The translations under genes and the position numbers were made by a program. This document shows positions 1 through 64,000 of a stretch of 64,000 nucleotides of DNA, piece after piece. The DNA is from a virus (Duplodnaviria > Caudoviricetes), in IMG/VR virus record IMGVR_UViG_3300008114_000194, positions 11,622 to 75,621 of that record. One strand, 5' to 3'. Numbering within the stretch: the first letter of the stretch is position 1; the number at the start of each line of letters is the position of its first letter. The notes beneath the pieces are model-generated. The model worked only from the letters and a program-made list of their open reading frames with translations, was not told where the DNA came from and searched no databases.

Positions 1-705
1 ACTATAACCTCGATCGCCCACATATACATCAATGAGTTTGGCATTGCCCTCCGAAGGAAATTCTGCTGTATCGTTGGCATCCATGAGCATGATTGGTGCC
101 AATACTTCGCCAAAATCTACACCTATCTGGGCTCGGCTGCGAGCACTGAGTTTATCATTGAGTTCTGGAGGTAAAGTACTGATAGTGCCAATGGCCACTT
201 GTAACAAAGACAACAATACCTGCTGTAGGTCTGGACGATCGGTAAACTTGGTTTGAACAGCATTTCTCACAGCCGCTATCAACTGGTCTCGGTTATATTT
301 TTTTCCGGCAATGCCTAATGCTGCCGGAGTCAATTCCTTGATGCTGACATTTATTTTGTTGGCGTCGTCGGTGGGAGATCTTCCACTGCTGGCCACCACT
401 ATGGTATAAATCGCACCATCTGCTTCGTAACTCAGCATACTTTTTTGATATTTGCCGGTTACTCCAAGTTGCTCTTGAGTTAAAGGTAAACTTTCCAAAC
501 CCACACGATTTTTAAAGAAATCTGTTATTTGGTTGATATCAGATCTAAGTATACGCAGGTAGTGAACAGGGCTAGTAGCCTTTTTCTCCACTTTGATATC
601 GGCTTGGGGAAAATGCCGCCGGAGCTCATTGGCCAAATGCTGGCTTTGCGCCCGGGTTGCATATGCTTTTTTTGGCATATTTTGGTCTAGTTCATTGATT
701 AACAT
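1..705 (-). CDS. Partial gene running off the left edge (235 codons); hypothetical protein with possible PD-(D/E)XK restriction-endonuclease-like motifs
   Basis: Manual translation from ATG at 705: MLINELDQNMPKK...QIGVDFGEVLAPIMLMDANDTAEFPSEGNAKLIDVYVGDRGYS, no stop to base 1. The FGE..FP..N..L.D....S pattern resembles restriction-like nucleases. Late promoter CTAAATA lies 25 nt upstream. Absent from the ORF track because it is truncated. Confidence 0.65.
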   Translation of the reverse strand, partial: MLINELDQNMPKKAYATRAQSQHLANELRRHFPQADIKVEKKATSPVHYLRILRSDINQITDFFKNRVGLESLPLTQEQLGVTGKYQKSMLSYEADGAIYTIVVASSGRSPTDDANKINVSIKELTPAALGIAGKKYNRDQLIAAVRNAVQTKFTDRPDLQQVLLSLLQVAIGTISTLPPELNDKLSARSRAQIGVDFGEVLAPIMLMDANDTAEFPSEGNAKLIDVYVGDRGYS

Positions 706-715
706 TTGGAAATAC

Positions 716-744
716 TTGACTGAGATAGATATTTAGCATATAAT
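716..744 (+). promoter_or_regulatory. sigma70-type promoter for the methyltransferase
   Basis: TTGACT (716-721), 17 bp spacer, TATAAT (739-744), 6 nt before ATG 751. Confidence 0.85.
730..736 (-). promoter_or_regulatory. T4-type late promoter (CTAAATA) for the minus-strand gene
   Basis: tatttag on the + strand reads CTAAATA on the - strand; the same motif precedes most structural genes here. Confidence 0.65.
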
Positions 745-750
745 AATACT

Positions 751-1683
751 ATGAATACCAATACAATTCTTGACCATTTTACACTCATTAACCAAGACTG
801 TACTGTAGCTGCTGACCAAATTGCCAATGGTTCGGTAGATCTGCTGTTGACAGATCCACCTTACAACATCAGTGATGGTGGCGCCAAACCCGAGTGGATT
901 GATCCCGAAACTGGCCAAAACAAAAACACCATACACAGCCAGCGTTTCAGTGAAAGTTTTGAGCAGGACTGGGACAGCGTGAGCCACGAAGAATTCCTAC
1001 AGCAAATGGAATCCTGGGCCGGTGTATGGCACAGCAAACTACGCAAGGGCGGAGCCTTTGCTGTGTTCATTTCTGATCAGTATATTTCATATCTTTGGAA
1101 GATCATGGAAGCACAGGGATTTGAACCCAAGCGAGTGTGGACTTGGAAAAAGCCCGCTGCAGTTCCTTTCAATCGTCGAGTGAATCCTGTTAGTGCCTGT
1201 GAGTATGTGCTGTTTGGTATCAAGCCCGGCGGCACCAGAACCTTCAATGCCGATGCCGAAGAACACAGTATCGTTGAGCGTTATGCCAGAGCCGACAAAG
1301 TCGCTAGCATAGTGTATAAACTGATCAAAGACCATCCCACCTATGCCTTGTCGCAGATCATGGCCATGGCCGAAGAGCAGGCACAGACCATGTTAGACAG
1401 CCGCAAACGCAAAGATGACATAGTGGAGTGTGTGATACCCAATACCTTGACTTACAGCGGTGGACTGGGGCGAGACAAGATACATCCTACACAAAAGCCC
1501 ACAGAAATATTGGAATACTTTGTGGCCTTGCTGAGTCGCCCCGGTGACACAGTGCTAGATACCTTTGCTGGATCGGGATCCACTGGTGTGGCCGCACACA
1601 ATCAAGGACGCAGGTCTATATTGATCGAGCGTGATACAAAGATGTTTGCCGCAATGGCGCAAAGAATCGCTAGTTTACGCTAG
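751..1683 (+). CDS. DNA N6-adenine/N4-cytosine methyltransferase (beta class)
   Basis: DLLLTDPPY (motif IV), HPTQKP, DTFAGSGST (motif I) in beta order. Confidence 0.95.
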   Translation: MNTNTILDHFTLINQDCTVAADQIANGSVDLLLTDPPYNISDGGAKPEWIDPETGQNKNTIHSQRFSESFEQDWDSVSHEEFLQQMESWAGVWHSKLRKGGAFAVFISDQYISYLWKIMEAQGFEPKRVWTWKKPAAVPFNRRVNPVSACEYVLFGIKPGGTRTFNADAEEHSIVERYARADKVASIVYKLIKDHPTYALSQIMAMAEEQAQTMLDSRKRKDDIVECVIPNTLTYSGGLGRDKIHPTQKPTEILEYFVALLSRPGDTVLDTFAGSGSTGVAAHNQGRRSILIERDTKMFAAMAQRIASLR

Positions 1684-1735
1684 GTTAGTAGGCACTAACC
1701 TGCGGTTGACCTATAATTCCCAGATATGCTAATAT
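1680..1735 (+). promoter_or_regulatory. Hairpin (AGGTTAGT-aggc-ACTAACCT) plus early promoter
   Basis: Inverted repeat 1682-1701; TTGACC 1706-1711; TAATAT 1730-1735 (18 bp spacer). Near-identical hairpin at 9612-9635. Confidence 0.7.
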
Positions 1736-2227
1736 ATGTGTATGGACAGTAAAAATCTACACTACTATTTTGCCTATGGCATGAACACCAATCCTGGTGC
1801 CATGAGCGAACGACTCAGCGCCGACGGTGTTGCTCGTAGTCTGGGCGCCGCGCATCTGCAGGAATGGCGTTTTCGTTTTGCTGTCCACGCCGATGTTGTG
1901 CCCACTCACAATCAGTCGGTGGCTGGTGTGCTGTGGCAGATCACCGATGAACATCTGGCCAGATTGGATGTTCGAGAAGGCTATCCACACTACTATACCC
2001 GACAGGTGTTGCCCGTGGTGTGTCACGGCGAAACATATCACGCCGTGGTGTATCATATGACGCCTGGCCAATTGGATTTTCCGCCCGACGAAGGCTACTG
2101 GACTATGCTGGAAGAAGGCTATGATCATTTTGGCGTGAGCAAGGCACAGATGTATCGTGCTCTAAATGACAGCCATCAATGCCTGTTGACCGAATATTCA
2201 GAATCCCGTATACTCAATACACTATGA
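1736..2227 (+). CDS. Gamma-glutamylcyclotransferase (GGCT/AIG2-like) family protein; start may be 1742
   Basis: YFAYGMN, VAGVLW.I, LDVREGYP..Y.R motifs. Confidence 0.85.
   Translation: MCMDSKNLHYYFAYGMNTNPGAMSERLSADGVARSLGAAHLQEWRFRFAVHADVVPTHNQSVAGVLWQITDEHLARLDVREGYPHYYTRQVLPVVCHGETYHAVVYHMTPGQLDFPPDEGYWTMLEEGYDHFGVSKAQMYRALNDSHQCLLTEYSESRILNTL
2186..2214 (+). promoter_or_regulatory. Early promoter
   Basis: TTGACC-N17-TATACT, 9 nt before ATG 2224. Confidence 0.75.
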
Positions 2228-2598
2228 AAATACCTTCAGTTGACAGTGTGGTTCGTGTGACGCTACGCGACCGTATGGCCGCGTCCATGATCCCACCCAG
2301 GGCCGGTGTTCAGGTATTTGAAGGCCGCGTGGTCAAATCACACAAGTGGCTGACCGACAGGGAATTCTGCATTACCGGTGACGCTGACTTTCCCATACGG
2401 GTTATCAATGCCTCGGCCATCGCTGATCTGGAAATCATCTCGGGGTCAGTGACCACAATTGACACAGATGTCAAGACCTGGACAGTTTCAGGTAGCAAGG
2501 GCAACGAATACACTGTGAGCCGTTGGCCTGGTGGCTGGTCTTGTACCTGCCCAGGTTTCCAGTTTAGAAAATCTTGTAAGCATACCACAAATTCTTAA
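2224..2598 (+). CDS. SWIM zinc-finger protein (start revised to 2224)
   Basis: C-terminal Y.V....W.CTCPGFQFRKSCKH SWIM motif; promoter position supports ATG 2224. Confidence 0.8.
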   Translation: MKIPSVDSVVRVTLRDRMAASMIPPRAGVQVFEGRVVKSHKWLTDREFCITGDADFPIRVINASAIADLEIISGSVTTIDTDVKTWTVSGSKGNEYTVSRWPGGWSCTCPGFQFRKSCKHTTNS

Positions 2599-2610
2599 CC
2601 CAAGGAGGCA

Positions 2611-2706
2611 ATGATGATTCATCGCAAAGAATGGTTACACTATTTGGTCTGGCGTGTTAAAAAATGGTGGCGCGAGCGCAGTGCTACTAGGTTTTCCCAA
2701 GGTTGA
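2611..2706 (+). CDS. Small basic Trp-rich protein (31 aa)
   Basis: AAGGAGG RBS; MMIHRKEWLHYLVWRVKKWWRERSATRFSQG. Confidence 0.55.
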   Translation: MMIHRKEWLHYLVWRVKKWWRERSATRFSQG

Positions 2707-2760
2707 CCAAAAAATCCCTTTTTGCTATAATATGTGTATTGTAAATGAAAAGGAGCAGAT
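2701..2760 (+). promoter_or_regulatory. Conserved early promoter-leader-RBS cassette
   Basis: GGTTGACC-N17-TATAAT with extended TG, followed by AAGGAG RBS. Confidence 0.85.
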
Positions 2761-3082
2761 ATGACAACTACTATTAGTCTTGAAGCCATAGAAGAAATAC
2801 ATTTTGAAGCCACTCTGGCCGCCGAGCAGGCCGCGGCCCGGTTCTTCCAGGAAAAACTAGGCGGCCGGGATCAGATGGCCTGTGGCTTTGCCTGGGTCAC
2901 GGTGTTTGAAAAGGCCAGCACCAAACTGGGCCGACGCCTCAAAGAAGTGGGCTTCCGCCGGGCCTACGATGGCGGGCTCCAACTTTGGAATCCATCAAAG
3001 TTTGGGTGCCAGAATGTGGACACCCTGGAGGCTGGTGCTGAAGCCTATGCCGAAGTGCTGAAACGGTATGGCATTGAAGCTT

Positions 3083-3217
3083 ATGCTGGATCTACAACAA
3101 CGATACAGTCTTTATCGCGGCCTCCGGAGTATGGGGGTCAAGGACACCATCGTGCGAGACTTGCTGGAATCGGAACTGGAACGCCGTCGGATCGGCGGCA
3201 CAAAGGAGATCATATGA
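3083..3217 (+). CDS. Small hypothetical protein (44 aa) embedded in the fusion ORF
   Basis: MLDLQQRYSLYRGLRSMGVKDTIVRDLLESELERRRIGGTKEII*, with an ATGA overlap to the next gene. Confidence 0.5.
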   Translation: MLDLQQRYSLYRGLRSMGVKDTIVRDLLESELERRRIGGTKEII

Positions 3218-3366
3218 GAACCATGAACGATGTGATTGAAGAACTGATCCATCTCTGCGAAGTGCGCGGAGAACTGGATCTGGAAGCCAACGCAAGGAAT
3301 GAACGGCGGATCGCTGAACTCAACCAAGAGTATCTGCAACTGCAGGCCTTAGAGGAACAGCAATGA
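3214..3366 (+). CDS. Small coiled-coil hypothetical protein (50 aa)
   Basis: AAGGAG RBS ~3203; MRTMNDVIEELIHL...LQALEEQQ. Confidence 0.65.
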   Translation: MRTMNDVIEELIHLCEVRGELDLEANARNERRIAELNQEYLQLQALEEQQ

Positions 3367-3431
3367 AATTGTTTATCGTTGCTTTGTCAGTGAGCCTGCT
3401 GTCGGGCTGTATGAGTTTCCACTTGTTTTAA
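3363..3431 (+). CDS. Micro-lipoprotein (22 aa)
   Basis: MKLFIVALSVSLLSGC-MSFHLF; lipobox LSGC; ATGA coupling to the upstream stop. Confidence 0.5.
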   Translation: MKLFIVALSVSLLSGCMSFHLF

Positions 3432-3449
3432 TAATCCAAAAGAACAGTT

Positions 3450-3713
3450 ATGAACAGACTTGAAATCTTGGAAGAAGTGTATGGCCGATGCGACTGGTCA
3501 GAATCGGCCCTGATGAATCTCCTGCGGGTGATGGAACTTACCCGGCAAGATGAGCAGATCCATCAGATGCGTAACATGGAAGAGCATCAGCGGTTCTTGG
3601 TGGAGCAGATTGTCAATCTCTTGATGATCCAGCACGAAGCCGCGGCCGGCAGACATAACTACTGGCAAGTGGCCGCTAACTTGATCCAAGCCGAATATGG
3701 AGTGAAGGAATGA
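3450..3713 (+). CDS. Hypothetical protein
   Basis: ORF in a tightly coupled + strand run. Confidence 0.7.
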   Translation: MNRLEILEEVYGRCDWSESALMNLLRVMELTRQDEQIHQMRNMEEHQRFLVEQIVNLLMIQHEAAAGRHNYWQVAANLIQAEYGVKE

Positions 3714-3943
3714 ACGAACGAATTCGAGAACTTAAAGATAAAATCTGGACAGAAGAATATTGGTCTAATCCCAACACAGATAAACTTTTGCCAGCACAAT
3801 TGAATAGGTTCGCCCAGTTGATCGTGGCTGAATGTTTAGAGGCTTGTAGCAGAGCAAATGACATTAGGCATTTTGTACCACCTACACAAGAACAAGTAGT
3901 ATTGAGTTGTATGCGTGAAATTGAAACAACATTTCGGAATTGA
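3710..3943 (+). CDS. Phage hypothetical protein (MNERIREL...FAQLIVAEC type)
   Basis: ATGA overlap and GGAG RBS; motif typical of small phage proteins. Confidence 0.75.
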   Translation: MNERIRELKDKIWTEEYWSNPNTDKLLPAQLNRFAQLIVAECLEACSRANDIRHFVPPTQEQVVLSCMREIETTFRN

Positions 3944-3946
3944 AGA

Positions 3947-4147
3947 ATGAGCGAACTCCAACCCAAGCCTGATGTCAAGATCACCATTACCATTACTGAT
4001 GCTGATCGCGAAGTGTTAGAACTTCTCCGTGAGCGCAGTGGTCGTTTGGATCAGACCGGCATCCTTGAGCACATCATGAACGAATATTATCAACGTCTTG
4101 AATTGTATCAAGAATATCTGCGATTAAGTTCCAAGGAGCAATCATAA
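3947..4147 (+). CDS. Hypothetical protein, possibly ribbon-helix-helix-like
   Basis: Beta segment (KITITIT) followed by two helices; coupled ORF. Confidence 0.6.
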   Translation: MSELQPKPDVKITITITDADREVLELLRERSGRLDQTGILEHIMNEYYQRLELYQEYLRLSSKEQS

Positions 4148-4608
4148 TGTATTGCGATATCACACTGACTAAAGACGAATTCAAAGTCATCCACAACACC
4201 CTTTGGGAATTGCAGTACCAGGGCCTCAATGGCGAAAAGGGCGCAGAGCGCATCCGTGAGGCGCTGAAATCTGCTTATCAGCAAGAGTCAGAGGCGTTCA
4301 ATCGCAAGTGGAAACAATATGATCATTGGAAAGATCACTACGGGCTGACCAGCACCTGGAGCCTCTACGAAGTAGAAAACATGACTTTGTGCCATCCCTT
4401 CAAGGATGCCGAGTATGTGGTCTATGACGAACATTGGGGCGACAGTGGTGAAGTGGTTAGCAAGATCGAAGGCCGAGATTGGAACGCTCTGTATCGGGCC
4501 GCAGACGCGGTGATCCGTGATTCCGGCGATGGTCATCACTGCTTTATAGAATCTTTTTCGCCCATTGAGCACCGCCCGGGCTATTTGCGTTTAAGCACAG
4601 GCAGTTAG
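4147..4608 (+). CDS. Hypothetical protein
   Basis: 153-aa ORF, AAGGAG RBS, TAATG overlap. Confidence 0.75.
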   Translation: MYCDITLTKDEFKVIHNTLWELQYQGLNGEKGAERIREALKSAYQQESEAFNRKWKQYDHWKDHYGLTSTWSLYEVENMTLCHPFKDAEYVVYDEHWGDSGEVVSKIEGRDWNALYRAADAVIRDSGDGHHCFIESFSPIEHRPGYLRLSTGS

Positions 4609-4654
4609 TACCCGGCCACGGGCTTAACATAAGTATGAATACAGGAGATAAGTT

Positions 4655-4876
4655 ATGGCGGGCAAGGGCTCTAAACCGCGTCCTAGTTCAGTGGATCAAA
4701 TCACATTTGATCAGAATTGGGACAGGATTTTTGGCAAGAAAACCACCACCCAGTGGGATCACTACAGCGATCTACCATCTGTGGGAGCCTACGATATCCC
4801 TGTGCTGGAAAACGAAGAAATGTGGAGCCAGCGCATCATTGATGAATGCCGCAGTGATGGCGACAAAGGCTGTTGA
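4655..4876 (+). CDS. Phage hypothetical protein (MAGKGSKPRP...NWDRIF type)
   Basis: AGGAG RBS; familiar phage N-terminal motif. Confidence 0.75.
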   Translation: MAGKGSKPRPSSVDQITFDQNWDRIFGKKTTTQWDHYSDLPSVGAYDIPVLENEEMWSQRIIDECRSDGDKGC

Positions 4877-5037
4877 TGACCTGGATATTTGTTATGTTTC
4901 TAAATGGTTGGACCATAGATGTGGACAGTTTTGTTATTCGGTCTATGTGTGAGGATAAGGTGCGACAATACAATGCCGCTGCTAGGCAATCGGATGGCCG
5001 ATTCCTAGTCTGGTGTGAAGCGAGGCCCCGTGCATAA
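4876..5037 (+). CDS. Small secreted/membrane protein with two Cys (53 aa)
   Basis: Manual translation MTWIFVMFLNGW...SMCEDKV...VWCEARPRA; fills the gap between 4876 and 5038 exactly; similar layout to 14447-14656. Confidence 0.65.
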   Translation: MTWIFVMFLNGWTIDVDSFVIRSMCEDKVRQYNAAARQSDGRFLVWCEARPRA

Positions 5038-5388
5038 ATGCAGATTTGGAATGATCTAACTCCAGTAGAAAAAACTCAGGTGCTATGGTCCTTGGTCATG
5101 GTACTTTGCGTGACCGTTTTAGTTCTGTATGCCATAGCAGCCAGTCGAGGCCATGACATTGATTATTTCAAAGAACGGTTGGGCCTGCAGGAACAGCGAC
5201 TCAATTACATGGACCAAAAGATAGACAAGATAGCACAAGGACAGCACGAACAAAAAGAACATCTCAACGAAGTGCGCAGGATGAACGAAGCACAACAAAG
5301 ACATATAGAAGAACAGCAGAAGTGGCTGGATTATTGGAAATCTTTGCCGCAACTGCCCAAACCCCCAGGTGGAGTTCCACGGAGATAA
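5038..5388 (+). CDS. Membrane-anchored coiled-coil protein
   Basis: One TM segment (VLWSLVMVLCVTVLVLYAIAA) then a Q/E/K-rich coil. Confidence 0.7.
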   Translation: MQIWNDLTPVEKTQVLWSLVMVLCVTVLVLYAIAASRGHDIDYFKERLGLQEQRLNYMDQKIDKIAQGQHEQKEHLNEVRRMNEAQQRHIEEQQKWLDYWKSLPQLPKPPGGVPRR

Positions 5389-5390
5389 CC

Positions 5391-5585
5391 TTGTATCAAT
5401 ATGTAGGCAAAACAGTAGACTTTGAAGATGGCAAAAGCATCAGGATCCATCAGATCAAACAACGAGAAGAATGCCCTTGGGTGATATTTGAGATCAACGA
5501 AGGCGGCAATATCCCACGCAGACTAATCACCACGCTGTATGAATTCCAACAGAAATTTGGGAAACTTTTTGAAACCAGAATCTGA
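5391..5585 (+). CDS. Hypothetical protein (TTG start)
   Basis: GGAG 5381-5384 before TTG 5391, in frame with track ORF 5322-5585. Confidence 0.6.
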   Translation: MYQYVGKTVDFEDGKSIRIHQIKQREECPWVIFEINEGGNIPRRLITTLYEFQQKFGKLFETRI

Positions 5586-6450
5586 ATTTAGAGTAGGCAT
5601 TGACCTAGGAGGTACCAAAATTGAGTGCGCGGTTATTGATCGTAATAATAATGTTTTATACCGGCAGCGTGGCCCTACACAAGCAAATCTGGGCCGGCAA
5701 CAAGTTCTCACCAACATCAGGCAACAGTATCTTACAGCCATAACCACCACCAGCATAGGCCAACATTCTGTGGGCCTCGGCACTCCGGGCAGCGTCAATG
5801 CTCAAACTGGACTGCTGAGGAATTCCAGTATTGAACACATGAATGGCCATGACATTGAACGTGATCTGGCCTGTTGGTTACATCAACCTGTCACAGTGGC
5901 CAATGATGCACAATGTTTTGCTTTGGCAGAAGCACGAATGGGCGCAGGCCGTGGCTATGATCGTGTGTTTGGTGTGATACTAGGTACCGGAGTAGGCGGT
6001 GCATTGGTGGAATATGGTCGGATCACTCGTGGTCGCAATGGTATATTGGGCGAGTGGGGGCATACCACGCTGAATGATCGGTACAACTGCCGTTGTGGTC
6101 GCCGGGGTTGTGTGGAAAGTAATCTAGGTGGCGGTGCCATACAGCATTCATATCCATCCAAGACCAATGAGATCCCACCACCTGCTGGTGTGATCCTGGC
6201 GCAAGACCCTGGTAGACTGTTACAGTGGTATCGGGACTATGGTCTGGCCATGGCCAATCTCATACAGGTCCTGGATCCCGATTGTATTGTATTGGGTGGA
6301 GGACTCAGTAACCTACCTGATATCTTGACCACCGGGGATACCATGATCCGTGAACACCTTTTTTCCGACGCCTTTGATACTGTGATCGTCCGGGCCGAAC
6401 TAGGTGACAGTGCCGGCAGTGTTGGTGCCGCATTACTGTGCAAGCAGTAA
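5539..6450 (+). CDS. mak: ROK-family sugar kinase, Mak (manno/fructokinase)-like; true start probably slightly downstream
   Basis: GIDLGGTKIE, ANDAQCFALAE, ILGTGVGG, GEWGH, CRCGRRGCVE zinc motif. Confidence 0.85.
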   Translation: MNSNRNLGNFLKPESEFRVGIDLGGTKIECAVIDRNNNVLYRQRGPTQANLGRQQVLTNIRQQYLTAITTTSIGQHSVGLGTPGSVNAQTGLLRNSSIEHMNGHDIERDLACWLHQPVTVANDAQCFALAEARMGAGRGYDRVFGVILGTGVGGALVEYGRITRGRNGILGEWGHTTLNDRYNCRCGRRGCVESNLGGGAIQHSYPSKTNEIPPPAGVILAQDPGRLLQWYRDYGLAMANLIQVLDPDCIVLGGGLSNLPDILTTGDTMIREHLFSDAFDTVIVRAELGDSAGSVGAALLCKQ

Positions 6451-6487
6451 AAGGTAAATTTCCTCCAAAATATCTTGCCATAAACTG

Positions 6488-6515
6488 TTGCAAACAACTC
6501 AAGAACTGTTATACT
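6488..6515 (+). promoter_or_regulatory. Early promoter with extended -10
   Basis: TTGCAA-N16-TATACT preceded by TGn. Confidence 0.5.
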
Positions 6516-6559
6516 TGTAACACGCTGTAAACAACGGCGAACTAACTTAAGAGGACTTT

Positions 6560-6847
6560 ATGAAATACTTCAACCCTGAAACAAAAACTTTTAAACTGTT
6601 TAACGCTCTTTACAATGGTCAGAAAGTGACCGCAAGCCAGGCCGAAAAGCGTTTTGGTATCAAGAACATTGGTGCCGAAGTTAGCCGCATTCGCCACAAT
6701 GGTTATGCTGTTTACGCTAACCAGCGTCGCGCAGGTAATGGTGTGAACGTGACCGAGTACGAAATGGGCAAACCCAGCCGCGAAATCGTGGCCCTCGGCT
6801 ACGCCGCAAAAGCTCGTGGACTAACTATTGAGTCTCTTAAGGGCTAA
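6560..6847 (+). CDS. Winged helix-turn-helix DNA-binding protein
   Basis: GAGGA RBS; VTASQAEKRFGIKNIGAEVSRIRHNGY helix-turn-helix followed by a beta wing. Confidence 0.7.
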   Translation: MKYFNPETKTFKLFNALYNGQKVTASQAEKRFGIKNIGAEVSRIRHNGYAVYANQRRAGNGVNVTEYEMGKPSREIVALGYAAKARGLTIESLKG

Positions 6848-6883
6848 ATTAGTTTACCTGATTTAATCTCAATGTGACAAGAC

Positions 6884-6911
6884 AAAAGAAAGGCCAATGG
6901 CCTTTCTTTTT
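6884..6911. terminator. Bidirectional intrinsic terminator
   Basis: AAAAGAAAGGCC-aat-GGCCTTTCTTTT between convergent genes. Confidence 0.85.
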
Positions 6912-6913
6912 AG

Positions 6914-7402
6914 TTAGCGTTTTAGATAGTTAATAGCTGTTTCAAAGAGTTTAATATCATCGTTGAACTTACCAAGGGTTGCATTACAACGAAAACATAA
7001 TAAGCCTCTTATTGCTCCCGTGGAGTGACAGTGATCTACAGCAAGACTCCTGTTGTTACCTGGGCGATCCTCGCAGATTGCGCAAACTCCATTTTGTTTT
7101 TGCAATAGATTATTGTATTCTTCTAGTCCTATTCCAAATTTGCTTTTTAACCAGTATTGTCTACTTTTACTGCTATCTGGTTTGTATTTTTTCTTTCTGA
7201 TATTATCACAGGTCCTGCAACTACCATGACGACCGTCGGCATTGTCTTTGCGCGGAGGAAAGTCTTCTAAGGATTTGACATTATTACATTTATTACAGAT
7301 TTTTTCTGTGTAAGTAATGGCCAACCGTTTAGCCGCATATGTTTTGGCATTCTTTTTCTTTGCAGCGTCGCTCATTGGAATGCCTTTGTTCCATGACGTC
7401 AT
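6914..7402 (-). mobile_element. Free-standing HNH (endonuclease VII-type) endonuclease, probable homing endonuclease
   Basis: N-terminal CxxC..CxxC; C-terminal CAIC..LAVDHCH..GAIRGLLCFRCN..LG; AT-rich; AGGAG RBS and ATAAATA late promoter (7424-7430). Confidence 0.9.
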
Positions 7403-7490
7403 TGTTATCTCCTATGTTGCGTTTATTTATCATTTTAGAGCAATGTTTTCACTATTTACACGGCACCTGTTTTGTTTTTACCAAATGTTA

Positions 7491-7519
7491 TTGATCCAAT
7501 AACCTTATCAGTGTAAACT
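7491..7519 (+). promoter_or_regulatory. Early promoter
   Basis: TTGATC-N17-TAAACT, 6 nt before ATG 7526. Confidence 0.5.
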
Positions 7520-7525
7520 ATTCCA

Positions 7526-7987
7526 ATGTTCAAAAAATTCATGCAACGATTGGGACGCCATCGAGTGATCCTGGATAGAGAGAATCAAGAGCCTTATCTT
7601 GAGCGATATTATCTATTGCTCAAGGATCGTGTGACTTTTCCGTTCAACATCTTTGTACACAAGTTCCTAAAAGGTGATCCCTGGGATCCACATGACCATC
7701 CTTGGCCTTATTTTACCCTGATCCTCAAAGGTGGCTACTGGGAATGGATACCCACACTAGATTCCTTGGGTCATGTGTACTGCGAACACCGGGTATGGCG
7801 CGGCCCTGGACATTTCCGTGTTTGCCCTGCTGGTTCTTATCATCGCATAGAGTTAGAACCTGAGGTGACACCTTGGACCTTGTTCATACCCGGACCACAT
7901 CAACGGCAATGGGGATTCCTCAAAGATGGCAAGACTTGGACACACAACGAACAATACATAGCAAGCAAAAGGAAAAATCATGCTTAA
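7526..7987 (+). CDS. Cupin-fold protein
   Basis: HDHPW..FTLILKGGYWE and YHRIEL..WTLF metal-binding cupin motifs. Confidence 0.75.
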   Translation: MFKKFMQRLGRHRVILDRENQEPYLERYYLLLKDRVTFPFNIFVHKFLKGDPWDPHDHPWPYFTLILKGGYWEWIPTLDSLGHVYCEHRVWRGPGHFRVCPAGSYHRIELEPEVTPWTLFIPGPHQRQWGFLKDGKTWTHNEQYIASKRKNHA

Positions 7988-8279
7988 TAGATTTAAACGC
8001 AGTCTACGCCGCTGGCTCGATGACAGCAAAGAACTGCATCAACTGGTGACGGCTGACTCGTCGGGTCACAACCGCAGCCTCAACAGCAGACACATGAGTT
8101 TCAATCTTTATCGTGCCCAAGGTGGTTGGATCGTGGAAACACGCAACTATTCCAACAACGGAACCAACAAAGGATTGGGCAGCAGTGAGCCCGAGTATCG
8201 TTTGAACATCATACAGGAATCCCAGGACCTGGGCCAAGAACTGAGCAAGATCGTGTTTATGGAAAATCTACGGAGTTAA
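7980..8279 (+). CDS. Hypothetical protein
   Basis: ORF overlapping the upstream stop. Confidence 0.75.
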   Translation: MLNRFKRSLRRWLDDSKELHQLVTADSSGHNRSLNSRHMSFNLYRAQGGWIVETRNYSNNGTNKGLGSSEPEYRLNIIQESQDLGQELSKIVFMENLRS

Positions 8280-8288
8280 ATATCAACT

Positions 8289-8612
8289 ATGGAACTTGCA
8301 CTTTATCTCATTGCTGGATTTATTGCAGGTGCGTGGATAGCACGTAGGATCTATCACTATCTCTTGATGCGTCGCGCACAACGGTTGATCCACGACATGT
8401 CACAGGTAGCAGACATCTTGGTCATAGCACAGGTAGAGCAAGTGGATGACATGTTTTTTGTCTACAACGAAAACACCCAAGAGTTTCTAGCACAAGGACG
8501 TACCTGGGAAGAAATACGCACACATTTCAAAAGTCGTTTTCCTGGCAAGGTTTGTGCCATAGATCAACAAACAGCAGATGCCATTCCCAGACTGACCACG
8601 GTATCAGAATAA
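8289..8612 (+). CDS. Membrane-anchored hypothetical protein
   Basis: N-terminal TM helix; FFVYNENTQEFLAQG motif. Confidence 0.75.
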   Translation: MELALYLIAGFIAGAWIARRIYHYLLMRRAQRLIHDMSQVADILVIAQVEQVDDMFFVYNENTQEFLAQGRTWEEIRTHFKSRFPGKVCAIDQQTADAIPRLTTVSE

Positions 8613-8649
8613 TCCAAGCCGGGCCACAGCGGGTACTAAGTACCTGAGT

Positions 8650-8892
8650 ATGCAACTATCACTTGACTTTGATCAAATTGACTCACGTTCAGCCGAAAGT
8701 TTCAACCACGCACAGCGTACTTTCAAACCTTTTGGCGAACTGGATCCGGTGATACAGTGGTGCCGCCAAAATCTCACAGCAGACTGGCGTTGGCAAATGG
8801 TATCCTTGCCCAACGATCGTGACCCCGGCGACTACATCTTTTATTTCGATTCAGAAGAAGATTACTTTTTGTTTACTATGAGATGGCGATGA
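8650..8892 (+). CDS. Phage hypothetical protein
   Basis: WC.......W......YIFYFDSEEDYFLF.MRW pattern. Confidence 0.75.
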   Translation: MQLSLDFDQIDSRSAESFNHAQRTFKPFGELDPVIQWCRQNLTADWRWQMVSLPNDRDPGDYIFYFDSEEDYFLFTMRWR

Positions 8893-9620
8893 CCGACTCC
8901 TACCAGATCTACAATCAAGACTGTGTGGAGGGTATGCAACAGCACGTCTTGGACAATTCCGTGGACATGATTTTCACTGATCCACCCTATGGCATCGCGG
9001 GGGATCAACTGGACACACACTACAATCGCGATGAATCCAAGGTCATTGGTGGCTATGTAGACGTGCCACGTGATCAGTATGGTGCCTGGTGCAGTACCTG
9101 GATTCGGGAATGTGAGCGTGTGTTGCGTCCCGGCGGCTCAATCTACATCGTGAGTGGCTACTCAAATCTGCATCATATCTTGAATGCTCTGCATGAAACT
9201 GAACTCGAAGAAATCAATCACATCATAGCACAGTACACCTTTGGTGTCTACACCAAACGGAAATGGGTCAGCAGTCATTATCACGTGTTGTTCTGGGCCA
9301 AACCCCAAACTAGAAAACAGCCACGCACCTTTAACACACACTGCAGATTCGACGACACCACTGAATCCTACAACGATCGGCTGAGTGTTCAAAATCTGCC
9401 TAGGGAGTACAAGACCGGTGAGATACGCAACAACAATCAGTTAGCAGAAACATTTATCCGAAAATTCATTGACTACAGCACCAATGCCGGCGACTTGGTT
9501 TTGGATCCCTTTGGTGGATCATTCTCCACAGGTCGCGCTGTGTTGGCCATGGATCGCAGATTCATTGGCTTTGAACTCAACCCCCAGGCCTACCAGCATT
9601 TTGGTCCGACCCTAGGTTAG
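8883..9620 (+). CDS. Second DNA N6/N4 methyltransferase (beta class); start likely 8889
   Basis: DMIFTDPPY, RVLRPGGSIY, LVLDPFGGSFST. Confidence 0.93.
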   Translation: MAMTDSYQIYNQDCVEGMQQHVLDNSVDMIFTDPPYGIAGDQLDTHYNRDESKVIGGYVDVPRDQYGAWCSTWIRECERVLRPGGSIYIVSGYSNLHHILNALHETELEEINHIIAQYTFGVYTKRKWVSSHYHVLFWAKPQTRKQPRTFNTHCRFDDTTESYNDRLSVQNLPREYKTGEIRNNNQLAETFIRKFIDYSTNAGDLVLDPFGGSFSTGRAVLAMDRRFIGFELNPQAYQHFGPTLG

Positions 9621-9707
9621 TACCCACTAACCTAGCGGTTACAGAGCGGTTGACCAAAAATTCCCGTTTTGCTATAATATGGGTATAGTAAACAAACAGG
9701 AGCCACA
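9612..9707 (+). promoter_or_regulatory. Hairpin plus early promoter-leader-RBS cassette
   Basis: CTAGGTTAGT-accc-ACTAACCTAG; TTGACC 9650-9655, N17, TATAAT 9673-9678; AGGAG RBS. Confidence 0.85.
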
Positions 9708-9908
9708 GTGGCATATACCGTTTTCAAGCACTCCAAAGAGTTTGGTCCGCGTCAGGGTCTAGAAGGCCCTTTCCACTATCCCAACGGTCGTGTGCTGTAC
9801 TATGATGCCCGTGCCGGTGAGTACTATGACCCCTTGACGGACTTTTATGTTCCTCGTGAAGAAGTCACCGATCTGCAGGCCACCATACTCAAAGTCTTGG
9901 CAGGTTGA
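9708..9908 (+). CDS. Phage hypothetical protein (GTG start)
   Basis: Promoter and RBS; GLEGPF...GRVLYYD...G.YYDP.TDFYV motif. Confidence 0.8.
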   Translation: MAYTVFKHSKEFGPRQGLEGPFHYPNGRVLYYDARAGEYYDPLTDFYVPREEVTDLQATILKVLAG

Positions 9909-9963
9909 CCAAAAATTCCCTTTTTGCTATACTAAGCATATCGTAACCAATCAGGAGATCGCA
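9903..9963 (+). promoter_or_regulatory. Early promoter-leader-RBS cassette
   Basis: GGTTGACCAAAAATTCCCTTTTTGCTATACT...CAGGAG. Confidence 0.85.
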
Positions 9964-10239
9964 GTGCCTACCATCAACGAAATCAATATTGAGATCATGC
10001 AGGGTAATTTTACCAACGATCAACTCAATGCCATTGGCCAGGCCATCAAGTTCCGCCGGCGCCAGATTGGCAGAGATTTGAAAGTGTCAATCCGCGTGGG
10101 CGATACTGTGAAGTTTTATCACCCCAAACTGGGCCAGGATCTGCAGGGTCCGGTGACCCGTGTCAAGATCAAGAACATCTTGGTCAACACTGCTCGCGGT
10201 ATGTACAATGTGCCAGCCAATCTCCTGGAGCGGGTATAA
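9964..10239 (+). CDS. Hypothetical protein with C-terminal SH3/KOW-like barrel (start revised to GTG 9964)
   Basis: IRVGDTVKF...GPVTRVK.KNILV...YNVPANLL; RBS position. Confidence 0.7.
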   Translation: MPTINEINIEIMQGNFTNDQLNAIGQAIKFRRRQIGRDLKVSIRVGDTVKFYHPKLGQDLQGPVTRVKIKNILVNTARGMYNVPANLLERV

Positions 10240-10541
10240 TGGGACAGGTGCTGGCTATGTTTCCCGAAGTGGCTGCCGATAGACTGGACAGTCGTGGCTA
10301 TGACATTCCTGCCAAGACTGTGATGGCCTTGGAACGCTATGTGTTTGAAAGCCGCAGTCCAGGGTCGTTCTTGACTGCGGTGCTCAGCAACGATCTGCAG
10401 ATGGCTGTGGTATATGCCGATGATGACAACTTGGCTCTACTCAAGCCCATCTGTCAGTTCGTTTTCAATCGGTTGCCCAGTGTCTGCTGGGGATCCGAAA
10501 CAGCGGTAGAACTGCATCTCAAACAAGGTTTACAGGTTTAA
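10239..10541 (+). CDS. Phage hypothetical protein
   Basis: PGSFLTAVLSNDL..AV..AD..N...L motif; TAATG overlap. Confidence 0.75.
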   Translation: MGQVLAMFPEVAADRLDSRGYDIPAKTVMALERYVFESRSPGSFLTAVLSNDLQMAVVYADDDNLALLKPICQFVFNRLPSVCWGSETAVELHLKQGLQV

Positions 10542-10560
10542 TTTCAACTCTGGAGGCATT

Positions 10561-10695
10561 ATGAAAATCTTTATTGCATTCGTAGCAGGCATCATCATAG
10601 GTGGGGCAGGCGTGACATTTTCAGATGTGGCACGCATTGCCGATCGCGGCGTAGATTCCGCCAAGGCAGTGGTCAAAGACTCGGTGAAACAATAA
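10561..10695 (+). CDS. Small membrane protein (44 aa)
   Basis: GGAGG RBS; MKIFIAFVAGIIIGGAGVTFSDVAR... Confidence 0.7.
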   Translation: MKIFIAFVAGIIIGGAGVTFSDVARIADRGVDSAKAVVKDSVKQ

Positions 10696-10874
10696 TGGAC
10701 GGCATCGAGACTTGGCTTACCTTGGAAGATATGCAACGGATCTGGAGTGTGGTCATGCAAAATGCTCCAGAAGTGCTGGCATCTGAAGATGAACTAACAG
10801 AGTTCCATCGAGTGGTGGAACTTGCGGCGCAGATCAAGTATGGTGTGCAACCAGCACCGGAGGCCATACAATGA
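10695..10874 (+). CDS. Hypothetical protein (59 aa)
   Basis: Manual translation MDGIETWLTLEDMQRIW...PEAIQ; TAATG overlap. Confidence 0.65.
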   Translation: MDGIETWLTLEDMQRIWSVVMQNAPEVLASEDELTEFHRVVELAAQIKYGVQPAPEAIQ

Positions 10875-10969
10875 TCTACAGTTGGCTGATTATCATAGCA
10901 TTGAGCTTTACCGCTTACTGGTATGTTGGTGTTATCGCAGCTTTATGGCTGATAGCCCTGGGATACTAG
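10871..10969 (+). CDS. Small hydrophobic protein (32 aa)
   Basis: MIYSWLIIIALSFTAYWYVGVIAALWLIALGY; GGAGG RBS; ATGA overlap. Confidence 0.55.
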   Translation: MIYSWLIIIALSFTAYWYVGVIAALWLIALGY

Positions 10970-10971
10970 GC

Positions 10972-11032
10972 GGTTGACCAGAAAATGGTAATCTGCTATA
11001 ATATGGGTATAGTGAACAACAAGGAGCCAACC
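10972..11032 (+). promoter_or_regulatory. Early promoter-leader-RBS cassette
   Basis: GGTTGACC-N17-TATAAT-ATGGGTATAGTGAAC..AAGGAG; leader nearly identical to the 9650 copy. Confidence 0.85.
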
Positions 11033-11677
11033 ATGAAACCACGCACAGCACAGCCCAAGGTAGAAATCACCATTGAGCAGGCCTTTGCCCTGTCGGCTCG
11101 TGTGCATCGTGAACTGGGTGGCTATTTCAAAGATGGTGATGTGACCCCGGGAACCATAAGCAACAAGGTCCGGCTGTTGCAGTATATCATTGACGGTGAC
11201 AAGGCCACCGAAGCCGATCTTGCTCGTGGTAAAGAACTGCTGGCTCATTGCCGTGGCCTGATAATGAAAAAATTGGCCAACGACATCAACCAGTATGACA
11301 GCGTGATTCTAGAAGTGGCCAATCGTGACACCATCACAGATGCGGATCGATATCATCTGGCTTTGCTGGCGTCAGTGCCACAGACTGTGGCTCGTGTGGA
11401 ACAGCACCGTCAGCAGGAAGAAAAGATCGCTGATCGTGCCCAGTCATATCTGGGCGCAGTGGGTACCAAAGTCACTGCTGATATCGAAGTGGTGCGAAGC
11501 AACTTCAGCGTGAACTATGGTGTGTTCTTTACCACGGCCAAGACCGATCAAGGTTGTGTGGCGTTTTTTGCCTACAAAGAACAACTCAAGCCAGGACGCT
11601 ATAGCATCCGTGGCACAGTCAAAGCACATCGCGATGACTATCAGACTCAACTGAACCGTGTAAAGGTCCTGTCATGA
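11033..11677 (+). CDS. Hypothetical protein with C-terminal OB-fold-like domain (start revised to 11033)
   Basis: YLGAVGTKV...IRGTVKAH...QTQLNRVKV; RBS position. Confidence 0.75.
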   Translation: MKPRTAQPKVEITIEQAFALSARVHRELGGYFKDGDVTPGTISNKVRLLQYIIDGDKATEADLARGKELLAHCRGLIMKKLANDINQYDSVILEVANRDTITDADRYHLALLASVPQTVARVEQHRQQEEKIADRAQSYLGAVGTKVTADIEVVRSNFSVNYGVFFTTAKTDQGCVAFFAYKEQLKPGRYSIRGTVKAHRDDYQTQLNRVKVLS

Positions 11678-12015
11678 GCAAGCAAGTAGCCGTGATGTGG
11701 GACTGTTATGGCCTGGAGTCTGCGGTTCGTATCGACGACTTTGACCAACAGCGTGTGTTGGCCATATTGAAAGGTGAAAATCCCAACAAGGTACCCTTGC
11801 CTTTGAATCTCACTGTGTGGCAACTCCGCGCACAGGTCAATAGTCACAGGCACTATGAGATCTATGTGATTGAAACCACAGATGATGTTTCGGTACAAGA
11901 CATAGTGGATGCTTTCGAACGTGCGCCGCAGGCCATGGCCGACCGTGTGCGTGAAATTGGTCACAAGATCTATGGTCATCGAGTGGCCCGGGACGAAAAG
12001 GTGCTGATCCGATGA
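11674..12015 (+). CDS. Phage hypothetical protein
   Basis: ATGA-coupled ORF, VMWDCYGLE motif. Confidence 0.75.
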   Translation: MSKQVAVMWDCYGLESAVRIDDFDQQRVLAILKGENPNKVPLPLNLTVWQLRAQVNSHRHYEIYVIETTDDVSVQDIVDAFERAPQAMADRVREIGHKIYGHRVARDEKVLIR

Positions 12016-12019
12016 TAAA

Positions 12020-12092
12020 GGAATTTGGTTTGGTCAAAACTGAGATTTTGGCCAAATCCAATGTTGACAGGAAAATCCATTCCTGTTATAGT
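12020..12092 (+). promoter_or_regulatory. Hairpin plus early promoter
   Basis: TTTGGTCAAAA-ctgaga-TTTTGGCCAAA; TTGACA 12064-12069, N17, TATAGT 12087-12092. Confidence 0.7.
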
Positions 12093-12147
12093 AGTGGTAC
12101 AGTGACAGTGTCGCTGATTTTTTCAACTTTGATAAGTGAGGCATAGT

Positions 12148-12486
12148 ATGGACAAGAAGTTTACAGCAGTTGGTATTACAACCAAAAATGGTATCACCAA
12201 AGTGCGTTTTGCAACCGACTCTGTGGCGCGCCAAAAGTCGTACATTGGCCTGGGTCATAGCATCGCTCTGTTTGAGGACCTTGAGCGCCCAATGTCTAAA
12301 CTGGAAATCCTGCAGATGCTGGATGGCCGCAAGTTAGAAGGCGACGCTGGTTTTGCAGTCAGCAACAAACTGGCTGAAATGACCCGCTCTGTTAAAAAGG
12401 GCGAAGTCAAGGTCAAGGCTACCAAGCCTGCGGCTCGTCCCACAGCCAAGGCCACTGCCAAGTCTGGTGTAGCAGTAGAAGCCTAA
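12148..12486 (+). CDS. Hypothetical protein with Lys/Ala/Pro-rich basic tail
   Basis: GAGG RBS before ATG 12148; tail KVKATKPAARPTAKATAK. Confidence 0.75.
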   Translation: MDKKFTAVGITTKNGITKVRFATDSVARQKSYIGLGHSIALFEDLERPMSKLEILQMLDGRKLEGDAGFAVSNKLAEMTRSVKKGEVKVKATKPAARPTAKATAKSGVAVEA

Positions 12487-12504
12487 ACTGCTGGTGCTTG
12501 AAGC

Positions 12505-12531
12505 AAAAAGGATCCGCAAGGATCCTTTTTT
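12505..12531. terminator. Intrinsic terminator (bidirectional form)
   Basis: AAAAAGGATCC-GCAA-GGATCCTTTTTT. Confidence 0.9.
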
Positions 12532-12548
12532 GTTGGCTAAATAAAAGT

Positions 12549-12770
12549 GTGCCACATCTCAAGGATTACGACCTTACCGAAGAGCAACTCACAAGATTTG
12601 CGGCTGTGCTTGGTACCCTGGTCGAACTAGAAGTTGAAACCATACATATGGGCAGTTTACTGAGATTGATTGGAGTGCCGGAATCCTTGGCACAAGAGTT
12701 TGATCAAGAAACTGTGGCCATCGATTCCGAAACACTGGATCAACTAGAACAACAACCTTATCTACATTAA
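12549..12770 (+). CDS. Acidic hypothetical protein (GTG start)
   Basis: Late promoter CTAAATA 12537-12543 directly upstream. Confidence 0.6.
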   Translation: MPHLKDYDLTEEQLTRFAAVLGTLVELEVETIHMGSLLRLIGVPESLAQEFDQETVAIDSETLDQLEQQPYLH

Positions 12771-12992
12771 ATGACAGAACCCATGTATCTCGTGATAGCA
12801 CGAGGTACTGATGCCGCCCAAAAACTCAAACATTGGGCCAACAGTAACCGAGTCAAACACACCATCCAGGGCAACCGTCTGGGACTCTTGGATGACCACA
12901 GTCTTACCAAATTTCAAATGACCTGGCCACACAGTTGGGACACCGTCACAGTGTGGGACAGTTGGAACAAAAGACACATCAATAACGCCTAA
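12771..12992 (+). CDS. Hypothetical protein
   Basis: Abuts the upstream stop. Confidence 0.7.
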   Translation: MTEPMYLVIARGTDAAQKLKHWANSNRVKHTIQGNRLGLLDDHSLTKFQMTWPHSWDTVTVWDSWNKRHINNA

Positions 12993-13054
12993 AAACGTTG
13001 ACATCTGCAGCAAGTTCGTATAAATTATTATTATCGTAACCGGAGAAACACACC

Positions 13055-13726
13055 ATGCAAATCGCAATGGCCGCCGAGGCCCTTAATACCAAATTACTAC
13101 AGGTTTTAAAACTACTCACACAAGGTCTTGCAGTGACCATGCTCATGGCCGCAGGTATCGCGGCAGTGCCAGGCCTGGCGCAGGCCATATTCACAGGCAT
13201 CCTGGGCTACATCGTTATCTTCATGCCCTTGATCCTGAGTTTGTTTTTGATGTTCCGTATGGAACAACTGACCACACCACAACTGAAATACAGTTTCTGG
13301 GCTTTTTCCATAAGTTTTGGTATCAGCTTGAGTTTGATTTTTTCAGTGTTTACCGCAGCCAGTATCGTGCAGAGCCTGTTGATAACCACAGTGAGTTTTG
13401 GTGCCTTGGCTGGTTGGGGATATTTTACCCGACGTGACTTGACCAGCATGGGCGGATTCCTGTTCGCCGGAGTGATAGCCTTGATCTTGATTGGCCTGTT
13501 CAACATTTGGTTTGGCAGTTCACTGCTACAGACCATCATCAATGTTTTGGCAGTGGGCATATTCCTGGGCTTGACTGCGTACGATATGCAACAGATCCGC
13601 AATCAACTGTGGGCCAGCGACAGCGACCTAGAAGATCGTATCATTGTTATCGGAGCCTTGAGCTTGTTTATCAACTACATCAATATCTTTGTGAATCTCG
13701 TACAACTGTTGGGCAATCGCGAATGA
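13055..13726 (+). CDS. yccA: Bax inhibitor-1/YccA family membrane protein
   Basis: ~7 TM segments; YFTRRDLTSMGGFL, GLTAYDMQQI, GALSLFINYINIFVNL signature; GGAG RBS; upstream TTGACA promoter ~12998. Confidence 0.9.
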   Translation: MQIAMAAEALNTKLLQVLKLLTQGLAVTMLMAAGIAAVPGLAQAIFTGILGYIVIFMPLILSLFLMFRMEQLTTPQLKYSFWAFSISFGISLSLIFSVFTAASIVQSLLITTVSFGALAGWGYFTRRDLTSMGGFLFAGVIALILIGLFNIWFGSSLLQTIINVLAVGIFLGLTAYDMQQIRNQLWASDSDLEDRIIVIGALSLFINYINIFVNLVQLLGNRE

Positions 13727-13932
13727 CAGATCAACCTCAAAGAAAGTTCACCACAGGTGTGGCCCGTGATGTCACTGACTCGGCCAACCTGTTGGCTGAA
13801 ATGCCACAACAGATACGTGAGTGGATGAATCTTCGCCAGGGACAGTTTCAGCATCGTGTGGAAAAAAATGGTGCTGTAGTGATCCAACCCGACCTGCCCG
13901 AAGACACAGATATTCCGCCCGATAATGGTTGA
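13723..13932 (+). CDS. Small protein, possibly AbrB/SpoVT-like (start revised to 13723)
   Basis: MPQQIREWMNLRQG...VEKNGAVVIQP resembles the swapped-hairpin pattern; ATGA overlap. Confidence 0.55.
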   Translation: MTDQPQRKFTTGVARDVTDSANLLAEMPQQIREWMNLRQGQFQHRVEKNGAVVIQPDLPEDTDIPPDNG

Positions 13933-14362
13933 AATGGTTGAATTAGACAAACTAGATCCTTGGGACTTGCCCTCGGTTGATATTGCCAGTTTATCGGTAT
14001 CAGACATTGGTGCCTTGAACGCCACAGTTTTCACTGGTAATGGCAGTTATAACTATACCAGTCCTACCTATACCAGTCCTACCTATACCTACAACCCAGG
14101 TCCTTGGACCATATCCAATGACTATATCTCCAAAACACAGGACATCCAACTGGAAGATGGCGCGGACATCAAGCTTGGTGATGTGAGTCTAAAACAAACA
14201 CTGAAAGAAATCGCAGATAGATTGGCCATCTTGGTACCCGATGCCAAACTAGAACGTGAGTATGAAGAACTGCGCCAGGCACGCGAGCACTATGAGCACG
14301 TGAAGCAAAAATTAACCGTGCTGGAAAAACTGAAAAATACCCCAGTTGAACTGTCCCGATAA
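13925..14362 (+). CDS. Phage hypothetical protein with low-complexity linker and C-terminal coiled coil
   Basis: YTSPTYTSPTY repeat; DIKLGDVSLKQTL...LEREYEELRQA. Confidence 0.75.
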   Translation: MVEMVELDKLDPWDLPSVDIASLSVSDIGALNATVFTGNGSYNYTSPTYTSPTYTYNPGPWTISNDYISKTQDIQLEDGADIKLGDVSLKQTLKEIADRLAILVPDAKLEREYEELRQAREHYEHVKQKLTVLEKLKNTPVELSR

Positions 14363-14411
14363 CCCTGACACTATCCAGGTTATTCCATTGACCAAAAAAT
14401 CCCTTTATGCT
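14360..14411 (+). promoter_or_regulatory. Hairpin plus early promoter
   Basis: TAACCCTG...CCAGGTTA hairpin, then TTGACCAAAAAATCCCTTTATGCTATACT. Confidence 0.8.
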
Positions 14412-14446
14412 ATACTTGTTTTCTAGCATAGTTTCTGGAGAACCTG

Positions 14447-14656
14447 ATGGTAGAATGGATATTGGTAATGATCTGGGCAACTGCGCCTGATCAGCCGCAA
14501 CAGCGACAAGTGATATATGGTCCAGGCCAGACTTATAGTGTGCCCAGTCAAGCGGACTGCGAATACGCGGCCCACACAAGACAGAAGTTTCTTTGGGTCA
14601 GCGATTGGCCCTACAAACCCTATACCAAATTTGTGTGCGAGACCATACAGAAATAA
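14447..14656 (+). CDS. Small secreted/membrane protein with two Cys
   Basis: MVEWILVMIW...DCEYAA...FVCE; GGAG RBS. Confidence 0.7.
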   Translation: MVEWILVMIWATAPDQPQQRQVIYGPGQTYSVPSQADCEYAAHTRQKFLWVSDWPYKPYTKFVCETIQK

Positions 14657-14724
14657 ATCATGATCTTAGGTCGTTTGAATTTTATTTTTATGCTATTATC
14701 TATTGACCATCTGGGGAGATATCA

Positions 14725-15117
14725 ATGACCATGCACTTGGAAGGACCCTGGCTTACTACCACAGGCAAATGGCGCACCAAACGCCGCAAGTATGCCTCAG
14801 CGGCGGCCGCACAGCAAGAACGCGAACTCCGCACCGAATGGCAACAACGACAGACCGAATGGGCCAAGTTGGCTCCCAGGTTCGCTAACAGTAAATTCCA
14901 AGTCGCGCCCGCTAGGCCAGTGTCGCCGCAGTATCCACCCGGACGCGAGCCCGAGGCCATACCCAGCAAGGCAGATACTGTGGGAATAGCTGCCAGGCCC
15001 GCTGACAAGGTATATACTGGTACCAAGATCAAAGGCATTGGTACTCTGCACAAATCCAACGCAGTGCCCATATTCACCGACGACGAAGCCATTGACATAG
15101 CACACATGAGGAGATAG
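14725..15117 (+). CDS. Conserved myophage hypothetical protein
   Basis: C-terminal YTGTKIKGIGTLHKSNAVPIF..EAIDIAHMRR motif, recalled from T4-like phages. Confidence 0.8.
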   Translation: MTMHLEGPWLTTTGKWRTKRRKYASAAAAQQERELRTEWQQRQTEWAKLAPRFANSKFQVAPARPVSPQYPPGREPEAIPSKADTVGIAARPADKVYTGTKIKGIGTLHKSNAVPIFTDDEAIDIAHMRR

Positions 15118-15119
15118 CA

Positions 15120-15416
15120 ATGAAAGCAATGATAATCAGTCTAGCACTTGTAGCAACACCTGCGGCAGCAGATCCAGGTCTGCTGAAGAAATACAACTGC
15201 ACGGCCTGCCACGCGCCTGCCACAAAATTGGTAGGCCCTGCCTATGCAGAAGTGGCCAAGAAATATGCTGGCCAAGCCGATGCTGTGGCTCGTTTGAGCG
15301 CCAAGATCAAATCAGGTGGTTCCGGAGTATGGGGCGCAATACCCATGCCTCCGCACCCACAGGTGTCAGATGCAGACGCGCAAAAAATGGCCTCTCATGT
15401 GCTGGGTCTCAAATAA
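15120..15416 (+). CDS. Class I cytochrome c (c551/c552-like) with Sec signal peptide
   Basis: Signal peptide ending ..AAA; CTACH heme-binding motif; KLVGPAY; GGSGVWG.IPMPP with axial Met; GAGGAG RBS. Confidence 0.95.
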   Translation: MKAMIISLALVATPAAADPGLLKKYNCTACHAPATKLVGPAYAEVAKKYAGQADAVARLSAKIKSGGSGVWGAIPMPPHPQVSDADAQKMASHVLGLK

Positions 15417-15433
15417 TCTCCAGGCAGTATCAA

Positions 15434-16177
15434 ATGAGTTTTGGTACATTTGATCCTCCCGCGATTATAGCGCCTGCACCTATACAAAAGGCTGTGCAAC
15501 AACAGCACCTGGAGTTTTGCGATAAACTTCGGCACCAAATGTTTTATGGCACCATCAGCCAGAGAGGAAAAGATGGCAGAACCTACAACTACATCGATTC
15601 CAACGGAGAATACGTATCTTCTTTTTTGAGCCCATACAATGCCCAGTTGCTGGATAACGTGGAGCCCTTGATCAGACCATTGATTGCTGTGTTGATCAAC
15701 AAGGGATATCTAACTGCAGGATCGTGCCAGGGCCACCCCGAAGATTACAAGTTTGACAGATGGGTCACAGTGGCATTTATCAGCCAGGAGGAAAGGAAAA
15801 AATTTATTGACACCGTAGATGGTTTTGGATTGCCCGTTTATTGGTATTTTAATTTCTTAAATTTTAAAGAATCTCCTAAGTCGCCAGAAACACGGGATGG
15901 TTATACCATGTCCGTGAATATTTTAGATGTGATACCGGGCACAGTGGATGCACAGCAAAAACTAAAATATTCCAGGAAAGATCTTACTGAATACTGGAAT
16001 ATTATGTTTTCAAGAAACTACAGTGAATATCATGCTGTCAAGATGTGTATATGTTCTTGCCCGGGAGACATTTCTTTTTATACCAAAATCAAAATTGGTT
16101 TACAATGGCCATTTAGGAACTATTACACCAATAAACTGGTATTGAAATTGCAAACTTTAGAAAAATACGAGTGGTAA
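15434..16177 (+). CDS. AT-rich hypothetical protein (start revised to 15434)
   Basis: 248-codon ORF; IRPLIAVL.NKGY.TAGSCQGH motif. Confidence 0.7.
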   Translation: MSFGTFDPPAIIAPAPIQKAVQQQHLEFCDKLRHQMFYGTISQRGKDGRTYNYIDSNGEYVSSFLSPYNAQLLDNVEPLIRPLIAVLINKGYLTAGSCQGHPEDYKFDRWVTVAFISQEERKKFIDTVDGFGLPVYWYFNFLNFKESPKSPETRDGYTMSVNILDVIPGTVDAQQKLKYSRKDLTEYWNIMFSRNYSEYHAVKMCICSCPGDISFYTKIKIGLQWPFRNYYTNKLVLKLQTLEKYEW

Positions 16178-16178
16178 A

Positions 16179-16997
16179 ATGAAATTATATGTCACTAGCG
16201 ATCTCCATCTGGAGTTTGGAGATTTGGATCTTGAAAATCGTGACGACGTGGATGTGCTGGTCCTGTCGGGAGATATCCTGGTGGCCAGAGATATAGAAAC
16301 CATGAATCCACGCGGTGTGTTGAGCCAGGCATTCCTGCACAGGTGCCACAACCTGTTTCCCCAGGTGGTCATGATCCTGGGCAATCACGAACACTATCAC
16401 GGTGACTTCTGCAAAAGCACAGATATCATCCGTGCCGCTGTGGCAGACTATGACAACTTCCATGTGTTGGACAAGCAGTCGGTAGAAATCAATGACTATG
16501 TGTTTATTGGTGGCACACTTTGGACGGATTTCAACGGCAATGATCCTTTGACCCTGACTGCTGCTGGCAGCATGATGCACGATTTCAAAGGTGTGAAACA
16601 TTCTGCCAATGGTGCAGCAGGTGGCTCCTGGAGATTCCTGCCCCAGGATGCACTGGCTGATCATCAAGCCATGCTGAAATGCATCACAAGAACCATCGAC
16701 GATCGCAGAGCCCGGGGCGAGCATTCAGATCGTGTGATCGTGGTAGGGCACCACTCACCCAGCAGACAAAGCACACACGCTCGCTATCAAAACGAAGTGC
16801 TCATGAACGGCTGTTACAGTTCTCACCTGGACGGATTCATCCTAGACCGTCCAGAAATCTGCCTGTGGACCCACGGACACACCCACGAGGATTTTGACTA
16901 TGAGATCGGGCGCACCAGGATCGTGTGTAACCCACGTGGCTATGTGGGCTACGAAGCCCGTGCCGATCAGTGGCAACCAAAGTTAATTGAAGTCTAG
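16179..16997 (+). CDS. Calcineurin-like metallophosphoesterase
   Basis: SDLHLE, LSGDI, LGNHEHY, GHH.P, HGHTH motifs. Confidence 0.93.
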   Translation: MKLYVTSDLHLEFGDLDLENRDDVDVLVLSGDILVARDIETMNPRGVLSQAFLHRCHNLFPQVVMILGNHEHYHGDFCKSTDIIRAAVADYDNFHVLDKQSVEINDYVFIGGTLWTDFNGNDPLTLTAAGSMMHDFKGVKHSANGAAGGSWRFLPQDALADHQAMLKCITRTIDDRRARGEHSDRVIVVGHHSPSRQSTHARYQNEVLMNGCYSSHLDGFILDRPEICLWTHGHTHEDFDYEIGRTRIVCNPRGYVGYEARADQWQPKLIEV

Positions 16998-17004
16998 CAA
17001 ACCT

Positions 17005-17011
17005 GTAAATA
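17005..17011 (+). promoter_or_regulatory. Late promoter GTAAATA
   Basis: TAAATA core upstream of AGGAG-ATG 17037. Confidence 0.55.
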
Positions 17012-17036
17012 AGTAACACACACTAGGAGAGCCATC

Positions 17037-17150
17037 ATGAATGACGTGTTCTTGTTAGTAGCAGTAGCCACAGCACTGGGAATGCCAGCCATATATGTGG
17101 TGGTAAGAAGTATCATGGAGATCATAGATAAAACCAATGAAAATCATTAA
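17037..17150 (+). CDS. Small membrane protein (37 aa)
   Basis: [37 protein letters not shown]; AGGAG RBS. Confidence 0.6.
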
Positions 17151-17155
17151 TCGTT

Positions 17156-17371
17156 ATGAGTAAAGAAGACTCGCTTACACTAGAAGGCGAAGTCACAGAA
17201 GTATTACGCAACGCCATGTTTCGTGTGCGCCTGGACCAGGGCGCGGAAATCACAGCACATATTTCAGGAAAAATGCGTCAGTACAACATCAAGGTGTTGG
17301 CCGGCGACCGCGTGGAAGTTGAATTCTCACCCTACGATCTAACCAAGGGCAGAGTCACACGCAGACTTTAA
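17156..17371 (+). CDS. infA: Translation initiation factor IF-1
   Basis: [20 protein letters not shown]....[27 protein letters not shown]. Confidence 0.97.
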
Positions 17372-17383
17372 ATAAATAGAGTC

Positions 17384-17947
17384 ATGCGTGAAATAATCAC
17401 CTTACTAGAAGAAAAAAGCCGACCACAGGACATAGGTATTGTAGAACTGTCCTATTCAGACTCGGATTTGAATCCCGTTATGAGTGCCCGGACCATGGAA
17501 TATCACTATGGCAAATTGGCCCACGGCTATGCTGATCGATTCAATAAAGATGAAGGCGATCGGGAATTCAACTACGCTGGTGCTTTTTTACACAATTTAT
17601 TTTTCCCACAGTTTAGAAAATCTCGCAACAACAATCGCCCCAACGGTCCCATTGGCAGCATGATCAACGCTAAATTTGGATCCTGGGAAGAATTCAAACA
17701 ACAGTTCCAAAAACAGGCCATGACTGTGCAGGGATCGGGCTGGGTTTATCTGGCCAGATCTGGCGAAATCAAAATCATACCCAATCACCAGGTGCGCGAC
17801 GATATCCTGATCTTGGTAGACTGGTGGGAACACGCCTGGGCCTTGGATTATCAAAGCGATAAAAAACAATATCTCGCAAATATATGGAAAATATTTGACT
17901 GGAATGTGATCAATGCCCGCTGGGGACAGGCCTATCAAAATGATTAA
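17384..17947 (+). CDS. sod: Fe/Mn superoxide dismutase (divergent)
   Basis: MEYHYGK (His ligand 1), [10 protein letters not shown] (ligand 2), [19 protein letters not shown] (ligands 3 and 4); ATAAATA 17372-17378 upstream. Confidence 0.9.
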
Positions 17948-18251
17948 TATCACAGAATCTGCCCGAAACAAAATCACACAATTGCTGGCTGAAGAAAATG
18001 ATGACAATTTACGAGTGCGTGCGTTTGTGCAAGGCGGCGGCTGCTCTGGCTTCCAGTATGGATTTACCTTTGACGCAGACACAGCCGAGGACGACTACAA
18101 CATAGATGGTGTGTTGGTAGACTCAATGAGTATGCAGTATCTACAGGGCGCCACCATTGACTACGCAGAATCTGACCTGGGCGCAGAATTCAAGATAGTG
18201 AACCCCAACGCAACAACCACCTGCGGCTGCGGCAGTTCCTTTAGCGTGTAA
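17940..18251 (+). CDS. erpA: A-type Fe-S cluster carrier (ErpA/IscA/HesB); start revised to 17940
   Basis: [40 protein letters not shown]. Confidence 0.93.
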
Positions 18252-18263
18252 AACCCAAACCCG

Positions 18264-18270
18264 CTAAATA
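18264..18270 (+). promoter_or_regulatory. Late promoter CTAAATA at the start of the structural module
   Basis: 21 nt before ATG 18292. Confidence 0.7.
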
Positions 18271-18291
18271 CTCTAAAGGATCCATTAGAGT

Positions 18292-19992
18292 ATGCCATTT
18301 CAATTAATCAATGTAGGTACAGCTCCCAATTCCAACGACGGTGATCCATTACGGGTAGCACTGCAAAAAGTCAATGACAACTTTTTGGCCTTGGCCAATG
18401 TGGGTCCCATCAATGGCGCAGCCGAAGTATTGACTGCTGCATCGGGCAACACAGATGCCAACATCGCCATGACCTGGAGCGCCAGCAACAGTACCACAAT
18501 CATTGGCAGCACCAGCAGAACCAACGGCAACATACGCATCAGTCCACGTGGCACGGGCCAGGTCATCTTGCCCAGCAACACCTATGTGAGCATACAAGGT
18601 GGATTAAATGGCCAGTTTTTAACCACACGCGGCAACGGACAACTGTACTGGAGCTATGGTAATGGCAACAGTGTGCAGGCCTCGGGCGGCAACTATCAGG
18701 TACAGTACAACATCAATACCACACTGTCGGCCAATGCCAACTTCACATTCAATCCCAACACTGCCAATTTAACTGTGGTGGGCAACATCGTCGCTGCGGG
18801 AATTTATTACAGCAATGGTTCACCGGTCAGCACAGGCGCAGGCAACTACAGCAACGCCAATGTGGCCGCATATTTGCCTGTGTACACTGGCAACATCGCT
18901 GCCACAGACATTGTGACCAACCGTGGCAACATCGTGACATTCACAGCAGGCATAGCGTCCGCAGGCACTGTACGCACAGACAATTTACAGTATGCCAATG
19001 GTCAGGCCTATCAATTCAATTACAGCAATTTAATGGTAGCCAATTATTTGCCCACTTACACAGGCCAATTGACCAGCCTGGCTGGCAATATCACCACCAC
19101 TGGCAACATCACGGGTACCTATCTGTTTGGTAATGGTGTGTACCTGACCGGGCTGGGTGCCACCTACGGCAACGCCAATGTGGCAGATTACATCGACGGC
19201 TATACCGGCAACATCACTGCTGGCAATATCACGGTAACCACCGGGGTCACAGCAAATAATCTATCTGCCAACAATGATTTAATTGTGTCAGGAACAGGAT
19301 ATCTTTACAATATCAACAGCGGCGGCACCAGCATCTTGACCACGGCCAACATACAGTATGCCATTGTCACGCAAAATCTCACAGCCACTGGCGCCAACTT
19401 TTCAGGCATAGTTTCTGTAAATCGCATACAAACCGACAACTACTACTGGGCCAATGGTGTGCCTGCTCAGTTCCAGGCCAATTCGGGTTCTGCTGTCAAT
19501 CCTGCGGGCAGCAACACACAGATACAGTTTAACTCAGCCAACGCATTTGGCGCATCAGCGCAGTTGACATTCAATCAGGCCAGCAACACACTGTCTGTGC
19601 CAATTATTTCTGCCACCACTGTGTCAGCATCCAACGGCATCAACGGCACCTTGATCGGCACACACTATGGCGCGGTGTATGCTAACACCATTACAGCCAA
19701 TGCCAATATCACAGGCGTGGGTGCCAGTTTCTCGGGCACTGTCACAGCCAACAACTTCATCAGCACAGGTACCACAGGTGGCTCAGCCAATCTCAATATC
19801 ACTGGCAGCGGCAATTTGAATCTACTGAGTTCGGGACAAATCACTGCCAATGCTCCTGTGCGCTTGGCCAGTTATGCCAATACCTCCATGCCCACGGCCA
19901 CTGCCGGCGCAGTGGCCTATGTTTCAACTACCAATCAACCAGCATACTATAACGGCACCAGCTGGCGTTATTTTGATGGCACTGCTGTGTGA
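18292..19992 (+). CDS. Virion structural protein with T4 gp9/gp10-like N-terminus and Asn/Gly-rich fibre body
   Basis: INVGTAPNSNDGDPLRVALQKVNDNF motif; GNYSNANVAAYL repeats. Confidence 0.8.
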   Translation: MPFQLINVGTAPNSNDGDPLRVALQKVNDNFLALANVGPINGAAEVLTAASGNTDANIAMTWSASNSTTIIGSTSRTNGNIRISPRGTGQVILPSNTYVSIQGGLNGQFLTTRGNGQLYWSYGNGNSVQASGGNYQVQYNINTTLSANANFTFNPNTANLTVVGNIVAAGIYYSNGSPVSTGAGNYSNANVAAYLPVYTGNIAATDIVTNRGNIVTFTAGIASAGTVRTDNLQYANGQAYQFNYSNLMVANYLPTYTGQLTSLAGNITTTGNITGTYLFGNGVYLTGLGATYGNANVADYIDGYTGNITAGNITVTTGVTANNLSANNDLIVSGTGYLYNINSGGTSILTTANIQYAIVTQNLTATGANFSGIVSVNRIQTDNYYWANGVPAQFQANSGSAVNPAGSNTQIQFNSANAFGASAQLTFNQASNTLSVPIISATTVSASNGINGTLIGTHYGAVYANTITANANITGVGASFSGTVTANNFISTGTTGGSANLNITGSGNLNLLSSGQITANAPVRLASYANTSMPTATAGAVAYVSTTNQPAYYNGTSWRYFDGTAV

Positions 19993-20204
19993 TGCGATAC
20001 TATGTGACCGCACGCTCAGTGGAGGACAAGCAGAGTTTATTAGGCACACTCCGGGATGTCATTGACACCGAGCCAGGCAGTCGACGTAATATCTTGGTTG
20101 GCGACACGGACATAAAGGCTCTGGCTCAAGATCCCAGAGTAAAAAACATACAACCTCATCCTGAAGATTGGCCTGGATTTGAATATCGATTATTTGCAGA
20201 ATGA
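19989..20204 (+). CDS. Separately encoded S8 protease prodomain-like protein
   Basis: MRYYVT...ALAQDPRV..I..PED resembles the N-terminus of the intact S8 at 38956 (MKEYIVT..TLRQDPRVAGVEIPPE). Confidence 0.65.
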   Translation: MMRYYVTARSVEDKQSLLGTLRDVIDTEPGSRRNILVGDTDIKALAQDPRVKNIQPHPEDWPGFEYRLFAE

Positions 20205-22457
20205 GCACTCGCGCACAATCAGGAAAATTTGATCGACAGATCAGCAATGTCAACAGTACAGACACGAACTGGGGACTGTATCGCCACATCAATCGCACCA
20301 ATTCTTGGCCTGGACCTGCGCCCAATATCTATGAAATCACTGGGGACTACAGTTATCAACTGGACGGCACCGGCACCGACATCATACTAGCAGACACAGG
20401 CATAGACGCTTATCATCCAGAATTCCTTGAAGATGTCAACAGCAGCATCTGTGTGGAGTCCGGAAACACAGTGAGTGAGACCACACTCAACACCCGTGCC
20501 AGCCTGCGCGGCATCATGCGCTACAACAACAATGTGATATCTGTGGGCGATGCTGGCACTATATTTCTCAACACTCAGCAGATACAATCATCGCTGCCAT
20601 ATGCTGTGATGGATGTCACTGTGTTTCGCAATCAACTGTTTGCTGTGGGCGGTTATTATGGCGCCAGCGTCAGCAGTTCGCAGACCCCACAGGGTCCAGG
20701 CATACGCATATTGACCAGCACAACCGGACAGGTCTGGACAGATGTGACCCCATACGGCACCAACAATGAATATGCGCAGGGACAGCTGAGATCCGCTGCA
20801 GCCAGTGCCACCAGTGTGGTGGCTGTGGGCAGTACCAACTATGCTTTCCGTAGATTTGATGCTGCCCAATTCAATTATATCGCACCCACTGCTAGGATAT
20901 TACGCTATGATGGTTCCACTTGGACCAACATCGCCACCACATTCACACCACCATTGAATTACAATTTAAATCGCGTGAGATATTTCCGCGACAGATATAT
21001 TGCTGTGGGGGACAATGGTAGCATCATAGTGTCCGGCACCGACGGTGTGTCCTGGACCAGAGTTGCCAGTGGCGTCGGCTGTGGATTGCATGACGTCACA
21101 CAAGGACCTGCCACCACGGGCAGCATCTATGTTGCGGTGGGACGCGGCGGCTGTGTGCTGACCAGCCCTGATAATATCACCTGGACTGTGAGAAACAGTA
21201 CCACTCCAGCAGATTTATTTGCTGTGACTTATACCCAGGGTAGATTCATAGCCATGGGTCAAAACGGTGCAGGTGTTTATTCCACAGATGGCATCACTTG
21301 GAGTGCCTACAACACCGGTATAACCAACACCGTGTATGCCATCACAGGCGCAGACATTGCCACTGGAGCCAGCACTCGAGTGCAGGCCTATGACTGGAGC
21401 AGTTTGGGTGTCACCGACGTGGCCTCCAGTGTGAGCATAGGCGGCTATCTGGGAGATGCCACGGCCCAAGATCCTACCATATCCGGTGGCGGTCACGGCA
21501 CCAACGTGGCCAGTATCGCCGCCGGGCGCAGCAATGGTTGGGCACGTGGCGCACGAATATACAGTATCAGGATTTTTTCCGGCATTGACATGACCACCGG
21601 CAGCACCTTGGGTGCCATCAGCCAGACCAAATATGCACAGTTAATCCGTGCGTTCCATAATGCCAAATCTGCACCACGCAGACCCACCATAGCCAATCTC
21701 AGTCTGCAGACAGTATTGAATCAAACTGCTGGCAGTCAATATGTCACTGAGTTGAGATATCGTGGCAATGTCACTTACAATGGTACCACCGCGCCATTTC
21801 GCGATGCCACACGTGGTTTGATCAACAATGTATTTCCCATAAGAGTCACATCAGTGGACGATGATTTGATAGATGCCATAGATGATGGAGTGATCATAGT
21901 TGGAGCTGCTGGCAACTACAGTTACAAGCAGGATGTCACAGGTGGCGCAGACTACAACAACAGTGTGATCTACAGAAATCCTCCAATACATTCGCCCAAT
22001 CCACAGTATTACATGAGAGGCAGTTCACCAGGTGCTGCCGGCGACGATGTCACAGGCAACACAGTGATCTGTGTGGGTGCCATAGACAGCAGTTTTTTCA
22101 ATCCCAGCAGACAAGTACGAGAACAAAAGGCTTCCTACAGCCATACTGGTCCTAGAGTAGATATCTATGCCGCAGGCAGTGATATCATGGGTGCTGTGTG
22201 CCATGCTTGCCGAATCAAATATAAATCTCACACAACAGGCTGTTAAAACAAGATTGATCACAGCCGCGCAACCGGGTAGATTATCTGTGACCAACAGCAA
22301 TTTCCAAAACAACAGCACCCTGCCCAATTACACCAATTACAGCAGTTTATTGGACGGTGCCAATCGCACTGCTTTTATGCCGGCGGTGCCCATAGCCGAT
22401 GGCACCATTAATTTCTTTAATAATTCAGCAGGCTCGGGCAATTTTGACTTGGAATAG
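20201..22457 (+). pseudogene. S8 subtilase with inserted beta-propeller; frameshifted at ~22190 and lacking the catalytic Ser
   Basis: ILADTG (Asp), GHGTNVAS (His) and AAGN are present, GTSM is absent; the C-terminal helix continues in another frame (VLCAMLAE...LLDGANRTAF) to 22457. Confidence 0.75.
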
Positions 22458-22472
22458 TCAAAACACAGCCGA

Positions 22473-22479
22473 CTAAATA
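22473..22479 (+). promoter_or_regulatory. Late promoter CTAAATA
   Basis: 19 nt before ATG 22499. Confidence 0.7.
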
Positions 22480-22498
22480 CATTTTAGAGCACTAGACC

Positions 22499-25192
22499 AT
22501 GGCAAATATTATCAACGGATTTTATCAAATAAATGTAGGCACCAATCCCAACGATGGCACTGGTGACAGTTTCCGCGACAGTTTTATCGCCACCAATATC
22601 AATTGGGGCATCATGGGCAACACAGGCATTGCCAATACCACACTAAATTTCAGCAACAATATTATTTCAGCCGATGCTGGTGATAATTTGGTTTTTCAAG
22701 TTACCAACGCACACGTTTATCTCGGCAGCGCTGGCACAGATCTCTTGGGTAATTCAGGCAATGTACAGATAGGCAATGGATTAACTGGACAGTTTTTACG
22801 AGCCAGCGGTACCCAGGGCAATGTGTACTGGAGCAATGGCGCCAGCGGCTCTGAAGGCATGGTGCAGTACAATAAATCCGGAAGTTTTGGAGCACAAAGC
22901 ACATTTGTGTATACCGAAGCCAACGCTGGTTTGGCCGTGGGCAATTTATCAGTCACCCGAGATGTAGCAGTGGGCAACAATGTCACCATCACAGGCGACA
23001 CCTCCACACGTGATTTAACAGGTAGGAATTTCCAATTTTCCGGCGATGGTGTACTGCTGGGCAATTTCACAGTGTTTGGCAACATAACATCAGCCAATGC
23101 CGAAGTGGTAGACATAGGTGCTAACCTATTGACCATAGCCAACATGGCCAGCAGCATCACGCTGCTGGAGCAGGCCGGCATCACTTGGGGCAACAGCAGT
23201 ATCATTGGCACGGCCAACACTCCCAACATCAGATTCCGTGACATCGGCGGCAGCAATGTTCAACAGACTGTGCTCAGTATCTATCCTGGTATTTGGACAC
23301 AGGGCGTGTACATCAGCGCCAACAACACACCTGCCAACTCTGATCTAGCACCAGGACGTGTGACCTTTGGTGCAGACACAGAACTGCTGTTCCAAAGTGT
23401 GGTAGGAGCTGCGGTATTTTCCAACCTGCAGGCCAATATATTCACCAGTTTCAACAGCAACATCACCAGCCTCACAGCCAATACCACTGACATGGTGACC
23501 AATGCCAGTGATGGTTCTGCTGTGGCAGGACGACTGTTGCGCATACGCAATACCAGCACTACCCCAGGCAATGTGGGTCTACAGATAGTCAATCAGGCAG
23601 GCGGTGCCAATAGTGCCTGGGATCTGTTCTCAAGAGACGGCAATGGCACTTTAAACTTTGGTTGGTCGGGCAATGGCAACGGTGCCAGCAGCAACATCAG
23701 ACTAGAACTCAGCAACACCGGCAATCTGCAGATGCCCTACAGCACTGCCACAAATAATTTCATTGGCTTTGGCCCCGGCACAGCTGCACACGCAGGCCTG
23801 CGCTATGTGGGATCAGACTATGCACTGTCTTTGGAGGCCAATGGTGCCATTGACAGTTTGCGACTGGGCACCGACGGCACCACCAGGATCACTGTGTTGG
23901 GCAATTCAGTGGCAGCCACTGCTGGCTTTGTGGGCATCAACACATCCGCGCCCATCAGTCCATTGACTGTGACAGGCAACACCGACGGCAACCGCATACA
24001 AAGCGGCCTAACTGTGTCACGCACTGGTATCTATGCTGGTGCCTTTACCCTGGGTGTAAACAACTCAAACAACAGTTTCTTTATAGCCAATACCCAGGCA
24101 TCTGCCCAGGGCGCCTCCCTACTGGTGATAGATTCGCAGGGCAATGTTGCACTGAATCTAGACACACCCACAGTGGGCCTGGATGTGGCAGGTGCAGCTC
24201 GTTTCCGCACTGGTGGTACAGGACCTTCGGTGTCAGCAGGCAACAATCAGGCCTTGACCTTGTTGGGCAACAGTTATCTAGACACAGTTAATTTGCAATA
24301 TTGCGCATATACCAATGCCAATGTCTGGGCCATGAGCTATCGCCAGCAGACAGAAAATGGTGATTTTTGGATTTATCAAAATGAATCAGGCGCTAACATC
24401 AAGCATATCACGCTGAAATACAACGCAGCCAGCGTGGGCATCAATCAGGTCAATCCCCAGGCCACACTGCACGTGGGCAGCAATGCGGCTGGTACCCTGG
24501 CTGATATCAAAGTCGAAAGCGCCAATGGCACACAAGCACAGGTCACTGCTTATCCTGCCTACGCTGCCTTTGGCACACTGAACAATTTCCCAGTGGCCAT
24601 ACAGGTCAATGGCAGCAATGTCATGGTGGTCAATCCTGGCAACAGCGTGACCATGTCCGGCGGATTGTCGGCTGCTTCATTCTCTAGCGACGCATTGATA
24701 GCCAACACTGTGATTGCCAATATCAGCGTGTCATCACCAGGCAACATCACCGGTGCCAACATCATAGCCAATACTGGCATCACGGGCACACTGGTCACAG
24801 CAGCACAGCCCAATATCACGAGTCTGGGCACACTGACTTCATTGAGTGTCACAGGTAATATACAAGCTGCCAACATCATAGCCAACACTGGCATCACGGG
24901 CACACTGGTCACAGCAGCACAGCCCAACGTCACATCAGTGGGCACCTTGGCTTCATTGAGTGTCACAGGCAATGTTTCTGCCAACACTTTTGTTGGTCTA
25001 GGCACAGGGTTGACAGGAACTGCCAATTCCCTGGCAGTGGGCAATGCTGCTAATTTAACCACTACCAATTTCTCCTTGAGAGAAGACCTGGGCAGATTAT
25101 ATTTCTATTATGGCAACACTGCTGTGGCATCTTTAGACAGTGGTGGTAATTTGAGAACCCTGGGCAACGTCATACCATTTACTGCTCCATAA
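22499..25192 (+). CDS. Tail-fibre-like protein with gp9/gp10-like N-terminus
   Basis: INVGTNPNDGTGDSFR; VGINTSAP/VGINQVNPQATLHV fibre repeats; AAQPNITSLGTL repeats; tip motif GRLYFYY..ASLDSGGNL. Confidence 0.85.
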   Translation: MANIINGFYQINVGTNPNDGTGDSFRDSFIATNINWGIMGNTGIANTTLNFSNNIISADAGDNLVFQVTNAHVYLGSAGTDLLGNSGNVQIGNGLTGQFLRASGTQGNVYWSNGASGSEGMVQYNKSGSFGAQSTFVYTEANAGLAVGNLSVTRDVAVGNNVTITGDTSTRDLTGRNFQFSGDGVLLGNFTVFGNITSANAEVVDIGANLLTIANMASSITLLEQAGITWGNSSIIGTANTPNIRFRDIGGSNVQQTVLSIYPGIWTQGVYISANNTPANSDLAPGRVTFGADTELLFQSVVGAAVFSNLQANIFTSFNSNITSLTANTTDMVTNASDGSAVAGRLLRIRNTSTTPGNVGLQIVNQAGGANSAWDLFSRDGNGTLNFGWSGNGNGASSNIRLELSNTGNLQMPYSTATNNFIGFGPGTAAHAGLRYVGSDYALSLEANGAIDSLRLGTDGTTRITVLGNSVAATAGFVGINTSAPISPLTVTGNTDGNRIQSGLTVSRTGIYAGAFTLGVNNSNNSFFIANTQASAQGASLLVIDSQGNVALNLDTPTVGLDVAGAARFRTGGTGPSVSAGNNQALTLLGNSYLDTVNLQYCAYTNANVWAMSYRQQTENGDFWIYQNESGANIKHITLKYNAASVGINQVNPQATLHVGSNAAGTLADIKVESANGTQAQVTAYPAYAAFGTLNNFPVAIQVNGSNVMVVNPGNSVTMSGGLSAASFSSDALIANTVIANISVSSPGNITGANIIANTGITGTLVTAAQPNITSLGTLTSLSVTGNIQAANIIANTGITGTLVTAAQPNVTSVGTLASLSVTGNVSANTFVGLGTGLTGTANSLAVGNAANLTTTNFSLREDLGRLYFYYGNTAVASLDSGGNLRTLGNVIPFTAP

Positions 25193-25222
25193 ACTCACCC
25201 TGCTCGGCTGCCGGATTTATTG

Positions 25223-25311
25223 CTAAATATTGCTAATCAGGAGCAATGATGCAGAAAAATTCCCCAATGGCCCAGGGCCATCCAGTCCAAATCTCTTGGC
25301 AAACCCGTTGA
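25223..25311 (+). other. Late promoter CTAAATA, AGGAG RBS and a 21-aa ORF (25246-25311)
   Basis: MMQKNSPMAQGHPVQISWQTR* ends 6 nt before the wedge ATG. Confidence 0.35.
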
Positions 25312-25317
25312 TCTAAT

Positions 25318-28300
25318 ATGCCAGTATACCCTGTTTGGCTCAACCGCACTGGTTTGATCGGAGACTACGCCGAATCTGAACCTGTGAATTTTGTGTTCGA
25401 AGCCCTGGGCAATGACAGTGTCACGGCCAGCAGTTATAGATTCCACAGTGGAGAACTGCCTGCGGGATTGACTTTCAGCAACAATTACAGTGTGTCTGGT
25501 TTCAGCAATGTATTTTGTAGAATATCGGGCAATCTTGACCTGGTGGACGAAACCACTGTGAGCAATTTTACCCTGCGTGCCAACATAGGCAATCAGTTTG
25601 CTGATGCTGCCTATGCCATACGTGTGGAGGGACGTGATGCTCCTTATTTCACTGCCAATGCCAATGTTGGCAATTATCTGGCCGGACAATTCATAGCCAA
25701 CACCTACGATGGCTATCAGCTCACTTATGTGGATCAAGACGCTACCAGCAATGTTGTGGTAGGACTGAGCTATACCAGCAATGCCTTGCCCTACGGTGTA
25801 GACATCGTGCAGGATTCGGGCAATTGGTACATCCGTGGTCAACCAGTGTTGACACAATTCGACGACTATGCCAATCCCATTGATGTCAAGCCACCTTACC
25901 AATGGCCAAGATTCGTTCAATATGATGCCAATATAGAAATATCTGATGGCACGTTTACAGCATATCAGATGTTTACCATTGGCGTGTATGCCAGAGACTA
26001 TTGGTCCGCAGACACTGACAATTATACCTTGGAAATACAGCCAGTCAACACTGGCAATCGTGCATTTATTTTTGGTAATTCAGCCATATTCGTCACTGAT
26101 GCAGACTACAGCAATGTGAATTTAATCACAGGCGACGGCATAGTCAGCACGGGTTATCTGCCCAGCAACACAGTGATCAGCAATATTACCTCGGGCATAG
26201 AAATAAATGGCACAGATTACACACAAATAAATCTCAGCGCGGCTGCTTTGCAAAGCACACTGTCGGGTGTGGCAGGCAATGCTTTGTTTTTGGAAACCAG
26301 TTTTGGATCAACAGACAACGATTATCTCAGTGAAGTAGACATATCGGGTTACATATCCAGCAGTGTGCTCTATGCCAATGCCAATCTCACTGCCGGCAGT
26401 TTGCTGACCACGGCCAATATCAACGCAGTCAACGCCATTGCCAGCTACAGCAATGTGCGCATCGGTGCTGACGCAGTCACGGCCAACAGTTATCAACTGA
26501 ACAACTACACTGGTCCCAATTTATCAGCACAACTGTTCAGAGCCACGCTGATAGATCAAGATCATCCACTGATATTCACCAATCCATTTCCCGGTGGGCT
26601 GGGTTATGCACAGCGCGGATACTATTCCGCAGACATGGCCAACAAATATGAGCCTATTCTATTAGATCCTTCGGGCGCATTAACTCGCACAGTGAATGGC
26701 AATTACTATGCATTTAAATTTGATGCCTACGACCCCAATGGCAGAGAAGTTTATTATCGAGTGTATTCGGGATCATTGCCTCCGGGCCTGACATTGAATT
26801 CTTACACAGGATTTATCTATGGATATATCTCCAGTGAATTTGATGCCACTTACACATTCAGCATACAGGCATACATTCCCAGTACCCTGGGCGAGTACAT
26901 CAGTTATGTGAACACCTACAATGTTTTTGTTTACGGTAGGAATCCCAGCGTCAATGTTTGGATCACGCCCGAAAGAGTGGGCACTGTGCAAGCAGGACAG
27001 CCCAGCGAACTGCAGATGCAGGCCACCAGCAACATAGTACAGACCTTTGTGTACACCATAGAAGGTGGACAGTTACCACCAGGACTGCGATTGAGTGAAA
27101 CTGGCCTGATAATTGGGCGACCGTCATTCAATATGTTTGCTGTGGGAGAGACCAGCAAGACATTCAATTTCACAGTGAGTGCCACGGGCGGTGAAATTGT
27201 GAATCCACAGGGCGGAATTTATCAAATAGTGCTCACCAGAGATTTTGAAATTGTGGTAACACATCCTTACACCTTGCCTTACAATGATCTTTATATACAG
27301 GCCTATCCACCGGCAGAAACACAGGGCATAATCAGTGGCATACTCAGCGACGGCGACAGCATGCCCAGTGCATTGATCTATAGATTTGAAGATCCTTATT
27401 TTGGCATCAGTGATGCCTTGAGATATTTGCACGCCACGGGCGTAAATTCAGCCAATGCGCAGATTTATTTTAATTCCATGCAGGAAAATCATTATCACAG
27501 ATATTTGACAGTGGGGCCATTCAAAACTGCTGTGGCACGCAACGCAGATGAAAGCATACGTTATGAAGTGGTCTACTGCGAATTCATTGACAACCTGGTG
27601 AACAATGAAGGAGAGAGCGTGGGCATGGAAGTGGGTTTTCCTCCCAATCGTGGCGGCATCTCTGTGGTGTATCCCAACAGTCTAGACAACATGAGAGACC
27701 GGATCTATACAGATCTAGGTCGTGTGAACAAGCGACTGCCCTTGTGGATGCGCAGTCGTCAAAGCAATGGAAAAATCCTGGGATTCGTACCGGCCTGGGT
27801 GGTGTGCTATACACAGCCCAATGCTTCGGGAGAAATTGCCTATAGATTGAATCAACGCTGGGGCGAATATCTAGATTTGATCAATTTTGAACTAGATCGC
27901 TATGAATTGGACAATGCACTAACTTGGAATTACAACATCAGCACCACTGCCAACGTTGATGCTGGTCAGGCCATAGCCAACACTGTGAGCCTGGGCAGTT
28001 GGTCTGTGCCTCAGGATTCGGGCCTAGAGATAGTAAACGTTGATATATCTGCCAATACCATAACAGTGCAGACCACGGCCTCGGGCTATATCACCAGTCT
28101 GCGTGTGGGCGATGTCATCAGCGCCAGCAACAATAGAACCACTATCAATGCCAGCAACGCTCAGACCACGGTGCTGTATGTGGGCAGTGCCACTGGTGAA
28201 ACTGCTTATTTTGTCAATCAGGGCAATGTGGTGCCAGCCAATATTATCTATGCCAACAGTTATTTCAGCAACGCCAACGTGTATGTCAGCGCCAACGGCA

Positions 28301-28467
28301 CGCCTGTGATCGGCTATGGTATCACTGAAAATACCATTGTAGTGGCCAATCTAGCGCAGGCTGGCTTTGGCAACAGCAGCAGCAATATCTACATCGTGAA
28401 CGAGTACGTGGATGATAACCGTTACAATAAATACTTGTTGTTCCCACGGGTGAATATAATCAATTAA
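25318..28467 (+). CDS. Baseplate wedge subunit with Ig-like (He_PIG-type) domains
   Basis: PVW..TG.IG start; SGSLPPGLTLNS.TG.I.G and GGQLPPGLRL.ETG.I.G Ig repeats; C-terminal LPLWMRS.Q..G..LGFVPA.V.CY. Confidence 0.8.
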   Translation: MPVYPVWLNRTGLIGDYAESEPVNFVFEALGNDSVTASSYRFHSGELPAGLTFSNNYSVSGFSNVFCRISGNLDLVDETTVSNFTLRANIGNQFADAAYAIRVEGRDAPYFTANANVGNYLAGQFIANTYDGYQLTYVDQDATSNVVVGLSYTSNALPYGVDIVQDSGNWYIRGQPVLTQFDDYANPIDVKPPYQWPRFVQYDANIEISDGTFTAYQMFTIGVYARDYWSADTDNYTLEIQPVNTGNRAFIFGNSAIFVTDADYSNVNLITGDGIVSTGYLPSNTVISNITSGIEINGTDYTQINLSAAALQSTLSGVAGNALFLETSFGSTDNDYLSEVDISGYISSSVLYANANLTAGSLLTTANINAVNAIASYSNVRIGADAVTANSYQLNNYTGPNLSAQLFRATLIDQDHPLIFTNPFPGGLGYAQRGYYSADMANKYEPILLDPSGALTRTVNGNYYAFKFDAYDPNGREVYYRVYSGSLPPGLTLNSYTGFIYGYISSEFDATYTFSIQAYIPSTLGEYISYVNTYNVFVYGRNPSVNVWITPERVGTVQAGQPSELQMQATSNIVQTFVYTIEGGQLPPGLRLSETGLIIGRPSFNMFAVGETSKTFNFTVSATGGEIVNPQGGIYQIVLTRDFEIVVTHPYTLPYNDLYIQAYPPAETQGIISGILSDGDSMPSALIYRFEDPYFGISDALRYLHATGVNSANAQIYFNSMQENHYHRYLTVGPFKTAVARNADESIRYEVVYCEFIDNLVNNEGESVGMEVGFPPNRGGISVVYPNSLDNMRDRIYTDLGRVNKRLPLWMRSRQSNGKILGFVPAWVVCYTQPNASGEIAYRLNQRWGEYLDLINFELDRYELDNALTWNYNISTTANVDAGQAIANTVSLGSWSVPQDSGLEIVNVDISANTITVQTTASGYITSLRVGDVISASNNRTTINASNAQTTVLYVGSATGETAYFVNQGNVVPANIIYANSYFSNANVYVSANGTPVIGYGITENTIVVANLAQAGFGNSSSNIYIVNEYVDDNRYNKYLLFPRVNIIN

Positions 28468-28470
28468 AAT

Positions 28471-31353
28471 ATGGCCAGCAACATAGATCCAACCATTATC
28501 GACGGCGATTATCCTATAGCAGGCAAGGATCAACCGTCCCAGGGATTCCGTACTAACTTTACCGGTATAGAAGAGAACTTTTCTGCGGCCGCATCAGAAA
28601 TCACAGAACTGCAGGGCAAGGCTGTATTAAAAGCAGCACTCAGTGGCACCACACTGGATAACAATATGCAAGGCGCTGAAATACTCAGCGCAAAAATGCG
28701 TGATTTATTGCTGCCAGTTTCGGCCATCAACTGGAGCGCCAGCCAGCTCAACAGCCTGGATGTGCTCAGCGGTGGATACCAATCAGTAACCATCAGCCAA
28801 AGTGGTACCTATGCCATCAACTTCAACAACTTCAGTAGATACAATGGCTACAGCACAGTGCTACTGCAGGTCAACAATCAAGGCAACAACACAGTGGCCT
28901 TGCCCGGAGGCAAGAATTATCTTGGCCTAGAAAAGATAACCAACGCCAGCAACAACAGTTTGTATTTTTACAGTCCTGACTCCATAACCACTACCAGGAC
29001 TGTGCTGAGTTTTAGTTCAGCCGACGGCAACACATTTATAGTACAGGATTTGACCCGAGATGTGGCCGGTTTGAACTACGGTGTTCCCGCAAACTATCCC
29101 CAAGGTCGTCCCGGCGACAAACAAGGTGATGTACAGGTTTACCAAAGCAATGTGTATGTGTGTACACAGAACTACAGCACAGGCAGCATCGCTATCTGGA
29201 CCGTGGCATCAGGTTCAGGCGGTGGTGGCGGACCTGCAGGCACCAATGGACAAATACAGTTTGCCTTGGATTCTGTAACAGGACCGGTATTTGCTGCCAA
29301 CGACAACCTGCTGTTCACCAGTGCAACGGGTCAACTGTTTGTTCCACAGATCCTGGCCAATCGCGGCATAGAAATCAGCAACCTTGCGCCGCTCACAGTG
29401 TCAGGCGAAATCACGGGCAGAAACATCACTGCCATCGCTGGCGGCATCTACGGCAATGTGGTCACTGGCAACCTGTCGGTGTTGAACATCAGCAACTTCA
29501 GCAATCTTTCGGTCAACAACCTAACCAGCAATATCCTGGTGCGTGGCAATGCTGCCACATTCACAGGCAATGTGACCAGTGCCAATCTCACTGTAAACAA
29601 CCAAGCCAGTTTCAACAATGTGTCAGTGGCCGGCACGCTGGCATTGAATTCTTTAACTGTCGGCACAGTACAGTATGCCAATGCTGGCGCTACCGTGCCA
29701 GGACAGGTGTTGGGTGTCACTGGTACCAATCAACTGGGTTTCTTTTCAGTACCAGGATCGTCGCCGCAGACTGCCAACCTCACAGTGCAGTTTGCTGACT
29801 ACAGCACAGGCATAGGCAGATTCAACGGCAACACCAACTTCACATACAATTTCGCAGCAGGTGCCAATCTACTGACCACGCCCAACCTCAGCGTCACTGG
29901 ACTGGCCACCATTGCTGCCGCTGGCATCACCACAGGCACGGTCACAAGTCTGGCAGCCACCAGTGCCAACATTGTGACACTGCGAGCTTCATCTGCAAAC
30001 ATCAACAGTCAATACAGCCTGCCCACTGTGAGAACCACAGGCAATGGCTACGTGTTGGTTGGATTCACCGACGGTTCAACTGACTGGCAAGCCACTTCAT
30101 CGCTATATGGCAATGCCAATGTGGCAGCCTTCCTGGCTGCATTTGGCAGCAACACTGTCAATACCACAGGCAATATCACAGCAGGATATTTTCTTGGTAA
30201 TGGAGCATTCCTAACTGGATTGGATTCTGTTTACAGCAATGCCAATGTGGCTGCTTACCTGCCCACTTACACAGGATTGATTGGACAAGTCAATTCCGCA
30301 GGCAATGCCAGCATTGACGGTTCACTCACTGTCAGCACCAGTGTCAGCATATTGGCCAATGGATTTATTTCCACAAACAATCGTATACAGACTCCTGAAG
30401 TCAGCGCAGATGCAGTCAGAGTCAATGAAATAATTGGCCAGAGCAATTTAGTAAACATTACCAGTCCTGTGCTTGTCACTCAGCCATTGGAAGTCACTGG
30501 CGGCAATATCATTACAGATCAGTTTTTTATAGGCAACGGCGCATTCTTAACCGGTATCTCTGCTGCCAACACTGTGCCTGGTGGTGCCAACACTGAAATA
30601 CAGTTCAACGATGGCGGAAGTTTTGGTGCTGTTGGAACCTTTACATTTGACAAAGTTTCCAGTAATTTAACCTTGCTGGGCAACATCAATGTATCACGCG
30701 CAGATATTGGCACGCTAGGCTTTATACTGGGCAACGGCAATGCCATCAACATTGGACAGGCCGACAGTGCATTGCAAAGTTTGATTGGAAACTTGATTGT
30801 TGGTAATCAATCCACAGGCAATGTAGGAAAATTAGAAGTTGATGGCAATCTGATTGCTGTCACAGCCAGCCTTGGCGATCTTGAAGTAGGAGATAGAACC
30901 ACTTATCTAGCTGGATCTGATTTGTTTGTATCGGGCAATGCCCGAGTCTACGGCAGAACCAGTTTAGGCAATGTATCCAATGTCAGCATACTGAATGGCA
31001 CATATGGTCAGGCCCTGATAACCGACGGCGCAGGCAACTTGTCATGGTCTACCGTGGCAGGAGTGGCCAATGTTATTTCTATTGTCAGCAATACCAGTGT
31101 AACTGAAGCTGGAGTTTACATACTCAACAGCCCCGCAGCCAATATCACTGTTACCTTGCCTGCAGGCAATGCCAATCTCATTGGCAAGACATTCAATTTC
31201 AAAGACATAGGAGGCAATGCATTCCTGCATCCTATAACTATTGCCACACAAGGTGGCGATGTCATTGATGGCAACGCCAACGCCGCAGTAGCAGCACCTT
31301 ACAACAACATCGTTATCATGTATTTGACAACCAACATCTGGGGCGTAATGTAA
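28471..31353 (+). CDS. Virion structural/fibre protein
   Basis: MASNID...YPIAG.DQPSQGFRTNF..I...AA.EITELQ N-terminus; GGANTEIQFND repeats. Confidence 0.8.
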   Translation: MASNIDPTIIDGDYPIAGKDQPSQGFRTNFTGIEENFSAAASEITELQGKAVLKAALSGTTLDNNMQGAEILSAKMRDLLLPVSAINWSASQLNSLDVLSGGYQSVTISQSGTYAINFNNFSRYNGYSTVLLQVNNQGNNTVALPGGKNYLGLEKITNASNNSLYFYSPDSITTTRTVLSFSSADGNTFIVQDLTRDVAGLNYGVPANYPQGRPGDKQGDVQVYQSNVYVCTQNYSTGSIAIWTVASGSGGGGGPAGTNGQIQFALDSVTGPVFAANDNLLFTSATGQLFVPQILANRGIEISNLAPLTVSGEITGRNITAIAGGIYGNVVTGNLSVLNISNFSNLSVNNLTSNILVRGNAATFTGNVTSANLTVNNQASFNNVSVAGTLALNSLTVGTVQYANAGATVPGQVLGVTGTNQLGFFSVPGSSPQTANLTVQFADYSTGIGRFNGNTNFTYNFAAGANLLTTPNLSVTGLATIAAAGITTGTVTSLAATSANIVTLRASSANINSQYSLPTVRTTGNGYVLVGFTDGSTDWQATSSLYGNANVAAFLAAFGSNTVNTTGNITAGYFLGNGAFLTGLDSVYSNANVAAYLPTYTGLIGQVNSAGNASIDGSLTVSTSVSILANGFISTNNRIQTPEVSADAVRVNEIIGQSNLVNITSPVLVTQPLEVTGGNIITDQFFIGNGAFLTGISAANTVPGGANTEIQFNDGGSFGAVGTFTFDKVSSNLTLLGNINVSRADIGTLGFILGNGNAINIGQADSALQSLIGNLIVGNQSTGNVGKLEVDGNLIAVTASLGDLEVGDRTTYLAGSDLFVSGNARVYGRTSLGNVSNVSILNGTYGQALITDGAGNLSWSTVAGVANVISIVSNTSVTEAGVYILNSPAANITVTLPAGNANLIGKTFNFKDIGGNAFLHPITIATQGGDVIDGNANAAVAAPYNNIVIMYLTTNIWGVM

Positions 31354-34300
31354 TGAGTTTTAGCACTATATTCAGTAATCTCTACGCCAACACTTATCTC
31401 TATGCCAACGGCGAAAGTATTTGGAAAAATGTTTCAGCCAATACTGTAACCACTTCGGGCAATGCTATTATTGGCGGTAACGCTACCGTACAGGGCAATT
31501 TAATCGTAGTTGGCAATATCTATCGCCAGGAAGAAATTAACATTGCCAACACTGTTATAATCGTAGCTGGCAATGCCAATACTGCATCTGAAGCATCAGG
31601 AGCAGGCATACAAGTTGGCAATGCCAACTATGCCAGTTTCCTTTGGAATTCCAATGCCAACACTTGGTACACAGGCTCAAGCAACATCAGTGCTGGTTAT
31701 TTCTTGGGCAATGGTAGCCAACTCACTGGCTTGGATTTTACAAACTACAGCAACAGCAATGCCGCAGCATATCTGGCTTCTAATGCCGCTATCACTATAC
31801 TGACCACGGCCAATATCACCACTGCTGCCAATGTACAAGGCGCATATGTATTGGGCAATATCAGTGGAGCCACAGGCGGATACAGCAACAGCAATGTAGC
31901 CGCTTATCTTCCAACATACACAGGTAATCTAGCATCTTTGGCTGGCAATGTTGTGACATCTGCTAACGTGCAGGGTGCTTTCATCCTGGGCAATGGCGCA
32001 TTCTTGACCGGCATTGCCGGTACATACGGCAATGCCGATGTGGCCAACTACTTGGCCAGCAATGCCAATCTACAGATAACCACGCAAGGCAACGTCACTG
32101 GCAATTACTTTATAGGCAATGGCGCACTGCTGACAGGTGTGGCCACATCCAGTTACTCAAATGCCAATGTAGCCAACTATCTTGTCAGCATCAATAATGT
32201 GACCATTGGCACCAATGCAGGCAACAGCAATCAAGGCAATCGATCAGTGGCCATAGGCTATCTAGCAGCCACGGGTATCGTTGGCAATGCCAATGCAGGA
32301 CAAAGCATAGACGCAGTGGCCATTGGTTCAGAAGCTGGTCGTTATGGTCAGGGATCAGAGGCAGTGGCCATTGGTGACTCGGCTGGACAGACAGATCAGC
32401 AGTTCGGCGCCATAGCCATTGGCTCAGGAGCAGCATCTCTAAGGCAGAAAAATGGTGCGGTGGCCATTGGTGAACAAGCAGGCGCCGGAGATCAAAACAC
32501 CTATGCTGTGGCCATTGGTTCACAGGCTGGACTCAGCAGCCAGGGATATGCAGCCATAGCCATTGGTCGCAGGGCCGGACAAGTAAATCAACCCAACAAC
32601 AGCATCATACTCAATGCCACAGGCACGACACTGTCGGGTTCTAATGCCAACGCACTGTACATAGATCCCATACGCAATGACACAGGTATCGGCAATGTTT
32701 TATTTTATAATGTTGACACCAAAGAAATTACTTTTGCTCCAGAGTACAATGATACCAGCGTAGCTGAATATCTAGAAATCTATAACGGTAATGCACTGTT
32801 CAGTAATGTTACGGTCACCAGAGATGCTGTGATCCAAGGTAATTTGCGAGTACAGGGCAATACAACTTATATCAATGTGGATGATTTGGTCATAGACGAT
32901 TATCTCATTATAGTGGGCAATGCAGCTACACAACTGTCAGACCTCAATGGTGCTGGTCTACAGATAGGTAATCTAGCCAACGGCAATATCCAGTTTGTTT
33001 ATAACTCTACCAGCAATGTCATGACACTGAATGTTGGTGCGAATATTGCCAACGTATTGAACGTAGAAGGTAATGTCACTGCCACAGGCAACGTGCAGGG
33101 TTCATATGTTTTAGGTAATGGTGCATTTTTAACTGGATTAGCTGCTACCTACAGCAATGCCAATGTTGCTGCTTATCTAGCCAGCAACGCCAATATAGCC
33201 ATAACCACACAAGGTAACATCACAGCGACTTACTTTATAGGTGACGGCAGTCAGATCGCTAACTTGCCATTGGGTAACTATAGCAACTCTAATGTTGCAG
33301 CATATCTACCAACTTACACTGGTAATTTGGCCAGTCTAACTGGCAACGTCACAACCACTGCCAATGTGCAGGGTGCTTATATTTTAGGCAACGGTGCATT
33401 CCTGTCCGGCATCTCAGGCACTGGTAACTACAGCAATGCCAACGTGGCTGCTTATCTGCCCAACTATCAGGGATTGATATCTAACATAGAATTCCGCAGT
33501 ACCAGCCCTGCAGCAGCCGCTATCATCGTCAACGATAGATCTTTGACCATTGGTGGAAATCTCTACAGTTATATCATACTACCCGATGACGGCAATGCCA
33601 ACTCAGTGGCAGCAGAACTGACTAATCATGGTCTTGGTAATGTCATCATCAGTTCGGGCCCAGCAGATTACGAATGGGTATTTGACAACGCAGGAAACTT
33701 ATTTGCTCCAGGTAACATAGATGCAGGCAATGTTGTCAGCGCCAACTATTTTATAGGTAATGGCGCATTATTAACTGGTATCGCCAGTGCCAATCTAGGC
33801 AACATCACTATCACAGCAGCCAATATCAGCACCAACATTGTGAACGGCAATGTGGGCCTGTCGGGCAACGGTTCGGGTTATGTGTTCCTGAGCAATGTAT
33901 TGCCCTGGAATGCCAGCACTGGACTGTCAAATAACACAGTAGACCTTGGTAACTCGTCATACCAGTTTAGAGATTTGTATGTGGGCAATGTCATAACTCC
34001 GGCTGGCGCGCTGGGTAATGCCACACAGATACAGCCGGCGTCGGGTGTGGGACAAAGTGGTGTGGCCTTCCGTGACGCTGTAACTGGGTCACCCGCTGAT
34101 GTGTCAGCAGGCGTTATGTTTGTGGATGCCATTGATGCCACGGGAAGTATTGTCACTGACTCTTATGTTGAAGCCAATACACTAATAAGCCTTGGTAATT
34201 TAACTGTCGGAGGATATGCCAATTTCTTGGGCAACCTACGGGCAGAAAATATCGCTGCTGTGACCAATATCGAAGCACAGTTCTTCTATGGCAACGGATA

Positions 34301-35090
34301 TTATCTCACAGGATTAAATGCTGCCAATCTCATTGGAGCATACAGCAACGCCAACGTGGCCAATTATCTGCCCACATACAACGGCAACATCTTGGCAGGT
34401 AATCTCACAGTCAGCAACAATGTCATAATCCAAGGCAATCTACAGGTCCTGGGCAATACCACCACAATCGAAGCCAATAGTTTGATCATCAGCGACAAAG
34501 ACATAACAGTGGCCAACGGAGCATTAAACGCCAGTCAGGCCAATGGTGCTGGTATCATAGTAGGCGCCAGCAACATCGCTAACATAATCTACCTCAGCAC
34601 TCCCAACTACTGGAGCCTATATCCTGGCGTATATACCGCTGGTAATGTCACAGCAGAAGGCAACATCTCGGCCACAGGTAATATCAATGCTAACAATGCC
34701 ACCATCGGCAACATATTGACTGCCAACACAGGTAACTTTACCTGCTGTCTGCAGATAGGAGGCGCTACTACCACTTACTTCAATGCTTATACCACCAGCA
34801 ATGCCGCAGATCAAGTGTTGTATCAAGCCAACGCTGACATCAGCGCACAGTTAGATTTCAATATCATAGCAACAGATCCCACACTCATGGGTGGCAGCAG
34901 ACAGAGTTCAAAGATCCTTAGCACAACCTACGGAAACAGCACCGACTTCGTGGAATATGGAGGCGTTTACATAAATACTCCAGTAGGGGATTTTTCAGTG
35001 GATCAATCCAGTGGCAACGTGAGATTGCTGGTCACCCCACAAACCAATGCCAACATAGCATACAGCGTGTTGGTAACAAGATTATTATAA
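31353..35090 (+). CDS. Long tail-fibre protein with YadA-head-like repeats
   Basis: Tandem ~14-aa A(V/I)AIG..AG repeats at ~32190-32590; SNANVANYL repeats. Confidence 0.85.
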   Translation: MSFSTIFSNLYANTYLYANGESIWKNVSANTVTTSGNAIIGGNATVQGNLIVVGNIYRQEEINIANTVIIVAGNANTASEASGAGIQVGNANYASFLWNSNANTWYTGSSNISAGYFLGNGSQLTGLDFTNYSNSNAAAYLASNAAITILTTANITTAANVQGAYVLGNISGATGGYSNSNVAAYLPTYTGNLASLAGNVVTSANVQGAFILGNGAFLTGIAGTYGNADVANYLASNANLQITTQGNVTGNYFIGNGALLTGVATSSYSNANVANYLVSINNVTIGTNAGNSNQGNRSVAIGYLAATGIVGNANAGQSIDAVAIGSEAGRYGQGSEAVAIGDSAGQTDQQFGAIAIGSGAASLRQKNGAVAIGEQAGAGDQNTYAVAIGSQAGLSSQGYAAIAIGRRAGQVNQPNNSIILNATGTTLSGSNANALYIDPIRNDTGIGNVLFYNVDTKEITFAPEYNDTSVAEYLEIYNGNALFSNVTVTRDAVIQGNLRVQGNTTYINVDDLVIDDYLIIVGNAATQLSDLNGAGLQIGNLANGNIQFVYNSTSNVMTLNVGANIANVLNVEGNVTATGNVQGSYVLGNGAFLTGLAATYSNANVAAYLASNANIAITTQGNITATYFIGDGSQIANLPLGNYSNSNVAAYLPTYTGNLASLTGNVTTTANVQGAYILGNGAFLSGISGTGNYSNANVAAYLPNYQGLISNIEFRSTSPAAAAIIVNDRSLTIGGNLYSYIILPDDGNANSVAAELTNHGLGNVIISSGPADYEWVFDNAGNLFAPGNIDAGNVVSANYFIGNGALLTGIASANLGNITITAANISTNIVNGNVGLSGNGSGYVFLSNVLPWNASTGLSNNTVDLGNSSYQFRDLYVGNVITPAGALGNATQIQPASGVGQSGVAFRDAVTGSPADVSAGVMFVDAIDATGSIVTDSYVEANTLISLGNLTVGGYANFLGNLRAENIAAVTNIEAQFFYGNGYYLTGLNAANLIGAYSNANVANYLPTYNGNILAGNLTVSNNVIIQGNLQVLGNTTTIEANSLIISDKDITVANGALNASQANGAGIIVGASNIANIIYLSTPNYWSLYPGVYTAGNVTAEGNISATGNINANNATIGNILTANTGNFTCCLQIGGATTTYFNAYTTSNAADQVLYQANADISAQLDFNIIATDPTLMGGSRQSSKILSTTYGNSTDFVEYGGVYINTPVGDFSVDQSSGNVRLLVTPQTNANIAYSVLVTRLL

Positions 35091-35108
35091 TATCAGGGGC
35101 AACTTAAA

Positions 35109-37922
35109 ATGGCATTGAAACCATTAAATTCACCGGGCGGTTTTAGCGTAGGTGAAATCACCACAGGCGCGATAAACGTAATCAGTAGCACAGGTAATGT
35201 TACCACAGGCAACCTGATCAGCAACTCCGGTAGCACAGGCAACATCAATGTCATTGCTGGAAACTTAATCGTTGATTCGGGCACAGGTTATATCTACGGT
35301 AACGGATCATTCCTAACAGGACTAGCAGCCACATATGGCAACGGCAATGTAGCCAATTACTTGGCCAGCAATGCCAATGTGACTATACTCACAACTGGCA
35401 ACATCACTAGTGCTGCCAACATTGCTGGTAATTACATACTGGGCAATGGTGCATTCTTAACTGGCCTGCCAGCAGGTTACTCAAACGCAGATGTGGCCAA
35501 TTATCTGCCTACATATACCGGCAATTTGGTATCATTGACTGGTAATGTCATTACCACTGCTAATATTTCAGGCTCTTACATTCTAGGCAATGGTAGATTC
35601 CTAGATGGCATGTACGGCAATGCCGAAGTCAAATCATACTTAGAGTCTGGTGCCACCATCAATGCCAACTTTGGCACAGGAACAGTAACTACTTCGGGCA
35701 ATATCAGTGGTGGAAATCTTGTCAGCTCTGCCAACATAGATGGTACCAACGTCAACGCCACCAAGTTAGCATCATCGGGTGCGTTGACTATCAACAGTGG
35801 CAGCAACGGCAACATCGTTATTCAGCCCAACGGCTCGGGTAACGTTGTACTCAGTAACACATTCATCAATTCCGTTGCATATCCAGTACAAGATCAAGAC
35901 GCTGCCAGTAAGATTTACGTAGATAATTTAGTCACTACTGCTATATCATATCACACATCAGTGGTGGCAGCCACCAATATCGACCTGGCTACCGCCACGG
36001 GTGGTACCATTACCTATGATCAACCCAATGGAGTTGGTAATGGTGTGGGTGCCACACTTACTACCACGGGTTCGTTTAACCTTATCGACACAGCCAACGT
36101 ACAGTCAGCCAATGCTCGTATTTTGGTCAAGAATGAATCCAATGGCGCATTCAACGGTATATATGTTTGGTCCAATGCCACTGCCATTACACGAGCAGAT
36201 GACGAAGATACCTACGGTGCAGGCAGTCCCACAGCACTGGGTCTCAATGACTACTTCTTTGTAACCGGCGGTAATGTCAATCTTGGTTCAGCCTGGATCG
36301 TAGATGCCCCCAATGGCGCCATTACTTTTGGCACCAGCAATATACAGTTTGCTCAGTTTAGCCAGACACAGGTATATTCAGCCAATACTTCCGCTGGTTT
36401 GACTCTGGTTGGTCAGCAGTTCAACGCAAAGACCGACAACAATACCACAGCCTTTGATGGTGGTGGCAACATCATAGTCAAGGCTGGTGCTAATCTAACC
36501 ACGCCCAACATTGGAAACGCCACAGGTAGCAGTCTGAACGTAACAGGCACAGTCACAGGTTCATTGCTAACTGGCGCACTGACCACAGCAGCACAGCCTA
36601 ACATAACCAGTGTTGGTACTCTGACATCGTTGGATGTCACAGGTAACATATCATCGCTGTCGGGCAATGTGTCCGGCAATTATATACTGGGTAACGGTTA
36701 TTTCCTAACCAACATCAATGCTGCCAATATAGTTGGATCCTATGGTAATTCAGATGTAGCCAACTACTTGGCCAGTGGATCTCTGACCAGTAACATTATC
36801 ACCACCGGCAACATTACAGGTGGTAACTTGTCAGGTACATTGGTCACAGGTACATTGACAACAGCAGCACAGCCCAACGTCACATCAGTAGGTGTGTTAA
36901 ATGCCTTGACCGTTGGCGCTACTGTTTTAGCTGATGGATACAGTGCTAGAACTGGCAGCGATCTAACCATTGGAGTGCTAGGTGCAAATGCCAATATCAT
37001 AATCGCTCCCAATGGCACAGGCGTAACTAATTTTTCTAACAAAGCTATCAGCAATATCAGTTCTGCTGTAATCAACGGTAATGTCACTGCTACAGGTAAT
37101 GTGCAGGGTTCTTACCTGCTGGGCAATGGTGCATTTATCACTGGTTTGCCTGCAGGTTACAGCAACGCAGATGTGGCCAACTACTTGGCCAGCAATGCTG
37201 CAGTAACCATTACCACCACAGGTAATATCACTACCACTGGTAATATTTCAGCTGGTAATTATCTAGGTTCAGGCGACAATGTTACAATTGCAGCCGGCTC
37301 CTACAACTGGACATTTGACAATCTAGGCAATGTCACAGGTACAGGCAATATAGTGACCACGGCCAATGTTGTGGCAAATTACTTTATTGGTAACGGAGCG
37401 CTGCTAACTGGATTATCTGCTTCCTACAGCAATGCCAACGTAGCTGCTTATCTAGCCAGTGCGCCCAATAACTTTATCACACTGGGCAATAGCAACAGCA
37501 ACATCACCACAGGTGGTACTGTACGCACCTATGGCGATGCCATAGCCAACAACTTTACTGCAAATAATGCGCTGATTTTGAATGGCATAGAATTTAATGC
37601 TGTTACTGTAGAGGCCTATACTCAGCAAACCACTACAACTTCGCTGTCTAATATTGCGTCTATCACTGTGGCCAGTTTGCCCGCAGATACTTCCGCCGTA
37701 GAAATCACTCTTCGTGGTCGCGATCTTACCAACACACAAGCAGGCAAGATCATAATCACTTGGGGCGGTGCTAACATGGACTTTACACGCTATGCTGAAG
37801 TGATCGCTGGCAACGGTTGCGGAACACCAACTGTGGCCTATGACGGAACTACGCTGACACTGCAGGTAACTCCCGTGACCGCCAACTTGATCACTTGGAA
37901 TGCCAAGGTAGTGACTGTGTAA
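35109..37922 (+). CDS. Long tail-fibre/structural protein
   Basis: AYPVQDQDAASKIYVD; RILVKNE..NGIYV..TRADD domain; AAQPNITSVGTL; C-terminal beta domain paralogous to that of 31353-35090. Confidence 0.8.
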   Translation: MALKPLNSPGGFSVGEITTGAINVISSTGNVTTGNLISNSGSTGNINVIAGNLIVDSGTGYIYGNGSFLTGLAATYGNGNVANYLASNANVTILTTGNITSAANIAGNYILGNGAFLTGLPAGYSNADVANYLPTYTGNLVSLTGNVITTANISGSYILGNGRFLDGMYGNAEVKSYLESGATINANFGTGTVTTSGNISGGNLVSSANIDGTNVNATKLASSGALTINSGSNGNIVIQPNGSGNVVLSNTFINSVAYPVQDQDAASKIYVDNLVTTAISYHTSVVAATNIDLATATGGTITYDQPNGVGNGVGATLTTTGSFNLIDTANVQSANARILVKNESNGAFNGIYVWSNATAITRADDEDTYGAGSPTALGLNDYFFVTGGNVNLGSAWIVDAPNGAITFGTSNIQFAQFSQTQVYSANTSAGLTLVGQQFNAKTDNNTTAFDGGGNIIVKAGANLTTPNIGNATGSSLNVTGTVTGSLLTGALTTAAQPNITSVGTLTSLDVTGNISSLSGNVSGNYILGNGYFLTNINAANIVGSYGNSDVANYLASGSLTSNIITTGNITGGNLSGTLVTGTLTTAAQPNVTSVGVLNALTVGATVLADGYSARTGSDLTIGVLGANANIIIAPNGTGVTNFSNKAISNISSAVINGNVTATGNVQGSYLLGNGAFITGLPAGYSNADVANYLASNAAVTITTTGNITTTGNISAGNYLGSGDNVTIAAGSYNWTFDNLGNVTGTGNIVTTANVVANYFIGNGALLTGLSASYSNANVAAYLASAPNNFITLGNSNSNITTGGTVRTYGDAIANNFTANNALILNGIEFNAVTVEAYTQQTTTTSLSNIASITVASLPADTSAVEITLRGRDLTNTQAGKIIITWGGANMDFTRYAEVIAGNGCGTPTVAYDGTTLTLQVTPVTANLITWNAKVVTV

Positions 37923-37938
37923 TCGCAGTCTAACGCCG

Positions 37939-37969
37939 AAAAACCACCGTCCAACGGTGGTTTTTTTTG
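37939..37969. terminator. Intrinsic terminator
   Basis: AAAAAACCACCGT-cca-ACGGTGGTTTTTTTT. Confidence 0.9.
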
Positions 37970-37993
37970 ACTAGGATGTTGATCTAAAAACCA

Positions 37994-38000
37994 ATAAATA
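37994..38000 (+). promoter_or_regulatory. Late promoter ATAAATA
   Basis: Follows the terminator, 20 nt before ATG 38021. Confidence 0.7.
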
Positions 38001-38020
38001 ACTTAAACGTGTAAAATCAT

Positions 38021-38956
38021 ATGGCCCAAAAATCTTTGTTTACTCCCCAAGGACTAAGTGTTGGCAATCTGTTTAGTCCCACTGATGTCATACTAGCCAA
38101 CGCTGATATTACCGCTGGTAATGCTGTCAGCGCCAATTTCTTTATTGGTAACGGTGCTTTATTAACTGGTATATCGGTAGGCTCTGACTATGGCAATGCC
38201 AATGTAGCTAACTATCTAGCCAGCAATGCCAATGTGACCATCACGGTCGGCGTAGCCAATATCACTACTCAGGGCAACATCACAGCAGGTTACTTTTTAG
38301 GTAATGCTACCTTTGCAGAAGGAGTCAGCAACACTTATTTTGGCAACGTAGCGCCCAGTTCACCAGCACAGGGCGACATCTGGATTGACAGTGACACAGG
38401 TATACAGACCATTTATTTTGTAGATGCCAACGGTGGCCAGTGGGCCGAGATGGAAGCCAGCAAGGCATTTTCAGTCAATAATTCCAGCACTGTGGGTGGT
38501 GCTAATCTTACCTACAGCAACACAGCACCTGCTAATGCAGTTGTGGGCGATATGTGGATCACGGCCAATACTGCCAAACAATTTGTTTATTTCAATGATG
38601 GAACCAGCAATATCTGGGCCGAGATGGAAGCTTATCAGGCCTTTTCCAGCACAGGTACAACTTATGGAAATGCAAACTTAGTATCCTATGGCGAACAGGG
38701 CTGGGCAGGCAACATCATACCATCTACCAGTAACATATACAATCTTGGCAGCGCCAACTATCAATGGAACAGTTTGTATGTGGCCAGCAATACAATTTAC
38801 TTTAATAATGTACCAGTGAGCGTATCCAATTCTGGACTGACTGTAAATGGCAGCCCCACTGTCACTAGTAATGCAGCAAGATATGTGTTTGTATCTACGT
38901 CGGCTCCCACATCCGGCCAAGGTAATGTGGGCGATATCTGGTATCAGACATACTGA
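38021..38956 (+). CDS. Short fibre/adaptor protein with two GD(I/M)W...WAEMEA modules and a C-terminal SAPTSG..GDIWYQ motif
   Basis: Motifs read in the translation; N-terminus paralogous to 35109 (LNSPGGFSVGE vs LFTPQGLSVGN). Confidence 0.75.
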   Translation: MAQKSLFTPQGLSVGNLFSPTDVILANADITAGNAVSANFFIGNGALLTGISVGSDYGNANVANYLASNANVTITVGVANITTQGNITAGYFLGNATFAEGVSNTYFGNVAPSSPAQGDIWIDSDTGIQTIYFVDANGGQWAEMEASKAFSVNNSSTVGGANLTYSNTAPANAVVGDMWITANTAKQFVYFNDGTSNIWAEMEAYQAFSSTGTTYGNANLVSYGEQGWAGNIIPSTSNIYNLGSANYQWNSLYVASNTIYFNNVPVSVSNSGLTVNGSPTVTSNAARYVFVSTSAPTSGQGNVGDIWYQTY

Positions 38957-40629
38957 TGAAAGAATACATAGTCACTCTTAACAAAGATGCCGACCTTGAT
39001 GCTTTCTGGGCAGAAATAGAAAACAGCGGCAACCTTGCACCCACGGTACCGGTTAGACCTGTGGCCATAGTCAACAACCGTGATCCCATGCCTAGACTGT
39101 GTCACTATCTCTTGACTGATCAAGAAGCCGACACACTGCGCCAGGATCCCAGAGTAGCAGGAGTAGAAATTCCCCCGGAACATAATCCTGACATCATTCT
39201 AAGTCGTAACCGCACAGTGCAGTTCAGAGACAATTTTAACAAAACCAGTCTCAGCATCAGCGACTATGTCAATTGGGGATTGGTTCGCAACAGTTCTTTG
39301 ACCAATTCTTATGGTAACAGTCTAATATCTAACATTGGATATGGCTACTTTGTGGATGGCACAGGAGTAGACATGGTCATAGTAGACAGCGGTATACAGG
39401 CCAATCATCCGGAATTCCGTTATGTTGGTAATTTGACATCGCGAGTACAACAGATTGATTGGTTTACGGCATCGGGTGTTACAGGAACCATGCCCGGAAA
39501 CTTTTACACAGACTACAGTGGTCACGGCACACACGTGGCTGGCATAGCAGCGGGACAGACCTATGGTTGGGCTAAAAATGCTGCTGTGTATGCTATCAAA
39601 TTGGAAGGGCTACAAGGTGCCACAGATCCTGGCTCGGGCTTGACCATGGATCAGACATTTGACGTGCTGGTAGGATGGCATGAACGCAAGATGAATCCAG
39701 CCAGCGGTTACTATACCGGACGACCCACAGTGGTCAACATGAGTTTTTCCTACGGCGCCGGTATAGTCAATAACTTTTATTTACAGGGCGGCAATTACCG
39801 TGGCAACAACTGGAGCACAGCCAATGTATGGAGCAACAATACCTATGGCCTAACTTGGTACAGTGGCACTACTTGTCCTGTACGATTGACCAGTGTAGAT
39901 GACGGAGTTGAAACACTGGTAGATGCTGGCATCAATGTCTGTATCGCTGCTGGCAATGAAAACCTAAAGATCGATGTACCCGGTGGTCTGGACTACAACA
40001 ATTACTTGACAACAGTACAATCTGTATCGGGTATTGGCAATCTATTTTACTATCAACGCGGTGCCAGTCCCTATTCCGGCAATGCCTTGATAGTGGGAGC
40101 CATGGACTCTACAGTGTATTCTTCTACTACAGATCAAAAAGCCACTTATTCCATGGCAGGTCCAGGTGTGGACATTTTTGCTGCTGGCAGCAATGTCATG
40201 AGCGCCTGCAGTAACGTGGATGACATAGGTGGAGGACAGACATACTACTGGAACAGCAACTATAAACAGATCAATATTGGTGGCACCTCCATGGCCAGCC
40301 CGCAGGTAGCAGGCATAGTATCCTTTTATCTTGAACAAAATCCCAATGCCAGTCCTTCTACGGTCAAAGACTGGACTGTGAACAACGGTACTTACACCAT
40401 TTACAAACCCTCGGACGCCGAGGACAACGACTACAACAACAATCGCAGCCAGTGGGGAGGTAATGCGCCAGTGGCATTTTCCAGCAGTCAGGGAGCATTA
40501 GTGTCCACTGTGCAAAATAATTGGGCAATAGCCAACACAGTTTATATCAAAACTGATAGTAGTTTTTGGACCATGGTGCAAAATATCTACACTAAAACCG
40601 ATGCCAACACCTGGCAAAAGGTATATTAG
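38956..40629 (+). CDS. Intact S8 subtilisin-like serine protease, probably virion-associated
   Basis: Prodomain; VIVDSG (Asp), GHGTHVAG (His), AAGN, GTSMASPQVAG (Ser); C-terminal W...VYIK...W..V..IY.K...W tail. Confidence 0.92.
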   Translation: MKEYIVTLNKDADLDAFWAEIENSGNLAPTVPVRPVAIVNNRDPMPRLCHYLLTDQEADTLRQDPRVAGVEIPPEHNPDIILSRNRTVQFRDNFNKTSLSISDYVNWGLVRNSSLTNSYGNSLISNIGYGYFVDGTGVDMVIVDSGIQANHPEFRYVGNLTSRVQQIDWFTASGVTGTMPGNFYTDYSGHGTHVAGIAAGQTYGWAKNAAVYAIKLEGLQGATDPGSGLTMDQTFDVLVGWHERKMNPASGYYTGRPTVVNMSFSYGAGIVNNFYLQGGNYRGNNWSTANVWSNNTYGLTWYSGTTCPVRLTSVDDGVETLVDAGINVCIAAGNENLKIDVPGGLDYNNYLTTVQSVSGIGNLFYYQRGASPYSGNALIVGAMDSTVYSSTTDQKATYSMAGPGVDIFAAGSNVMSACSNVDDIGGGQTYYWNSNYKQINIGGTSMASPQVAGIVSFYLEQNPNASPSTVKDWTVNNGTYTIYKPSDAEDNDYNNNRSQWGGNAPVAFSSSQGALVSTVQNNWAIANTVYIKTDSSFWTMVQNIYTKTDANTWQKVY

Positions 40630-40637
40630 AGCTATGA

Positions 40638-40644
40638 ATAAATA
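40638..40644 (+). promoter_or_regulatory. Late promoter ATAAATA
   Basis: 23 nt before ATG 40668. Confidence 0.7.
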
Positions 40645-40667
40645 TTAGAAACAGAGACAGAGTCATC

Positions 40668-43600
40668 ATGGCATTGAATTTTCCTTCCTCACCCAGCATT
40701 AATGATACCTATACCTACGGTGATAAAACCTGGGTCTGGAATGGTCGTTTCTGGCAGATACAAGCAGCAGGCGCTATCAATGATATCGCTATTGGTAATA
40801 TCACTCCCAACACAGGCGCTTTTACCACCCTAACTGCCACAGGTAACATCACTGCTCAGGGCAATGTCCAAGGGCAGTACATACTGGGCAATGGAGCATT
40901 CTTAACTGGCATTTCCGGCAGCAGCACTTATGGCAACGCCAATGTGGCCAATTATCTGCCCAATTATGGCGGAAACATTTTGACCAATGTAGTATCGGGC
41001 AACTTTTATGCCAACAGCATACTACCCTGGAGTCCCACAGCAGGACTAATCAATGATGCAGTTGACATTGGAAACAGTACTCTTTACTTTAAAGATATCT
41101 ATGTTGGCAATGTAATAACTCCTGCAGGTGATCAAGGCAATGCCACACAGATACAGCCAGCATCGGGCGCAGGACAAAGCGGTGTTGCATTCGTAGATGC
41201 CATCACTGGCTCAGCCTCAGATGTATCAGCCGGAACACTTTATGTAGAATCTATCGATGCCATTGGTAATGTCACTGTAGATACATTTGTAGAAGCCAAC
41301 GAAATCATTGCCTTGTCCAATGTATCAGGCACAGGTGGCAACTTTTCTAGCAACGTCTCCGCCAGTTACTTTTTAGGTAACGGTGCTTTCTTAACTGGTA
41401 TTGCTGGTGGATACAGCAACGCCAACGTAGCCAACTATCTGCCCAATTATCAAGGACTGGTCAGCAATATAGATTTCCGCAGCACCAGTCCAGCAGCAGT
41501 GGCCATGGTGGTCACAGACAGACCCATTACCATTGGTGGTAATACATTAAGTTACGTTACCATACCCAATGATGGCAATGCCAATAGTGTAGCAGCCGAG
41601 TTGACCAATCATGGTCTGGGCAATGTGCTGATCAGTTCTGGGCCCGACGATCACGAGTGGATTTTTGACAACACAGGAAACTTAACAGCACCTGGAAATA
41701 TACAAGCAGGCAATGCTGTCAGCGCCAACTATTTCTTGGGCAATGGCGCCTTACTAACTGGTATCACAACAAACTATTCCAATGCCAATGTGGCCAACTA
41801 CTTGGCTACCTACAACGGTAATGCGCTATTCAGCAATGTCACTGTATCACAAGATGCTGTAATTTTAGGCAATCTTCGCGTTGAGGGTAATACCACCTAT
41901 ATCAATGTCACTGATCTTGTGATAGAAGACAAAGATATCATAGTGGCTGCCAATGCCAATGCTACCCTGTCAGATCTCAACGGAGCAGGTCTCCAGATAG
42001 GTAACAGAACAGCCGGTGGCAACATCACCTTCTTCTACAACAGCATCAGCAATGTCATGTCTCTAAGCCATGGCGCTAACATTGCTAATATTTTAAATGT
42101 AGCAGGCAATGTCAATGCTACTGGCAACGTCACCGGCAATTATATACTGGGCAATGGAGCACTGCTAACTGGATTGGCCACATATGGCAACAGTCACTGC
42201 CAACTGGTTCGTTGGCAACATAAACACTACCAATAGCTTGGTCACATCAGGCAATGTCACAGCCAACAACTTTATTGGATCAGATCCCAATGTAAATCTC
42301 ATAGCCGGTAGTTATACATGGGCATTCAATGATGCTGGCAATTTGGTATTGCCTAGCAATACTTTTGCAGTCAACTATGCAAATGGTGTACAAGTAAGCC
42401 TTGGTGGATCATACAGTAATGCAGATGTAGCCAATTATTTGGCCAGCAACGCCAATGTTACTATCACTGTTGGTGTTAGTAATATCACTACCCAGGGCAA
42501 TATCTCTGGCAATTACTTTATAGGTAACGGCGCATTATTGACAGGTGTAGTAACCAGCAGTTACTCAAATGCCAATGTTGCCAATTACCTGCCCACTTAC
42601 TCAGGCAACATCACAGCAGGTAATATCGCAGTCACAGGTAATGTCACAGCCAACTGGTTCGTGGGTAATATCAACACTACCAATAGTTTGGTAACTTCGG
42701 GTAATATTACAGCCAACAACTTTATAGGATCAGATCCCAATGTTGGTTTGGTAGCCGGCAATTACACTTGGTTATTTGATAACGCTGGCAATGTCACACT
42801 GCCCAGCAATACTTTTGCAGTTAATTACGCCAATGGAACAGCAGTAAGTCTAGGCGGAACTTACAGCAACGCCGATGTAGCCAATTACTTGCCTACCTAT
42901 AACGGCAATGCCTTGTTCAGCAACATCACTGTGTCACGAGATGCTGTGATATTGGGCAATCTTCGTGTAGAAGGTAACACCACATATATCAATGTATCAG
43001 ATCTAATCGTAGAAGACAAGGATATCATAGTAGCGGCCAACGCCAATGCTACCATGACCGATCTCAACGGAGCAGGTCTGCAGATAGGTAACAGATCAGC
43101 TGGTGGCAACATCACATTCTTCTACAACAGCACCAGCAATGTCATGACATTAAGCCACGGTGCTAACATCGCCAACGTGCTGAATGTCGCTGGTAATATC
43201 ACTGCCACAGGTAATGTCAACACTGGTAATTTAGTAGGATCAGGCACCAATGTAGAAATCGTAGGTGGATCCTATACTTGGACTTTCAACGGTTCGGGCA
43301 ACTTAGTCCTTCCGGGCAACTCATTTGCTGTAAACTATGCCAACGGCACACAGGTAGCATTGGCTGGATCTTACAGCAATACCAACGTCAAAGCATACCT
43401 AGGCAACTTCGATGGTAATATAATCCCCAGCGCCAATGTCACTTACGACTTGGGTAGCAACAGCAATCGTTGGAACGACTTATATCTCAACAACAGCACT
43501 ATCTATATTGGTGCACAGGAAATCACTGCCAATGCTGATTCCACAATCTTTTCTGGTAATATCTCAGTAGGTAATTTAGTTGGTACTGGTGATAATGTAG

Positions 43601-46600
43601 ACATCAAAGCCGGTGCTTACACCTGGAGATTTGACAATGCTGGCAATCTTACACTGCCTGCCAATACATCGGCTATCAATTATGCCAATGGTGCAACAGT
43701 TCCCGTGGGCTATGGCAATGCCAGCGTGGCCGCATACCTGGGCAGTAATGCTAATCTAACTATCCTAAGTCAAGGCAACATCACTGGCAATTACTTTATT
43801 GGTAATGGCGCATTACTCACAGGTGTTGTAACATCCAGTTACTCCAACGCCAATGTGGCCAACTACTTGCCTACATACACAGGCAACATCGCAGCAGGCA
43901 ATGTCACAGCCACTGGCAATGTACAGGGTGCTTACATACTGGGCAATGGTGCATTATTAACCGGATTGCCAGCCACATACGGCAACAGCAACGTAGCAGC
44001 TTATCTAGCCAGCAACGCCAATGTGACATTGGCTATCGGCACAGGTAATATAACAACACAGGGCAATTTAGCTGTTGGTAATTTGATTGGTTCTGGAGAC
44101 AATGTAGATCTCAAAGCTGGGTCATATACCTGGCGTTTTGACAGCACTGGCAATCTAACACTGCCGGCCAATTCCACAGCCATATATTATGCCAACGGCA
44201 CACAAGTTCCAGTAGGTTATGGTAATGCCAACGTCGCAACTTATTTGGCCAGCAATTCAGCAGTCACTATATTAACCACTGCCAACATAACTACTGCTGC
44301 CAATATCTCCGGTGCCTATCTCTTAGGCAATGGCGCACTGTTGACAGGTCTGCCTGCTACTTACGGTAACAGCAACGTCGCTGCTTATCTTGCTGCCTAC
44401 AACGGCAACGCACTGTTCAGCAACATCACAGTATCGCAAGATGCTGTTGTTCTGGGCAATCTTCGTGTTGAAGGTAATACCACTTATATCAACGTATCAG
44501 ATCTCATAGTCGAAGACAAAGATATCATCGTAGCAGCCAATGCTTCGGCAACCATGACCGATCTCAATGGCGCTGGCCTACAGATAGGCAACAGAACAGC
44601 TGGTGGCAACATCACGTTCTTCTATAACAGCACCAGTAACGTCATGTCGTTAAGTCATGGCGCTAATATCGCCAATGTGCTGAATGTCTCTGGTAATGTA
44701 TCTGCTACAGGAAATGTTTCAGGCAATTGGTTTGTAGGTAATATCAACACTACTAACAGTCTAGTTACATCCGGTAATGTCACAGCCAACAACTTTTTAG
44801 GTTCTGGAAGTAATGTAACATTAGAATCAGACAGTTACTCCTGGATATTTGATAACGCAGGTAATCTTACTTTACCAGGTAATACATTTGCTGTAAACTA
44901 CGCCAATGGCACACAAATATCTTTGGGCGGTTCATACAGCAATTCGATTGTGGCCAATTATCTAGCCAGTAATGCCAATCTAACAATATCAGTTGGTACA
45001 GGCAATATCACCACACAGGGCAACATCACAGGCAATTACTTTATAGGTAATGGCGCACTGTTGACAGGCGTGGTAACCTCCAGTTACAGCAATGCCAATG
45101 TAGCCAACTACTTGCCTACCTATACTGGCAATATCAGCGCAGGAAATATTACCGCTACTGGTAATGTTACTGCCAATGGTTTCATAGGTTCTAATGTTAA
45201 TACTCGTATTATTTCCAGCAGTTACATCTGGACATTTAACAACACTGGTAACTTGGTACTTCCAGGCAATACATTTGGCGTCACATACGCCAACGGCACC
45301 ACAGTTAGTCTAGGTGGAACTTACAGTAATGCAGATGTAGCAAATTATCTGCCCACTTATACAGGTAACATTACTGCGGGCAACGTAATCGCTACTGGTA
45401 ATGTTATTGGTAACTGGTTCGTAGGCAATGTCAACACTACCAATAGTCTAGTAACTTCGGGTAATGTCACAGCCAATAACTTCGTTGGTTCGGGCAACAA
45501 TGTTACATTAGCATCTGACAGTTATACCTGGACCTTTGACAACACAGGTAACTTTATACTGCCCGGCAACAATACTGCTATCTATTATGCCAATGGCACA
45601 CAAGTACCTGTGGGATATGGCAATGCAAATGTAGCCACTTATCTTGCCAGTAATGCCAATGTCACTGTTTCGGTAGGCACAGGCAACATCACCACACAAG
45701 GTAATATCTCTGGCAACTACTTTATTGGTAATGGCGCACTGCTGACTGGCATAGTAACTTCAAGTTACTCAAATGCCAACGTAGCCAATTATCTAGCCAG
45801 CAATGCTAATCTTACTGTGTCTGTGGGCACAGGCAATATCACCACACAGGGCAACATTAACTCTCGAGCACTGTATTTGGGATCACAACGGGACGTGATT
45901 TACCAAGTGTCGGGCAACATCACATTAGCTGGTGGAGCACTGGATAATAATGCCAATATCAGCATCAGAGCCAACACGGCCATGGCCAACAGCTATGTGC
46001 TGTCATTGCCATCTGATACCCCCAATGCAGGTGATGTATTATCAGTTAAAAACTTTGGATCATGGAGCGCAGTTGGAAATGTAGCCAATCTGATATGGTC
46101 TGCTCCTGCCAGCACCTATGGCAATACAAATGTAGCTGCATATCTACAGGCATATAACGGCAATGCCTTGTTTAGTAATGTCACTGTATCTAGAGATGTA
46201 TTGATATTGGGCAACTTACGTGTTGAAGGCAATACCACCGAGATCAATGTTTCTAATATATTCTTAGAAGATAAAGATATTATAGTAGCTGCCAATGCTT
46301 CGGCCACCCTGTCAGATCTCAACGGAGCAGGTCTGCAGATAGGTAATAGAACAGCAGGCGGCAACGTCACGTTCTTCTACAACAGCATCAGCAATGTCAT
46401 GTCTCTAAGCCATGGCGCTAACATAGCCAATGTGTTGAACGTCGATGGCAACATTGTTGCCACTGGCAATGTCACCGGCAATTATATACTGGGCAATGGA
46501 GCACTGCTAACTGGATTGGCCACATATGGCAACAGCAACGTAGCAGCTTATCTAGCCAGCAATGCCAACGTCACGGTGTCTGTTGGCACAGGCAATATCA

Positions 46601-49600
46601 CAACACAGGGCAATCTAACAGCAGGTAACTTTATAGGCTCTGGAAGTAATGTAAGATTAGAATCAGAAAATTATGCCTGGCAATTTGATAACGCAGGTAA
46701 CCTTACCCTACCAGGTAATACATTTTCTGTAAACTACGCCAATGGCGCACAGGTCAGCCTGGGTGGATCATACAGCAACGCAGATGTGGCCAACTACTTG
46801 GCTAGCAATGCCAATCTTACCATATCAGTGGGCACAGGCAACATTACCACACAAGGCAACGTCTCTGGCAACTACTTTATTGGCAACGGAGCATTACTCA
46901 CAGGTATTGCCACCGGTAGTTATAGTAATGCTAATGTGGCCAATTATCTAGCCAGCAACGCAAATCTTACCATTTCTGTCGGTACAGGCAACATCACCAC
47001 ACAGGGCAATTTAGCAGTTGGAAACTTGATTGGCTCAGGTGACAACGTAGAAATCACAGCAGGTGTGTATACCTGGACCTTGGATAACACTGGTAATTTG
47101 ACATTACCGGGCAACACCACTGCTATCAACTATGCCAATGGCACACCTGTTCCTGTAGGCTATGGCAATTCCAATGTGGCCGCATATCTGGCTAGTAACG
47201 CCAACGTCACTGTGTCTGTGGGCACAGGCAACATTACCACGCAGGGCAATGTCAGTGGCAACTACTTTATTGGTAACGGCGCACTCTTGACAGGAGTTGT
47301 CACATCCAGTTATAGCAATGCCAATGTGGCCAACTATCTGCCCACCTACTCAGGCAATGTTTCGGCTGGCAACTTGAATCTCACCGGCAATATTGTTGAC
47401 ACTGGTGCTATATTTGTAATTACAGGCGCCAGTGGCAATGTAGTTCTAGCACCCAACGGCACCAGCAGAATAATTGCCACAACTTCGGGCGCTAATGTTA
47501 TTGGTAATTTAGATGTTGCAGGCAATGTCAATGCCAATGGTGCTACACTTACAGGAAACTTATCAGTTGGCAACTTGATCGGCTCAGGTGATAATGTAGA
47601 GATCACTGCAGGTGCGTATACGTGGACGTTGGATAACACGGGTAATTTAACGCTGCCAGGCAACAGCACTGCCATATACTATGCCAATGGCACACAAGTG
47701 CCAGTGGGCTATGGCAATGCCAATGTAGCCACTTATCTAGCCAGCAATGCCGCAGTCACTATTTTAACCACTGCAAATATCACCACTGCTGCCAACATCT
47801 CTGGTGCTTATATCCTAGGTAATGGCGCATTCCTAAGCGGATTACCTGCCACATATAGCAACAGCAATGTGGCAGCATACCTCGCTGCATACAATGGCAA
47901 TGCATTATTCAGCAATATCACTGTATCACAAGATGCTGTGATATTGGGTAATTTGCGTGTAGAGGGCAATACCACTTATATCAATGTAAGTGATCTAATT
48001 GTAGAAGACAAAGACATTATCGTGGCTGCCAATGCTTCGGCCACCTTGACCGATCTCAACGGCGCAGGTCTCCAAATCGGCAATAGAACCGCCGGCGGCA
48101 ACATCACCTTCTTCTACAACTCAACCAGCAATGTCATGTCTCTAAGCCATGGCGCTAATATTGCTAATATTTTAAATGTAGCAGGCAATGTCACTGCTAC
48201 AGGCAATGTCAACACTGGTAACTTGGTAGGTTCTGGTACAAACGTAGAAATAGTCAGCGGAGCATATACTTGGCTATTTGATGGTGCTGGCAATTTAACT
48301 GGTACTGGCAATGTGTCTGCTGGTAACTTTGTTGGAACATCTGGCAATACATCTATCGTCACTGCTGGTTATACTTGGACATTCAACGATGCCGGTAATT
48401 TGGTCTTGCCCGGCAATGTCTTTGGCGTAACCTATGCCAACGGAGTACAAGTAAGTTTAGGCGGTTCATACAGCAACGCAGATGTGGCCAACTATTTGGC
48501 CAGCAATGCCAACGTCACAGTTTTGGTAGGCACAGGCAACATCACCACACAGGGCAACATCTCTGGCAACTACTTTATTGGTAACGGCGCATTACTCACA
48601 GGCGTGGTAACATCCAGTTACTCAAATGCCAATGTGGCCAATTATCTGCCCACTTACACAGGCAACATCACAGCAGGCAACATTACCACCACTGGCAATG
48701 TCATTGGGAATTGGTTTGTTGGCAATGTCAGCACTACCAACAGTTTGGTCACATCAGGTAACGTCACTGCCAACAACTTCGTGGGTTCAAGTGGCAACAC
48801 ATCAATAGTCACTGCTGGTTACACCTGGGTATTTAACGACACAGGTAATTTTGTATTGCCTGGCAACAGTTTCTCTGTAAATTATGCCAATGGCGCACAG
48901 GTCAGCCTGGGTGGATCATACAGCAATGCCGATGTCAAGGCATACCTGGGCAACTTCGATGGCAACATCATACCCAGTGCTAACGTAACATACAATCTGG
49001 GTAGCAATAGTAATCGCTGGAATGATTTATATCTCAACAACAGTACCATTTATATTGGCGCACAAGAAATCACCGCCAATGCTGATGCTACCATATTCTC
49101 GGGCAATATTTCAGCCAACTACATATTGGGCAATGGTGCGCTACTCACTGGAGTAGCTTCGTCCTACGGCAACGCCAACGTAGCAGACTATCTAGCCAGC
49201 AACGCTAATATAAACCTTGCGATTGGCACAGGTAATATCACCACTGCAGGCAACATCAGCGTGGGATCTATACAAGGTGCCAATGCCAATACAACCATCG
49301 TGGCCAACGTCTATAGTTGGACATTTGATGATACTGGCAATTTAACACTGCCGGGCAACTCTACCGCAATATATTTGGCCAACGGTACACAAGTGCCCCT
49401 GGGCTATAACAATGCCAGTGTTGCTGATTACATGGGCAGTAATGCCAATGTAACACTGAGCATTGGCACAGGCAACATTACCACACAGGGTAATATCAAA
49501 TCTCGCACATTGTATCTGGGATCACATCAGGATGTTTCCTATCAGGCATACGGTAATATCACCCTGTCGGGTGGTTCCGCAGACAACAATTCCAATGTAT

Positions 49601-51420
49601 CCATTGTAGCTAACGGAGCAATGACCACCAGTTATGTGCTGAAATTGCCAGCAGATACACCCAATGCTGGTGACGTCTTAACTGTCAAGAACTTTGGATC
49701 TCAACTGCTTTTTGGCAATGTAGCCAACTTGATATGGTCTGCCCCTGCTGGCAGTTATACCAATGCCAATGTAGCCAACTATTTGGTCACATACAATGCC
49801 AATGCCCTGTTCAGTAATGTTACAGTATCACAGGATGCTGTGATATTGGGCAATTTACGTGTGGAGGGCAATACCACATACATCAATGTATCTGATCTAA
49901 TCGTTGAAGACAAAGATATCATTGTAGCAGCAAATGCTTCGGCTACATTGACAGACCTTAACGGGGCAGGTCTCCAAATCGGAAATAGATCTGCTGGTGG
50001 TAACATCACATTCTTCTACAACTCGACCAGCAATGTCATGACACTGAGCCATGGCGCTAATATAGCCAATGTCTTGAATGTCGCTGGTAATATCACAGCC
50101 AACAGTTTGATAGGTGTTGGTACAAATGTAGAATTAGTAGGAGGTTCTTATACTTGGACATTCAACGGTTCAGGCAACTTGGTGCTGCCCGGCAACGCAT
50201 TCTCGGTTAATTATGCCAACGGCGCACAGGTCAGTTTAGGCGGGTCCTACAGCAATGCTGAAGCAGCGTCTTATCTAGCCAGCAATGCCAATGTGACCAT
50301 ACTCACAGGTGTGGCTAATATTACCACTCAAGGCAATGTGGCAGCCGGATACTTCTTAGGTAATGCTACATTTGCCGAGGGCGTCAGCAATACTTATTTT
50401 GGTAATGTATCTCCCAGTTCACCAGCACAGGGCGATATCTGGATCAACAGCGATACAGCAGTACAACTGATTTACTTTGTAGACGCCAACGGCGGACAGT
50501 GGGCCGAGATGGCAGCTGCCACCAGTATCAGTTCAGATAGTGACTACACAGACAGCAATGTCACTGCACTGTTGGCCAGTTTGGGTGCTAACACTATCAG
50601 TTCATCGGCAAACATCACCACGTCTGCTAATATTTCTGCTGGTTATATACTGGGCAACGGAAGCCAACTTACTGGACTGGATTTTACCAACTATACCAAT
50701 TCTAACGTAGCCAACTATTTGGTTTCATACAATGCCAACGCCTTGTTTAGTAATGTCACAGTATCACGTGATATGGTCATCATTGGTAATTTGCGTGTAG
50801 AAGGCAACACCACTGAAATCAATGTTTCCAACATATTCTTAGAAGACAAAGATATCATCGTGGCTGCCAATGCTTCGGCCACATTGTCAGATCTCAATGG
50901 AGCAGGTCTGCAGATTGGTAATATCACTGCAGGTGGTAATATCACCTTCTTCTATGACAGCACCAGCAATGTCATGTCTCTAAGCCATGGCGCTAATATT
51001 GCCAACGTACTGAACGTTGCAGGTAATATTTCTGCTGCCAATATCACAGCCACAGGCAATATCACAGGCAACACCAATGGATTTACCATAGGTTATAGAG
51101 ATGTACCGCAGGTCAGTTGGTCTAATGCTACCATGGCATTGGCTGATGCCAGCAAGCACTATTACACTTCTACCGGTGGCGTAACACTCACAGTACCCAG
51201 CAACGCCAACGTGGCCTTCCCAATTGGTGCTACCATAGCGTTCTACAATCGCAGTTCTGCCAACTGTACCATCGCACCGCAGGCCAGCGTCAACATCTTC
51301 GTTGTAGGCAACAGCACAATCACTCCCACAGCCAACAGAACAATAACCAGCAACGGAGGCGGCACATTGACCAAAGTCGACACTAACACCTGGATGTTGA
51401 GTGCGGCCAACGTAGTGTAA
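40668..51420 (+). CDS. Giant repetitive tail fibre (~3,580 aa), broken by a frameshift at ~42190 into track ORFs 40668-42236 and 42184-51420
   Basis: Same repeat vocabulary on both sides of the break; the out-of-frame tail HCQLVRWQHKHYQ is non-native; the second ORF has no RBS or promoter; C-terminal GYRDVPQ tip domain. Confidence 0.8.
41820..51020 (+). repeat. Seven dispersed copies of a ~95-aa module (ALFSN.TVS.D...GNLRVEGNTT...EDKDIIVAAN...DLNGAGLQIG...SHGANIAN)
   Basis: Copies start at ~41820, 42906, 44406, 46161, 47899, 49801 and 50737; shared DNA blocks such as AGCAATGTCATGTCTCTAAGCCATGGCGCTAA. Confidence 0.9.
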
Positions 51421-51428
51421 GGTCAGTC

Positions 51429-52225
51429 ATGGCAGGCGCAATATTATCAGCCATAGGTGGAAGTGCAGCTGTTGTGTATGCTCAATCACAAAGCAGTGGC
51501 GGTGGCTCTTATACCATTGATTATCTGATAGTAGCCGGCGGTGGCGGAGGTGGATCTGGAGCAGCCCAAGCAGAAGGAGCCGGTGGTGGTGGAGCCGGTG
51601 GATATCTATCAGGCAATACCAGTGTTACCAGCAGCACAGCCTATACTGTGACGGTAGGAGCAGGTGGATCAATAGGTGGTACCGGTGTCAACAGTTCGGC
51701 ATTCAGTATCACAGCCAGCGGCGGAGGAGCAGGAGCCACAGGTGGCACAGGTGGATCTGGTGGTTCAGGTGGTGGAGGTTCTGGACGAAGTTTTGCACGT
51801 CCCGGCGGCTCAGGTACTCCAGGGCAGGGAAATTCCGGCGGTGTTGGGGAACATTTACAAAATGGAGGTGGCGGGGGGGGCGCAGCGGCAGCCGGCGGTG
51901 GCGGCTGCGGTGGTACCGGTGGTCCGGCGGCGGCGGTGGTGGTGGTGGCGAAATCTGTTGCGGCGGCTATGCCGGTGGTTCAGGCGGCGGAGGATCGGGT
52001 GCTAATTCAGCACAATGCGGTGGCGGTCAAGCTGTAGCAGGAACTGCCAATACCGGTGGTGGTGGTGGCGGTGGTGGCCGAGATAATGCCACTGGCAAGG
52101 CCGGCGGATCTGGTATCGTGATTGCACGTTACCCGGGATCACAGCGTGGCACAGGTGGTACAGTTACCTCGTCGGGTGGCTTTACATATCACACATTTAC
52201 TTCGTCGGGAACTTATACAGCCTAA
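51429..52225 (+). pseudogene. Glycine-rich adhesin-like protein, frameshifted at ~51925
   Basis: Frame 1 matches paralogue 52246 up to GGTGG; a second frame from 51926 gives GGGGGGGGEICC...GIVIARYPGSQRG...YHTFTSSGTYTA*. Confidence 0.75.
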
Positions 52226-52245
52226 TTAATTAAACGAACATTCAA

Positions 52246-53061
52246 ATGACAATATTATCTGGTACTGATATCTCTGGCACAACTTTTTATCCTCCCCAAG
52301 ACTATGACGTAGATTATCTTGTAGTGGCCGGAGGAGGTGGTGGTGGAGCAGGCGCTGCCCAAGCCGAAGGATCAGGTGGCGGTGGTGCCGGAGGGTATAG
52401 AACAGGATCAGCAACAGTTGCAACAGGATCGCCTTATTCTATTGTGGTAGGTGCAGGAGGCGCAGTAACTTCTAATGGAAATCCCAGTTCGGCATTCACT
52501 CTAACATCTACTGGTGGCGGGGGCGGTGCTACTCAATTTACGGGTTCTACTGGTGGCTCTGGTGGCGGTAGTTCGGCAAATAGTAATCCCAGCGGATTTG
52601 CCGGAGGCGCAGGTAATACACCTCCTACTAGTCCCCCACAGGGCAATCCCGGAGGTCCTGGTACGCATTTAGCCAGAGGCGGTGGAGGCGGCGGCGCTTC
52701 TTCTGCTGGAGGTGGCGGCACTGGCACAGGTGGATCTGGTAGTACATGGCTAGATGGAACCACTTATGCCGGAGGTGGAGGTGGAGGTGGAGGAGAAAAC
52801 GGCCCAGCCGGCGGTGGCGGCCCAGGTGGCGGCGGATCAGGTGGCCCTAACGGTCCAGGTACTCCTGCCACTGCAGGAACTGCCAACACCGGAGGTGGTG
52901 GCGGAGGTGGAGGACGACTTAATGTCACTGGTCAAGCCGGTGGTTCTGGTATCGTGAAAATAAGATATTCTGGCAGCCAGCGCGGCTCGGGTGGCACAGT
53001 TACCAGTGCCGGTGGCTACACTTATCATACATTCACTAGTTCTGGTGCATACACAGCCTAA
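52246..53061 (+). CDS. Glycine-rich domain protein (polyglycine adhesin-like)
   Basis: DYLVVAGGGGGG, Y.I.VGAGG, GIVKIRY, YTYHTFTSSG motifs. Confidence 0.85.
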   Translation: MTILSGTDISGTTFYPPQDYDVDYLVVAGGGGGGAGAAQAEGSGGGGAGGYRTGSATVATGSPYSIVVGAGGAVTSNGNPSSAFTLTSTGGGGGATQFTGSTGGSGGGSSANSNPSGFAGGAGNTPPTSPPQGNPGGPGTHLARGGGGGGASSAGGGGTGTGGSGSTWLDGTTYAGGGGGGGGENGPAGGGGPGGGGSGGPNGPGTPATAGTANTGGGGGGGGRLNVTGQAGGSGIVKIRYSGSQRGSGGTVTSAGGYTYHTFTSSGAYTA

Positions 53062-53081
53062 CAGATGAACATGAATTTTAA

Positions 53082-53088
53082 CTAAATA
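53082..53088 (+). promoter_or_regulatory. Late promoter CTAAATA
   Basis: 19 nt before ATG 53108. Confidence 0.7.
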
Positions 53089-53107
53089 TTATTAGAAGAA
53101 GAAAACC

Positions 53108-54391
53108 ATGGCTTTAAATTTTCCCAACAGTCCCTCGCTAAATGATACCTACAGTTTTGGTGGAAAAACTTGGGTATGGAACGGTACCTATTGGGGTTTA
53201 CAAAGTACTGGCGCACTTAATGACATTGTAATTGGCAATACCACGCCCGCCACGGGTAATTTTACCACGGTGGGAGCCACTGGTAATATAACCACTGATC
53301 AGTTTTTCATAGGTAATGGTAGTCAATTGTCTGGTATCACTGCCAGCGGCATGCTCACAGTCAGCAACACAGCACCCGTGGGTGCCAGTCAAGGAGACGT
53401 TTGGATACAGGGCAACACTGGTGTACAGTATGTATACTTTACCAGCAGTGGCAACAGCCAATGGGCAGAAATGGAAGCTGCCACCAGCCTCAGCATCGAC
53501 AACAGCAACTATGGCAATGCCAACGTGGCATCCTACTTGCCTACATACATAGGAGCTTTGTCCAGTTTGGCAGGCAATGTTACCACCGCTGCCAATGTGC
53601 AGGGTGCATATATCTTGGGCAACATCACACAGGCCACGGGATACAATGTCTACGATAATTCCAATGTAGCAGCCTACTTGCCCACTTACACTGGCAATTT
53701 AAATCCTGGTAATATCAATTCCGGTCCAACTACCATCAACGGCAATCTCACAGTATCGGGCAACATCACAGCGTCAGGCAATCTCACATATCTCAACGTC
53801 AGTGATTTGGTTGTGAATGACCCACTGATATACCTAGGCGCTAACAACACCAGCGATATCGAAGATCTTGGCATAGTTGCTAACTTTACCGAATCAAATG
53901 TGGCGCAGCACACAGGCTTGGCTAGAGATTATACTGACAACACTTGGAAACTTTTTACTGGTGTCATATCTGAGCCCAACACAGTTATAGCATGGGATCA
54001 AGCCACATGGGCCAATCTTCAGGTAGGCAACATAGCAGGCAACACCAATGGATATGTCATTGGTTATCGTGATGTGCCACAGGTCACGCTGTCATCTAAT
54101 GTCACAGCAGCAGCTGCCGACAGCAGCAAACATTTTTACAGCACCAGCAGCAGCAATCTATCAGTGACTATACCACCCAATGCCAACGTGTCGTTTAACA
54201 TTGGCACCATGCTCAGCGTGGTACAAAATGGATCGGGCAATGTCATAGTGGTACCAGGTTCAGGCGTGACACTGTTGCTGTCTGGCAACAGCACCGCATC
54301 AGGCAATCGTACGGTGGCCAATTGCACAGTGGCAACACTGATGAAAGTAGCATCAGATGTTTGGTTTATCAGTGGCGCAGGAGTCAGTTAA
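53108..54391 (+). CDS. Short fibre with MALNFP N-terminal module, WAEMEA module and GYRDVPQ tip domain
   Basis: Modules shared with 40668-51420 and 59903. Confidence 0.8.
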   Translation: MALNFPNSPSLNDTYSFGGKTWVWNGTYWGLQSTGALNDIVIGNTTPATGNFTTVGATGNITTDQFFIGNGSQLSGITASGMLTVSNTAPVGASQGDVWIQGNTGVQYVYFTSSGNSQWAEMEAATSLSIDNSNYGNANVASYLPTYIGALSSLAGNVTTAANVQGAYILGNITQATGYNVYDNSNVAAYLPTYTGNLNPGNINSGPTTINGNLTVSGNITASGNLTYLNVSDLVVNDPLIYLGANNTSDIEDLGIVANFTESNVAQHTGLARDYTDNTWKLFTGVISEPNTVIAWDQATWANLQVGNIAGNTNGYVIGYRDVPQVTLSSNVTAAAADSSKHFYSTSSSNLSVTIPPNANVSFNIGTMLSVVQNGSGNVIVVPGSGVTLLLSGNSTASGNRTVANCTVATLMKVASDVWFISGAGVS

Positions 54392-57300
54392 TGTCTCTGC
54401 TGCAACTGGGTGTCAGCACCGGTGGAACCAGCAGTAGCAGCAGCGGAGGTGGTGGAATCACTCCCACGCCACCCAGTGCCATCTACGGTGAAGCCAACTA
54501 CAACAACGATTTCAACTATACCAGTCTGCAGATAGCAGGCACAGGCAGCAACAACGCCAACAACACCAGTTTCATAGATTCCAGCACTAACAATTTCACT
54601 GTTACTCCCGCAGGTGATGTCACGCAAGGTACTACATCACCTTTTGTGTATGGCACCGGCACAGACCCTGCCACAGGCTACTTCTCAGGGTACTTTGATG
54701 GTACAGGTGATTACCTAACCATGGCCGACAATGCTGCGTTTGCCTTGGGAACCAACAACTTTACCATTGAGGCCTGGGTGCTGCCACAGAACTCAGCGAC
54801 TAATAGTTTTTGGTTTAACCAATGGGAAAATTCTGCGTCTTCTGACACAAACTCAAGTTTTGTGTTGTCTATCACATCGGGCAAATTCCAAGGTGCTGTG
54901 GCCTACGGCGGATCAACATCACAGGTAGACCTGCCGGGTAGATCTACGGTATCAAACAATCAATGGTATCACGTGGCATTGGTGCGAAACGGCAGCAGTT
55001 TGACATTGTATGTCAATGGCCAATCAGAAAATACCAGCACCACCCTTGGCGGATCCTCAGTCAACAACAGCAATCTAGCACTTTTTATTGGCACACGCCG
55101 AGATGGCACACGGCCATTTCAGGGGTATATATCAAATGCTAGACTTGTCAATGGAACTGCACTGTATACCTCAAACTTTACAGTATCCACTACCCCGCTT
55201 ACCGCGGTTACCAACACGCAACTGCTGACCTGCCAGAGCAGCCAATTCATCGACAACTCCACTAACGTTTTTGCCATTACTTCAGTAGGCCAGGCACAAC
55301 CAACACCTGTAAATCCCTTTGGCATGACTGCTTGGTCCGGATACTTCGATGGCACTGGAGATTACTTGACTGTGCCAGATAATGCGGCTTTTACATTTGG
55401 CTCAGGTGATTTTACTATTGAAACTTGGGTATATCCTAATGCATTATCTACCACTGTGATGGCAGGAAAATATACTTCATCACCAAACACAGGTTGGAGT
55501 TTTGAACTTAATTCCACCGGCTATCCCTTGATTTGGCTAGTAGGCACCACAGTGGCTACATCCTCTGTTGCTGTCAGCGTAGCAAAATGGAATCACATTG
55601 CAGTAACAAGAAGTGGAACTGCTCTTAAAATTTTTGTAAATGGGGTTCAGACTGCATCAGCTACAAATAGCACTAACATCACTGCGTCAGGACTTGCACT
55701 TTATATAAATTCTTCCGTGGGCGCTCCTGGTACCATTGGATTAAACGGTTTGTATTCGAACCTTAGAATCGTCAAGGGCACCGCAGTCTATACCTCTGAC
55801 TTCACGCCGCCCACCGCGCCGCTCACAGCCATCTCTGGAACATCACTGCTGACCTGCCAGTCCAGCACTTTTATCGACAACTCTACCAATGCATTCACAA
55901 TAACAGCCAATGGCAATTCCTACACAGGCACACTCAACAATCCATTTGGCAATCCCGTTAATTATGCCACACCTCCCACAGCTGCTTACTCGGCTTACTT
56001 TGATGGCACCAACGACTATGTGCTGGTAGCTGCCAATACCAATATCAACAATCTAGGACTGGAAGATTTCACCATAGAATGCTGGGCATTCCTAAACAGC
56101 AGCAGTACCGACGCCACAATAATAGCACAAAACTCAAGTTGGGCCACACAAAACAACTATACCATAGAAGTCAGAACTGGCGGCGTTTTCCGCGCATTCA
56201 TAGGAGACAGCACCGCCATTGATATCAATCCGGGTATCAACTCTTTTCCTTTGAAACAATGGAATCACGTGGCTGTGGTCAGACGTGTGGGCACTACCAC
56301 TGCTTATATCAACGGGCGCTCCGTGGGATCCAGCACCACTGCTGTCAACCTCACACGAAATCCTGTGACCAGTATCGGCGCTTTCAGCACCAGTGGCACA
56401 GCCTTGAGCAATTACTGGAAAGGTTATATCAGCAATTTCAGGATAGTGCGCGGTACAGCAGTGTATACTGATAATTTTACACCGCCTACCGCACCATTGA
56501 CTACCATACCCGGTACAGTGCTGTTGACCTGCCAATCTACCAACTTCAATGATGCCAGCATTATTAGAAATGTGATCACGCCCACCAACGGTGCAGCCAT
56601 TGATTCATTTACACCTTTTGGTTTGCCTACCTCTGTGATTGCACCAGCCACAGTGGGCGGCTCGGGATACTTTGACGGCAGCACTGATGTGTTAAGTGTG
56701 GCATCCAATGCTGCATTTGCATTTGGCACCGGCGATTTTACCCTGGAAGCATATGTATATCCATTGTCTTTGACCAACGATACTTTGATCTGCGGTGTTG
56801 ATGCCACCAATGGTGCGCTACTGGGATACAGCACAACAACAGTTTGGCTTGGTGCTCGTAACACAGCATATGATTTGACTGCAACCTATACCTTGCCATT
56901 GAACACCTGGACACATCTTGCTGTGTCAAGACAAGGCACAACAGCAAGAATTTTTGCCAATGGCGTGCAGATTGCCACCGGCACTGCCACTAGGAATTAT
57001 CCCCAAGGTCAATTTACTGTTGGCAACTATGTCACAGCCAATATTGGTGTGGTTGGGTATCTGTCCAGTGTACGAGCAGTCAAAGGCACAGCAGTATATA
57101 CCACTGCATTTACTCCTCTCACAGCACCTGTCACAGCCATAGCCAATACCAGTCTATTGTTGAACTTTGCCAACGGAGCCATCGCAGATGCCACGGGAAA
57201 AAACAACATACAGCTCAAAGGCAACACTGTCATATCCACGGTCAAGGCCAAGTATGGATCAGGCAGTGTTTACTTTGACGGATCAGGTGACTACCTGCAG

Positions 57301-59859
57301 ATCCCTGCTGCGCCTGATCTGTATCTCAGTCCTGCTGGCACCACTGCCAGCAATCTTGATTTTACCATTGAATTATGGTTCAATGCCAATTCAGTAGCCA
57401 CTGCTTTCCAGACCATGTGGTTGCGTAGATCCAGCCAGAATCCTCGTGGTGTTGCCATTTACCTAGCCACCAGCACACTTGATGTTTACATAGGAACCAC
57501 TGCTTGGCAAGTACAAATCACCAGTGCTGCGGGATCCATCGTGGCCAATACTTGGAATCACTGCGCTGTGACCCGAGCCGGCACAGAATATCGTGTGTTT
57601 TTAAATGGTGTGTTGGTGGGCACGTCTACTCCCACAGCGTTTGTGATATCAGATGACACCAGTCCTATCTGGATTGGAAACAACGGTACAGAAGGCACCC
57701 AATATCCTTTTGCAGGTTATATGCAGGACATAAGATTTACCGTGGGCAAGTCGAGATATGCCTATAGTTTTCCAGTGCCGTCTGCACTGTTTACCAACTA
57801 CTATACCACTGCTGCCGCACCCACTACAGATACCTACGGCAGCTATACCACAGCACTGTTGCCTGGCACAGGAACCAATCTCAGCAAAAACAATGCTGTC
57901 ACAGACGCCAGCACCAATGCTTATGCTGTCAGTACCGGAGCCGGCACCGTTACCCTAGGCACGCTGAGTCCTTATTCGGAAAATGGTTGGAGTGCATTTT
58001 TTGACGGATCCGGTGACTACTATACTGTTCCTTACTCCAGCACCACTAACATACTCAGCGGCGACTTCACTGTGGAAGGCTGGGTCAATGCCACACTGAT
58101 TGGCACAGGCAGCAGACAGATTGGAGGTCAGTGGCAGCAAACCGCAGGACAGGGCGGCTGGCAATTGGGCATTGACACCAGCGGCTTTATCAGCGTGGCC
58201 TTTGGCGCAGCAACAGAAGCCGCAGGCATCATAACCAGTTCTGTGGCCATTGCGGTCAACACTTGGTATCACATAGCCCTGGTGAGAAACGGCAGCGTGT
58301 TCACGCTTTACATCAACGGTGTCAGTCGCGGAACCTATACCAGCGCTGCCACTAGAGCCGCACTCACATCCATACCCACTACCTTTGGTAACTGGCTCAG
58401 CAGTTCGGGCACATTTCCTGCCTCGGGATCAGCAGACTTCCGTGGCTATCTGGCCGACTATCGCATAGTCAAAGGCACCGCTGTATATACCAGTAATTTT
58501 ACACCGCCCACTACACCATTGACTGCTATCTCAGGCACTGGTCTGCTGTGTTTTGCCAGTCCCTATGCTGTGGATCTATCAGGTAACAACAATACATTTA
58601 CCATCACTGGATCCACTAGAACCACACCGCAGACTCCTTATCCTCCTACATCTGCTTACTCTGCTGCTGTGAATGGCAGCAGCATGTTCTTTGATGGCAG
58701 CACTTATCTCCAACTGTCATCGGGAATAGCTATACCAGCCACAGGAACATTTACCATTGAATGTTGGTTATATATCACAGCCAGCGCCACTCAAATTTTA
58801 GTAAGTCAATATACCAGCAGCGATCCAAATCGCAGCACATTTATCATTGATAATGTTTCGGGATATAAATTAAGTTTTAACCCCGGCGGTATAGTAGGCT
58901 CTACCGTGGTTCCTTTGCAACAGTGGAATCACTGTGCAGTTACCAGAGACAGCAGTAATACTTTAAGGATATTCCTTAATGGCAAAGTTGATGCAACATC
59001 TGCTAATTATACTTCTACCATACAGCAGACACAAACAAGAATTTCAGGATTTGCCAATTCACCTGCTTATCTGTTGAATGATGCTTACATGGCCGGCCTG
59101 CGCATAACCAATACCGCGGTCTATACCGCAGCATTTACTCCACCCACCGCACCGCCCACGGCCATTGCAGGTACCACGCTGCTGTTGAATTTCACTGACA
59201 ACACTGGCCCAAGAGATGCCACTGGACGTAGCATAGTTTATTCATCAGGTGATGCCAGCATCAGTACCGCTGTCACAGATCCCTGGAGCAACAACAATGG
59301 TGTGTTGTATTTTCCCGGCACAACGGACGCCATGTTACTCAACAGCATAGGGTCCGATGCCAACAACGTCAGTCCATTATACGCTCCGCAGGGCGATTTT
59401 ACCTGGGAAGCTTGGATTTATCCCACTGCTGTGGGCACAGCACACATAGTGACCTGGGGATACAACAATACCGGCACCAGTTACGCTGGTATATATCTAG
59501 CCTTTTTTGCCAATCTACAGTGTACTTTACAGGTCAGCAGCACTGGCTCCAGCAACATAGCCGATCTGCGTGCGGGAATATTTACACTCAATCGTTGGCA
59601 GCACGTGGCAGTGTCACGTTTGGGCAGTAATCTTAGACTATTCATCGACGGTGCCTTGCTGAATGAAGCCAGCACCACTGCTGATCTCTGGGCCGGCACA
59701 GCCACTACTCCGGACTATGGATCATTTACCCTGGGCCAGCGCAATGTCAGCGGTCCACAGAATTTTAGTGGTTACATGAGCAATGTGAGATTTACCCGAA
59801 ATCGCGCTAGATATTGGAGCCCATTTACTCCACCCTCTGCGCCTTTTCCCTTGTACTAA
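54391..59859 (+). CDS. Multi-LamG (concanavalin A-like) adhesin-like protein, ~8 domains (start revised to 54391)
   Basis: AGGAG RBS and TAATG overlap; repeated S.YFDG.GDYL...DFTIE.W...W.HVAV.R.G...F.NG...GYISN.R.VKG.A.YT. Confidence 0.9.
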   Translation: MSLLQLGVSTGGTSSSSSGGGGITPTPPSAIYGEANYNNDFNYTSLQIAGTGSNNANNTSFIDSSTNNFTVTPAGDVTQGTTSPFVYGTGTDPATGYFSGYFDGTGDYLTMADNAAFALGTNNFTIEAWVLPQNSATNSFWFNQWENSASSDTNSSFVLSITSGKFQGAVAYGGSTSQVDLPGRSTVSNNQWYHVALVRNGSSLTLYVNGQSENTSTTLGGSSVNNSNLALFIGTRRDGTRPFQGYISNARLVNGTALYTSNFTVSTTPLTAVTNTQLLTCQSSQFIDNSTNVFAITSVGQAQPTPVNPFGMTAWSGYFDGTGDYLTVPDNAAFTFGSGDFTIETWVYPNALSTTVMAGKYTSSPNTGWSFELNSTGYPLIWLVGTTVATSSVAVSVAKWNHIAVTRSGTALKIFVNGVQTASATNSTNITASGLALYINSSVGAPGTIGLNGLYSNLRIVKGTAVYTSDFTPPTAPLTAISGTSLLTCQSSTFIDNSTNAFTITANGNSYTGTLNNPFGNPVNYATPPTAAYSAYFDGTNDYVLVAANTNINNLGLEDFTIECWAFLNSSSTDATIIAQNSSWATQNNYTIEVRTGGVFRAFIGDSTAIDINPGINSFPLKQWNHVAVVRRVGTTTAYINGRSVGSSTTAVNLTRNPVTSIGAFSTSGTALSNYWKGYISNFRIVRGTAVYTDNFTPPTAPLTTIPGTVLLTCQSTNFNDASIIRNVITPTNGAAIDSFTPFGLPTSVIAPATVGGSGYFDGSTDVLSVASNAAFAFGTGDFTLEAYVYPLSLTNDTLICGVDATNGALLGYSTTTVWLGARNTAYDLTATYTLPLNTWTHLAVSRQGTTARIFANGVQIATGTATRNYPQGQFTVGNYVTANIGVVGYLSSVRAVKGTAVYTTAFTPLTAPVTAIANTSLLLNFANGAIADATGKNNIQLKGNTVISTVKAKYGSGSVYFDGSGDYLQIPAAPDLYLSPAGTTASNLDFTIELWFNANSVATAFQTMWLRRSSQNPRGVAIYLATSTLDVYIGTTAWQVQITSAAGSIVANTWNHCAVTRAGTEYRVFLNGVLVGTSTPTAFVISDDTSPIWIGNNGTEGTQYPFAGYMQDIRFTVGKSRYAYSFPVPSALFTNYYTTAAAPTTDTYGSYTTALLPGTGTNLSKNNAVTDASTNAYAVSTGAGTVTLGTLSPYSENGWSAFFDGSGDYYTVPYSSTTNILSGDFTVEGWVNATLIGTGSRQIGGQWQQTAGQGGWQLGIDTSGFISVAFGAATEAAGIITSSVAIAVNTWYHIALVRNGSVFTLYINGVSRGTYTSAATRAALTSIPTTFGNWLSSSGTFPASGSADFRGYLADYRIVKGTAVYTSNFTPPTTPLTAISGTGLLCFASPYAVDLSGNNNTFTITGSTRTTPQTPYPPTSAYSAAVNGSSMFFDGSTYLQLSSGIAIPATGTFTIECWLYITASATQILVSQYTSSDPNRSTFIIDNVSGYKLSFNPGGIVGSTVVPLQQWNHCAVTRDSSNTLRIFLNGKVDATSANYTSTIQQTQTRISGFANSPAYLLNDAYMAGLRITNTAVYTAAFTPPTAPPTAIAGTTLLLNFTDNTGPRDATGRSIVYSSGDASISTAVTDPWSNNNGVLYFPGTTDAMLLNSIGSDANNVSPLYAPQGDFTWEAWIYPTAVGTAHIVTWGYNNTGTSYAGIYLAFFANLQCTLQVSSTGSSNIADLRAGIFTLNRWQHVAVSRLGSNLRLFIDGALLNEASTTADLWAGTATTPDYGSFTLGQRNVSGPQNFSGYMSNVRFTRNRARYWSPFTPPSAPFPLY

Positions 59860-59868
59860 ATTTTGCAA

Positions 59869-59875
59869 ATAAATA
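59869..59875 (+). promoter_or_regulatory. Late promoter ATAAATA
   Basis: 27 nt before GTG 59903. Confidence 0.65.
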
Positions 59876-59902
59876 TATTGATACAACTGAAAGCGAACGA
59901 TT

Positions 59903-61738
59903 GTGGCTTTAAATTTTCCCTCAAATCCCAGTGTCAACGACACTTATTCGTTTAACAACAAAACGTGGCTGTACAACGGCCAGGGCTGGATTTTGGCCAC
60001 GTCGGGATCCATCAACGCCATACCCATTGGCAACGTCACGCCTGCTTCGGGCAACTTCACCACTGTTGGCGCCACTGGCAACATAACTACAGATTTATAT
60101 TTCATAGGCAACGGCAGCCAGTTGTCAGGCATCACTGCCAGCGGCATGCTCACTGTCAGCAACGCAGCGCCTGTGGGTGCTGCCCAAGGCGATGTTTGGA
60201 TTTCAGCCAATACTGGTGTACAGTATGTGTACTTTACCAGCGGAGGTAATAGTCAGTGGGCAGAGATGGAAGCTGCCACCAGCATTGATCTAGGATCAGA
60301 AGTGGACCTTACAGCAGTGTCCAGCAACATCATTCCTACAGCTAACATCACATATGACATAGGTAACACCAGTTATAGATTCCGCGACATATATCTAGCC
60401 AACAGCACAATCTATCTAGGCTCGGCCACAATTTCTGCGACAGCTGGTAACTTACTGTTACCAGCCAATGTATCTATTGGCAACAGTAGCATAGTTGAAA
60501 GCGGAGGTGTGCTGGGATTTCCCGCAGGTACCACCATTGGTGGATCTTCACCTGAAGTACCCAAGATAAGCAACGTACAAATCACCGACAGCAGTTATAC
60601 TGTGTTAGATGACACTGCTATCAACGTTGACGGCGGCTACTTTATAGTCAATGGTTCGGGATTTGTTTCGGGAGCCACAGTCATAGTAGAAGACACCATT
60701 GCATCATCTGTGTCTTTTATCAATTCCACACTGCTGAGATGCCAAATTGGAGCCAAAGCAGCATCGTCGTACAATATATATGTGGTTAATCCAGATGGAG
60801 GCACAGCCATTAGACCATTGGGGTTAACTTTTTCAGCATTTCCTTCTTGGGTCACGGGCAGTACCTTGGCCAATGCCACTCAGAACACAGCGTTTTCCTA
60901 TAGTCTGACAGCCACCGATGCTGTCTCATATGCGCTATCACCGGGAAATTCGGTGCCCAATGGATCGGCTTTGTACAGCAATGGACAGTTTTCTGGCAAT
61001 GTGGCAGTAAATGCTAACACAGCCTATTCTTTTACTGTGATAGCCACTGATGCACAAGCACAAGATTCTCCTCGCACTTTTAGTTTTAATATCATATACA
61101 TAGCCAAACCACAGACAGTGGAATACCTAGTGGTTGCTGGTGGCGGTGGTGGCGGTGGTGGTATCGCGGGAACTTCTGAAGCAGGAGGCGGTGGTGCAGG
61201 TGGATATATAGCAACTACCGCCAACATCACAGAAGGCGTAACCTATACAGTGGTCGTGGGTGGCGGTGGTGGTGGTGGCCCAGGACCCGGCACTGGCGCA
61301 GCTGGCGGCAATTCTTCGGCCTTTGGCACTACTACTGTAGGCGGTGGCGGCGGGGCTGGATACACTGCCACTGCTGGATCTGGCGGTTCCGGTGGTGGTT
61401 CATATCCAACCAGCGGCCGTGGTGGCAATGGCAATGTTTGGCTCAACGGAACTTTTTATGCAGGTGGAGGTGGTACCACCGGAACCGCTGGTGGTTCGGG
61501 AGGTGGTGGCACCGGCAAACCTGGACCAGGTGCTGGCGTGACCAACACAGGTGGTGGTGGAGGTGCAGGCATCTCTACAAGCAGCCAGCCAGGTGGATCT
61601 GGTGGTTCAGGCGTGGTAATATTGAGATACGAAGATTATCTAGATCCTGCGGCCAATACCAATGGCACTGTTTCTGTGACCACAGCCAATGGATATCGAT
61701 ACTACACATTTACCAGTTCAGGTAATATCCGTTGGTAA
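59903..61738 (+). CDS. Fibre with MALNFP and WAEMEA modules, IPT/TIG and Ig-like domains, and a C-terminal glycine-rich domain
   Basis: GSGFVSGATV..VSFINSTLL..YNIYVVNPDG (IPT); EYLVVAGGGGGG. Confidence 0.85.
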   Translation: MALNFPSNPSVNDTYSFNNKTWLYNGQGWILATSGSINAIPIGNVTPASGNFTTVGATGNITTDLYFIGNGSQLSGITASGMLTVSNAAPVGAAQGDVWISANTGVQYVYFTSGGNSQWAEMEAATSIDLGSEVDLTAVSSNIIPTANITYDIGNTSYRFRDIYLANSTIYLGSATISATAGNLLLPANVSIGNSSIVESGGVLGFPAGTTIGGSSPEVPKISNVQITDSSYTVLDDTAINVDGGYFIVNGSGFVSGATVIVEDTIASSVSFINSTLLRCQIGAKAASSYNIYVVNPDGGTAIRPLGLTFSAFPSWVTGSTLANATQNTAFSYSLTATDAVSYALSPGNSVPNGSALYSNGQFSGNVAVNANTAYSFTVIATDAQAQDSPRTFSFNIIYIAKPQTVEYLVVAGGGGGGGGIAGTSEAGGGGAGGYIATTANITEGVTYTVVVGGGGGGGPGPGTGAAGGNSSAFGTTTVGGGGGAGYTATAGSGGSGGGSYPTSGRGGNGNVWLNGTFYAGGGGTTGTAGGSGGGGTGKPGPGAGVTNTGGGGGAGISTSSQPGGSGGSGVVILRYEDYLDPAANTNGTVSVTTANGYRYYTFTSSGNIRW

Positions 61739-61757
61739 TAACTGATAAATTTATATT

Positions 61758-63371
61758 ATGCCTATAATTAGTTTCCCTTCTGCTCCTAATTTAAACGACA
61801 CATATTCATTCAACGGCAAGACTTGGATCTACAACGGCGAAGGTTGGATGTTGTCTGCAGCAGGCAGTATCAACGGCATACCCATAGGCAATGTCACTCC
61901 TGCCACAGGTAATTTCACCACTGTAGGCGCTACTGGCAACATCACAACAGATCAGTATTTCATAGGTAATGGCAGTCAGTTAACTGGTATCACCGCCAGT
62001 GGCATGCTCACTGTCAGCAATATCGCTCCCATATCACCCTCAGCAGGAGACGTGTGGATCGCTGCCAATACAGGCGCCCAGTATGTGTATTTCACTTCAG
62101 GCGGCAATAGTCAGTGGGCTGAAATGGAAGCAGATACCAGTATCAGTATTACCACCAGCAGCGGCGCTAATATAGACTTAACTGCAGTCGCCAGTAACAT
62201 CATTCCCTCGGCCAACATCACATATGACATAGGTAATACCAGCAATAGATTCCGTGACATCTACTTGGCTAACAGCACTATCTATCTTGGTGATGCAGAA
62301 ATTTCTGCCAACGGATCAAATGTAGTACTAGCATCTGCGGTCATAACATCTGCTGTCATAGCATCGGCTACTCTGGGTAACATAAACAATGACAGCACCG
62401 GATACATGAGTTTGCCAGTGGGTAACACAGCACAACGACCTGTGGCTCCCACTGCTGGAATGATTAGATTTAACACAACTACCAACAGCCCCGAGTGGTA
62501 TGATCCCATAGGCAATCAATGGCTAAACTTGTCTCAAGGTCCCAACTACAATGTTGAATACCTAGTGATAGCCGGCGGTGGTGGAGGTGGAGGCGCACGT
62601 GGAGGTGGAGGTGGAGCAGGGGGCTATCGGACCGATACTGGAATTTCTGTCAGTGTTGGAACTAATTACACAGTGACAGTCGGTGCAGGCGGCACAGCAG
62701 GTCCAGGATCTGTTCAAGGTACTTCTGGTGGTAATTCTGTGTTCAGTTCCATTACATCCATTGGTGGTGGTGCTGGTGGAACCGGGTTTGCATCCAGTAA
62801 TAATAATGGTTTGTCAGGAGGATCCGGCGGTGGTGGCGCAGCATTATCAGCGCCCACAGGAGGCACTGGTGGTTCTGCTACCCCGGGTCAAGGTTTTGCT
62901 GGCGCGTCTTCACTAACAGGAGGTGAAGGGTACTCAGGTGGAGGAGGCGGTGGCTCTTCTTCTGTGGGAACTACCGGATCTGTTGGAAATGCGCCCGCTG
63001 GCAATGGTGGAGCTGGCACAGCATCAAGTATCACGGGTACTAGTGTGACTTATGCAGGTGGTGGTGGAGGTGGTAACTATTCCGCTGCACCCAGCCCTGC
63101 AAGGGTAGGCGGAACAGGCGGCTCAGGCGGTGGAGGCAACGGTGGGGCTTGGGGTGATGGTCCCGGGGTGCAAGTCAGTGCCACTGCTGGTACTACCAAT
63201 AGAGGTAGCGGTGGAGGTGGAGGTGGTAACACACAAGGTGGCGCAGCCGGAGGTTCAGGCATAGTTATCATTAGATATCTAGGCGCACAGCGCGGCTCAG
63301 GTGGCACAGTAACTTCTGCTGATGGCTATACTATACATACATTCACTAGTTCAGGAACTTATACAGCGTAA
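61758..63371 (+). CDS. Fibre with FPSAP/WAEMEA modules and a C-terminal glycine-rich domain
   Basis: MSLPVGNTAQRP...GMIRFNTTT..PEWY; EYLVIAGGGGGG; YTIHTFTSSG. Confidence 0.85.
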   Translation: MPIISFPSAPNLNDTYSFNGKTWIYNGEGWMLSAAGSINGIPIGNVTPATGNFTTVGATGNITTDQYFIGNGSQLTGITASGMLTVSNIAPISPSAGDVWIAANTGAQYVYFTSGGNSQWAEMEADTSISITTSSGANIDLTAVASNIIPSANITYDIGNTSNRFRDIYLANSTIYLGDAEISANGSNVVLASAVITSAVIASATLGNINNDSTGYMSLPVGNTAQRPVAPTAGMIRFNTTTNSPEWYDPIGNQWLNLSQGPNYNVEYLVIAGGGGGGGARGGGGGAGGYRTDTGISVSVGTNYTVTVGAGGTAGPGSVQGTSGGNSVFSSITSIGGGAGGTGFASSNNNGLSGGSGGGGAALSAPTGGTGGSATPGQGFAGASSLTGGEGYSGGGGGGSSSVGTTGSVGNAPAGNGGAGTASSITGTSVTYAGGGGGGNYSAAPSPARVGGTGGSGGGGNGGAWGDGPGVQVSATAGTTNRGSGGGGGGNTQGGAAGGSGIVIIRYLGAQRGSGGTVTSADGYTIHTFTSSGTYTA

Positions 63372-63380
63372 AGATAAATC

Positions 63381-64000
63381 ATGCCCGTAATTAGTTTCCC
63401 ATCTGCTCCCAGCGTCAACGACACATACTCATTCAACGGCAAGACCTGGATTTATACAGGTCAGGCCTGGAATCTAGCAACTTCAGGATCAATCAATGAC
63501 ATACCCATTGGCAATGTCACTCCTGCCACAGGCAACTTCACCACAGTAGGTGCCACAGGCAATATCACTAGTTCTGCTAATATTTCCGCATCATATTTTC
63601 TTGGCAATGGTAGTCAATTGACAGGCATTATAGCAGGTGGTACTCTCACTGTCAGTAATGTTGCGCCAATATCGCCCTCAGCAGGAGACGTGTGGATAGC
63701 AGCCAACACAGGCGTGCAGTTTGTGTATTTCTCATCAGGTGGCAACAGTCAGTGGGCTGAGATGGAATCAGATACCAGTATCAGTATTACCAGCACCAGT
63801 GGTGCCAACATCGATCTTACCGCAGTAGCCAGTGACATCATTCCTGCTGCCAACATCACATATGACATAGGCAATACCAGCAACAGATTCCGTGATATCT
63901 ATCTAGCCAACAGCACTATCTATTTAGGTGATGCTACAATTTCAGCCAATGGTTCAAATGTAGTCATGGGCTCGGCTATCATAGGAAATATCACCAATGA
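63381..64000 (+). CDS. Partial paralogue of 61758-63371, running off the right edge
   Basis: Manual translation MPVISFPSAPSVNDTYSFNGKTWIYTGQAW...QWAEMESDTSISIT...FRDIYLANSTIYLGDA; DNA nearly identical to 61758 onward. Confidence 0.85.
   Translation, partial: MPVISFPSAPSVNDTYSFNGKTWIYTGQAWNLATSGSINDIPIGNVTPATGNFTTVGATGNITSSANISASYFLGNGSQLTGIIAGGTLTVSNVAPISPSAGDVWIAANTGVQFVYFSSGGNSQWAEMESDTSISITSTSGANIDLTAVASDIIPAANITYDIGNTSNRFRDIYLANSTIYLGDATISANGSNVVMGSAIIGNITN

Follow-up and report, generated by a model that had tools for sequence, protein, structure and literature searches.

A predicted beta-meander module at the starts and junctions of fibre proteins in an uncultured freshwater phage

An uncultured freshwater phage carries a cluster of fibre genes in which one small, aromatic-rich module recurs. 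A short form of the module opens the proteins and a long form lies inside them; in predicted structures, both appear to be length variants of a single three-stranded beta-meander of about 30-35 residues. The probable explanation, in our judgment, is that the phage has a multi-fibre cluster built from this one module, with the short form as N-terminal cap or anchor and the long form as internal knots. The genes lie between positions 38,021 and 64,000 of the window, by which we mean the whole stretch of 64,000 nucleotides that was analysed.

The locus itself is most likely of an ordinary kind, a host-recognition cluster whose several fibres have a common N-terminal region and exchangeable tips. 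Of more use than the locus is the module: small and widespread, it is found at the start and the junctions of fibre proteins, including those of cultured marine and freshwater cyanophages. In T4, fibres are attached by gp9-gp12; to our knowledge, cyanomyoviruses have no recognisable homologues of these proteins. A defined N-terminal tag and an internal knot are therefore concrete targets for learning how the many fibres of cyanomyoviruses are mounted.

The original prediction gave the two forms complementary roles. N-terminal 'plugs' would dock on the WAEM modules, or 'sockets', of other fibres to yield a chained or branched array of many adhesins. In such an array the giant fibre, the 38021 protein or multi-socket proteins would be the racks. 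We keep the two names as labels. The docking itself we consider unlikely, on evidence set out below.

Two motifs in a cluster of fibre genes

The motifs are where they were said to be. The plug motif, FPxxPxxNDTY..KTWxWxGxxW, opens five genes (40668, 53108, 59903, 61758 and 63381). When the regular expression P..P..[ND]D.[YWF]...[KRQT].[WYF].[WYF].G..W is run over the six frames of the whole window, it gives exactly five matches, each at residues 6-7 of its open reading frame. The seven sockets, P..GDxW...YxYF...QWAEM, were likewise recovered at the places claimed for them: WAEM occurs twice in 38021 (residues 141 and 199) and once each in 42184 (residue 2773, nt about 50500), 53108, 59903, 61758 and 63381, and nowhere else in the six frames. 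A single context of about 45 residues surrounds all seven, with 14 invariant columns in the alignment. Against these seven and five occurrences, 100 block shuffles of the window contain on average 0.1 WAEM and 0.05 plug cores. P-x-x-P-x-x-(N/G)-D-x-(Y/W), followed by aromatic-x-aromatic and then W, spans about 25-35 residues in 12 of 12 window copies. That plug and socket are real, separable modules is borne out by plug-only and socket-only proteins and by variable spacing.

All genes of the cluster lie on the + strand. The first (38021..38956) encodes a fibre-like protein of 311 residues (PHROG 9729, tail fiber, E 7.8e-9) that lacks a plug. Its tandem pair of WAEM modules occupies nt 38330-38470 and 38504-38644, and its C-terminus is a truncated module (..APTSGQGNVGDIWYQTY before the stop, nt about 38903-38953). 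The start of the next gene, an S8 subtilase (38956..40629; Pfam Peptidase_S8, E 3.1e-27; phrog_9158, E 1e-69), overlaps this stop, and the subtilase ends in two VYxKTDxxxWxxV hairpins. We rejected the idea of one module split between the two proteins and completed by strand complementation. The 38021 protein does end in a module reduced to its first strand (GDIWYQTY) and the protease does begin ..EYIVTL...FWAEIE. The protease N-terminus, however, weakly resembles an I9 propeptide (Pfam Inhibitor_I9, E 0.13, aligned in register), and because it fits this subtilase propeptide better we take its WAEI for coincidence.

Next comes the giant fibre, whose beginning, 40668, had been counted as a gene of its own. 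The plug at its start stands, but its separateness does not: on contig L007, which is 93% identical, 40668 and 42184 form a single open frame, and on JGI contigs the gene is called at 3543-3603 aa. A frame break falls near 42184-42236 of the window. By comparison with relatives, 40668..42236 encodes the N-terminal 522 residues (plug at nt 40668-40799, by regular expression) and 42184..51420 the remaining 3078 (one WAEM module at nt 50389-50529, by the scan). Because the two are one frame in relatives, the giant fibre bears both plug and socket.

Two genes for glycine-rich proteins come after it. The first (51429..52037) is frameshifted relative to the 276-residue form of relatives, as a tblastn frame change indicates; the second (52246..53061) encodes 271 residues (Gly_rich_2, E 1.1e-18). 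The fibre encoded by 53108..54391 (427 aa; plug nt 53108-53239; WAEM module nt 53351-53491) has the same C-terminal tip domain as the giant fibre (42184), a domain that in 53108 resembles minor tail proteins of Gordonia phages. Gene 54391..59859, also called in relatives, encodes 1822 residues with eight LamG-type lectin domains (Laminin_G_3, E 1.1e-140, eight stretches) and has neither plug nor socket. The remaining fibre genes are 59903..61738 (611 aa; plug nt 59903-60034; WAEM module nt 60146-60286; then IPT/TIG, He_PIG Ig and Gly_rich_2), 61758..63371 (537 aa; plug nt 61758-61892; WAEM module nt 62004-62144; then Gly_rich_2) and 63381..63998, partial at the window end (plug nt 63381-63515; WAEM module nt 63642-63782).

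The modules do recur, as predicted, on fibres with differing tips, and the payloads differ as well: Pfam assigns Gly_rich_2 (51429, 52246, 59903 and 61758), TIG with He_PIG, Laminin_G_3 and Peptidase_S8, all above the gathering cut-off. Searches for a cultured close relative of the window found none, megablast giving no match and tblastn matching the tip domain only.

How might fibres with a common beginning be assembled? Identity among the four small fibres is 73-82% across the first ~135 residues, and their distal parts diverge; 53108 parts from the others directly past WAEMEAATS. Such paralogues could co-assemble through a common N-terminal region of about 130 residues into mixed fibre bases, so that one site would carry several tips. 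The tail-fibre base of phiKZ, like the window, has paralogous fibre proteins with a common N-terminal anchoring region; there, common segments of gp131, gp133, gp134 and gp135 form one hetero-hexameric anchor, a precedent for mixed bases (PMC13250141). In phiKZ six helices bundle to form the anchor, whereas the window region is modelled as beta structure and a low-confidence linker and has no helical bundle. Mixed bases seem to us an improbable arrangement for this phage.

Placement in other phages

A profile survey looked for the two modules together. Every one of the five complete phage genomes tested has both, as do two metagenome fragments out of three; the other fragment, 17% complete, has a plug and no socket. 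The window profiles match P-SSM2, S-N03, S-CRM01, D69 and DSL-LC01 with E values down to 1e-14, and the profile of the N-terminal domain recovers about 2,000 protein clusters. In the tail-fibre genes of a Vibrio phage, an actinophage and the cultured cyanophages P-SSM2, S-N03 and S-CRM01, both modules appear several times over. Co-occurrence of this extent speaks for docking, but it would be expected anyway of two variants of one repeat.

The likeness to T4-like cyanophages (Kyanoviridae) lies in their clusters of tail-fibre or tail-fibre-like genes, for example P-SSM2 PSSM2_024-028, S-N03 gp007-gp015 and S-CRM01 g16-g26. As in the window, several consecutive genes open with M..(N/D/S)FP.SP..(N/G)(D/Q).Y...W.W.G..W and contain internal GDLWW...LYVYY.D..S.QWV modules, and each profile matches these genomes 4-11 times. 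Other features set the window apart. Its lineage has the QWAEME signature, and its cluster includes a fibre of about 3600 residues and LamG, glycine-rich and protease partners. In the cyanophage proteins collagen repeats come after the plug, and in some relatives the modules flank such repeats. We considered collagen adjacency as a general rule and dropped it: some relatives among cyanophages and actinophages conform to it, yet collagen-like runs occur in only 4 of 213 proteins of the window's lineage. We found no description in the literature of the motif, or of a function for the module, in cyanophage fibres.

Placement is strict. Among the 213 relatives, the plug starts at or before residue 10 in 132 of 132 plug-bearing proteins, and sockets are internal, numbering from 1 to 14 per protein. 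Tandem sockets run to 14 copies with a period of about 52 residues, and fifteen further proteins have 3-7 copies. Docking gains from the division between a strictly N-terminal plug and a strictly internal socket, and also from small plug-bearing genes that directly follow the gene with 14 sockets. Arrays of 4-14 tandem sockets, on the other hand, resemble shaft repeats, and from their sequences they look like such a pattern and not like a dedicated docking site. In some proteins the plug does no more than head a socket array; in one of these, the relative P0201, it is contiguous with the sockets in the same chain, which also argues against docking.

Tandem aromatic hairpins on host-recognition proteins could have another purpose. 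They might bind glycans or the cell surface weakly, in the manner of cell-wall-binding repeat proteins, contributing avidity along the fibre and nothing to its assembly. No known binding-repeat family was matched in Pfam, the N-terminal copy is at the end that should point toward the virion, and a small hydrophobic core accounts for the conserved aromatic residues as well as a binding face does. We hold this to be less probable still than mixed bases.

Short and long forms of one predicted fold

The original prediction made plug and socket complementary partners. This part of it was not borne out: from AlphaFold2, hhalign and BLASTP the two appear to have one fold and to belong to one family, and not to be complementary in shape. 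AlphaFold2 predicts a three-stranded antiparallel meander for the short and the long variant alike, with strands at 15-18, 21-25 and 30-32 in the plug and at 99-102, 108-114 and 117-124 in the socket (pLDDT about 80-85). P0201 is modelled as four like units, one plug and three sockets (pLDDT 80-93), strung as beads. Single-chain models containing both modules have pTM values of 0.33 and 0.39, the latter for P0201, without confident packing between modules.

Alignments agree with the models. With 36 plugs and 43 sockets, hhalign gives a full-length alignment with P 2.6e-4, but a probability of 42%; with the window copies alone, 10 columns are aligned and the match is not significant. In BLASTP a P0201 socket falls on a window plug inside an alignment of E 6e-15. 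Intermediate, hybrid forms occur in S-N03, and an N-terminal module of S-CRM01 is matched by both profiles. In the set of 213 relatives, by contrast, the two profiles have no segment in common, so plug and socket are distinct classes and may be functionally specialised. QWAEME is an invariant charged signature across otherwise divergent proteins. Such strong conservation is a point for docking; it suggests that something besides folding, perhaps a partner in common, constrains the sequence.

Known families and structures offered few matches. The window modules match no Pfam model. Window proteins and N-terminal domains are unmatched even at E 10 by PF18050 (Cyclophil_like2) and PF23887 (Phage_Gene47), which contain a GDLWW-type segment; the more canonical relatives P0127, P0201 and P0184 pass the cut-offs of these families at profile positions 47-95. 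The PDB yielded nothing relevant when searched by sequence with the socket profile, the plug profile and P0127, and nothing at E <= 0.001 when searched with Foldseek.

By fold, the nearest structures to the socket unit, all with Z < 6, are small trimerisation or neck modules: the trimerisation domains of multiplexins (collagen XV/XVIII; VIA-align Z 3.6-5.2, weak, rmsd 3.0-3.5 A over 44-51 residues), CBA120 TSP3 (Z 3.9-4.3), tailspike necks and, weakly, the N-terminal beta-prism of Mtd (VIA-align Z 2.5). Like the module as we picture it, multiplexin domains, the T4 fibritin foldon and the Mtd beta-prism are very small beta structures found where trimeric fibres end or join. The foldon also has the spacing P..P..G(D/Q).Y......W in common with it. 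We do not claim homology, since the combined module HMM aligns Wac 461-479 at -0.7 bits, which is not significant; the spacing is a lead only.

The sole solved example of the module comes from phiKZ. With a single plug sequence as query, gp184 was the only PDB match (phmmer, E 0.052). Residues 69-102 of gp184 (PDB 8Y6V, chain I; 34 residues) have the same motif as the plug (LPTDPEPGDTYHVNGVDWIYQEDGGW) and superpose on the predicted plug with an rmsd of 1.0-1.6 A over 28-33 residues at 36-43% identity. The segment is an internal part of an inner-capsid protein, a monomer that fills a hollow between gp86 and a hexamer (PMC11297242); the window plug, in contrast, is N-terminal on a fibre.

With its only solved homologue in a capsid, and with no baseplate gene identified in the window, the plug might be thought to insert into capsid or neck proteins, making the fibres decorations of the head or neck. 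But gp184 lines the inside of the capsid and undergoes proteolytic processing (PMC11297242), the PHROG matches of the window fibre proteins fall in the tail category, and in S-N03 the relatives are annotated tail-fibre genes beside baseplate genes. We regard head or neck decoration as the least credible of the readings considered here.

Possible roles of the module

In the explanation we prefer, the fibre proteins of aquatic phages commonly draw on this module as a structural unit. Its short variant would serve only as the first, N-terminal unit, where it would most likely cap the trimer, anchor it to the tail or an adaptor, or do both; we favour this role because the N-terminus of a fibre is normally proximal to the virion. 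The long WAEM variant would be an in-line knot, forming a shaft when stacked in tandem and, when single, marking the junction between the conserved N-terminal region and the exchangeable distal part. The high identity of the four small fibres up to this region, and the divergence of 53108 just past its WAEM module, speak for such a junction. Trimer formation, virion anchoring and the junction role are all inferred.

Given these roles, the fibres encoded in the window would number at least five, a giant of about 3600 residues and four small ones, with a common N-terminal attachment region. Their tips would be variously glycine-rich, of IPT/Ig type, or a common tip domain whose gene precedes a partner gene of LamG or glycine-rich type. 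An additional fibre with two knots (38021) would be coupled to the S8 protease.

Branching is known in jumbo phages with many receptor-binding proteins, a point in favour of docking. CBA120 (TSP1-4), G7C (gp63.1/gp66), RaK2 and phiKp24, like the window, have many clustered fibre or spike genes whose products are conserved at the N-terminus and vary distally. These branched systems are built on T4 gp10-like docking domains, whereas the candidate socket of the window is a repeat homologous to the plug. The original prediction had set the module family apart from the known XD (gp10-like) domains; no scanned protein has a gp10-like match in Pfam or PHROG.

Docking might also take the form of homotypic pairing of beta-meanders, with the strictly N-terminal short module as a universal docking tag that binds the long modules, of WAEM or QWV type, inside other fibres. 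There is, we think, little likelihood of this. Were it true, phages of this kind, cultured cyanomyoviruses among them, would use multi-socket racks to hold many exchangeable tips, by a kind of branching unrelated to the gp10-like system. The gp184 copy in phiKZ does plug a cavity of another protein (PMC11297242); wedged there it displays docking behaviour, which counts against the repeat and junction reading.

The fibre gene cluster and its relatives

From 35 kb to its end the window carries large fibre-like genes, all on one strand. As had been predicted, five open reading frames (40668, 53108, 59903, 61758 and 63381, named by their start coordinates) begin with M(ALN/P.IS)FP..P..NDTY....KTW.(W/Y).G..W, here called the plug, and an internal module, ..AP....GD.WI...T..Q..YF......WAEM.. 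(the socket), occurs in seven copies, all at the places foreseen. Neither motif is due to chance, since block shuffles of the window average just 0.05 plug and 0.1 WAEM matches. The payloads, too, are of the types originally listed: glycine-rich (Gly_rich_2 domains), IPT/Ig (IPT/TIG and He_PIG in 59903), LamG (an eight-fold LamG protein, 54391-59859) and protease (an S8 protease, 38956). All five plug starts stand, but 40668 is not a gene of its own: with 42184 it forms a single gene of ~3600 amino acids in related contigs.

No close cultured phage was found for the window. Its source is likely a jumbo-sized phage, because a 170-kb viral contig related to it was judged about half complete and relatives lie on contigs of 220-356 kb. 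Letter-for-letter identical copies of the 53108 protein are encoded on many freshwater metagenome contigs.

Among cultured cyanomyoviruses, both motifs match genes for tail fibres or tail-fibre-like proteins. When whole records were searched with the profiles, both modules turned up in the cyanophages P-SSM2, S-N03 and S-CRM01, in Vibrio phage D69 and in the freshwater actinophage DSL-LC01. Three neighbouring genes of P-SSM2 begin with the plug, and others contain GDLWW...YVYY...QWV modules; in S-N03 seven genes in a row start M(A/T)(I/L/V)(T/N/D)FP.SP. No Pfam model matched the window's copies; PF18050 and PF23887 are matched by relatives of more canonical form. The locus is of a known kind, a multi-fibre cluster, built with a widespread module of which we found no description in the literature.

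Plug and socket as apparent variants of one module

Compared by eye, plug and socket both run P-x-x-P-x-x-(N/G)-D-x-(Y/W), hairpin, aromatic-x-aromatic, second turn, W, the socket having 2 and 3-4 residues more in its two turns. AlphaFold2 models each as a three-stranded meander in residues 1-154 of the 61758 protein (pLDDT about 80-85), with a poorly defined linker between them. In the relative P0201, a plug and three sockets share 196 residues, and the model shows four units of like form (pLDDT 80-93). With the window's copies only, hhalign aligned ten columns of plug and socket; with 36 plugs and 43 sockets of relatives the alignment covered the module end to end (28 columns, P 2.6e-4, probability 42%). 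BLASTP aligned a socket of P0201 onto the window's plug, S-N03 has intermediate forms, and an S-CRM01 gene starting MALNFPNSPSDGDTW...YVYV....W is matched by both profiles; in this record (22285-22533; L020 136-384) an open reading frame of 82 residues has an N-terminal module with the start of a plug and the loop lengths of a socket. From these models and alignments we conclude that plug and socket appear to be length variants of one module.

Searched against 1.84 billion proteins, a profile built on residues 1-135 matched 1,993 representative clusters (E <= 0.001). We sorted 213 relatives with plug and socket HMMs. The plug is present in 132 of them, always inside the first ten residues; sockets are present in 134, one to fourteen in each. 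No segment in the 213 is matched by both profiles, so within the lineage the two forms are cleanly separable. Tandem sockets repeat with a period of about 48-58 residues, reaching 14 copies in one protein (P0079) and 3-7 in fifteen others. This is how a shaft repeat behaves whose first unit, at the N-terminus, is special; the 38021 protein has two sockets at a spacing of 58 residues and counts as a short array. A split module shared by 38021 and the protease was rejected; the protease N-terminus is better explained as an I9 propeptide.

Attachment, shaft and docking

In the reading we favour, the N-terminal unit probably caps each fibre and would form its virion-proximal attachment end, and the WAEM units would be in-line knots from which the shaft is built or by which it is punctuated. 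Another role of these knots would be at the boundary with exchangeable distal parts; in keeping with this, identity among the four small fibres is 73-82% up to and including WAEME, and 53108 diverges right after that point. On balance, then, the cluster would encode five or more fibres whose attachment ends are of one kind and whose tips differ. Less probably, a common N-terminus might instead serve hetero-oligomeric co-assembly, for which phiKZ fibres offer a precedent (PMC13250141), and the aromatic repeats might bind glycans.

The original prediction went further, proposing that plugs dock into the WAEM sockets of other fibres to give a branched multi-adhesin array. Separable modules and a multi-fibre cluster stood; the docking code did not, and we consider it improbable. 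Every complete genome tested has both modules, QWAEME is strongly conserved, and a gene with 14 sockets is immediately followed by small genes that carry the plug, all of which docking would accommodate; yet plug and socket have a common fold, sockets occur in tandem arrays, and the two are contiguous in single chains, modelled without confident packing (pTM 0.33-0.39). The gene order just mentioned, on metagenome contig L022, is the layout most favourable to a rack-and-plug model: the 14 tandem sockets are in one protein (10001-17112), with plug-starting genes of 194 and 180 amino acids shortly downstream, the first directly adjoining.

One structural neighbour, that of the plug, is compatible with docking too. 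The plug's best PDB match is a 34-residue piece of phiKZ gp184 (8Y6V chain I; rmsd 1.0-1.6 A, 36-43% identity, VIA-align Z 4.2, phmmer E 0.052), a docking-like use of the module; the beta-rich gp184 fragment fills a hollow under the capsid hexamer (PMC11297242). Head decoration is a further, improbable reading of these proteins. For the socket unit the best matches are trimerisation domains from collagens XV and XVIII (Z 3.6-5.2), a neck segment of CBA120 TSP3 (Z 3.9-4.3) and like necks of other tailspikes. T4 foldon has the same motif spacing, with a score that is not significant. All scores are low, which is to be expected of units this small, and we take these matches as leads, not proof. 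A 183-residue DSL-LC01 protein (L021 54-605, minus strand) consists of plug, collagen repeats, degenerate socket and collagen repeats, so in some lineages the modules flank triple-helix segments.

Frame breaks, putative promoters and other possible attachment ends

Near 42184-42236 a frame break interrupts the giant fibre gene: its two parts, 40668-42236 and 42184-51420, overlap but are read in different frames. In contig L007, which is 93% identical, a single frame stays open over this site, and JGI contigs have the gene called at 3543-3603 amino acids. Misassembly, a genuine split of the gene or a programmed frameshift could each account for the break (window 42160-42240). Relative to the 276-residue form of its relatives, the glycine-rich gene 51429 (51429-52240) is broken too: tblastn finds residues 1-169 and 161-276 of that form in two different frames.

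Motifs resembling T4-type late promoters, (A/T)ATAAATA or CTAAATA, lie 10-35 nt upstream of fibre gene starts (38000-38020, 40640-40667, 53075-53107, 59870-59902, 61740-61757 and 63372-63380). CTAAATA also precedes 18292 and 22499. These two genes (18292-19992 and 22499-25192), of the same cluster, have N-termini of the class ..G(T).PN..(D)G(T)GD..R..F...N.N(F/W), and 35109-37922 and 38021-38956 have MA.K.L..P.G.SVG in common; both classes may be further types of attachment end.

The S8 protease ends (40540-40629) in two VY.KTD...W..V hairpins reminiscent of the fibre module's latter half, and another protein resembling a protease (phrog_9158) is encoded at 20201-22246. The giant fibre (51120-51417) and the 53108 fibre (54090-54388) have the same C-terminal tip domain, each gene being followed by a partner, glycine-rich or LamG. 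Minor tail proteins of Gordonia phages carry this domain C-terminally as well, as do a Limnohabitans phage protein and Brevundimonas jumbo phage proteins.
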